From: Malassezia furfur
Lineage: Eukaryota
DNA length: 39,052 nucleotides
NCBI GenBank assembly: GCA_052055015.1
Contig: JBQJIT010000058.1
Reading direction: 5' to 3' (one strand)
Shown here: one piece after another, positions 1 through 39,052 of the stretch
Position numbering within the stretch: the stretch's first letter is position 1
Layout of the letters: the number at the start of each line of letters is the position of its first letter
Program-made: the position numbers and the translations under genes
The notes under the pieces: model-generated
Told to the model about the DNA's origin: nothing
Database searches by the model: none
Seen by the model: only the letters and a program-made list of their open reading frames with translations

Positions 1-1
1 G

Positions 2-1108
2 ACACCCACGCCGACGGCGGCGCCCCAGGGCGCGGCGCGCGCCGCACCCCCTACGGCGCTGCCCACGTCGCAGTCCGCTCCGTCCATGGCTCCGCGCATG
101 GCGCCCCCGCCCGTCCCGCCTCCAGCGCCGCCGGCCGTGCCGCAACCTGCTCCGCAACCCCATTCGCAACCCGGTCCGCCCACGTCGGGCGGGTCGGTGC
201 CCATGGCGCCGCCGCCCACGCACTCTCCCATGGCGTCGCCGCCCACGCACTCGCCCGTGGCATCGCCGCACACGCGCTCGCCCGTGGTGTCGCGCCCGTC
301 GTCGCCGCACACGCGCTCGCCCGTGGTGTCGCGTCCGCCGTCGCCGCCCAATGCCTGGTCGTCCGCGAACGCTGCGCCGGTGCTGCCGTCGCCCGCACTG
401 GGCTCCTTGCAGCTGCTGGGCACTCCTACGCTGGCGCAGCCCGCGTCCAACTCGCCGCAAGTGCCACAGGCGAACGCGTTTGCCAACCTGCGCCTCGTTG
501 ACCCTCCTGCTGCGTCTACCGCCGCACCACACACCAGCAGCGCGGTGCGCGAGGCATCCACGGAGCGAAACGCATCGCCGGTGCCGCCGGCGGCACTGAT
601 GGCGTCGCTGCAGCCGTCGCCGGACATTACCGAGGGCCAGGCTGGCGGGCCGAATACGTCGGCGCCTGTGTCGAGGCAGCCGTCGCCGCTCACACCTGCG
701 CCTGCGCTCCCGAGCGCGGCCGCACCGCCGTGGCAGTCGCCGGTCGTCTCACCGCAGCTGAGCGATCTGCCATCGTGGGCGCAGTCGGCGATCCTCGAAC
801 TGTCGGAGCCACAGGCCGGGCCTCAGGCGACGCCGCCGCGGCAGGGCGTGGCATCCAGCCATGCGCCCTACCTGCCGCCGGCCGTCTCGCCCGAGACATT
901 CTCGTCGGCGATGCCCGTGCGCATTGCGTCGCCGTCGATGGCTTACCACACGACACCGTCGCGCGAGGGGCCCTGGGGCTCGCCCTTCTCGCCCGGCACC
1001 GTCTCGATCGAGGGGCACGCGCTGGGGATGGGCGACGATCTGCAGAGCACGCCGTCGCGCATGACGTCTGCGGACCGGGCGCGCGTGCTCGGCGGCCTCG
1101 TAGAGTAA
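2..1108 (+). CDS. Pro/Ser-rich low-complexity protein, C-terminal part (5' end outside window)
   Basis: The frame of ORF 86..1108 stays open back to position 2 (TPTPTAAPQG...). It is rich in SP/TP motifs and ends ...RARVLGGLVE-TAA. No recognisable domain. Confidence 0.7.
   Translation, partial: TPTPTAAPQGAARAAPPTALPTSQSAPSMAPRMAPPPVPPPAPPAVPQPAPQPHSQPGPPTSGGSVPMAPPPTHSPMASPPTHSPVASPHTRSPVVSRPSSPHTRSPVVSRPPSPPNAWSSANAAPVLPSPALGSLQLLGTPTLAQPASNSPQVPQANAFANLRLVDPPAASTAAPHTSSAVREASTERNASPVPPAALMASLQPSPDITEGQAGGPNTSAPVSRQPSPLTPAPALPSAAAPPWQSPVVSPQLSDLPSWAQSAILELSEPQAGPQATPPRQGVASSHAPYLPPAVSPETFSSAMPVRIASPSMAYHTTPSREGPWGSPFSPGTVSIEGHALGMGDDLQSTPSRMTSADRARVLGGLVE
211..340 (+). repeat. Coding tandem repeats: 2 x 27 nt (PPTHSP[M/V]AS) followed by 2 x 39 nt (SPHTRSPVVSRP[S/P])
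   Basis: Direct repeats read in the sequence, e.g. tcgccgcacacgcgctcgcccgtggtgtcgcg starting at 263 and again at 302. Confidence 0.85.
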
Positions 1109-1168
1109 TGTGCACACGCTGTCGCGCCGCACGCGCGCGCAGCCTATGCCCAGAGTTTTGTTTAATTT

Positions 1169-2170
1169 CTATACAAGGGGCTGCGCGAGAGTCTGGCATG
1201 GCCGTTGCATCCCGAGCTGCTGCGTCACGGCGATCGGCATACAGTACGTCGGGTCAACAGGTGCAAGGCCCGCGTAGCCGAGCAGCGAGAGGCCCGCGAC
1301 GCCGAAGAGCGTATGGAAGACGTCGGCGACGTTGCCTGGGCGGTCAGCGATACCCCCGTCGACGTCCTGTGCAGACAGGATGAATGCGGCCAACTTGGGC
1401 CCATCGATGTAGTGCAACTTGCCGAGCAGGCTCAACGACGACAGCACCCACCACGAATAGCACACGTCCTCGAGCTTCTGGGGGCGCCCATTCAGCCCGC
1501 CGCACGGGAGCTGCCGCTCGGCGAGCCAGTGCGCAAGGCGCTCCGTGTCGATGCGGTCGAGCGTGCGCAGGATCGAAAGCGCGCCCACACACGTAAACAC
1601 CTGCGCGGCGTGGCTCTCAGCGCCCTCGGTAGAGCCAAACCCGCCGTCGTAGTTGGCGCATCGCAGCACCCACGCGGTGGTGCGCTCTGTGTCGAGACGC
1701 TCGAGCGCGCCAAGATGCGCCAGTGCACTCACACCACAGTAGAGGAACCGCGTGTCCGTCTCGCCCCACTGGTCGCCCTGGAAGGCGCCCTCGGGGAGCT
1801 GCAGCGAGAGCACAACTGCGTTAGTATCGCCGCACGTACATTCGATGATGCGCTCGCGGCGCTCACCAAGCACATCGAGCGCGTTTTTCAAAGCGAGTAC
1901 CTGGATCGCACTCAGCGTGCTCAGAATGTGCGCGTCGTGCTGGGGGTACGCACCGAACCCCCCCTGCTGTTCGTCGTAGCAGCTCAGCACGAACTCGACG
2001 AGCTCGTCGCGGTCGAGCACCTCGCCAGCGTGCATCAGCTCGAGCGCACACAGACCCCAGTAGACGCCGTTCATACGCAAGTGTGCGGTCATGTGGTATG
2101 CGACGCTCGCATCGCGCTTCTGCTCGAGCTTCTTGATGAAGCGCACATGCTCCGCAACGCGCAGCGCCAT
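1169..2170 (-). CDS. BET2: Rab geranylgeranyltransferase (type II) beta subunit
   Basis: Prenyltransferase motifs HLRMNGVYWG, GETDTRF, ESHAAQVF, GRPQKLEDVCYSWW, DVFHTLFG. ATG at 2170. A 24-nt intron at 1816..1839 (GTACGT...CTAACGCAG) gives IIEFVLSLQ when spliced. Confidence 0.93.
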   Translation of the reverse strand: MALRVAEHVRFIKKLEQKRDASVAYHMTAHLRMNGVYWGLCALELMHAGEVLDRDELVEFVLSCYDEQQGGFGAYPQHDAHILSTLSAIQVLALKNALDVLGERRERIIECTCGDTNAVVLSLQLPEGAFQGDQWGETDTRFLYCGVSALAHLGALERLDTERTTAWVLRCANYDGGFGSTEGAESHAAQVFTCVGALSILRTLDRIDTERLAHWLAERQLPCGGLNGRPQKLEDVCYSWWVLSSLSLLGKLHYIDGPKLAAFILSAQDVDGGIADRPGNVADVFHTLFGVAGLSLLGYAGLAPVDPTYCMPIAVTQQLGMQRPCQTLAQPLV

Positions 2171-2205
2171 GGTGGAGGCAGCACGTGGCGCACTCCGCCC
2201 GGGCC

Positions 2206-2956
2206 ATGACGTCGTGGGTGCCACTCGAAGCGAATCCGGAGCTGTTCGGCGCGTGGAGCGCCCAGCTCGGGCTCGACACGCAACAAAGCACGTTCCATGA
2301 CATCTTTGGACTCGACGAGGAGCTCCTTGCGATGGTGCCACAGCCCGTGCATGCCGTGCTGTGCCTGCTGCCGCTCACGCCGAACATCGAGGCGCGGCAC
2401 CGCAGCGAGGACGCCGCATACACGCCGCCGCAGGGCGCCGATAAGGTGCTGTGGTTTGAGCAGACGGTACGTCGCGGCCGCACACTGACCTAGATCGGCA
2501 ATGCGTGCGGCACAATTGGCCTGCTGCATGCGATTGCCAACTCGCCTGCTGCAGAGTCCATGGCGCCCGACTCGCCCCTCGCGCAGCTCCTGCGCGTGGC
2601 GCGTGGCGCGACGCCCGCGGAGCGCACCAAGTTGCTGGAAAGCTCGGATGCACTGAAGAGTGCGCACGCTGCGACTGCCGGTCAGGGGCAGACCGCCGCA
2701 CCGGACGCCGACGACCCGGTCAACCTGCACTTTGTCGCGTTTGTGCGCGGTCCCGACGGGAAGCTTTGGGAGCTGGACGGCCGCCGCCGCGGGCCGATCG
2801 CGCGCGATGTGCCCGTTGACTCCGAGGCCGCGCTGCTGCCGAGCGCCGCCAAGTTTGTGCAGGACTACTACGTACGTGGCGCCACCGCTCACACAGATGC
2901 GCACGGACCCCGACCAGGTGCAGTTCAACCTGATTGCGCTCGGACCGGCTGCTTAG
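2206..2956 (+). CDS. YUH1: Ubiquitin C-terminal hydrolase (peptidase C12, UCH-L3/Yuh1)
   Basis: WVPLEANPE, spliced QTIGNACGTIGLLH (catalytic Cys), LHFVAFV, LWELDGRR. Exons 2206..2466, 2494..2871, 2897..2956 (introns 27 and 25 nt). Confidence 0.93.
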
Positions 2957-2966
2957 CGTACGTAGA

Positions 2967-4454
2967 CTATGGAACCTCGTGCCGCGCAAGCGCACGCAGC
3001 AGCAGCTGCGCCTCGCTCTCGGTGAGGCGCGCGCGCTCGCCCAGCCGCGTCGCCGCGTGCTGCCGACTGAGCGCCGCGTAGGACGGCGTGGCGGCCTCGG
3101 CGGCGAGCGCCGACTGCACGTGCGCCGCACGCTCGACCGCGAACGCGAGCCAGGCGCGGCTCGCGGCGTACGCCCCTGCCGTGGCCGGCAGCACAGCGTC
3201 GGTGCGCGGCGGCCGCGCGTCCAGCACCTTGTCGCGCTTCAGCCACGCAAACCAGCGGCGCGGCGCGGGGTGCTGGTGCAGTGCGTAGAGCGTCTCGGCG
3301 ATCTGCACGCCCATCTCGGCCTCGGTCTCGTGCGCCCACGCGCGCTGCAGTTCGGCATCTGCGCCGACGCCGGGGCGTGCGTGCTCGCCTTGTGCCAGGG
3401 CGAGCGCGGCGAGTTGGACGCGCAGCGCGTTGTGGAGCGCGTCGCGCGGCGTGTCGGACAGGCTCGACGCATGCACGTACACACGCGAGAGCGCCTCGAG
3501 CGTGCGGACGGCGGTGCGCATCGCGAGCGGCGACCGCGGCGCGGCCTTTTGCGCGAGCGCCGCATCCACCAATGCGCGGGTATCGTCGTGGAGCGCACGG
3601 CCAAACCACGCGAGGCTCTCGTCAAGGTGCCCCAGCTGGCCCTGGAGCGTGCCGAGGCGCATCGCCAGCACGTTGCACACGGCCTCAGCGTGCGGCTGTG
3701 TGGCGTAGGCATCGTACAGCTTCTCGTACGCAAGACCTGCCGCGCCCAGCGCCGCGGGCGTGCCGAGGCGCATGCGCACCGCCGCGAGCCACGTCTCAAG
3801 CGTCGCGGCGGTCGAGTCGAGCGGCGCCCCGGTGTCGGAAAACTCTTCAACACGCACGTTGCGTGCGTCGGCGACGCGCAGCGCGGTTGTCAGGAAGCGC
3901 TCGGCGAGGCGCAGGCCCTGGTGCGCCTCAAAGTCGGCCGCGCGGTGCACGGGCATCCCGCGCGGCGCGAGGCCAAAGATGGCCTGCGGTGCGATGCCGC
4001 CACCCCAGTGCTCAGCCATCCAGGCACTGCGCACAATGTGCCGGCCAAAGATGCCGAGGCGTGCGTCGGTGCCCGGCGCAATGCCGAGGTGGTGCGTGAC
4101 GTCGTCGCGCTCCCAGCCGTAGGTGTCGTGTGCCGATACCTCCTCGACGTGGGCAGCGGCGGGCATCGCGACGTGCTCTACGTACTGATGCGCACCCTCC
4201 CACACAACAAACGTCACTGAGCCGACCACCAGCACGGAGCCGACGAGGATGCGCGCGATGCGCGACGCGAGCGCAATGGTCTCGATCACAGGGTCAGACA
4301 TGAGCTTCATGGCATAGGATACGACGCCCTGCGGCGGCTTGCTGGCATACGCACGCGCCTGTGGCGCGCGTGCGAGTAGCGGCAGCGGCAGCGCGCGCGG
4401 CGTGCGCACGCGCAAGCCCGGCGCGAGCGGAGCGCGACGGAGCGTCGAGAGCAT
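2967..4454 (-). CDS. Uncharacterised putative mitochondrial membrane protein (presequence, one TM segment, helical/TPR-like C-terminus)
   Basis: The ATG at 4454 starts the Arg-rich, acid-free MLSTLRRAPLAPGLRVRTPRALP...RAYAS. A hydrophobic segment ILVGSVLVVGSVTFVVW follows. The upstream part of the listed ORF is an antisense shadow of TMA20. Confidence 0.7.
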   Translation of the reverse strand: MLSTLRRAPLAPGLRVRTPRALPLPLLARAPQARAYASKPPQGVVSYAMKLMSDPVIETIALASRIARILVGSVLVVGSVTFVVWEGAHQYVEHVAMPAAAHVEEVSAHDTYGWERDDVTHHLGIAPGTDARLGIFGRHIVRSAWMAEHWGGGIAPQAIFGLAPRGMPVHRAADFEAHQGLRLAERFLTTALRVADARNVRVEEFSDTGAPLDSTAATLETWLAAVRMRLGTPAALGAAGLAYEKLYDAYATQPHAEAVCNVLAMRLGTLQGQLGHLDESLAWFGRALHDDTRALVDAALAQKAAPRSPLAMRTAVRTLEALSRVYVHASSLSDTPRDALHNALRVQLAALALAQGEHARPGVGADAELQRAWAHETEAEMGVQIAETLYALHQHPAPRRWFAWLKRDKVLDARPPRTDAVLPATAGAYAASRAWLAFAVERAAHVQSALAAEAATPSYAALSRQHAATRLGERARLTESEAQLLLRALARHEVP

Positions 4455-4488
4455 AGCGAAGAAGCCACGTGCCGATCGGGCTACGACC

Positions 4489-5167
4489 ATGTCGCTGTTC
4501 AAGAAGATGGACGCGAAGGCGGACGTCGGCACGCCGACGTCCCTCAAGTCGTCCGTGCAGCGCGGGATCCGTACCAAGCTCCTGGAGCAGTACGCCGACA
4601 CGCTCGGCGCGAACGACGGCGAACTGCTCGAGCAGATCCTGCCGAAAAAGGAGCCCCTGACCGTCGTCAAGTTCAAGTAGGTGGTGCCCACCGACTGACC
4701 CAGGCGCGAACATGTGCAGATCCTCCTGCTCAAAGGCGTCCCGCTCTTCTTCCAGCACTATGACGGGCCGTGGCTGCCGACGCTCCATGTGCTCCACCAA
4801 TGTATGCCGCACACACTCACGCTCCAGACCCGACGCTCCTGCCCTGGATCCAGGTGGACCGCGGCGCGATCAAGTTCTTGCTATCCGGCGCCAACGTCAT
4901 GGCCCCCGGCCTGACGTCCGCGGGCGGGCACCTCCCTGACCCGGCGCAGGGCGAGAAGCCGCTCACCAAGGGCACGCCCGTCGCGATCCGGTCGCAGGGT
5001 AAGACATACGAAGTCGCCATCGGCTCGCTGCTCGCCGACACCGAAGAGATCCGGTCGCAGGGCAAGGGCAACGTCGTGGACAACGTGCACTACATTGGCG
5101 GTACGTGGGCCTGTACTCACGCACAGACGACCTCTGGGCCGTGTGCAGCAAGGGCGGCTTCGTCTAG
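4489..5167 (+). CDS. TMA20: Translation machinery-associated protein 20 (MCTS1 family, PUA domain)
   Basis: LKSSVQRGIR, PTLHVLHQYP, QVDRGAIKFLLSGANVMAPGLTS, HYIGDDLW. Exons 4489..4676, 4704..4801, 4828..5100, 5127..5167 (introns 27, 26, 26 nt). Confidence 0.93.
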
Positions 5168-7528
5168 TTACAGCGCCGAGCTGGGACGCAGCTTCAGGCC
5201 GAGCGTGCGCGCGACAATGGCGAATTCTGGGTTAGTAGCACCGCACGTACTCTCGCTCGCCTCATCGATCCGCTTCTGTGTGTTCTTTCCCGCGCCGTGG
5301 CCCGCCTGGAGCTCGACGCGGAGGAGCAGGGGGTTGGGGTTGTCCTTGCGCTGGTGCTGCAGCTCCGCAGCAAGCTTGAAAGAGTGCGCGGGCACGACAC
5401 GGTCGTCGTGGTCCGCACACGCCAGCACCATCGTGGGGTACGTTTTCGTCGCCGATACGTTGTGCAGCGGCGAGTACGTGTAGTTGTAGTCGAACGCCGC
5501 ACCGTCCTCCTGCGGGTTGCCGTAGTCGGCACACCACGCTTTGCCGATCGTCCACAGCGGGAACTTGAGCATGTCGTGCACGCCAACGTCGGCGATCGCC
5601 GCACCAATGCCGTGCTGCTCCTCGCACTGGTTCGCGACAGCCGCGACTCCGAGACCACCGTTGGAGCCGCCCATGATGGTAATCTTACCCTTGGCCGCAT
5701 AGCGCTCCTCATGCAGGTACTGCGTCGCGGCCATCACATCGTCAAACACGTTCTGCTTGTGGAAGAGCATGCCGGCCTCGTGCCACTTGTCGCCATACTC
5801 ACCGCCGCCGCGCGCGTTGACAAACGCAAGCGTCCCGCCATAGGACGCGACCCACGTCATCATCGACGGCGAGAATGTCGGGTTCAGCGGGATGTTGAAG
5901 CCGCCGTAGAAGTATACCAGCGCGGGCGCCGTGCCGTCACGCGGCATCGACTTGGGGTGCGTCAGGAACATGGGGATCTGCGTGCCGTCCTTGCTCTTGA
6001 CAAACACCTGCGTGCTGGTGTAGTCGTCGGGACGGATGCCCGCGACGTGCGTCGTGGAGTACACCGAAACCTTGGGCGGCACAACCTCTGCCTGCGGCGT
6101 GTCCTCCCACGACAGGCGGTGCACCGTGCCCGGGTTCGCGAACGACACACTCAGCACAAACGCCTCGCGGTCCGTGCGCAGCCCCGCAAGCTGGCCAATC
6201 GTGCCGACGAGCTCGGGCAGGAGGCGCTCGACACGCGTGCCGTCGAGCGTGTACAGCCACAGCTCATCCTTCACGTCGCGCGAGCACAGCACGAGCAGCT
6301 TGTTGTGGTCAACGAGCTTGGCCGCAGTCAAAATCGCCTTCGGGTCCTCGGGGATCACGTCACGGAAGTCGTCGTGGCGGCCGCGCAGCGTCGCGACGTG
6401 GGCGGTCTGCTGCGCATCGCTCGCATTCACATCAAGCATCACGACACGGTAGTTGGGCGCGTCCTTATTCGTGGTAAAGTAGAAGCGGTTGCCGTCGTTG
6501 CCGATGTAGCTCAGCGTATACGCAAACTCGGTCACGATCGGGATCCAGGCGAGCTGATCGAGCGGCTTCCCCTCGAGCTGCGCGAGGTAGAAGCGCTGCT
6601 TGGTGTCGGTGTCCTTAGAGTTCTCCAGGAGCATCCAGCGCCCGTCGTCGGTGACCGTCGGATGCCACATGGAGCTCGGCAGGTCGGCGTCCTTGCCGAC
6701 GACGCATACGTCCTTCGACTGCGGCGTGCCGAGGCGGTGGTAGTACAGCTCGGCATCCTTGTTCGCATCCGTCTCCGTGCCGCGGTCCGCGTGGGCCACG
6801 GGCGGGTAGCGCTGGTAGAAGAAGCCTTGGCCGTCGTGCGTCCACTCGGCGGTGGAGAACTTGACGTTCTCGAGCACGTCCGGCAGGCGTCCTGCGCCGC
6901 CCTCGGTACCATCGTTCGACGTGAGTGGCGCATCCGTCGAGCGCACGTACAGTTTCACCCAGTCGGAACCGCTCACCGACAGGCCGTATGCGACGTACTT
7001 GCCCGTGTGCGAAAAGGCGGTGAGCGACAGGGCGACGGTGCCGTCGGAGGACAGCACGTTCGTGTCAAAGAACAACTCGCCCACGGGCTCCTTTCCGCCG
7101 TTGTACGCGTCGATCTGCTCGCGCGTCGCACGGTAGATCTGGCTCTGCGGCGCGAGGCCGGCGTTGTACGAGTAGTAGTACCGCCCATCGTGCTTGTGCG
7201 ACGGCGCCGAGGCTCGCACGTAGTCCCAGTTCTTTTCGAGGCGCTCTTTGAGCACCTCCTTGTCACCACACTCGTCCAGGAACGCCTTGGTGTACGCGGC
7301 CTGCGCCTTGGTCCATGCGTCCGTCTCGGGGCTCTGCGACGGCGGCACTTCGAGCCAATCGTACGGCTCAGGCACGGTCACTTGGCCGTGTTTCTGGCTC
7401 GCATACGTCTTCGAAGCGTCCGAACGGCGCGCAGGGGGGTACGGCGCAGCACTCGGGGTCCAGTTGGTGCGCACACTCATCGTCCACGCACGATAAGGAA
7501 GCAGCGGACGGCGTAGCCAGCGCGACAT
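5168..7528 (-). CDS. Prolyl oligopeptidase (peptidase S9A)
   Basis: YPPARRSD...PEPYDWLE N-terminus, beta-propeller, catalytic GGSNGG / DDRVVP / AGHGAGK. In-frame ATGs at 7528 and 7480. A 24-nt intron at 5227..5250 gives EASEKFAIV when spliced. Confidence 0.93.
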   Translation of the reverse strand: MSRWLRRPLLPYRAWTMSVRTNWTPSAAPYPPARRSDASKTYASQKHGQVTVPEPYDWLEVPPSQSPETDAWTKAQAAYTKAFLDECGDKEVLKERLEKNWDYVRASAPSHKHDGRYYYSYNAGLAPQSQIYRATREQIDAYNGGKEPVGELFFDTNVLSSDGTVALSLTAFSHTGKYVAYGLSVSGSDWVKLYVRSTDAPLTSNDGTEGGAGRLPDVLENVKFSTAEWTHDGQGFFYQRYPPVAHADRGTETDANKDAELYYHRLGTPQSKDVCVVGKDADLPSSMWHPTVTDDGRWMLLENSKDTDTKQRFYLAQLEGKPLDQLAWIPIVTEFAYTLSYIGNDGNRFYFTTNKDAPNYRVVMLDVNASDAQQTAHVATLRGRHDDFRDVIPEDPKAILTAAKLVDHNKLLVLCSRDVKDELWLYTLDGTRVERLLPELVGTIGQLAGLRTDREAFVLSVSFANPGTVHRLSWEDTPQAEVVPPKVSVYSTTHVAGIRPDDYTSTQVFVKSKDGTQIPMFLTHPKSMPRDGTAPALVYFYGGFNIPLNPTFSPSMMTWVASYGGTLAFVNARGGGEYGDKWHEAGMLFHKQNVFDDVMAATQYLHEERYAAKGKITIMGGSNGGLGVAAVANQCEEQHGIGAAIADVGVHDMLKFPLWTIGKAWCADYGNPQEDGAAFDYNYTYSPLHNVSATKTYPTMVLACADHDDRVVPAHSFKLAAELQHQRKDNPNPLLLRVELQAGHGAGKNTQKRIDEASESTCGATNPEFAIVARTLGLKLRPSSAL

Positions 7529-7564
7529 TCCTTGTGGAGGTTTCGGGCGGCGCTTGGTTCCGGT

Positions 7565-8458
7565 ATGTCGTTTAACGATCTGGAGCGGGGCGTGTCGGAG
7601 GACACGCCGCTCGAGCCGCGGAACCGCGGGCGCACGCTCGATGCGCCACGCAGCCCCGTGAGCCGGGCCGAGAGCCCCGAGTTTATGCGGCTTACGGAGC
7701 AGGTCGGCCTGCATGTCTTCCGTATCAATGCCAACGTGTCGACCCTCTCGAAACTCGATGCGCAGTTGCGCAAGACGCCGTACGCCAAGAACGATGAGCT
7801 CCGGCGCCAGTTGTACGTGCACCAACTCACACAGCAACGACCTCAGCGAACAGACGCGGGGGATCGTAAAGGATGCCACCGACGACATCAAGGCCCTCTC
7901 GCTGTTTCCGGTGCGCACCGCCGGCAGTGCGGGGTCGTCGCCCGCAGGGCTGCTGCAGTCGAAGCTGCAGCGCGACTTCCAGCAGGCGCTCGTGGCGTTC
8001 CAGGCGATCCAAAAGTCGGGCGTGCGCAAGGAAAAAGAGGCGCTCGCCTACGTCAAAGCCCAAAGCGACGAGCCGGAGGCCGAGCAAGTCGGTGCGCTGC
8101 AGGCGCAGGAGCAGGTCCCGCGCGTGTCACATGCCGAGCTCGAGTACCAGGAGGCACTCATCGCCGAGCGCGAGGCCGAGATCCGTGAGATCGAGGCGGG
8201 CGTGCAGGAACTCAACGAGATCTTCCGCGATCTGAGCCACATTGTCCAGGAGCAGGGCGGCATGATCGACAACATCGAGTACAACATCACCAACATCTCG
8301 ACCAACGCACAGGGCGCCGACCGCGAGCTGCTCCAGGCGCACGACTACCAGCGTCGTGCGGGGCGCCGGTCGGCATGCCTGATGATCATTGTCGCGTTTG
8401 TGGTGTTTGTGGTGCTTCTCGCGGTACGTGGCGTACACTGACACAGCTCCTGGCTTGA
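7565..8458 (+). CDS. PEP12: Qa-SNARE syntaxin, Pep12/Vam3 (syntaxin-7/12) family
   Basis: SNARE motif IAEREAEIREIEAGVQELNEIFRDLSHIVQEQGGMIDNIE plus a C-terminal TM anchor. Exons 7565..7812, 7835..8423, 8447..8458 (introns 22 and 23 nt). Confidence 0.85.
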
Positions 8459-8480
8459 CTTTTCTGTACTATCGTAGTGT

Positions 8481-9539
8481 CTAGATGAATCCTGCATAAT
8501 TCACCGGACCTACGGTCTGCGCGCCAACGAGCTCGAGCGCGCCGCTGGCGCCGTCACGCGAGAGCAGCGCGAGCGTCTCAGAGCCCTGGTTCGCGACGAC
8601 CACCCAGCGCTCGTCCTCGCTGAGCGCAAAGTGGCGCGGCACGCGGCCGCCGCACGCGTAAAAGACGGGCGTGCTCAGCGCGCCGTCGGCCGCGCGCGGC
8701 AGGGCCGCCAGCACGTCCTCGTGGGCGTCGCTGCGGCAGCTCACGTACACGAAGCGACCGTCAGACGACACGGCGACCTCGGCGAGCGTGTCTGTATGTT
8801 TCTGCGGGGGGCGCACCGGTACGGCGGTTCCCTGGGCCGTGAGCTTTGCGCCGTCCCACGCAAAGGCCTGCACCTCGAGCGAGAGCTCCATCACGACGTA
8901 GGCGGTCGTCTCGTGGAACACGAGATGGCGCGGGCCGCTCCCGTCTGGCACGGGCACCGAGGTCGCGAGCGCCGCGTCGTGTGCGCGCGCGCCCACGCGC
9001 ACAATGTGGATGCGGTCGGAGCCCAAGTCGCAGATCAGGACGTGTTTGTGGTCCGGTGACGGCATCACCTGGTGTGCGTGCGGCATTTCCTGGCGGTCTG
9101 CGACACGCCCGTGGCCGCTGCGGTGGAAGGGTATGGTGTGCGGCGCGCCGAGCGTGCCGTCGTGCGCGAGGTCGAGCACGGACATGGATCCCGACGCGTA
9201 GTTGGCTGCGTGTGAGCGGGCCACGTACCGACAAACACCTGCGCGCCGTACGGCATGCGCACGATCGCGATGCTCACTGCGCCGTCGCCGCCGACGTGCG
9301 CGGAGGCGTGCAGCTCGAGCTCGTTGGCGGTCTCGCGAAAGACGGACAGGACGGCGTTGGGTGTCTCGCCGACGCACAACACCAGCTTCTCGTCGAGCGT
9401 GATGTGCTCGAGCCACGCCGGTGCGTCACAGGCGATGCGCCCGGTGCGCCGGAGCTCGGGCGGGGCGAATGCATACGATGCGCTGCGTGAGCCGTGCGCC
9501 TTACACTTCACCCGCGTACGACGCGGTGCGGATCGTCAT
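8481..9539 (-). CDS. Lactonase family 7-bladed beta-propeller (YbhE/6-phosphogluconolactonase or carboxy-cis,cis-muconate cyclase-like)
   Basis: Spliced VFVANYASG, RQEMPHAHQV, DLGSDRI, GSGPRHLVF, PRHFAL, VANQGS. Exons 9539..9505, 9482..9229, 9205..8481 (introns 22 and 23 nt). Confidence 0.87.
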
Positions 9540-9568
9540 AGTGGAGGTGCGCCTTTTCGTCTCCCACG

Positions 9569-11236
9569 ATGTCGTCGTCGGGTGGGGCGAAGCGGAGCAA
9601 CGCGAACGGGACGTTTGGCGCGAGCGGGAGCTCGGCGCCCGTGTTTGGGCCGAGCATCCCGTCGTCCGTGTACCCAAAAGACTCGGTGAAGGATGTGGCC
9701 GAGTCGCTCGGCATCGCCAACCTGCGCGACAACATCGCGACGGCGCTCGCGACCGACATCGAGTATCGCATCCGCGACATTGCGCAGAGCGCGGCCAAGT
9801 ACATGAAGCACGCCAAGCGCTCGCGCCTCACAACCTCGGACGTGGACAACGCGCTGCGCCAGAAAAACATCGAGCCGCTGTACGGTTTCTTCCCCCCGTA
9901 CACGGGCGGCAAAGCGCGCGGCCCCTGGTTCCGCACCGTGCAGACCGCGGCAGGGACGCCCATGTACATGGTCGAAGACGAGGAGGTGGACTTTGACACC
10001 GTGCTCGAGACCGGCCCGCGTGTCGGTGTCGGCCGCGGCGTCGGCTGGCACGCCCACTGGCTGGCGATCGAAGGCATTCAGCCGCCCATTCCCGAAAACC
10101 CCGTGTTCCTCGCGCGGCAGTCGGCCGCCGGGGACACGGGCGTGCCGGACGCGGGCGAGGCCGCCGCAGAGCTCGGGAGCACCGCGGTCAAGCCGCTCGT
10201 CAAGCACGTCCTCTCGCGTGAGCTGCAGCTCTACTACGAGCGCCTCACCTCGTCGATCATCAACCCCCCCGCAGACGCCGAGACGGGCAAAACCGCGTCC
10301 CCGCCGGAGCACGTCGAGGCCGCACAGCTCGACGTGTACGCCAAGGAGTCGAGCGGCAACACGGTGCGCGACGCGGCGCTCGCGAGCCTGCGCGGCGACG
10401 CGGGTATCCACCAGCTGGTGCCCTACCTGATCCAGTGGGTCGGTGCCAACGTCACGCATGTGCTGCGCACGCGGCCCAAGGATGCGGACGCGGGCGAGCG
10501 CGAGCACACGATCCACGTGCTACACACGATGCTCGACACGCTGCATGCCCTGCTCGTCAACCCGTCCATCTTTATTGAGCCGTACCTGCACCAGCTCATG
10601 CCGTCGGTGCTCTCCATCCTGCTCGCCGTCTACACGCTGTCGCCCGAGCTGCACGCCGAGTGGGAGCGCTCGGCGGTCGCGCTGCGCATCTACGCCGCGA
10701 CGCTCCTTGCGTACATCATCGACCACTTTGCCGAGAGCTACCCGACGCTGAAGCCGCGCGTCGTCGCGACGCTGCTCCAGGCGCTGTTTGCACGTGTCGA
10801 CGACGGCACGGCCGCGACGGCGCCCGAGGCCTCGGGCTCGCTCGACGCGAAGCTCGGTGCGCTGCTGGCGCTGCGCAAGCTCGGCCCGGCGAGCTTCAAA
10901 ACGCTGCTCGGCACCGTCGGCGTCCTGCCGCCGCTCGAGTCCTCCGAAGAGCACGACGCGGAGCGCGTGCCGCTGCGCGACATGGGCACCTGGCTCCAGG
11001 CGGTGCCGGACGAGGGGCGCGCCGCGTTCCTCGCCAAGTGCATCGTCGAGCAGATCCGCCACGGCCTGCGCGAGCTCGGCACGTACGCCGAAGGCGCGCC
11101 GGCGGTGCCGGACGCGGCGACGCTCACGCGCCTCGAGGCCACCTACGGCGCCTACTGGGTCACCACGGTGCTCCACGACGACGCGGCGGCGCTCACGGCG
11201 CTCTCGCAGTACAGCCCGCTGGCCGAGCACGACTAA
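9569..11236 (+). CDS. TAF6: TFIID/SAGA subunit TAF6
   Basis: Histone fold VKDVAESLGI...DIEYRIRDIAQSAAKYMKHAKR...NIEPLYGF, HWLAIEGIQP, KHVLSRELQLY, GIHQLVPY, IEPYLHQLMP. Confidence 0.95.
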   Translation: MSSSGGAKRSNANGTFGASGSSAPVFGPSIPSSVYPKDSVKDVAESLGIANLRDNIATALATDIEYRIRDIAQSAAKYMKHAKRSRLTTSDVDNALRQKNIEPLYGFFPPYTGGKARGPWFRTVQTAAGTPMYMVEDEEVDFDTVLETGPRVGVGRGVGWHAHWLAIEGIQPPIPENPVFLARQSAAGDTGVPDAGEAAAELGSTAVKPLVKHVLSRELQLYYERLTSSIINPPADAETGKTASPPEHVEAAQLDVYAKESSGNTVRDAALASLRGDAGIHQLVPYLIQWVGANVTHVLRTRPKDADAGEREHTIHVLHTMLDTLHALLVNPSIFIEPYLHQLMPSVLSILLAVYTLSPELHAEWERSAVALRIYAATLLAYIIDHFAESYPTLKPRVVATLLQALFARVDDGTAATAPEASGSLDAKLGALLALRKLGPASFKTLLGTVGVLPPLESSEEHDAERVPLRDMGTWLQAVPDEGRAAFLAKCIVEQIRHGLRELGTYAEGAPAVPDAATLTRLEATYGAYWVTTVLHDDAAALTALSQYSPLAEHD

Positions 11237-11241
11237 GTAGA

Positions 11242-12469
11242 CTACTTCTTCGCCTGGGCAATCTCCTTGTACTCCACGAGCCGCAGCAGGTTCCGCTGCA
11301 GCATCGACACGGTGATCTTGCCGATCGCAGGCAGGTACGCCCCTGCCCGGCTGCGCACGTCGCTCTCAAAGTTCTTCTCGGAGCTGAAGTTGATACAGGT
11401 CGCGCCCTCCTTGATCCACGCGGTCGGCACCTTGTAGCTCGCCGACGGCACACCGCCCACGACCACGTCCGACTCGCGCACGCAGCTCTCCACGTCGGGG
11501 TGCTCGCACCCGCACACGACATGGGCGGACCGCAGCCGCGCCTTGGTGTTTTCCTCGTGTGCCGTGCGCACGCGCTCCGACTTGCGCAGGCCCGAAACGC
11601 CCGCGCCGTCGTCCTTGGCGAGCTTGTTGAACTCGACGATGGAGTCAATGTCGACCGAGAACACACGCGCACCGTCGTTGGCGAGCAGCGCCGCAAGCGG
11701 GCGGCCGACCACCTCGGAGCGGTTGATCACCGTGATCGTGCGTCCGCGCAAACGGTCGCCGTACGGCAGCTGCGAGTCGTACACGCCGGCCGACTCGAGC
11801 GCTTTGACCACCGCCAGGGGCGTGCACGGAAGGATGCTCTTGGCGTAGCCGGGCGGCGCCTTGTCGTCCTTGCCGACGTTCGGGTCGAGGTTGAGCAGCT
11901 CGAGCTCGTTCGTGGTGCCGGGCGCGCTGCCGAGGTGCATCGGGTCAATCCAGCGCACGTTGTGGTACAGGTTCCAGCAGTAGTAAAAGTTGAGGCCCTC
12001 GACGTCCTTGCGCGGGTCCACAATCTGCTGCAGGTAGGTGTCCTGGCGCCCGCCAAAGATGGGGTAGTACACCTGCAAAGTCAGTACACACGCGCATACG
12101 CACCATGACACCGTCCACGCTCTTGTCGCGGTTCGCGGCCAGGATCAGGTCCTCGACGTCCGCCTCGAGCCCAAAGTTTTGCAGGCTCTCCGACGCGCCG
12201 TTCTCCGACGCGACACTCTCCTGCTCGGCATCCTCCCACGTCTTCCAGATCTCAAAGTTGATACCCACCGCGACGCACGCCTTGCGCGTCCATTCGGCGT
12301 ATGCAATGGACGGCGGACTCGGCTTGGCCAGGATGCCCACGAGCTTCGGGATCGCACGGCCCGCCTCAGAGCGCTGCTTGATGTCCGACTCGATCGCCTC
12401 CTGGAACGGCTTTGCGATCGCCGCCGCCTGCAGGAGTTTGCCGGGGTACTCGGGCTTGCTGGTCGCCAT
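11242..12469 (-). CDS. MTD1: NAD-dependent methylenetetrahydrofolate dehydrogenase
   Basis: Spliced VDGVMVYYPIFG, KDVEGL, ILPCTPLAVVK, VINRSEVVGRPLAALLANDGA. Exons 12469..12104 and 12072..11242 (31-nt intron). Confidence 0.93.
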
Positions 12470-12639
12470 CACTTTAGTTGCCAGGACACTTGGACGCAGG
12501 CGCATGGCGCGCCTCTACTTTTTTCTCCACGTGATAATGGAATCGGGGCTTCCGAACAACTTAGTGTACAATCTGGCACCCTACACTACAAGCGGTTCCA
12601 GGAGGCAGGGCTTGCGACCGTAGCTCCGACATTCTCACA

Positions 12640-13981
12640 TTACACAGTCTTCCATTCCGAATCGTTCTCCGTAGCCACGTCGTTGCTCTTCTCCGCACTC
12701 GCGCTGGGCGCCGCGCTCCTCCACGCACCCTCCGTCTTCGCCTTGGGCGCACGTGCCTTCTTCTCCTCATGCTTCTGGCGCTCCTCGCGGCGCAGGCGGT
12801 CCTGCACGCGGATCTTTTCGTCGATCTCGCGCTCACGCTGGCCCACGTCCACCGGCTTCGCTGCACCGAACGGGTTGGAACGCGCCGAGCCCTGCGAGGG
12901 CGACGTCGGCGTGCCCGAGGGTGTCGAGCCACGCGGCTTCAGGTCCAGCTTGCGGCGTTCCGTGGAACCCTGGCTGCCGCCCGACGACAGGCGCCCGGCC
13001 CGCCAGTTCGCAAAGCCCTCCTCGCTGGCGCCCGGCTCGCGACGCTCAAAGCCACCGCCACGGCGCTCGCCGTCCGCCGAGCCGAAGCCGAAGCGCGACG
13101 TGTTGTTACGGCCCGTGACCGGCTTGCCCGTGCGCCAGTCGGATGCCGTGTCGCTGCGGCTCGGCTCCATCGGCTCCATGCTCCGGCGCGGCGGGCGGTC
13201 GGCAGAGGGCGTAAACTTGCCGCCAAACCCGCTCCGCGACCCATCAGCACCAACGCCCATCTCGTCAAAGCCCGAGCCGGACCCAAAGTCGCCGAAACCG
13301 CCGCGGTTCGACGAGGGAAGCGGCGTCGAGCGGCGCCACTGCGACGCGTCGTCGGCCATGGTGCTCTTAAGGCCACGCGACGACGGCTCCGCGACGCTGA
13401 CGCGCACGTTGCGGTTGTCCAGAGGCCTTCCCGTGTACGTCAGCGCCTCCTTCAGCTGGTCCAGCGTCTCAAACTCGACGTAGCCGTACCCCTTCGGCCT
13501 GCCGTCGTGGCTGCTCACCAGCCGCACACTCAGCGGCTTGAGCGGCTCGAAAAAGTACTGCACATCCGACTCCGTACTCTCAAAGGACAGGTTCACCACG
13601 AACGCCGTGAACGGCGGCTCCGTGGGCAGCGGGGGCTCTTCGCGCGCAAAGGGCGCGCCGTGGTCCTCGAAACGCGAGCGGCCCATCGGACGCGAACCGA
13701 GGCCACCCGAGCCAAAGCCAGACATCTGGTCACGGGGGGCAGCTGCAACGTTAGCTACCTGCAAACGTCGCTGCACACGTACGAGCCGAGGGAAGTTCGT
13801 CCATTTCGTCGGCCCACGAGCTGCCGGTCGCTGTTGCGTGTTAGTACGCTGCACAGAGCCTAAGCGTGTACCCACTTTCGTCGGCCAAGAAGTCCACCAG
13901 GGACATCTTGTTCTGTTGCTTCTTAGGTGCTGCACATCGTTAGTCTCCTTTCTCGCAAGCCACAGCCGAACACCTACCCAT
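12640..13981 (-). CDS. TIF3: Translation initiation factor eIF4B
   Basis: Spliced N-terminus MAPKKQQNKMSLVDFLADETTGSSWADEMDELP, RRM (PFTAFVVNL, KGYGYVEF), RKLDLKPR and SNPFGAAKPVD. Exons 13981..13978, 13929..13876, 13830..13783, 13742..12640 (introns 48, 45, 40 nt). Confidence 0.92.
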
Positions 13982-14058
13982 CTTGTAAGAATTGGTAGTA
14001 GCAGGGAAGGGAGGCAGACATCACGTGCGGCGACCGTGCGTGTTGGTTCTGCTGCAGC

Positions 14059-14823
14059 ATGAGCGGGGCACAATCCAGCGGCGCGCCGCAGGTGTGCAAC
14101 ACAGCGAGCATCAAGGACACGAAATACTTTTGCGATGATGCGATTGAGCGGGTAGGTAGCACAACGCTCACGAAGCTCTTGACCCAACGGCCCAGCGCTG
14201 AGCGCACGCCGTCTGCCAAAGGCAAGGAGAAATCGACGGTCGAGTTTGCGCCGTTCCAGGCGTCACACACGGTCGACGACGTGCTCATGGCAGTCAGTCT
14301 CACAGGCTCAGTGATCATGCTTGGGACGGTCGGCTACGTGTACCTCAAAAAAGTCGAATGGCCCATTGCGCGCCAGTACTACCTGGTCGCGGTGTCTACG
14401 TTCGCGGTACTGTTTGCACTCCAGAGCGCGATCAAGTACTTTGCAGGGCCCCTCGTCTTCCGTGGCACGCGTAAGATGCTGTCGAACCGCGTACGTGCGT
14501 TGTATGCTGATGCAGGTGGAAGTGGAATATCTCCGGATCCAGTCGCCTGCTCCTGGTGCGCCGAGAGTCACGAACGAGACGGCCGCCGACGGGCGGCCGA
14601 TTCTTGTACCTCCGGAGTACAAGCTCGAGGTGTGGTACACGCGCAAGAGCAACGGTGGCAAGAGTGTCCTAGCTACAAAACATGATTACATCGTTCTCGG
14701 CCACTTCGGTACGTGCTCCTTGGCGCTGACGCAGGCGAATGGTTCACCGAAACGGGCGAGTTTGTAGAGTCCGTGTTTGAGCAGCGGCTGCTGACGAGTC
14801 TGCAGCGCGTTCTGGGTGAATAG
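14059..14823 (+). CDS. SPC2: Signal peptidase complex subunit 2 (SPC25/Spc2 family)
   Basis: KYFCDDAI motif, two TM segments, C-terminal GEWFTETGEFV. Exons 14059..14151, 14176..14490, 14516..14708, 14735..14823 (introns 24, 25, 26 nt). The first intron is in frame and less certain. Confidence 0.8.
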
Positions 14824-14915
14824 GTGTCATATCTGCTCGTCTAGGGATGGCCAGAGTGTGCTTCTCCACATCGTTCTCCCACGACCGTTTGTCGCGACGA
14901 CGCGACGACGTCGAC

Positions 14916-15341
14916 ATGCGCACCAATGATCTGACCGCGGATCGCAACTGGCACCTGGGGAGCGAACATGTGGGCCTCATCCATGTGTGCAAGTGCACCT
15001 GCTTCACAACCAACACAACCCTCATTCCACTCTATGCGCCTACGCCCCAAGGTGATCTGTGCAGCGCGTGCACCAAGCAGTTCTGTCTTGAGCGTGCCGA
15101 GGGATGCCATGGGGCCCAGATTGCCGAGGTCAACGACGATACTGCGACTGGCTACGAGGGCCAGGTGTGGGCCAAATGCTTCAGTACGTGGTAGACTAAC
15201 GCAGTTCGCGACCCAACAAAAGACCAGTCGATCGTGCTATTCTATCTGATTGCTGTACTTGGCCTGCTCTTTTGGATATTTGTGCGGAGCCGGGCAGGGC
15301 AGGCACTTTGGGCGCGCCTACGCGCTACGCTTCGTTTGTAA
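14916..15341 (+). CDS. Small Cys-rich, C-terminally membrane-anchored uncharacterised fungal protein
   Basis: CKCTCF...CSACTKQFC...C...CF. Removing a 21-nt intron (15184..15204) continues into IRDPTKDQSIVLFYLIAVLGLLFWIFV (TM). Start is uncertain (14916 or 14847). Confidence 0.75.
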
Positions 15342-15619
15342 TTGTATAGAGAGCCACCGGGTTGGTGGAATGCGTGTGGCTCCACGCTCAAAATCGATGC
15401 TACCCACCTAATACCTCAACAACTCTCATGCCCACCAGCCTACGTCCAGTTACCCTACTGCAGCACGAGCGCGACTAGCCTGTTGCGCACGGCGCGGCTG
15501 GCCGAGCGGCCTACCGCCCGGCGCCTCCACGTCGCGCGGCAAGTGGCGACCTACTAGGCCCTCTAACACAAAGGTAAAGCGCGTCGCACGCGGGGAAAGC
15601 GCGTGGATCTCTCAGCACC

Positions 15620-16337
15620 ATGGAAGCCAAGCTGCAGTCGCTCAAGGTGCCGGAACTCAAGGATTTGCTCACGAAGGCGTCGTTGCCTGTTACTGGCAAC
15701 AAGCCCGACCTGATTAAGCGGCTGCTTGAGAACCCGTCGGCGACGTCGTCGTTGGGGGACGCCGAGGCGCCTGCCTCAGAAACCGAGTCGGCGCCTTCAG
15801 CGCCGTCGGAGCCCGCTGCGCCTGCCGCTGAGACGGCGACGCCCGCTGCCACGACCGAGGCTGCCGAGACTCATGTTCCGCAAGCGCCGGCCGCTGCGGA
15901 ATCGCCGGACCAAGAGGCACGCAAGCGCAAGCACCTGGCGGAGCTGGAGAAGCGCAAGGCGCGTGCGATCCGCTTTGGGCAGCCTACGGAGGAGCTCGAG
16001 AAGGAGATTGCGCGTGTGACCAAGTTTGGTCTGCCGGAAGGCGAGGCGGATGCTACCCAAAAGATCGACCACGGTTTGCGCACCGGCAAGCGTGCCCAGC
16101 CCTCAGCTCAGGCGGGTCCGACGAAGCAGGCCAAGACCGAGGCCAAGGCCCCTGCCGCACCGGCAGTGTCGGTAGGTGACGTTGCTAACGTGCAGGAGGA
16201 AGAGCTGGAGCGGAGAAAGCGCCGCGCTGAGCGCTTTGGGCTGGTCGATCCCGCCGAGGAGGAAAAGAAGCGCCAGCGTGCGGAGCGATTCAACGTGCGT
16301 AGCCGCGAGTCTGACGCAGGCGCCCAAGGCGGCGTAA
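15620..16337 (+). CDS. THO1: SAP-domain RNA-binding protein (Tho1/SARNP/MOS11 family)
   Basis: N-terminal SAP domain LKVPELKDLL...LPVTGNKPDLIKRL and repeated RKARAIRFG / RKRRAERFG motifs. Exons 15620..16171, 16196..16294, 16320..16337 (introns 24 and 25 nt). Confidence 0.85.
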
Positions 16338-16377
16338 GCACATAATTCCTGTAGGATTTTTTTTGGCAGTCGATTCG

Positions 16378-17829
16378 ATGCGCAACGCGCCGTGTGCCGT
16401 GTGCCGCGCCGAGGTGGCCAAGTACACCTGCCCATTCTGTGCGGCAGCCACCTGCAGTCTGCCGTGCTTCAACGAGCACAAGGCGAACTCGGCGTGTGCA
16501 TCGGCGCGCGCATCGCACGAGCGTCGTGAGGCGATCGGTGCGCCGTCGTCTCTGCTGCTGCGGGGCGAGCGCGATCCGTCGCGCTTCGTGCCGATGCGCA
16601 GCTACGACTACAACCAGATGATGCAGGACTACCAGTTCCTGAGCCAGGTCGGGCGCGTCGTGTCCTCGACAGGGAGAAATCTCGCCGACGCACGCATGCT
16701 GCAGGACCCTGGCAGGCCAAATACCCCCGCACGGCGCCTGCCGGCCGCCCAGCACCGCCGCGAGCTGCTCAGCAAGCAGATTGGTTTCTTAAAACTGCCT
16801 GTCATGTTGTTGCCAGAGGGCATGTCCAAGCGGCAGCAGAACAGGACGACCTACGATACCAAGAAGAAACAGGTCCTTTACACGGTACAATGTGCATTCC
16901 CATGCGCTCGCCCCGCACGCATGCCTGTCGCGGTGCACGCACTGCCAGGCACCACGGAGGTAGGCGCATGCCTCGCGTCCGCCTTGTCGGTGCGTGATGC
17001 TGCGGACGAGCCGGATCGCAAGCGGCCGCGCGCCGATGACCCGGCTGACCTTGGCGCGCTGGGCCTGGTGCACGACACCAGCGGCGCAGAGCGGCTTGTG
17101 CCGCAGCACGAAACGCTCCTGCTTCTCCGCGTCTATCCCCTGCGGCTCCGCAACGAGACCACTACCCGTTTTCTCGACTGGTGGGCGCGCAAAGGCGCCG
17201 CGATGCACGACCCCAGCGCTTCTGCCGAGCCTGTGCGTGCCGAGCCGCTCGTGCCGCAGCATGTCCTCGACACGGTCGCTCGGCTGCACGGCAACGAGCC
17301 CGATACCGCTGAGGAGGCGCTCGCGTGGTCGAGCACGGCACTATACGTCGCAATACCAAGTGAGGCGTCGCTGGAGCGCGTGCTGCGATCTCTGCCGGAC
17401 GACTACGGCATCGTCGAGTTCTTCGAGCTGGAAGTGTGGCCCGAGGACACGATTCGAGCAGCCGAGCGCCGTGGGCGTGCGCGGGTCCTTGCGCTGCTGC
17501 CGGCGCCGCGCGAGGCACCCGCGCCGCGCAAGGCGCCCGGGCCGGGGGCGAACAACGACTCGGGCGCCGCACCGGCCGACGATGCAAACGGACGAGGCCG
17601 CGCATCGCCGTCGCCGCCCCGCGAGCCTCTCGCGGTGCACGACACGACCTCGGCGCCAGCGACGGTGCAAGGCGGTGCACGAGACGAAGCGCGCGTGGCG
17701 GAAGCGCCGGCCGCTACTGTCTCTGTGCCCCCCGCGTCGCGTGCTTCGGCGCCGCGACCGGCCAGCACGACCGCTGCTGCGGAGTCGACCCTTGTAGCCT
17801 ATGCCAGCTCCGAGAGCGAGGAGGAATAG
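16378..17829 (+). CDS. BCD1: Box C/D snoRNP assembly protein (zf-HIT, Bcd1/ZNHIT6)
   Basis: zf-HIT CAVC...KYTCPFC...CSLPCFNEHK, then MQDYQFL and LLPEGMSKRQQNRT motifs typical of Bcd1. Confidence 0.85.
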   Translation: MRNAPCAVCRAEVAKYTCPFCAAATCSLPCFNEHKANSACASARASHERREAIGAPSSLLLRGERDPSRFVPMRSYDYNQMMQDYQFLSQVGRVVSSTGRNLADARMLQDPGRPNTPARRLPAAQHRRELLSKQIGFLKLPVMLLPEGMSKRQQNRTTYDTKKKQVLYTVQCAFPCARPARMPVAVHALPGTTEVGACLASALSVRDAADEPDRKRPRADDPADLGALGLVHDTSGAERLVPQHETLLLLRVYPLRLRNETTTRFLDWWARKGAAMHDPSASAEPVRAEPLVPQHVLDTVARLHGNEPDTAEEALAWSSTALYVAIPSEASLERVLRSLPDDYGIVEFFELEVWPEDTIRAAERRGRARVLALLPAPREAPAPRKAPGPGANNDSGAAPADDANGRGRASPSPPREPLAVHDTTSAPATVQGGARDEARVAEAPAATVSVPPASRASAPRPASTTAAAESTLVAYASSESEEE

Positions 17830-17868
17830 CGATACCCATGGCATCTATACACACTGCGGGCGTAACCC

Positions 17869-18855
17869 TTACTGCTGGCGCATCTTGCTGCGCTTGCCCG
17901 TCTGCGCCTGGAAACCGGTCTTGATGGCGCTGACCGAGCGCTGCGAGCCGCATGCCTCGCAAGTCATGAAGTAAATCCGGTTCTCTTTTGTGAGGAGCGT
18001 GTTCGGCGAGCGGCACGTCTTGCAGGTGACGTATTCCACAATGTATCGCCGCAGCACGTTTTCGATCTGCTTCGGCTGGAAGCGACCACGGATCACGAGG
18101 CGCTGGCTACCGTCCATGGAGCCGACGGTACCCAGCTCGGTGAAGAGGTATTGGATGACGTGGTCCGGCTGGCGGTGCATACGCTTGCAGATCTCGAGGA
18201 CGTTGGCAAACACCGTCTTTTTAGAGCCATCGCGCTGCACAACGGGCGGCACCATGGTGTACTTCTTCTTCTCACCCGAGAGCGCGGGGTTCTGCAGACG
18301 CAGCGTGCGGAAGATGCGGCCGAGGAGCTCCTGGTAGGTGTAGTCGCGGTCGGTGCCCTGCCAGGCCTCGACGTCTTCGGTCTTGCCACCGGCCGCATCC
18401 TCGTCCTTCTCCTGCGCGAAGGGGTTCTCGCCGTCGTCCTCGGCATTGTCCTCGTCATGCTGCTCGCCGAGCTCCTTCTCGAACTCCTCGAGGTCGAACG
18501 CGGCCTTCTTCTTCTTCTTCTTCTTCTTCTTCATCTCGCCAAACTGGAGGTCAGTCGCGTGGGCCGCACGTACGTCGAGCGCGCCGTCCTCGTCGGGGGG
18601 CGCATCGTCTTCCTTGGTCTCCGGCGCAGGCGCGTCCTCCGTCGCCTTGGGCGCGTCGCTGGCCGGCGCGTCCTCCTTGGGCGCTTCTGTGTCCTTCTTG
18701 GTGTCGGCGTCGAAGTCAAAGTCCATCGGGATCTTCTTCTTCTTACCGCTCTTCTTCTTCAGGCCACCGAAAAGGTCGGCCGCATCCTGAGGAGCCTCTT
18801 GCTGCTGGGCAGCCGGCGGGTCCGCCACCGTGTCCTGGCCCACTGCCGTCGACAT
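17869..18855 (-). CDS. SUI3: Translation initiation factor eIF2 beta subunit
   Basis: Lysine boxes, [15 protein letters not shown]2-C2 finger (CKTC...CEACG), [10 protein letters not shown] 30-nt in-frame intron lies at 18544..18573. Confidence 0.95.
18505..18531 (-). repeat. (AAG)9 coding microsatellite encoding an eIF2beta poly-Lys box
   Basis: Nine perfect ctt units on the + strand. Confidence 0.9.
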
Positions 18856-18904
18856 CACGGTCGAAAAGGGTGGGTGGGCGCATCGCCGATCTTTTGCCGC
18901 AGCG

Positions 18905-18921
18905 CACGTGGTTATCACGTG
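18905..18921. promoter_or_regulatory. Tandem CACGTG E-boxes (second is ATCACGTGAC, Cbf1-type) in the SUI3/ATP3 divergent promoter
   Basis: CACGTG at 18905 and 18916. The same hexamer recurs in six other promoter regions of this window. Confidence 0.55.
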
Positions 18922-19016
18922 ACATGATACCCGGCGTTCCCCGGGGCCGCTCGGGGGCGGCGCGCTGGCAGCGGCCGAAAGCACTTGGTCTCGACCTCGA
19001 CGAACCTGGATCGGTG

Positions 19017-20005
19017 ATGATTTCCCGTGTTGCTACTAGGCCTTCTGTCGCGTCTGCGGTGAGCGCGCTGCGTGCAGCGCCCATGGCTGGCTTCCACGCG
19101 AGCGCTGCGCCCCAGGCGTCGCTCCGTGAGCTGGAGAGCCGTGTGAAAAGTGTGCGCAACATTGAGAAGATCACCAAGGTACGATCGCATAGCGTGGGGC
19201 GCGAGCACGATGCTGACACAGGTGCGCCGCAACGGTTTGGTGCCGTATTTCTTAGTCGATGAACATGATCGCCTCGACCAAGCTCAACCGCGCGCAGCGT
19301 GCGATGGACTCGGGTGTCAAGTACGGCCACGCCAGCGAGGAGGTGTTTAAGCAGGCCGACGCGCAGCCCGAGAAGGACGGCCGCGAACTGATCATTGTCG
19401 TGTCGTCTGACAAGGGTCTGTGCGGTGGTATCCACACCTCGGTGTCGAAGCGCACCCGCAAGATGGTTGCCGAGGCCCAGGGCGAGAAGCCCTCGGTGGT
19501 GGTGCTCGGTGAGCGCAGCAAGGCGCAGCTCGCGCGTGCCCTGCCCAGCAACCTGGTCCTCTCCTTCAACCAGATCGGCAAGGACATCCCGACCTACGAG
19601 GATGCCCTGGCCATCACGGCGACGATCCTCGAGAGCGGCCTCGAGTTTGACGTGGTGAACATTGTGTACAACAAGTTCGTCTCGTCGATCTCGTACGAGT
19701 CGGCGGTGATGCCCGTGTACTCGCAAAAGGCGCTGGAGGAGGCCCCCAAGTTTGGCCAATACGAGCAGGAGGAGGAGGTCACCAAGGACCTCGCCGAGTT
19801 CTCGCTGACGAACGCCATCTTTGCGACGCTCGTTGAGGGTCACGCCACCGAGATCAACGCCAGGCGTAACGCCATGGACAACGCGTCGAACAACGCCGCG
19901 GATATGATCACCAACCTCAACCTGCTCTACAACCGTGGTCGCCAGGCCGCCATTACGAACGAGCTGATCGAGATTATCACGGGTGCTACGGCGCTCGCTG
20001 GCTAA
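19017..20005 (+). CDS. ATP3: Mitochondrial F1 ATP synthase gamma subunit
   Basis: Presequence, spliced [59 protein letters not shown]. Exons 19017..19178 and 19256..20005. Confidence 0.96.
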
Positions 20006-20199
20006 TCGGCTCGCACTCGGTAGTCGATAGAGTGGGAATACAGCGTACGTGCTGAAATCGCACACACGCACGCGCCGCCTCGGCGCCGCCGCCGGGCGAG
20101 GCGCGCCCAGCGTCGGACATATGGAATGTTCGCGACACGTAATATTTGGCCTGCTAGGTAATTGGAAAATTCGCGGCCACAGCGCTGCCCTCAGCAACG

Positions 20200-21939
20200 A
20201 TGACCGACGGAGCGCAAGCGGCGTTCCCCGAGCATGATGGTGCGTAGTGTGCGCTAACGCAGCATCGAGTCCATTTCATTTCGCGAAGCAAGAGGAGGCG
20301 GTGATGGCGTACTGGAACGCGATTGACGCGTTCAAGACGCAGCTCGCCAACTCAAAAGGGAAGAAGCCCTTCTCGTTCTACGATGGCCCGCCGTTCGCGA
20401 CCGGTCTGCCGCACTATGGCCACCTGCTTGCGGGTACGGTGAAGGACATTGTGACGCGCTTTGCGACGAGCACGGGTCACTACGTCGACCGCCGCTTCGG
20501 CTGGGACTGCCACGGCCTGCCGGTGGAGCACGAGATTGACAAGAAGCTCGGTGTGCGCGGCAAGGACGACATCCTGAAGATGGGCATTGCGCAGTACAAT
20601 GCCGAGTGCCGTGCGATTGTCATGCGCTACCAGTCCGAGTGGCGCGCGACCGTCGAGCGCATGGGTCGCTGGATCGACTTCGACCATGGCTACCGGACGA
20701 TGGACACCAACTTTATGGAGACCGAGTGGTGGGTGTTCAAGACGCTCTTCGACAAGGGCCAGGTGTACCGTGGCCTGCGCGTGATGCCCTACTCGACGGG
20801 CCTTACCACGCCCCTGTCCAACTTCGAGGCGGGCAGCAACTACAAGGAGGTGCAGGACCCGGCGGTGACGGTTGCCTTTGTGCTCCGCGACGACCCCACG
20901 ACCGCGTTCCTGGCATGGACGACCACGCCCTGGACGCTGCCGAGCAACCTCGCGGTGTGTGTGCACCCCGACCTGGACTATGTCAAGATCTGGGACGAGG
21001 AGCGCCAGCGCCACTTTATTCTGTGCGACAAGCTGCTCGGCACCGTGTACAAGGACCCGAAGAAGGCCAAGATCAAGACCGTGGAGAAGTACAAGGGCAA
21101 GGACCTGGGCGGTATCAAGTTTGTTCCGCTGTACAACTACTTCTACGAGCAGTTCAAGGACCGCGCGTTCCGTGTGCTGGTCGACACCTACGTCACGGCC
21201 GAGACGGGTACGGGTGTTGTGCACCAGGCGCCTGCATTTGGTGAGGATGACTACCGCGTTGCGCTCGAGCACGGCGTGATCGACAAGGAGACGCAGCCGC
21301 CGTGCCCGATCGACGAGAGCGGCCGCTTCCTGCCGGTGGTCACCGACTTCGCCGGGCAGTACGTCAAGGACGCGGACAAGAACGTGCAGAAGGACCTCAA
21401 GGGGCGTGACCTGTTGATTGTCCAGAGCACGATTCGCCACCAGTACCCATTTTGCTGGCGCTCCGGCACGCCGCTCATCTACCGCGCGATCCCGGCGTGG
21501 TTCGTGCGTGTGGAGAGCATTCAGGGCGAGCTGCAGGCGAACAACCAGAAGACGCGCTGGGTGCCGCAGACCATCGGCGAGAACCGCTTCGGGAATTGGA
21601 TCGCGGCCGCGCGCGACTGGAACGTGTCGCGTAACCGCTACTGGGGCACACCCATCCCGTTGTGGGTCAGCGACGACTTTGAGGAGGTGGAGTGCATCGG
21701 CAGCATCGCCGAGCTCGAGGAGCGCTCGGGGCGCACGGGCATCACAGACTTGCACCGCGACCACATCGACCCCATCACGCTGCCGTCGCGCCAGGGCAAG
21801 GGCACGCTGCGCCGCGTCGAGGAGGTGTTTGACTGCTGGTTCGAGTCGGGCAGCATGCCGTATGCCCAGGCGCACTACCCCTTCGAGAACCGCGAGACGT
21901 TTGAGGCGAGCTTCCCGGCCGACTTCATCTCGGAGGGCC

Positions 21940-21972
<33 letters not shown>

Positions 21973-23477
21973 TTATCCTCGGCACGCACCTGTTTGGCAC
22001 CGCGCCGTGGAAGAACCTGATCGTCTCGGGTCTCGTCCTTGCCGCGGACGGCAAGAAGATGAGCAAGTCGCTGCGCAACTTCCCCGACCCGAGCCTGGTG
22101 ATCGACCGCTACGGCGCCGACGCCGTGCGCATGTACATGATCAACTCGCCCATCGTGCGCGCCGAGAACCTGCGCTTCCGTGAGGAAGGTGTCAAGGACA
22201 TGATCGCCTCCGTGTTCCTCCCGTGGCTGAACAGCTTCCGCTTCTTCCTTGCGCAGGTTGTCCTGCTCAAGAAGGACACGGGCGTCGACTTCCAGTTCGA
22301 CCCGAATGCGCCGCTCTCGGAGAACGTCATGGACCGCTGGGTGCTTGCGCGGTGCCAGAGCCTGATCGCGTTTGTGCGCCAGGAGATGGAGAACTACCGC
22401 CTCTACACGGTCGTGCCCCGCCTGCTCACCATGATCAACGAGCTGACCAACTGGTACATCCGCTTCAACCGCAAGCGTCTCAAGGGTGAGAACGGCAAAG
22501 AGGACACGATCGCGGCGCTCAACACTCTCTTTGAGACGCTCATGACCGTATGCCGCACCATGTCGAGCTTCACGCCCTTCCTCACGGAGAACCTGTACCA
22601 GGGCCTGCGCAAGTTCCTCCCCCCGGCGAAGGACGACGGCATCGACTACCGCTCGGTGCACTTCCTGCCCTTCCCCGAGGTGCGCGAGGACTGCATGGAC
22701 CCGGTGATCCAGCGCCGCTTCAGCGCGCTGCAGAGCGTCATCGAGCTCGGCCGCGCCATGCGCGAAAAGAAGAACCTGCCGCTGCGTGTGCCGCTGCGCG
22801 AGCTCACCGTGTTCCACTCGGACAAGCAGTTCCTCGACGACGTGCAGTCGCTCGCCGGCTACGTCGAGGAGGAGCTCAACATCCGCGACCTGGTCCTGTC
22901 GCAGGACGAGGACCGCTGCGCGGTGCGCTTCAAGCTGCTCGCGGACTGGCCGACGCTGGGCAAGAAGCTGCGCAAGGACATGGGCAAGGTCAAGAAGGGC
23001 CTCGACCAGGTCAACTCGGCGCAGGCCAAGGAGTACATGGAGTGCAACCAGATCACCATCGAGGGCATCCCGCTCGGCGAGGGCGACCTGCGTGCGCTGC
23101 GCTACGTCGACGAGGCGGCGCTTGCGTCGCACATCCTCAGCGACACCGATGGTCAGGTCGTTGTCCTGCTCGACACCGAAGTGCACCCCGAGCTCCAGGC
23201 GGAGGGTGCCGCGCGTGACGTGATCAACCGCATCCAGCGCCTGCGCAAGAAGGCGGGGCTGCAGCCCACGGATGCCATCGACTACTTCTACCGCTTCACC
23301 GAGGGCATGGCCGATGCGCTCGACGATGTGATGAAGACGCAGTCGGAGGTGTTCACGCGCAACCTGCGCCGCGTCCCGCGCCCCGCCGCCGAGCTCCCGG
23401 AGGGCGCCGAGGTCGTGTTCGAGGAGGAGCAGGAGGTGAACGACGCCAAGTTTATGCTGACGTTGGTGCGTGCATAG
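20200..23477 (+). CDS. ILS1: Cytosolic isoleucyl-tRNA synthetase
   Basis: FYDGPPFATGLPHYGH (HIGH motif), GWDCHGLP, WTTTPWTLP, KMSKS. Exon 1 20200..20239, 23-nt intron 20240..20262, exon 2 20263..23477. Confidence 0.97.
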
Positions 23478-23488
23478 AAAAATCCAAG

Positions 23489-24166
23489 CTAGCGTCTACT
23501 GGACCCAAAATTCGCAAACCCCATCGCCGCCATCATCGCCGCATCATCCGGCGTTGCGGGCGGCGGCGTCGGTGCTCGCTTCGCTTCCTTGCGCCGCGCA
23601 CGCTCCTCGCGCCGCCGCTGCCGCTGTGCCTCGTGCTCGGCGCGCTGTTCCTGCGCAATCTGCCGGATGCGCGCGTCAAAGTCGTACCGTTCTGCGGCCG
23701 TGCGCCCCAGCGCACGCTCCGCACGCACCGCCGCGAGCTTGGCACGCACCTGATCGAGCGTCGAGCGCGCTGTTTGCGTCGTCTGGCCCAGGCGCCGCAG
23801 GTGCATCCGTCCGTTGATGTGGTCCAGGTAGCCGACGCTGTCCTTGCACATGCGCTTGCACAGCTCGCAGTAGTAGCCTGGCCCCCGCTGTCCGCCACGC
23901 GCATCATCGACCATAGTTGTGGTGCCCAAATTCGCGTCGAGCGACAGGTCGCCGTGCGCTTGCATCGTCTGCGTCGGCTTCGGCAGGTCGTTGCGTCGAC
24001 GGCCGAGCGGGCGCTTGCCCTGCTTGACGCGCTCCTCGTTCTCTGCGGCACGCTCGCGGTGCTCGCGATCTCGCTCGCGCGCGCGCTGTGTATACGCCTC
24101 AACATCCCACTGTCGCCGCGAGGGGCCGACGCCGGCGCCGCCAGCGGCGGACGCGTGGCCGCTCAT
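23489..24166 (-). CDS. SNU23: U4/U6.U5 tri-snRNP component Snu23/ZMAT2 (matrin-type zinc finger)
   Basis: RRQWDVEAY, GYYCELC...KDSVGYLDHINGRMH, STLDQVR, C-terminal MMAAMGFANFG. Confidence 0.92.
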   Translation of the reverse strand: MSGHASAAGGAGVGPSRRQWDVEAYTQRARERDREHRERAAENEERVKQGKRPLGRRRNDLPKPTQTMQAHGDLSLDANLGTTTMVDDARGGQRGPGYYCELCKRMCKDSVGYLDHINGRMHLRRLGQTTQTARSTLDQVRAKLAAVRAERALGRTAAERYDFDARIRQIAQEQRAEHEAQRQRRREERARRKEAKRAPTPPPATPDDAAMMAAMGFANFGSSRR

Positions 24167-24198
24167 GGTGGAGGAAGCGGCGCGTGGCTCCTCCACTC

Positions 24199-24754
24199 AT
24201 GGCGCAGGTCAATCCGTAAGTGGGGCGCATGGCTCACCCAGCGTGCTGGCACTGGTCAGCCGCGCCGACTCGCTGGCAAACGGTAGGTGCACGCGCTCAT
24301 GCAGGTTTCAATAATGTGTACCAACAGACGCTGCCCGCCGTCGATGCGCTGGCGCCGCTGCACCCCGACGACCCCCAGTGCGAGCCGTTTTTGCAGGTGC
24401 TGCGCGACGGCCTGACGGCGATGGAGGGATACACGGAGCAGATGGTCAACATGCTGTATGAGGTCGATGTGTACCTCGCGCCATCCACGACGCAGTCTGC
24501 CGCAGGTTTCAACCCGCAGGAAGCACTCTCGCACGTCTCGGATCTCTTCCACGTACGTCGGCGCGCGCCGCGCAGGCTGACCCCAGAGCTACCAGGCCGA
24601 GCTGCTCGCCAAGCGCGAGGCGCTGGCCGACTACACGTGCGAGGATATCACGCCGCAGCAGTTTGCCGCGCAGTGGCGCACCCTCGACGAGGTCCAGGCC
24701 GGGCGCAAGCAGGAGATGGACGACTTGGCCGACTTGTTGGCCCAGTTTGGCTAG
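24199..24754 (+). CDS. Uncharacterised 157-aa helical protein (4 exons)
   Basis: Exons 24199..24215, 24242..24282, 24305..24552, 24587..24754 are joined by three consensus introns (26, 22, 34 nt) into one open frame MAQVNPVLALVSRADSLANGFNNVY...LFHSYQAELLAKRE...LLAQFG. Confidence 0.75.
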
Positions 24755-24762
24755 CTACCGAC

Positions 24763-26121
24763 CTACAGGTGGGTTTGCATCTGCGACGCACCCACGGGCA
24801 CATGCTGCGCGGCGCCACGCATCGCCTTGTAGCGCAGCACCTGCTGCACGTAGTCGTCAAACAGCTCGTTGGTATCTTCGGGTCCACCGGCGTGCTCAGG
24901 GTGGAACTGCACGCCCCAGACGGGTGCCTTGTTGGTGTTACCCTCGAGCGCCTCGGTGCGCACGATGCCCTCAATGCTCCAGTCGTTGGCGTTGACGAAC
25001 CACGGCTTCCAGCCCTCGGGCCACGCATCCTCGCCTGTCTCCGAGTAGGCCAGCGCATACCCATGGTTCTGCGAGGTGATGTACACACGGCCGGCCTGCA
25101 CGCTCATGTTGCCCGAGCCGAGGGCGAGCACGGGCTGGTTGTGGCCACGGTTGCCAAACTTCATGCGGTACGCACGCAGCCCGATGGCGCACCCGATTAC
25201 CTGGCTGCCCATGCAGATCCCAAACACCGGGCGGTCCCACTCGGCGATCGTCTTGGCGACCGTGGTGATGGCAGGCCCGATCGAGTTGGGGCTCCCCGGC
25301 CCATTGCTCAGGAACAGGCCGTCAAACTGGTCGCGTACTGCGTTAAAGTCGTAGTTCCACGGCAGCACCGTCACCGTAACGCCCTGGCGGAGCAGCGAGC
25401 GCAGAATGTTGGCCTTGGAACCAAAGTCGAGCAGCGCAATGTGCGCGCGCGCCGCCGCAGCGCCACCGACGGGCTGGATGGTGTACGGCTCCTTGGTCGA
25501 GACACGGGCAATCAGGTTGTCGGCCATGGGGTCGTGGTACTCGGCCGCATCCGGCACGCGTTGGGCGTCCTCGCCGACGAGGATCGCGCCGAGCGTCGAC
25601 CCCTGGTTGCGCAGCAGCGTCGTGAGTGCACGCGTGTCGACGCCCTGGATGCCGGGCACGTTGTGGCGCGCGCACCAGCTCGCGAGCGACTCGTACGCCT
25701 GGAAGTGCGAGAAGCGCTCGCACAGCTCGCTCACAATGACGCCGGCGGCCTGCACGCCGCGCGACTCGAGAAAGCAGCCTACGTCGACGTCCGCGGGGTG
25801 CTCGCGAGCGGAGCCTGGCATGCTGTTGTCCGGCACACCGTAGTTGCCGATCAGCGGCGTCGTAAAGGCCAGCAGCTGGCCCTGGTACGACGGGTCGGTG
25901 AGCGAGTCGGTGTACGACGTGATCGCCGTGGTGAACACCGTCTCGCCAAACACGCTATGCTGCGCGCCGAACGAGCGGCCCGGGAACGTCTGGCCCGTTT
26001 TGAGGCGCAGCACTGCCGGCTGCGGCGTGGGCGCCGGCGACCAGGTGGTCAGGGTGCGCTGCGCTGCCGCCCAGCGCACGGGCCGGGCAGCGATACGAGA
26101 AGCGAAAGAAACAGGAAGCAT
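24763..26121 (-). CDS. CPA1: Arginine-specific carbamoyl-phosphate synthetase small (glutaminase) subunit, mitochondrial precursor
   Basis: Presequence, GETVFTT, TDPSYQGQ, PLIGNYGVP, GVDTRALT, LSNGPG, catalytic GICMG and QFHPE. Confidence 0.96.
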   Translation of the reverse strand: MLPVSFASRIAARPVRWAAAQRTLTTWSPAPTPQPAVLRLKTGQTFPGRSFGAQHSVFGETVFTTAITSYTDSLTDPSYQGQLLAFTTPLIGNYGVPDNSMPGSAREHPADVDVGCFLESRGVQAAGVIVSELCERFSHFQAYESLASWCARHNVPGIQGVDTRALTTLLRNQGSTLGAILVGEDAQRVPDAAEYHDPMADNLIARVSTKEPYTIQPVGGAAAARAHIALLDFGSKANILRSLLRQGVTVTVLPWNYDFNAVRDQFDGLFLSNGPGSPNSIGPAITTVAKTIAEWDRPVFGICMGSQVIGCAIGLRAYRMKFGNRGHNQPVLALGSGNMSVQAGRVYITSQNHGYALAYSETGEDAWPEGWKPWFVNANDWSIEGIVRTEALEGNTNKAPVWGVQFHPEHAGGPEDTNELFDDYVQQVLRYKAMRGAAQHVPVGASQMQTHL

Positions 26122-26135
26122 GAACGGTGGGTGGA

Positions 26136-26201
26136 TTACGCAGCAGTCGACTTGAACACGGAAACAATGATGTAGTCGTCCCTGGTCAGCTGGGTGAACA
26201 T
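26136..26201 (-). CDS. Upstream ORF encoding an arginine attenuator peptide (AAP)-like 21-mer, MFTQLTRDDYIIVSVFKSTAA
   Basis: ATG 26201 to TAA 26136, ending 14 nt before the CPA1 ATG. Its T-x-x-D-Y-I-x4-aromatic-K spacing matches fungal AAPs (yeast ...TCQDYISDHIWK...). Confidence 0.82.
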   Translation of the reverse strand: MFTQLTRDDYIIVSVFKSTAA

Positions 26202-26254
26202 CAGTTGCAAAGGAGGCGCAAGCGCCGCGTGCCGTGATAAGGCAGCTGCCCACG

Positions 26255-26270
26255 TTAGTCAGCATGACTC
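26255..26270. promoter_or_regulatory. Pair of Gcn4/CPC-1-like sites (TTAGTCA and TGACTC) upstream of the CPA1 uORF
   Basis: Sequence TTAGTCAGCATGACTC. CPA1/arg-2 is a known general-amino-acid-control target in yeast and Neurospora. Confidence 0.5.
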
Positions 26271-26308
26271 GGTGTGCGGGGCCGCGGTTCGTGGCTCGAG
26301 CGACCTGC

Positions 26309-28099
26309 ATGCCGGACGTGGCGCCCGTGCTCGCGTCGTGGCGCGAGCTGCGGTTCGCGGCCCTCCAAACGGAGCTGGCCGCGCTCGCGCCGCAGCTCGC
26401 CGATGCACAACGGAATGCACTCGTCTCGCGCAAATCCCTTGCGGACCGCACACGCGAGTTCAAACGGCAGTCGCCCGAGAGCCAGCTCGAGGGGATCCGT
26501 GCGCTGCTCAAGGCGTACCAGGGCGAGATTGATGCACTCACCACGCGCGCCAAGCATGCCGAGGGCGTCGTGATGGACCTCGAGACGCGGCTGCGTCCCG
26601 CCGCCGATCCTTTCCCGGTGCTCGAGACGCTGGCGACGCAGGCGGACGCCGCCCAGGACATCGACGCGATGCGTGCCGAGCTCGCGCACGCCATCGAGCA
26701 ACGCGACACCGTACAGAGCCAGTACGCGGCCGCCGAGGCGCGCATCAGCGAGCTCGTTCAGCGCGACGCCGCCGTCGCGTCCGACGCCGCAGCGCGTGTC
26801 GATGAGGCGCGCGCCGACGCCGAGCGGCGCGCCGCGGACCGCGAAGCGTCCCTGCGCCGCGAAATCACCGCGCTACAGGGGCACCTGCGTGAGCTGCGCG
26901 CGAGCCACGAGCAAGTCTCGACGCAGCTCCTCTCTGCGCCGTCCGAGGCGCCGAGCGACGCGCATGCCGAGCAGGTTGCAACGCTCATGCAGCACCTTCA
27001 GGACGCCAATGCGCGCGCTGCCCAGGCCGAGCGCCGCGTCGCAGCGCTGCGGGCCGAGTCCGAGCAGGCACGCACCGAAGAGACACAGCTCCGCCGCCAG
27101 CAGGTCGTGCACCTGCAGGCGCGACTCGCCGAGCTCGAGCGCACCCAGGCGCAGCAGCGCGACACACAGGCCCAGCGTGAGGCCGATGCACAGCGCGCGG
27201 GTGACGCACAGCGTGCACAACTTGTACAGCGTGCCGAGACGGCCGAGGCGGACGTCGTGGCTCTTCGGCAGGCGCTTGCGCAGCGCGCCGACTACGACGA
27301 GATGAAGCGCGAGCTTGCCGTGCTCAAGGCGGTCGAGTTTGCGGGGGAAGAAGACGATGCCAACGCCGACGCCGACGCCGAAGGAGCGCCGCGCGGGGCG
27401 TCGTCGCTCGAGACGCACCTCGTGCGGCGCAATCGCAAGCTGCAGGATGAGCTGGCGACGCTGCGTGCGAGTGTGACCGACTTCCAGCGGCGCACGGCAC
27501 AGAGTGACACAGAGCTGGATGCGCAGCGCTCGCGCATCCACGAGCTCGAAGCACTCACGAAACGTCTCGAGACCGACCTGCTGCACGCTGCGCCCGAGGC
27601 GCCCGAGACGCCGAGCGCTGGTACGTCGGGCCTGCTGCCGATCGTCACGAGCCAGCGCGACCGCTTCCGGCAGCGGAACGCGGAGCTGGAGCAGGAGCTG
27701 CGCACGCAGCTCGAGGCGATGTCTGAGCAGCGTGGCGAGATCAAGCGGCTCCAGGCGGACAATGTGGCCATGTACGAAAAAGTGCGCTACCTGCAAAACT
27801 ACGGCAAGAGCGCACCCACCGAGATGCCGTACCCCCCCACGGCTCGAGGCGATACCGAGAGCGCCTACCGCGCGCGGTACGAGCAGAGCATCAATCCCTT
27901 TGAAGTGTTCCGTGGCCAGGAGCAGTCGCGTGCGCTCGCGAGTCTGAGCCCTGTCGACCGCTTGCTACATGTATTTACGAGTGCGGTGCTGGGCAACGCA
28001 CAGATGCGCCTGGTGTTTGTGTGTTATGCAGTGGTGCTGCACCTGCTCGTGTTTGGCATCCTGCTCGACGTCGGCCACCGCGCGGTGGAGGCTCAGTAG
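26309..28099 (+). CDS. COY1: Golgi coiled-coil membrane protein CASP/Coy1
   Basis: LLKAYQGEIDALTTRAK, DYDEMKRELAVLKAVEF, LLPIVTSQRDRFRQRNAELE, LQADNVAMYEKVRYLQ, C-terminal TM with Y...LH. The ATG at 26309 is the inferred start. Confidence 0.93.
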   Translation: MPDVAPVLASWRELRFAALQTELAALAPQLADAQRNALVSRKSLADRTREFKRQSPESQLEGIRALLKAYQGEIDALTTRAKHAEGVVMDLETRLRPAADPFPVLETLATQADAAQDIDAMRAELAHAIEQRDTVQSQYAAAEARISELVQRDAAVASDAAARVDEARADAERRAADREASLRREITALQGHLRELRASHEQVSTQLLSAPSEAPSDAHAEQVATLMQHLQDANARAAQAERRVAALRAESEQARTEETQLRRQQVVHLQARLAELERTQAQQRDTQAQREADAQRAGDAQRAQLVQRAETAEADVVALRQALAQRADYDEMKRELAVLKAVEFAGEEDDANADADAEGAPRGASSLETHLVRRNRKLQDELATLRASVTDFQRRTAQSDTELDAQRSRIHELEALTKRLETDLLHAAPEAPETPSAGTSGLLPIVTSQRDRFRQRNAELEQELRTQLEAMSEQRGEIKRLQADNVAMYEKVRYLQNYGKSAPTEMPYPPTARGDTESAYRARYEQSINPFEVFRGQEQSRALASLSPVDRLLHVFTSAVLGNAQMRLVFVCYAVVLHLLVFGILLDVGHRAVEAQ

Positions 28100-29400
28100 A
28101 GCAGCGCCCCCACCGAGCCGAGTCCGAGGAGCAGACACACGAAGAAGGGCACGCCGAGCGACGCCGCGCCCGCCGTGTGGATCGCCGGCCCGAACAGGGT
28201 GCCGTTATTGTTCGTCTCGCGCAGCGCCGCGAGGCCAACGCGCCGCGGCTCGCCGCCATCCAGGACCGTATAGACATTTTTCATAAAGGCCGCGCCCATA
28301 AGCCACCGCTTGGCGTTCGCGGTGCCCTGCAACGCGTACAGTGCACCCATGCACCGCTCGCCGTCGATCGCATCGTTGTCTGTCTGAATGACCATCGCAC
28401 GGAAATCGGCATTGTTCAGGTAGTACTTGCGCTGACCAAACGAGAAGGAGATGTTGGGCTGCGCCGCGCACGGGTACGTAAAGTGCCCCTTGTTTTGCGG
28501 CATGGGCTTCGACCCGGGGATCTTGGTATACACGCGGTGCACCACGTCGCTGGGGCCGCCAATCAGCGCTGTGCCTGTATCGAAAAACGCTTGGGTATCA
28601 CGGGGGAGATGGATGTGGGCGCCCTCCACTGCCAGCCCGTTGAGCGGCACCTGCCAGTGCCGCTTGTCGGTGACTTGGATGTAGTCAATGTCGCCCTCAT
28701 ACAGCGACGTATTCGCGCCGCCGAGCGTCAGGACGCCGCCGGCCTTGTTGTTTGCGCCCTGGCCAGGGTGAGGATCGCGTTTCAGGTACACGCCCATCAC
28801 GCGGGGGCTCAGATTCGACGCGGCCCAGAACGGTTGCGCATGCAGAACGGATAGGTCCGGCAGTGCAAGGCCCAGGATGCCCGTCACATTGGTCGGCAGC
28901 GTGAGGTGCTCGCTGTGGTTGACGACTCCGAAGTACTGCGGGTCGGCGACGACGCCACCGATCGCGACGCGGTCGCTCGCCGCGTACCCCTGTGCAGAGC
29001 CGACATTGTAGGTGAGTGAAAACGGCTTGTTGAGCGTCTTGTAGGTACGAGACTTCTTGGGCATGTACGACCGCGACGAGAGCCACAGGTCGGCAGAGCC
29101 CGTATCCACAACCACCTGGTGCTCTTTGGGCGGCGTACCGACGTCAATGGTCGCCGTCCACATCCCATCGTGGCGGTAATTCAGTAGCGGTGCAGGCTGC
29201 AGGCTGCGACGGTCGTAGCGCGTATATTTGCGGTGGACGTAGTCGTCGTGCGCGTCGACCCAAGCCACGGCCTCGGCGTAGGACGCGGCGCTCACGGGCG
29301 TCGCAGGCGGAGTGAGCGCGACATGCGTGACATTCGAGGCACACACCAGTGTCAGGAGTGGCACAAGCAGCGCCACCCAGCGCACCAGGCTGTTCGCCAT
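28093..29400 (-). CDS. Secreted, probably GPI-anchored aspartyl protease (A1 pepsin family)
   Basis: Signal peptide, propeptide ending in RR, catalytic DTGS and DTGT, hydrophobic C-terminal tail preceded by small residues. Intronless. Confidence 0.92.
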   Translation of the reverse strand: MANSLVRWVALLVPLLTLVCASNVTHVALTPPATPVSAASYAEAVAWVDAHDDYVHRKYTRYDRRSLQPAPLLNYRHDGMWTATIDVGTPPKEHQVVVDTGSADLWLSSRSYMPKKSRTYKTLNKPFSLTYNVGSAQGYAASDRVAIGGVVADPQYFGVVNHSEHLTLPTNVTGILGLALPDLSVLHAQPFWAASNLSPRVMGVYLKRDPHPGQGANNKAGGVLTLGGANTSLYEGDIDYIQVTDKRHWQVPLNGLAVEGAHIHLPRDTQAFFDTGTALIGGPSDVVHRVYTKIPGSKPMPQNKGHFTYPCAAQPNISFSFGQRKYYLNNADFRAMVIQTDNDAIDGERCMGALYALQGTANAKRWLMGAAFMKNVYTVLDGGEPRRVGLAALRETNNNGTLFGPAIHTAGAASLGVPFFVCLLLGLGSVGALLY

Positions 29401-29494
29401 CGACCACGCACAGCCGACGCGATACGGTGTGACAGGGGGTGGGGGCCTCCACCCTTAGTCAGCGAGGGTCGCTGCGCCGCGCGTCGTCACAACC

Positions 29495-30704
29495 ATGAAG
29501 CTGTTGGTGAAGTCGTTGGCCGGTGGTAATTTCCATCTGGACGTAGAGCCGAGCGAGACGGTAGGTGGCTGGCATCACTCACACAGATTGGCGCTGTCAA
29601 GGAGTCGATCCAAAAGCAGCAGGGCCACGCCGTCGAGCTGCAGAAGCTCATTTTCTCGGGCAAGATTCTCGAGAATGACAAGACGATCGAGTCGTACGGG
29701 ATCAAGGAGAAGGATTTCCTGGTGGTGATGGTGTCCAAGGTATGCCACTCTGCTGACCCAGCCGAAGGCTGCCAAGCCCGCGCCCAAGGCCGAGGAGCCG
29801 AAGAAGGAGGAAGCCGCGCCGGCTGCTCCGAGCGCCCCGGCCGATGCTCCGTCTGACGCGCCCGCGGCGCCCGCTGCCGAGGCGCCAGCGGCTGCGGCTC
29901 CCAGTGCGACGCCGGCGAGCAGCGCACCGGAGTCCACGCCCTCGCAGCCTGCTGGCCTGCAGGCTGCCTCGTTCCGTACGTCGTGTGCCAACTCACCCAG
30001 TGTCGGGCCCCGAACTCGAGTCGGCCATTAACAACATCGTCGAGATGGGCTTCCCCCGTGAGGATGTGCAGCGTGCGATGCGCATGAGCTACAACAATCC
30101 CGACCGCGCCGTCGACTACCTGATGAACGGCCTGCCTGCCGAGCCAACGCCGCAGGCTTCGCCCGCCGCGCCAAGTGCCGCTGCGCCGGCGCCAAGTGCC
30201 GGCGGCGGTGCCACGGATGCACCGCGGTCAGGCAACCTGTTTGAGCAGGCTGCTGCGCAGGCGGCACGTGGTGCAGCGGCGCCTGGTGCCGACGTGCTGC
30301 CTGGCGAGGACGACGGGCAGGGCCGCCAGCTGATCGACCTCGGCAACCCCCAGGTGCTGGGTCAACTGCGTGCGCTGGTGGAGCAAAACCCGGCGGCGCT
30401 CCAGCCGCTGATCCAGGCGCTCGTGCAGAGCAACCCGCAGCTCGCTGAGGCGCTCAGCGCCGACCCCGAGGGTGTGCTGCGCATGCTGGCGGGCGGCGAA
30501 GGACTCGAGCCACTGGAGGGCGAGGAGTCGTTCGAGGTGCCGACGCTGCAGCAGCTCAGCGAGGAGGACCGCGGACAGGTCGAGCAGATCATGGCGATGG
30601 GCATCCCCGAGAGCAAGGCGATCGAGAGCTACTTCATGTGTGGACGCAACCTCGAGATGGCGGTTCAGTACTACTTCGAGAACCCGCAGGACTTCGAGGA
30701 CTAG
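29495..30704 (+). CDS. RAD23: UV excision repair / proteasome shuttle protein Rad23
   Basis: UBL (QKLIFSGKIL), UBA1 (IVEMGF), XPC-binding region, UBA2. Exons 29495..29560, 29587..29739, 29762..29975, 30001..30704 (introns 26, 22, 25 nt). Confidence 0.95.
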
Positions 30705-30705
30705 T

Positions 30706-31491
30706 TTATAGCTTAGGATCTGAATTGTCGTCCGCTGCCGTCGGGAGGGGCACCGAGCGCCATGCCCCGGGCTCCTCCTGCAGGAAACTCGCAAAAAAGT
30801 CGCGCAGGAAGTTGCGCCACGGCGCCGGCGTCGGCAAATAGTGTCCACCATCGTGCTCGGCCACACGCACCTGGTCACACACCTGCACGAGCGTCTCGGT
30901 GAAGGCGGGGGTAACGATCGAGTCTTCACGGCCCTGGATGACGAGCATCGGCGTCGCGATGCGCGCCTCCATGAGCCGGTCAAAGAGGGGCGCTCGCGGG
31001 CGGAAGCCGGATACGCTCACTGCGAACCGGAACGGTTGCGCCTGGAAAGTGCCCGGCGAATCAGGAACGAGCTCCGGGTGCTCTAGCGCGGCCGCGAGGA
31101 CGCCCGCAAGGCACCCGCCCTGGCTGAAGCCCAGCACACCGTCAAACGGCCCCTGCTCCTGGAAGGCTCGCTGCAGGTACCGCGCCGTGCCGTCCCACCC
31201 CACGTACGCATCATCGATTTGGCGCCACCACGCACGCGCCTGCTCCTCTTCGGGGTCGCTCGGGCTCGGGGACTTCGGGTCCGGATTCGCCTCGCTGGGA
31301 AACGCCTTGACCTGGATCGGCGCATTGAGAAACACAAAGTCGACGACGTCTGGGTGAGCAGCGGTGCACATACTTCGGCATGCTTTTTGGAGCGCACTTG
31401 TGCGCCGCTTGAACACGTACGAATTCTGCGCGAAGCCGTGCAGAACTAGCACACGCAGCTTCGCACCCGACGCCGCCGCGTTCGCCGGCAT
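30706..31491 (-). CDS. FSH1: FSH1/OVCA2-family serine hydrolase
   Basis: VLVLHGFAQN, RAWW, GPFDGVLGFSQG (nucleophile Ser), GREDSIV, HDGGHYLP. A 24-nt in-frame intron lies at 31350..31373. Confidence 0.9.
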   Translation of the reverse strand: MPANAAASGAKLRVLVLHGFAQNSYVFKRRTSALQKACRSMCTAAHPDVVDFVFLNAPIQVKAFPSEANPDPKSPSPSDPEEEQARAWWRQIDDAYVGWDGTARYLQRAFQEQGPFDGVLGFSQGGCLAGVLAAALEHPELVPDSPGTFQAQPFRFAVSVSGFRPRAPLFDRLMEARIATPMLVIQGREDSIVTPAFTETLVQVCDQVRVAEHDGGHYLPTPAPWRNFLRDFFASFLQEEPGAWRSVPLPTAADDNSDPKL

Positions 31492-31550
31492 GCTCGCAGC
31501 CTTGGGGTGTGGAGGTGGAGGGACTACAGCGATACAAAAAAAAATGTTGA

Positions 31551-34376
31551 CTATGCCGAGGCGACAGGCGCCAGACCGGTGAGCTGGTCACGGACGTGCG
31601 AAAGCGGCGGCGCGATGCCGTGCGAGCTAACGGGTGCATCGTACGACATAGGTGGGGAGGCCGTGTCGACAGGGGTCTCGGCGTACATTGGCGTCGCCGC
31701 CGGGTACATGGATTCGGTTGCTGAGTCGGCCGCTGCGCTGTTCATCGTGCCCGACGGCGCGTACGTGCTCGTCGCAGCGCGTTCACGGTATGCGGCAGGC
31801 ACGTATGCCGCGGCATACGACCCGGCGGCACTCTCGTCCGCATACGACACGGGTTGCGCCGTTGTATGCGCCGCCGCGTTGGGAGGAGTGGCAGTGCCGT
31901 ATGCCGTCGCCGACACCGGCGAACTCTCGCCGACATTGTAGCGGTCGAGCAGTGCGGCGAGGCTCGGCGGCGACCCGAGGTGGCCCGACTGCGACCGGCC
32001 GCGCCGCGACCGGCTGGCGGTCGAGCGGGCATCGCCCATTGCACCCGTCTCGTCGATGGTCGTATACTGGCTGGCTCGCGTTGATGCGCGACTCGAGAGC
32101 GCCATGCGCAGCTGGCTGACGCTCATCGAGTTGTCGCGCTGCAAGTGAGTGGGAATCCGCGCGGGTGTAGGTACGACGCTCGTCCGGCGTGGGCTGGTGG
32201 TACCCGGCGCGACGGGCTGTGCGCCGATCTTAGCGTCCTGCACCGCGACGGCGATGGACCAGTTGCGCAGGAGCCAGTCGCGCAGCGTCGTCTCGTCGCA
32301 GTCCGTCGCGATTTGCAGCGCCGTGCTGGAGCCGAGGTATTCGGCGATTGTCTCCACATCTGGTGCGCCCATCTCGCCCTCGGCCTCCTCGCTGGCGAAT
32401 GCAGCAAACTCGGGCGCAGCCCCAAACTCCCCAGGGAACGCGGGGGTGTTGAGCTGGAACGCACCGAGTGGCTGGAGCAGATGCCTGTGGAGGTACGTCA
32501 CGAGGTGCGGCACGTCCCAGAGCGTGGCCAGCTTGGACAGCGCATTGGCCGCCACCCAGCGTGCCGCACGGGCCGCAGGCCGCGACGCGACATTGGCGCT
32601 GCGCGACGCGACGCGGTCGAGCGCGAGGAGCGCCGGCACGGTCGCAAGGAGCGCGGGCGCAGGCGCCACCTCGTACAGCCGCTCCAGCACCGCGTAAAGC
32701 GCCGCATAGTCGGCCGGCACGGTCGCAAGCTGTGCGACGTCGACCTCGACAGTGCCGGCCTTGAGCTCATCGAGCGAGGCGCCCGGCGCGTATGTCGCGC
32801 GCGCGAGCAGAATGTAGGCGTTCGCCGTGAACGCGTGCAGGAAGCGCAGCACGTCGGTACCTGATGCGTACGCCGCCTCGCCACGCTGCACGTGGTGCTG
32901 TGCGCGCGCAGCAAGCTCGAGGTGCACGCGCAGCGCCTCGAGATAAGTGAAGCGCACCGCCGCGTTCGGCGAGAGCAGCATGCCCTCGGTGCCGCTCCAC
33001 GCGGTAACGGGCATGTTGTCGCGCACGCCGTCGGCGTATGCAGCGCGAATGATGGCGATCTGCACGTAGAGCAGCACACGCAGCGAGTTGTCGCGCTCCG
33101 TGGGCGGCAGCGGCGGCGTGCGCGTCGCGACGGCGCGCAGCACCGTGTTGGTCTGCTGTACAAAGTCGGGCAGCTGGTCGGCGTACAGCGTGTACTGCGC
33201 CAGCGAGCCGATCGCATCGATGGTCGGCGCAATCGTCACGCTTTGCGGGTCGTTCTGGACGTGTGCCAGGAGGAAGTAGAGGTGCCCCTCGAGCAGCTCG
33301 GTCATGTTCAGCCCGATGATCTCGATCTTGTTCGCGAGGATCTGGTGCAGCGCCTGCAGGAGGCGCGTCGAGCGCTCCGTGTGGGCACTCACCGCCTCGG
33401 TGCTGCGCAGCGCATCGGCGATCGTGTGCGGCACAACATACCGCGACGCACGCGGCGTCCACAGCGCGAGCAGGTTGAGCAGCCACACGCAAAAGTCCTC
33501 GTCGCCCCACCCGTACTGCAGCGGACTCGCATCAAGCCACGCAAACGTCGCGCGCACCAGCACGCGGATCTGCACGGCGTCGGCGCCGTGCGCCATGTGC
33601 CGGAGCAGCACGAGCGCCGCCGCGGCGCTTGTCTCGGCGTCGCCCGCGCCCGTCGCACGCGACACGTCCACGCTACCGTCCTCTTTGACGAGCGCCGCGC
33701 TGCGCGCGAGCGGGAGGCGCGCAGGGCTCAGCGTGTCGAGCACGCCGGGCAGGATGCCGTCGACGAGCGACGCAAACGACGGCGAGTAGAACACGGCAGA
33801 GCGCACCACGCCCTCAAACGCACCGAGACCCGACGCACGTGTCGTCTCGTCCACCGTGCCTCGCACGAGCGGCTGGAGCTCGGCGAGCACCGCATACACA
33901 CATACCGGCACACATTCGTCGACCTCCAATGCACCCGGCTGCAGCGCACGCGCGTACGCGGCAAACGTGCTCGTAGCGCGTGCGCACAGGTCGGTGTCCC
34001 ACGCAGTGTGCGTGCCGCCCGGCGCTGCGGCCTGCAGGGCGTTGCACACGACCGACTGCACGGCCGGCGCAGCGTAGGTCAGCCCGTGGGGGCTCGCGCC
34101 CACAAGCTCCTTGGTGATGCCGAGCGTGATCATCAGGCTCGCCTTGCTGCGCGCATTGGCCCCCGCACGCAGCGCGACCTTGTCGGCAGTCGCACGCGCG
34201 GCGAGCAGGCGGCCGACCTTGGTGAGCTTGGCAGGCTTGTACTGGGCATAGTAGCACAGGCGGCCGAGCTCGTTGGCGTTCGGGCGGTACTCCGGCGCGG
34301 CCTGGGCCAATGCCTTGGGCGCCGGGTAGCACTCCTTGACCAGTTTTTGGTGGTTCACCTGCGGAATACACAGCAT
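31551..34376 (-). CDS. EFR3: Plasma-membrane PI4-kinase scaffold Efr3
   Basis: N-terminal NHQKLVKECYP...PNANELGRLCYYAQYKPAKLTKVGRLL signature, IIGL...LL, LAQYTLYADQ. Confidence 0.88.
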   Translation of the reverse strand: MLCIPQVNHQKLVKECYPAPKALAQAAPEYRPNANELGRLCYYAQYKPAKLTKVGRLLAARATADKVALRAGANARSKASLMITLGITKELVGASPHGLTYAAPAVQSVVCNALQAAAPGGTHTAWDTDLCARATSTFAAYARALQPGALEVDECVPVCVYAVLAELQPLVRGTVDETTRASGLGAFEGVVRSAVFYSPSFASLVDGILPGVLDTLSPARLPLARSAALVKEDGSVDVSRATGAGDAETSAAAALVLLRHMAHGADAVQIRVLVRATFAWLDASPLQYGWGDEDFCVWLLNLLALWTPRASRYVVPHTIADALRSTEAVSAHTERSTRLLQALHQILANKIEIIGLNMTELLEGHLYFLLAHVQNDPQSVTIAPTIDAIGSLAQYTLYADQLPDFVQQTNTVLRAVATRTPPLPPTERDNSLRVLLYVQIAIIRAAYADGVRDNMPVTAWSGTEGMLLSPNAAVRFTYLEALRVHLELAARAQHHVQRGEAAYASGTDVLRFLHAFTANAYILLARATYAPGASLDELKAGTVEVDVAQLATVPADYAALYAVLERLYEVAPAPALLATVPALLALDRVASRSANVASRPAARAARWVAANALSKLATLWDVPHLVTYLHRHLLQPLGAFQLNTPAFPGEFGAAPEFAAFASEEAEGEMGAPDVETIAEYLGSSTALQIATDCDETTLRDWLLRNWSIAVAVQDAKIGAQPVAPGTTSPRRTSVVPTPARIPTHLQRDNSMSVSQLRMALSSRASTRASQYTTIDETGAMGDARSTASRSRRGRSQSGHLGSPPSLAALLDRYNVGESSPVSATAYGTATPPNAAAHTTAQPVSYADESAAGSYAAAYVPAAYRERAATSTYAPSGTMNSAAADSATESMYPAATPMYAETPVDTASPPMSYDAPVSSHGIAPPLSHVRDQLTGLAPVASA

Positions 34377-34523
34377 GGGCCACACACTCTCTGTACCCCA
34401 CCACGCGCGATCGAACGAAGCAAGCGACGCACGCGCCCAGCCGGCCACGCGAACTTGCAGCTGCACCCCAACCGACCGCCGGAGCCCGGTATCACGTGGG
34501 CCGACGCGGGGCCACGTGGGTAT

Positions 34524-36012
34524 CTAGCTATCGAAGGCGGCGAACGCGTCCGACTGCCACTGGAACCAGCGGTAGGCGCCGGTGAGCAGCGCCGCAACTA
34601 GGAACACACAGTCGAACAGCGCGCCAAAAACGCGCTGGAACTCGGGCAGCGTCGCGAGCAGTGCGCTTGCACGCGCGCGAGGGCCTCCGACACTCGCGTG
34701 TAGCTGGATGAGGGCCGCCAGCGCATAGATACATAGCACCTCTGCCGTGAACAGCACCAGCAGCTGCGCACTCACCCCGGCGGACACGGAGCGGATGAGC
34801 GTCGATAGCGTACTCAGGAGCACACGCATACGCAGCACAATCAGAATGCCCACCGACAGGAAGCCGATCCGCGGCGCCCATAGCGCCACGTCCACGTCGA
34901 GGCCCAGCATGCGCATCGTATGCGCCAGGCACGTCGACACGAAGTCGGGCGACGTGCCGCGGTAGCCAAACAACACCAAATTGAGCACACACTGCGCGAT
35001 GCGGAACGTGCAGTACAAGGAAAACACGTGCGACGACATGAGCAGCACCCGGCCCAGCACCGTGCGCTGGTAGCGCACGCGCCGCTCATGCTCAGTGATC
35101 ACCTCGAGATCCGTGCGCATCGTGTTTGCCATCGCCTCGAGCCCAATGATCTCGGTCTGCAGCTCGGCCAGCTCGCGGTCCTTGGCACTGCGCGCCCAGA
35201 ACGCCCACGCTGACCGCTTTGGGCCGCGCGCAATCTCCTCGCTCAGCTCAGCTGCAGCCGTGCGTGCCGTATGCAGGTCCATACACGCGCGCTCAAACGA
35301 CGCCTGCGCCGTCTGCACATCGCTCTCGCGCCAGCGCTTTTGGCGGCGGATCGCGAGCGACTCGTACGAGTCGCACATGGCGCCTCCCGCGGCACTGCCA
35401 GACAGCACGGCAATGAGCGTGATGCCAAGCACTCCGGCTCGTGCAAGTACCACCTCGAAAAAGCCCGTCGCCGTGTTCACGACGGAATGCGGCAGCGGCA
35501 CACGGACAAATGCCCAGCACCATGCGATGAAAAGCACCGACGTCGCAACCGCACGCGTGGTGCTCCAGCTGCGCCGCTTGCCGCCCGGGAAGCAGACCAA
35601 GAAACAGGCCGCGAGTGCTGGGTCAGTCGAGGCACCACGTACGTAGACCCAGGACGATCAGGAGCAGTACGGTCGGAAGCGACATGTGCCAATTTGCACG
35701 CACCCATGGCACGTCGCCATGCGCATGCTCGAGAAGTACCAACACAAACAACATCGCGCTCTCCTCAAAGGCGAGGCAGAACAGTGCGGACGACACGCTC
35801 AGTTGGCGCCGCACAGCTTGGACATAGCCGTGCGCACGCGACTCGGAGCGCGCGCGTGCGTGCGCGACGCGCGGGAGCGACAGGGCGCTGCCATCTGCAC
35901 TGGGCTCAAGCGAGACATAGTTCACTTCGCCGTGCAGCCAGGGCAGCGCCAGGGCCGCACACGCTGCGAGCGCCGCACGCGCCAACAGCACGCCGAGGCC
36001 CCCCACGCTCAT
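34524..36012 (-). CDS. Golgi pH regulator / GPR89 (ABA-GPCR-like) membrane protein
   Basis: Multiple TM segments, RAGVLGITLIAVLSG, LQTEIIGLEAM, FSLYCTFRI, FDCVFL. Exons 36012..35643 and 35617..34524 (25-nt intron). Confidence 0.85.
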
Positions 36013-36017
36013 GGTGG

Positions 36018-36026
36018 GTCACGTGA
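36018..36026. promoter_or_regulatory. GTCACGTGA (Cbf1-type E-box) in the 33-bp GPR89/DUO1 divergent spacer
   Basis: Full RTCACGTG consensus between two head-to-head ATGs. Confidence 0.55.
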
Positions 36027-36045
36027 GGTGGTGCGGCGCGTGGTG

Positions 36046-36725
36046 ATGGACCACGACGCGGCGCTCCGCACCCCGACGCGTGGGCGCGGCGACGCGGACA
36101 CGACGCTCGGTGACGCGAGCGCAAATACAAGCTCGTTTGCCAAGGCGGACGAGTCACTATTTGGGCATGTACTGCGCGCCGATGCTGGGTTGCGCGCCGA
36201 TGCCCCCGTCGAAGATACCGAGAGCGCCGAGCAGGTGCAACAACAGCTTGAGCAGCTACAGCACCTGAACCGCATATTTGCATCCTACGAGTCGGCGCTC
36301 GCAGGCGGTGTGGGTCAGATTGAGGTACGTGCGGTGCACCGCTGATACCAGACTTTTGCGCGCAAGATCCACGAGACCGACCGGCTGCTCGACACCTATA
36401 TCGATCTACTGCAGCACGCACAAGCGCGGCGTACGCTCCTCGCCGATCCCAGCTGGCACGGCGCGTCCAAGGTACGTCGTGTGTGCTCACACAGGATGCC
36501 GCAGATCACGCCGCCGCGCAGCAGCGCGAAGCACAGGCCGCGCTGCGCGCTAGCCAGCCGCGTTCGCGCCCTACTGGCGCGAATTCGTCCCATAGCACCC
36601 GCGGGCGATCCGTACCCACGCGAGGCGCGCACCCGCAGCGCGGGATGGGCGAGTCACGGACTGCGCCCACGCGGGGCGCGTCACGCGCTGCAGCGGCGCC
36701 CACAACGCGGGGTCCCTTTCGGTAG
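36046..36725 (+). CDS. DUO1: DASH/Dam1 complex subunit Duo1
   Basis: Spliced ETDRLLDTYIDLLQHAQARRTLLADPSWHGASKD matches the Duo1 motif, followed by a basic low-complexity tail. Exons 36046..36324, 36352..36471, 36495..36725 (introns 27 and 23 nt). Confidence 0.82.
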
Positions 36726-36810
36726 CGGCGCGGCGTTAGGCACGTGATACTGCGGGGAAACTGGACGTACAAATCGTCAAGGCCCGCTGCTCGCTCGCAT
36801 CGGACAAGAT

Positions 36811-39052
36811 ATGGAAGCTGGACGTACGTGGGAGAGTGCTGACGCAGTGCGTACGCCGCTGACGAGCTTGCATCTGCTCGATGCGCTGCGAAAGGGCGAC
36901 CGCGCAGCGATCGAGTCGATCCTGTCCGGGCAGGACTGGAGCGCCCCTCGGCCGCACCTCGAGTCGCCGCTGCACCTCGCCGTGCTGTGCGCCGAGCCGG
37001 CAACGATCGACTATGTCTTGAAGCAATCCGGCATCGACCCCAACATGCGTACGAGCGACACGGGCAACACGCCACTACACCTCGCCGTGTCGAGCAACCG
37101 CCCGGACGCCGCGGCGCTGCTGCTGTCGCTCCCGACCATCAATGACACCCTACCTAATGCGGAGGGCAAGACGCCCATGGAGCTTGTGACGACGGCCGAT
37201 ATGATGCATCTCTTGCAATGTGCGTGCCACCTGCTGACCTGTAGCCTCGCGCATGGAGCTGCGCGGTAAGATTGCCGACACCATTGAGGCGTACGAGAAG
37301 GAAACCTCGGGGGGTGCCGCAGAAGGGCCCGCACACAAGGAGCTGCTCGCGCTCATTGAGCTGCCACGCATCACAGCCGACGACCTGGCAACCGCGAGTC
37401 GCAAGTCGGGCAACGACGTGCTGCACGCTGCAGTGCGCGCCAAGGATGCGCCGCTGATCACCGCCAGCATCCGTCGCGGCGCCGATCCATTTGTGAAGGA
37501 CATGAACGGGAACACGGCGGAGAGCATGACCAACGACCCGTCTGTGCACGCTCTTCTACGCCAGCTGATGAATGCTGAGGCGGACCAGTCGATTCGCACG
37601 AACCAGTCGCCGACCTACCGCGGCTTCCTCGGCAAGTGGACCAACATGGTGGGCGGCTACAAGATGCGCTGGTTCGTCCTCAAGGACGGCATCTTGTCCT
37701 ACTATCAGTCCCCCGATGACGAGGGCCGCCATGCGCGCGGCTCCATCTACCTGCGCCACGTCAAGATCCTCGCCGACTCGCGCGACAGGATCCGGTTCCA
37801 GATCGTGAGCCAGATGGGCAGCGGCATAAACAAGATGTACTTGCGCGGCAGCGATGCGACCGAGTCGGTCCGCTGGCTCCAGATGCTCGAGAAGGCGAAG
37901 CGCTTTGAGCAGGCGCGCGCCGCGGGGAACACGCAGACAGTGGCCCCCGGCGCCGCTGCTGTGCCGGCGCAGCCAATGCCGACCCAGGTGCCAGGTGATT
38001 CGCAGCGTGTCTCAGTGAGCTCCGCAGCCGGCCCGCTGCCGCGCCTCGCGCCTGTCGCCGGTCAACCGGGTGCCCAAGAGTCGCTGAGCATGCTGCGTGG
38101 GCATAGCAGTATCGGCTCGGCGTCGATTGCCACGGACGATGAGGAGGACATCCCCGACGACCACAGCACCACGAGTGTGGAGCCGAGCGAGGACCTTCCG
38201 CACGCGAAAGAATTCAGCGTGGTTGCGAACCTGATCGAGACGCACTTTGACGTCGCGCTGCAGCTCATCAGCAAGCTCTCGCAGATGCGCCGCGCAGGTG
38301 TGCGCGGCGCGCCGGGCGTTGCGCCCGGCACAGTGGCGCCGCCCGTGACCGAAGTCGAGGGCCTCGCCAAGCCCGTGTCCCAACTGGCGCTCGGTCAGAC
38401 GCCCGTCGGGCAGGACGAGTGGGACTCGTCGCTGGAGGCGATGCGTGCGTCGGTGACCGACCGCCTGCGTCTGTGGCACGAGTACGTCGCGATGGTGCAC
38501 AGCCGCGAAAAGTATCTCAAGGACCAGGTCGAGCGCGAGGTGGCGACGCGCCAGCTCTGGGAAGAGCAGATGATGCAGCTCGGCAAGCAGCACAGCGAGC
38601 TGGAGGGCAATCTGCGCGAGGCCATGTCGGAGATCAACACGCAGCGCAAGGCGCTCCGCAAGGTCCATGGCGAGGAGGCGTACGAGGCAGTGAAGAACGA
38701 GAGCAAGAGCCTGTCGGCCGGCTTGACGGACGCCGTCGGCGGCGCTGCAGCGGCGGTCGGTTCCATGGCCTCATCGCTCTTCTCGAAGCCGTCCCGCTCG
38801 TCGACGTTTGACGACGTGGACGACGAGTTCTTCGACGCGGTCGACTCGGGCAACCTGCCGAACCTGTATGTCGAGAAACCGCTCGAGCAGCGCCGCGCCT
38901 CGTCCAACCGATCGCCGGCGCCGCCCGCCGCGGAGAACGCGGCGCCCGATGCACAGCCCCCCAAGGAGCCCGCAGCGGCGCCGCAGCAGCAGGAGCCTAG
39001 CCCGGGCACGGGCGCAGGTGCAGCGGCCGGCATGGGTGCCGCGGCCGGCGCA
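36811..39052 (+). CDS. Oxysterol-binding protein of Osh1/Osh2 type (ankyrin, PH, FFAT); 3' end outside window
   Basis: Ankyrin repeats (SPLHLAV, GNTPLHLAV), PH domain (GFLGKWTNMVGGYKMRWFVL), FFAT motif EFFDA at 38825..38839 in the same frame. Introns 36824..36847 (24 nt) and 37220..37244 (25 nt). Confidence 0.92.

Follow-up and report, generated by a model that had tools for sequence, protein, structure and literature searches.

Introns of the 15-30 nt class occur in Paramecium, the Bigelowiella nucleomorph and microsporidia, and in Paramecium those that are a multiple of three long and free of stops (3n, stop-free) are depleted. Very short introns are also a known, genus-wide property of Malassezia: the 5350 introns of M. 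sympodialis average 30 bp, 99% of them with RNA-seq support (Zhu et al. 2017, PMC5389616, Table 2), the introns of M. restricta have a mean/median of 37.2/30 (PMC9241646, Table 1), an annotation of that species was run with min_intron_len 15 (PMC6473144), and a review refers to 'very short introns' in Malassezia genes (PMC7426719). The available portions of PMC5389616, PMC6473144 and PMC9241646 give size statistics and yielded no description of splice-signal architecture, and a literature search on Malassezia branch points, splice signals, lariats and splicing factors found no paper. A near-fixed distance from branch motif to AG has been described for Yarrowia (2 nt) and for Trichomonas and Giardia (4 nt) (Irimia and Roy 2008, PMC2483917).

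An earlier note had placed 36 introns across positions 1816..37244 of the 39,052-nt stretch of DNA analysed here (the window). Gene models rebuilt independently of it reproduced that set: 20 genes contain the 36 GT-AG introns, all within that span, and the count of 29/36 at 21-27 nt is the same; lengths range from 21 to 77 nt (median 25, mode 22-26), with 32/36 at or below 34 nt. Twenty-five lie on the plus and 11 on the minus strand, all sense to Pfam-supported genes. The note's attribution to Malassezia agrees with the closest named proteins (M. furfur 100%, M. brasiliensis 94%; best matches all Malassezia), and the window has a GC content of 66% versus 52-56% in the syntenic Malassezia contigs used for comparison (L001, L002, L005 and L007). 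The introns, with the evidence for each, are as follows.

1816..1839, minus: RabGGTase beta, 24 nt, in frame, no stop; PDB 6o60_B
2467..2493, plus: ubiquitin C-terminal hydrolase (UCH), 27 nt; Peptidase_C12 abutment, QTIGNACGT restored
2872..2896, plus: UCH, 25 nt, ahead of a 60-nt last exon; motif and frame only
4677..4703, plus: TMA20/MCT-1, 27 nt; Pre-PUA profile positions 51 and 53 flank the junction, gap-free against 15 homologues
4802..4827, plus: TMA20, 26 nt, donor GTATGC; gap-free against 15 homologues
5101..5126, plus: TMA20, 26 nt; HYIGDDLW restored, gap-free against homologues
5227..5250, minus: prolyl oligopeptidase, 24 nt, in frame, no stop; partial support
7813..7834, plus: syntaxin, 22 nt; partial support, Syntaxin_2 profile resuming within 1-2 positions across the exons
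8424..8446, plus: syntaxin, 23 nt, ahead of a 12-nt last exon; motif only
9206..9228, minus: lactonase, 23 nt; partial support, VANYASG restored
9483..9504, minus: lactonase, 22 nt, donor GTAAGG, after a 35-nt first exon; motif and ORF linkage only
12073..12103, minus: NAD-dependent methylene-THF dehydrogenase, 31 nt; PDB 1EDZ
13743..13782, minus: RRM (eIF4B-like), 40 nt; database protein P0153, homologue N-termini continuous
13831..13875, minus: RRM (eIF4B-like), 45 nt; database protein P0153, homologue N-termini continuous
13930..13977, minus: RRM (eIF4B-like), 48 nt, after a 4-nt first exon; N-terminus match
14152..14175, plus: signal peptidase subunit 2 (SPC2), 24 nt, acceptor AAG; GLX27_001945
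14491..14515, plus: SPC2, 25 nt; GLX27_001945
14709..14734, plus: SPC2, 26 nt; GLX27_001945
15184..15204, plus: gene 14847-15341, 21 nt; motif only, in-frame stop if retained
16172..16195, plus: Tho1/SAP, 24 nt, in frame, no stop; partial support
16295..16319, plus: Tho1, 25 nt, ahead of an 18-nt last exon; motif only
18544..18573, minus: eIF2 beta, 30 nt, in frame, no stop; intronless L001 orthologue gap-free at the junction
19179..19255, plus: ATP synthase gamma, 77 nt; Pfam profile abuts at positions 20 and 21, L001 and L002
20240..20262, plus: Ile-tRNA synthetase, 23 nt, after a 40-nt first exon; L001 and L002 intronless, gap-free
24216..24241, plus: gene 24199-24754, 26 nt, after a 17-nt first exon; same-site introns
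24283..24304, plus: gene 24199-24754, 22 nt; same-site inserts
24553..24586, plus: gene 24199-24754, 34 nt; same-site intron in L001, L002 and L005
29561..29586, plus: RAD23, 26 nt; L001 and L002 intronless, gap-free, L005 with intron
29740..29761, plus: RAD23, 22 nt, donor GTATGC; junction intronless in L001, L002 and L005
29976..30000, plus: RAD23, 25 nt; intronless in L001, L002, L005 and L007
31350..31373, minus: FSH1 serine hydrolase, 24 nt, in frame, no stop; L001 and L007 intronless, gap-free
35618..35642, minus: GPHR/ABA-GPCR family, 25 nt; 4/4 loci intronless, gap-free at the junction
36325..36351, plus: DASH Duo1, 27 nt; same-site intron in L001, L002 and L005
36472..36494, plus: Duo1, 23 nt; L001, L002 and L007 intronless, gap-free, DPSWHGASKD restored
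36824..36847, plus: ankyrin-PH, 24 nt, in frame, no stop, after a 13-nt first exon; motif only, outside orthologue coverage
37220..37244, plus: ankyrin-PH, 25 nt; 4/4 loci intronless, gap-free

Independent support is available for 26/36 introns and partial support for four. Ten of the 26 junctions align without gaps to intronless orthologous DNA of the syntenic contigs, four introns have same-site counterparts in other species that differ from them in length, six have gap-free homologue alignments, three belong to a spliced model identical to a deposited protein, two have PDB alignments and one has Pfam abutment. In RabGGTase beta, the unspliced ORF carries an 8-residue insertion relative to PDB 6o60_B at the intron and the spliced one aligns gap-free; the UCH exons abut between positions 85 and 86 of the Pfam Peptidase_C12 profile, and those of methylene-THF dehydrogenase between residues 96 and 97 of PDB 1EDZ, against which a rejected 19-nt alternative intron would leave four extra residues. 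SPC2 with all three introns removed matches M. furfur GLX27_001945 at 229/229 residues, which is indirect evidence that the mature mRNA lacks them. The RRM gene has a 100% identical database protein (P0153) that carries the same splicing, and its spliced N-terminus MAPKKQQNKMSL agrees with the MAPKK...KMSL N-termini of homologues. All three RAD23 junctions are gap-free against 17 homologues. At the 24216 site, the other species have introns of 31 (L001), 46 (L002) and 27 nt (L005); at 24283, L001 has an insert of 24 nt and L005 one of 27 nt with a stop, and L002 reads GTTAGT. The FSH1 site holds stop-bearing inserts of 42 nt in L002 and 24 nt in L005, and Pfam abuts there within one position. 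The partially supported introns include that of prolyl oligopeptidase, where PDB alignments end at the donor and 5n4f aligns 74 query with 67 target residues, that of lactonase at 9206, where the Pfam Lactonase match begins with the downstream exon's first residue, and that of Tho1 at 16172, where the next exon opens directly with the second Tho1_MOS11_C repeat. Six introns (2872, 8424, 9483, 15184, 16295 and 36824) have motif and reading frame alone, four of them adjoined by micro-exons of 12-35 nt; the short last exon of UCH, used as a PDB query, gave no match.

All 36 introns begin with GT and end with AG, and the CT[ACG]A[CT] branch motif that had been noted a few nucleotides before the AG is present in every one, with the branch A 5 nt from the intron end in 23/36 (3 nt between branch A and AG) and 5-8 nt from it in 33/36; the acceptor is CAG in 32/36. 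The claim of GTRNGT donors, mostly GTACGT, stands for 32/36 (GTACGT 19, GTAGGT 6, GTGCGT 4, and one each of GTGGGT, GTAAGT and GTATGT), with four exceptions (GTATGC twice, GTAAGG and GTACGA). The spacer from donor to branch motif is 6-13 nt long, G-rich and 45% pyrimidine, leaving no space for the polypyrimidine tract whose absence had been pointed out. The distance from 5' splice site to branch A is 16-23 nt in 31/36 introns, close to the lariats of about 16-20 nt that had been proposed, and the four family motifs named as restored by splicing (QTIGNACGT, HYIGDDLW, VANYASG and DPSWHGASKD) do all cross spliced junctions, in UCH, Tma20/MCT-1, lactonase and Duo1, respectively. The intron of ATP synthase gamma breaks the pattern: its sole CTGAC is followed 5 nt later by a CAG (19219-19221) that would give a frame-shifted splice, and the productive acceptor lies 34 nt beyond. 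The motif-perfect 43-nt candidate 19179-19221 was accordingly rejected for not restoring the frame; the junction of the 77-nt intron is gap-free against the intronless L001, L002 has an 82-nt intron at the same site, and the correction from 43 to 77 nt does not affect the count of 29/36.

These observations establish the introns, their exact boundaries and their signals, and support the spliceosomal type assigned to them in the earlier note. With a probability of about 0.93, they are ordinary U2-type (GT-AG) spliceosomal introns of M. furfur or a near-identical strain, reduced almost to bare signals.

That the motif matches arise by chance in GC-rich DNA and that long spurious ORFs only mimic a restored frame might be suggested by the 66% GC of the window and its many long ORFs on both strands; this explanation, to which we give practically no weight, is refuted by shuffles, Pfam abutment and orthologue comparison. 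The strict intron pattern has 42 matches in the window against a mean of 4.3 in 200 dinucleotide-preserving shuffles (sd 2.25, max 13), about tenfold, and 4 in the reversed sequence; moreover, Pfam domains are split precisely at the candidates and abut once these are removed, and spliced junctions match intronless orthologues. A narrower alternative, in which part of the 36 belongs to coding or UTR sequence and resembles the motif by accident, especially among in-frame, stop-free 24-nt candidates or neighbours of micro-exons, is unlikely but carries some weight. All 20 intron-bearing models translate without internal stop after splicing, and retention would harm the frame in 29/36 cases (23 shifts, 6 in-frame stops); the remaining seven (1816, 5227, 14152, 16172, 18544, 31350 and 36824) are 3n and stop-free, so that their retention would likewise leave an ORF. 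To these can be added the six introns without independent support and the composition of the 42 strict matches, 30 of which are model introns, 10 alternative donors nested inside them and 2 located elsewhere, with about 4 per window expected from shuffles. However, four of the seven (1816, 14152, 18544 and 31350) have independent support, being absent from homologues or orthologues at the exact spot, and each candidate lies on the sense strand, placed so that the ATG-to-stop ORF stays intact.

For the ordinary U2-type introns thus preferred, the signals lead us to infer spliceosomal removal, as a lariat, and an order of snRNP binding would have to be deduced in the same way. Each intron combines a 6-nt donor (GTACGT or a close variant) with a CTSAC/CTAAC branch motif, the G-rich spacer of 6-13 nt lying between them, and ends in a YAG acceptor; it would be recognised as one unit (intron definition). 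Branch motif and adjoining AG may be fused into a single 3' signal, like those of Yarrowia, Trichomonas and Giardia, which would make a polypyrimidine-tract step unnecessary, and the lariat loop would measure 16-23 nt. The adapted spliceosome of the earlier note is plausible, although an altered machinery does not follow from the sequence by itself. It would be a structural adaptation of the Malassezia machinery, with early factors altered or lost, or with U1 and U2 binding in sequence and not simultaneously, and we regard it as possible but rather doubtful. In its favour, 16-23 nt from 5' splice site to branch point is argued to be too short for both snRNPs, only 6-13 nt separate donor hexamer and branch motif and 3 nt the branch A and AG, and a study of the tiny introns of the ciliate Stentor, which share the 15-30 nt class and the same steric puzzle in early assembly, offers the avoidance of steric clashes as a conjecture and reports that regions of branching factors are changed (PMC9505925). 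The window, however, is silent on the machinery and contains no snRNA gene, the signals themselves are canonical, and introns of 40-77 nt with the same signals lie side by side with the short ones, so that a single machinery serves both.

Compared with other tiny introns, those of ciliates, the Bigelowiella nucleomorph and microsporidia belong to unrelated lineages; the window introns are GC-rich and have a strong, explicit branch motif. Of these, 7/36 are 3n and stop-free, which shows no obvious depletion, though the sample is too small for a firm comparison with Paramecium. Like Yarrowia lipolytica, Trichomonas vaginalis and Giardia lamblia, the window combines a strong CTRAY-type branch motif with no polypyrimidine tract, and its introns show the short fixed distance of the anchored BP-AG 3' structure, 3 nt in 23/36 against the 2 and 4 nt of those species; unlike theirs, which are not tiny overall (Yarrowia median 204 nt), the whole intron is here 21-27 nt (PMC2483917). 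Ustilago maydis, a subphylum relative, is similar in its ACTGAC-type branch motif and its intron-poor genome but has a median intron of 95 nt, about four times longer (PMC2483917). Closest are M. sympodialis and M. restricta, of the same genus, with very short GT-AG introns at a similar density of about 1.2 per gene, from which the window differs by a median of 25 nt with a mode at 22-26 and by belonging to the GC-rich furfur clade.

Intron positions also differ between species. For 14 introns, the orthologous site was covered in at least one of three other lineages (some in one only), and seven of these (18544, 20240, 29740, 29976, 35618, 36472 and 37220) were seen in no covered locus; conversely, other species carry introns absent from the window, and L002 has longer introns at orthologous sites (35-82 nt). 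In public gene models, M. psittaci RAD23 has an 8-residue insertion at a junction, and M. obtusa TMA20 has one garbled and one truncated junction; since such models of other Malassezia misread short introns, care is needed with minimum-intron settings and with in-frame 24-nt introns.

The description of short introns as a Malassezia trait is borne out by the published annotations (PMC5389616, PMC9241646, PMC6473144 and PMC7426719), and they are no peculiarity of the window. A claim of novelty is not supported: tiny introns are documented for the genus in curated annotations, and some, at the least, of those described here are already part of the deposited M. furfur annotation, three of them in one protein, so that the finding is correct but not new. 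It carries little weight as a discovery, and the remaining interest is mechanistic. Tentatively, the M. furfur clade may have introns below the genus norm, an early spliceosome assembly unlike that of yeast or human and fast intron turnover; such assembly would take forms like hand-over between U1 and U2 as opposed to co-occupancy, or a 3' site defined independently of Mud2/U2AF. Being transformable and having 25-nt introns with branch motif and AG fused into one signal, the fungus lends itself well to studies of the spliceosome in minimal room.

The window contains 36 introns, distributed over 20 genes and extending exactly from 1816 to 37244, all of which begin with GT and end with AG and whose lengths range from 21 to 77 nt around a median of 25 nt (21-27 nt in 29 of 36). 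They were collected with the regular expression GTRNGT...CTVAY...AG, which yielded 27 + 11 hits, by joining the coding open reading frame (ORF) pieces on each strand and adding four introns with slightly deviant donors (GTATGC twice, GTAAGG and GTACGA); all 20 spliced models run without an internal stop from ATG to the stop codon or the window end. This independently rebuilt set reproduces the number, extent and length distribution put forward in an earlier note made from the sequence alone, whose description of the donors as GTRNGT fits 32 of the 36 introns (GTACGT in 19) and fails for the four deviants. The branch motif that it placed close to the AG belongs to the CTVAY class in every intron (CTGAC 13, CTCAC 12, CTAAC 8, CTGAT 2, CTCAT 1), with the branch A at a distance of 5 nt from the end of the intron in 23/36 and of 16-23 nt from its 5' end in 31/36, and the acceptor is CAG in 32/36. 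In the 32 introns of up to 34 nt, donor hexamer and branch pentamer are separated by 6-13 nt in 31 cases and by 18 nt in the remaining one, and this spacer is composed of 40% G and 45% pyrimidine; as previously noticed, these introns have no polypyrimidine tract, nor space to hold one. Donor, branch motif and YAG together account for about 56% of a typical intron. Retention would shift the frame for 23 introns and introduce an in-frame stop for 6, with 7 being in frame and stop-free. The three longest introns of the tiny class (40, 45 and 48 nt) cluster at the 5' end of an RRM/eIF4B-like gene (13743-13977, minus strand), the first exon of which is just 4 nt long (ATGG); all three carry CTAAC, with the branch point 8-10 nt from the end.

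The strict pattern occurs 42 times on both strands of the window, compared to a mean of 4.3 hits (sd 2.25, maximum 13) in 200 dinucleotide-preserving shuffles and 4 hits in the reversed sequence. These 42 hits consist of 30 model introns, 10 alternative donors nested within them and only 2 occurrences elsewhere.

Independent support for the boundaries exists for 26/36 introns. Alignment with 17 homologues, ranging from Malassezia to Schizosaccharomyces, shows no gap at any of the three RAD23 junctions, nor does alignment with 15 homologues at the three of TMA20, and the three-intron model of the signal peptidase subunit 2 gene (SPC2) is identical at 229/229 residues to the protein deposited for M. 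furfur. The spliced N-terminus of the RRM protein, MAPKKQQNKMSLVDFLADETTGSSWADEMDELPSAP, agrees with those of its homologues, and a 100% identical database protein has the same splicing at 2/3 sites. Relative to 6o60_B, the unspliced ORF of RabGGTase beta contains an 8-residue insertion exactly at 1816-1839; moreover, the two exons of methylene-THF dehydrogenase adjoin at residues 96|97 of yeast MTD1 (1EDZ), so that a 31-nt intron was chosen over a 19-nt alternative (12073-12091), which this alignment rules out. Pfam profiles abut across exons in ubiquitin C-terminal hydrolase (UCH; 85|86) and ATP synthase gamma (20|21), at 51|53 of Pre-PUA with a split codon in between, and within 1-2 positions in FSH1 and syntaxin; the last UCH exon, 19 residues long, had no match in the PDB. 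Each of the four peptide motifs that the earlier note had reported to be restored by splicing is found in exactly one spliced model, where it spans a junction. Naming introns by their first coordinate, support is partial for 5227 (for which the C-terminal alignments of prolyl oligopeptidase, POP, are partly informative), 7813, 9206 and 16172, and six (2872, 8424, 9483, 15184, 16295 and 36824) were placed by motif and frame alone.

Several protein models deposited for other members of the genus Malassezia misread such tiny introns (P0005 and P0002, two RAD23 proteins, and P0121, a TMA20 protein). The M. psittaci RAD23 model has 8 residues, VCTLELIK, inserted at junction 1, that of M. brasiliensis is devoid of the segment preceding junction 3, and the TMA20 model of M. 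obtusa is altered at junction 1 and reads into the last intron at its C-terminal end.

The window has a GC content of 61-70% along its length and carries eukaryotic housekeeping genes at high density. When 89 ORFs whose GC3 is coding-like were scanned with Pfam, the hits were RabGGTase beta, UCH, TMA20/MCT-1, POP, syntaxin, lactonase, TAF6, methylene-THF dehydrogenase, the RRM protein, Tho1, BCD1, eIF2 beta, ATP synthase gamma, Ile-tRNA synthetase, CPSase small chain, CASP, an aspartyl protease, RAD23, FSH1, EFR3, a GPHR-family protein, Duo1 and an ankyrin-PH protein, while Rfam and tRNA scans of the whole window gave no match and hence no snRNA gene. Because the nearest named proteins are from Malassezia in every case (94% identity to M. 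brasiliensis for a RAD23 exon, 92% to M. obtusa and M. psittaci for TMA20) and an SPC2 exon shares 100% identity with M. furfur GLX27_001945, the DNA is assigned to M. furfur or a near-identical strain. Gene packing is extreme, with zero or negative spacing: the stop codons of TMA20 and POP adjoin at 5167/5168 without a spacer, the CASP and aspartyl protease coding sequences overlap tail-to-tail by 7 nt (28093-28099), RAD23 and FSH1 are separated by 1 nt (30704/30706) and, provided that the ATGs were chosen correctly, two start codons in divergent orientation overlap at 4489/4490.

One intron combines the compact signals with a distant acceptor:
19179-19255, plus strand: ATP synthase gamma intron, 77 nt, with the junction 19178^19256 demanded by homology.
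Its sole CTGAC is followed 5 nt later by the usual CAG, so that CTGACACAG (19213-19221) has precisely the appearance of a tiny intron's 3' end, and the productive acceptor lies 34 nt beyond. The corresponding 43-nt candidate, 19179-19221, is perfect in its motifs and was ruled out as it leaves ATP synthase gamma in the wrong frame. The last 34 nt begin with GTGCGC, end with TAG and contain no CTNAY motif; use of a distal AG, recursive splicing and unproductive alternative splicing are all possible explanations for this acceptor choice.

Syntenic metagenome contigs, found by searching with aligned RAD23 proteins of Malassezia, belong to three or more further Malassezia lineages (L001/L003/L007, L002 and L005/L006; GC 52-56%) and cover 18.4-39 kb of the window, that is, only introns from 18544 onward. 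When the spliced models were compared with them by tblastn, a single gap-free high-scoring segment pair (HSP) crossed 10 junctions in at least one species (18544, 19179, 20240, 29561, 29740, 29976, 31350, 35618, 36472 and 37220), indicating that the orthologue is intronless there and that its contiguous coding sequence equals the spliced junction. Four introns (24216, 24283, 24553 and 36325) are present at the same site with a different length in other species, 24216 measuring 26 nt in the window versus 31, 46 and 27 nt elsewhere; the junctions of 24216 and 36824 are too N-terminal for HSP coverage, and the former was settled by DNA inspection. Scanning the loci of the other species with a loose motif produced many chance hits and was hence uninformative.

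Intron presence varies among Malassezia species in both directions: 10 window introns are missing from at least one syntenic orthologue, 7 being in none of the covering loci (L001, L002, L005 and L007), and L005 has breaks absent from the window, close to residue 180 of FSH1 and to residue 551 of CASP. As judged by comparing 18544-37244 with these four contigs, tiny introns have been gained or lost between species. At the syntenic place of the aspartyl protease gene (28093-29400, minus strand), L001 and L002 give no tblastn match and L005 only one of 32%, which suggests that gene content varies between species at this spot.

Very short introns are a documented, genus-wide trait of Malassezia. 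Table 2 of Zhu et al. 2017 (PMC5389616) lists 5350 introns for M. sympodialis, which average 30 bp and of which 99% are supported by RNA-seq; for M. restricta, one annotation used min_intron_len = 15 (PMC6473144) and Table 1 of another study reports a mean/median length of 37.2/30.0 (PMC9241646), and a review mentions the 'very short introns' of Malassezia genes (PMC7426719). The deposited M. furfur annotation already includes the introns described here, at least in SPC2. A literature search, which covered few subscription journals, returned no paper dealing with branch points, lariats or splicing factors in Malassezia.

The introns carry the canonical U2-type signals in compressed form. Their 3' end, in which branch motif and AG are fused without a pyrimidine tract, is shared with Yarrowia, Trichomonas and Giardia, for which Irimia and Roy (2008) describe this architecture (PMC2483917). 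Such introns would probably be recognized by intron definition, with the spacing from the branch point setting the 3' site and a predicted lariat loop of 16-23 nt. The proposal that simultaneous binding of U1 and U2 is hardly possible is a fair description of a recognized puzzle and is not implied by the sequence; introns of 40-77 nt with identical signals are present in the same window, and steric-clash avoidance has been conjectured in a study of Stentor (PMC9505925).

In summary, the tiny introns of this window are genuine, usual for Malassezia and known before, and they raise a moderately interesting mechanistic question.

Follow-up and report, generated by a model that had tools for sequence, protein, structure and literature searches.

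Recursive splicing through ratchet AG|GT sites is known from long Drosophila and mammalian introns, and spliceosomal twin introns (stwintrons), in which an internal intron interrupts a splice signal of an external intron, occur among the Pezizomycotina. A zero-nucleotide-exon form of recursive splicing is reported for the 375-nt BOT1 intron of Cryptococcus neoformans, which is split into parts of 210 and 165 nt (bioRxiv 10.1101/224170), and complex intervening sequences are reported from Lipomyces, where removal in one or in two reactions is given as alternatives in L. starkeyi (PMC7138796). These reports agree with the background on which a sequence-only reading of the locus described here had drawn, namely that AG|GT ratchet sites define recursive splicing in long animal introns and that nested or abutting complex introns are described in some ascomycetes (bioRxiv 10.1101/224170; PMC7138796).

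Branch sites that lie far from the 3' splice site are also on record, with 63 cases reported in Schizosaccharomyces pombe and 104 in C. neoformans (bioRxiv 10.1101/224170). The second intron of S. pombe rap1 is described as having a branchpoint-distant 3' splice site that depends on Sde2, Cay1, and Tls1 (PMC9508853). For Saccharomyces cerevisiae, 10 nt is cited as the shortest distance from branch to 3' splice site in nature, and a ruler function that sets a minimum is ascribed to Prp18 (PMC10711555). Within Malassezia, the curated annotation of M. sympodialis is reported to comprise 5350 introns with a mean length of 30 bp, 99% of them supported by RNA-seq (PMC5389616). Our literature search turned up no report of recursive or tandem splicing for Malassezia.

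The window analyzed here, a stretch of 39,052 nt from Malassezia furfur (contig JBQJIT010000058.1) with a GC content of 59-75% per kb, encodes the gamma subunit of mitochondrial ATP synthase (ATP3) on the plus strand. Exon 1 (19017-19178) comprises 54 codons (MISRVATRP...NIEKITK), and it aligns with the N-termini of 12 orthologues. Exon 2 (19256-20005) comprises 249 codons plus TAA, begins with SMNMIAS, and matches the F1 ATP synthase gamma family (Pfam PF00231, E=7.6e-65, profile positions 21-285). Among the protein matches listed, the best named ones to exon 2 were from Malassezia sp. CBS 1788.. (73%) and M. sympodialis (72%), and ORFs from public assemblies matched it at 74-100%. In all 12 annotated orthologues that were aligned, ITK directly adjoins SM with no gaps and no extra residues, and therefore exactly 77 nt (19179-19255) must be removed in phase 0, as the sequence-only reading had proposed for the KITK|SMNMIAS junction. 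The same reading had named a lost micro-exon as an alternative origin; since none of the 12 orthologues carries extra residues at the junction, this origin is not supported.

Protein searches returned neither a complete spliced ATP3 product nor a partly spliced one from the species or its closest relatives, which is weak as a negative, since it reflects what has been sequenced so far. That the intron merely reflects an assembly error or a pseudogene is barely credible. Nothing was found in favor of such an artefact, both exons are intact and conserved, and a public assembly that is independent of this one contains a near-identical exon-2 ORF (P0003, with a stated identity of 100%, although one residue differs on reading). 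Moreover, the closest relative (P0125, described below) has an intron of equal length.

To establish the intron norm of the window, we combined a motif scan with a scan of reading frames, the latter using a codon model for which 22 Pfam-supported ORFs served as the training set, and then checked single cases and curated the result. Besides the ATP3 intron, this yielded 30 candidates that measure 21-48 nt (median 25 nt), which makes the ATP3 intron the longest of the 31 candidates and about three times the local norm, in keeping with the earlier claim. Donors among the 30 were GTACGT (17), GTGCGT (4), GTAGGT (4), and others (5), and branch motifs were CTGAC (13), CTAAC (8), CTCAC (7), and CTGAT (2). 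In these candidates, 16-38 nt separate the 5' end from the branch A, which lies 5 nt from the 3' G in 18 of the 30 and at most 10 nt away in any, although regularities of this kind, including that all have CTNAY and that the first AG is used, are partly true by construction because the set was picked by a GT..CTNAY..AG motif. Some candidates also have weak coding flanks. The loose form of the full intron motif had 41 distinct 3' ends in the window versus 13.6 +/- 3.8 in shuffled sequences.

The other candidates of the window resemble the ultra-short introns of M. sympodialis, whereas the ATP3 intron is about three times longer and the intron inferred for M. sympodialis at this position measures 26 nt (P0129, which matches the M. 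sympodialis exon 1). The 5-nt spacing between branch and 3' end is exemplified by candidates at 20240-20262 (+), 15184-15204 (+), and 1816-1839 (-), and the geometry of the second step in the spliceosome of this yeast may differ from that of S. cerevisiae. Three further candidates were set aside during curation. A 65-nt candidate at 9455-9519 (-) turned out to be an ordinary intron of 37 nt (9483-9519), a 59-nt candidate at 24733-24791 (-) lies at an ORF end and was excluded as doubtful, and a potential second tandem case at 36824-36866 was rejected, as judged by eye, because the stretch following its 24-nt candidate intron continues as coding sequence.

The first 43 nt of the ATP3 intron (19179-19221, GTACGA...GCTGACACAG) make up a complete intron of the local type, at the long end of the local size range. 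The branch-site motif CTGAC occupies 19213-19217, with its branch A (19216) at a distance of 38 nt from the 5' splice site. It is followed by a proximal CAG (19219-19221) whose G lies 5 nt after that A, the modal local distance. Directly behind this CAG stands a donor-like hexamer, GTGCGC (19222-19227), a candidate ratchet 5' splice site that opens the remaining 34 nt of the intron (19222-19255, GTGCGC...TTCTTAG). The two features on which the sequence-only reading was built, a complete 43-nt intron inside the 77 nt and a new donor immediately after it, are thus both present in the sequence. Juxtaposed 3' and 5' splice sites of the form YAG|GTRNG lie inside the intron as CAG|GTGCGC (19219-19227), and within the upstream segment a branch site stands at a workable 5 nt from the internal AG.

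Translation also agrees with the predicted consequence of stopping halfway, in that removal of the first part alone leads into a frame reading VRRNGL... and a stop at 19348-19350. As 43 and 34 both leave a remainder of 1 on division by three, removal of the second part alone gives the same frame, shifted by +1, and the same premature stop is reached whichever single part is removed.

These features invite comparison with recursive splicing, with which the ATP3 intron shares juxtaposed 3' and 5' splice sites within one intron, an upstream branch site, and a putative donor that would be regenerated after the first excision. It differs in scale (43 + 34 nt versus hundreds to tens of thousands), in a downstream part that has no consensus branch site, in a ratchet GT that is not conserved in the nearest relative, and in being known from sequence alone. 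With stwintrons and the Lipomyces introns it has in common a fungal intervening sequence that would be removable by consecutive reactions, and, as in Lipomyces, new splice sites may have arisen inside an existing intron. One-step and two-step routes may also coexist in the ATP3 intron, as reported for L. starkeyi (PMC7138796). However, stwintrons and the complex introns of Lipomyces are nested, whereas the two units in ATP3 simply abut and nothing is interrupted. The intron does not qualify as a stwintron, since its primary sequence leaves the two donors, the branch motif, and the two AGs whole.

One candidate for the main route is removal in two steps, in which splicing to the proximal CAG would first take out the 43-nt intron, and the AAG|GTGCGC thereby restored would act as the 5' splice site for excision of the last 34 nt. 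We regard this route as possible but on balance unlikely. It would account for a first part that is complete by local rules and that matches the layout of the whole introns of relatives, and it would avoid a 3' splice site more than 10 nt from the branch A, which none of the 30 local candidates has. Zero-nucleotide-exon recursion is, moreover, reported as proven in C. neoformans, itself a basidiomycete yeast (bioRxiv 10.1101/224170). In a variant of the two-step route, both parts would be removed independently and in either order around a zero-length exon. Such an arrangement could have originated from the insertion of a 34-nt GT...AG segment abutting the old 3' splice site, and, provided that it was spliced, a segment of this form would have been acceptable from the outset. 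In its most explicit form, a rather doubtful one in our judgement, the two-step account would hold that a spliceosome tuned to introns of about 25 nt, with 5-10 nt from branch to 3' splice site, cannot bridge 39 nt, that the intron is consequently two abutting mini-introns of 43 and 34 nt produced by a GT...AG insertion exactly at the old 3' splice site, and that their removal is the smallest recursive event known.

The strength of the internal donor was assessed with a position weight matrix built from the first 28 local introns. The internal GTGCGC scored 5.2 bits versus 2.4 bits for the real ATP3 donor, a difference that favors two steps. The leave-one-out scores of the 28 local donors ranged from -0.1 to 14.1 bits, with three of them below 5.2, and 227 of the 4629 GT sites in the window (4.9%) scored at least as high as the internal site. 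This suggests that the internal donor is plausible but weak, and not rare; the share of GT sites that score as well counts against the two-step route.

The juxtaposition itself was also compared with chance expectation. An AG followed by GT[AG]NG was found at 35 of the 4271 AG sites of the window (0.8%), and the composite CTNAY-N1-6-AGGT[AG]NG was found once, at 19213. The composite motif was present at least once in 97 of 200 dinucleotide shuffles, and as such it does not exceed chance for a scan of many windows; that it is expected in about half of windows of this size counts against the two-step route. What is specific about the internal AG|GT is its position, at the modal distance behind the conserved branch site of the intron.

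Elsewhere in the window, the same hexamer heads a 47-nt intron-like motif, GTGCGC...CTGATCCAG, at 30370-30416 (+). This motif has a CTGAT, a CAG, and normal spacing, its length is not a multiple of 3, and it falls within the XPC-binding domain, as aligned by Pfam, of a RAD23-like gene. Its location in a conserved coding domain indicates that the motif alone does not dictate splicing, and a GTGCGC that heads no intron there again weighs against the two-step route. The motif looks like a decoy that must stay unspliced, with introns defined by more than the motif; the additional factor is perhaps a tight length limit.

The downstream part of the ATP3 intron presents a further difficulty for removal in two steps. 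A scan of 19222-19255 found no CTNAY branch site, as the sequence-only reading had stated, and the best candidate and sole near-branch motif, CGTAT (19244-19248), departs from the consensus at a T found in every one of the 30 local candidates. The same motif underlies a different one-step account, in which branching would occur at A19247 and the upstream CTGAC would be an unused relic. Although A19247 lies 8 nt from the 3' G, within the local range of 5-10 nt, it lies 69 nt from the 5' splice site versus 16-38 nt locally. The mismatch at the invariant position also applies here, and it is the upstream DADT/CTGAC-compatible motif that is conserved across three species. We consider branching at A19247 highly improbable.

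The evolutionary history of the intron was examined in read-through ORFs, which are prokaryote-style calls on contigs of relatives from which introns were inferred at the amino acid level only. With the read-through ORF of the window itself (P0123) as the query, 13 ORFs of 44-142 residues and two longer ones were recovered. In all 15, KITK is followed by V, the reading of GTN; the position of the intron is therefore an old one, and it extends to Agaricomycete-like sequences. Where an ORF ends in SR-stop, it has entered the TCGATGA of exon 2, and intron length can be read from it. The lengths inferred in this way were 77 nt for the window (P0123), 77 nt for P0125 (27 read-through residues), 47 nt for P0124, and 26 nt for P0129, and in P0127, where the frame passes into exon 2, the inferred length was 40 nt. 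A scan of metagenomes for DNA of close relatives yielded 43 loci with a best identity of 61%, and no close relative was among them. Public protein collections with prokaryote-style ORF calls evidently hold translations of intron read-through, from which the length, the phase, and part of the sequence of introns can be recovered.

In three species (P0123, P0125, and P0124), KITK is followed by ten residues and then by DAD, which back-translates to GAY GCN GAY and is compatible with GCTGAC, although this is not proof of it. The offset of the branch motif, DAD(T) at the protein level, is thus kept in these three. The AG in P0124 lies 8 nt after the DAD motif, and the ATP3 introns of relatives end 7-9 nt after their inferred branch motifs. 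In the window and in P0125, the intron continues for 39 nt beyond the branch A. The layout of the first part of the M. furfur intron is accordingly homologous to that of whole introns in relatives, and on this comparison of read-through sequences the first part corresponds to the whole intron of P0124. The second part appears to be a lineage-specific addition of about 30 nt present in the species of the window and its nearest relative.

That nearest relative is P0125, in which 33 of 34 exon-1 residues are identical to those of the window. The two introns have VRSH, DADT, and the final SR in common and share just 2 of 17 other interior residues, with differences at no fewer than 20 of 81 nt. 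The retention of DADT against this background suggests that the branch region is constrained. At codon 15, the window has GGT, comprising the G of the proximal AG and the GT of the internal donor, versus D (GAY) in P0125. As judged at the amino acid level, P0125 keeps the first G of this codon and has A in place of the donor G, and it has no internal GT. At this level the comparison bears on the internal GT; the A of the proximal AG falls on the third base of the preceding T codon, a position that the amino acid leaves free. Where the window has its distal tract, P0125 has LLSY, which back-translates to a pyrimidine-rich stretch.

Conservation of the ratchet in ATP3 orthologues, which had been suggested as a check, is therefore not what was found, given that P0125 has an intron of the same 77 nt with GAY in place of GGT. 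If the gene of P0125 works, the intron is removed there without a ratchet, and a single intron with an unusually distant end becomes the more likely arrangement. This absence of the GT from the nearest relative of equal intron length is also evidence against two steps in M. furfur. The recursive-splicing interpretation thus stands in its anatomy (CAG|GTGCGC and the division into 43 + 34 nt) and fails in the conservation of its ratchet; the observation behind it is confirmed, and the interpretation is supported in part, by anatomy and not by the conservation test.

The explanation that we prefer, with about even confidence, is that a single old intron gained some 30 nt by insertion in this lineage, and that it is probably removed in one step. 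Under this explanation, the intron would be an ancient phase-0 spliceosomal intron of the gene for the gamma subunit of mitochondrial ATP synthase, to which about 30 nt were added between the conserved branch site (GCTGAC, A19216) and the 3' splice site. The 5' splice site would be at 19179 with branching at A19216, and exon ligation would take place at the distal TAG (19253-19255), 39 nt from the branch, with help from a T-rich tract. The proximal CAG|GTGCGC, one base different from the sequence of the relative, would probably be incidental. At most, use of the proximal CAG might give rise to a minor frame-shifted isoform, for which a second splicing event from AAG|GTGCGC could provide a rescue in this species alone.

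Removal in one step is consistent with the fixed junction, the old position, the conserved DAD offset, the lack of GT in P0125, and the lack of CTNAY in the second part. The T-rich tract before the distal AG and the unspliced GTGCGC motif in the RAD23-like gene provide further support. By analogy, the documented use of branches far from the 3' splice site in other yeasts may also be taken to favor it. The anatomy of the intron, the 77-nt requirement, the conserved offset of the branch motif, and the missing GT of the relative are observed; the choice of AG by the spliceosome is inferred.

The T-rich tract CGTATTTCTT (19244-19253) immediately precedes the distal TAG and contains 6 T and 8 pyrimidines in 10 nt. 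Six or more T were reached by just 0.54% of the 10-mers of the window, and the maximum T count before the 3' splice site among the 28 local introns compared was 4. A pyrimidine- or U-rich tract before the distal AG, as looked for at distant 3' splice sites, is accordingly present. In older yeast work, U-rich tracts reportedly favor distal 3' splice sites, and Slu7 is said to be needed only beyond about 7 nt. SLU7, PRP18, and PRP22 are factors to which a role in long spacing between branch and 3' splice site is attributed.

Several observations stand against one step. The distance of 39 nt from branch A19216 to the distal 3' splice site is unprecedented among the 30 local candidates, in which the maximum is 10 nt. 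The interval between A19216 and TAG 19253-19255 is not free of AG, as CAG 19219-19221 lies within it. Since this CAG stands at the modal 5 nt found in 18 of 30 candidates, it should by local rules compete strongly, and its use alone would be fatal to the frame. No RNA structure that masks the proximal AG was found in folds of the intron (z-score +0.74) or of the segment from the branch to exon 2 (+1.38), and the internal donor outscores the gene's own donor. The second intron of S. pombe rap1 is similar in having a long spacing between branch and AG relative to the norm of its genome, but the ATP3 intron is unlike it in having an intervening AG at the distance that the local spliceosome normally uses. 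Given the 39-nt distance, the CAG at modal distance, and the missing masking fold, each model breaks one local rule.

The presence of two competing AGs behind one branch site, with a proximal product that stops at 19348-19350, also raises the prospect of regulated unproductive splicing. In such a scheme, the proximal CAG and the distal TAG would be alternative acceptors, and degradation of the proximal product would tune ATP3 output. We consider this improbable, as ATP3 is an essential housekeeping gene and neither a conserved element beyond the branch motif nor a structure signal was detected. Furthermore, unproductive splicing of this kind overlaps with both the one-step and the two-step readings as a minor by-product and not as designed control.

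Two other candidate explanations for the added sequence were examined and rejected. A small RNA hosted in the long intron was sought between 18900 and 19500, with no Rfam matches at E up to 1. A local duplication as the source of the 34-nt second part was ruled out, as the window contains no second copy of this segment with 3 or fewer mismatches.

If removal in two steps is true, it would mean that recursive splicing is not confined to very long animal introns, and it would provide a way for a genome of extremely short introns to tolerate an insertion in an intron of an essential gene. It would also be an instance in which a new intron arose immediately next to an old one. If instead removal in one step is true, the locus would provide a natural test case of 3' splice-site choice, in which an AG 5 nt away is skipped in favor of an AG 39 nt away. 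The ATP3 intron makes a good subject for experiment and does not so far amount to evidence for a new mechanism.

Additional observations were made on the other introns and genes of the window. Among 27 candidate introns tested, eight have lengths that are multiples of 3 and contain no in-frame stop, such that their retention would add 8-16 residues. These are located at 18544-18573 (-), 36824-36847 (+), 16172-16195 (+), 5227-5250 (-), 1816-1839 (-), 2675-2701 (-), 13930-13977 (-), and 13831-13875 (-); the one at 36824-36847 may be read either as an intron or as coding sequence. The three longest candidates other than the ATP3 intron (40, 45, and 48 nt) are all found at the 5' end of a single RRM-domain gene (13743-13977, -); the coding scores of their flanks are poor, and they may be UTR introns or may be miscalled. 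Finally, ATP3 and an eIF2-beta-like gene on the opposite strand (PF01873) are arranged head to head with starts about 160 nt apart (18856-19016, with the eIF2-beta start placed by eye), which suggests that the two genes have a short promoter region in common.
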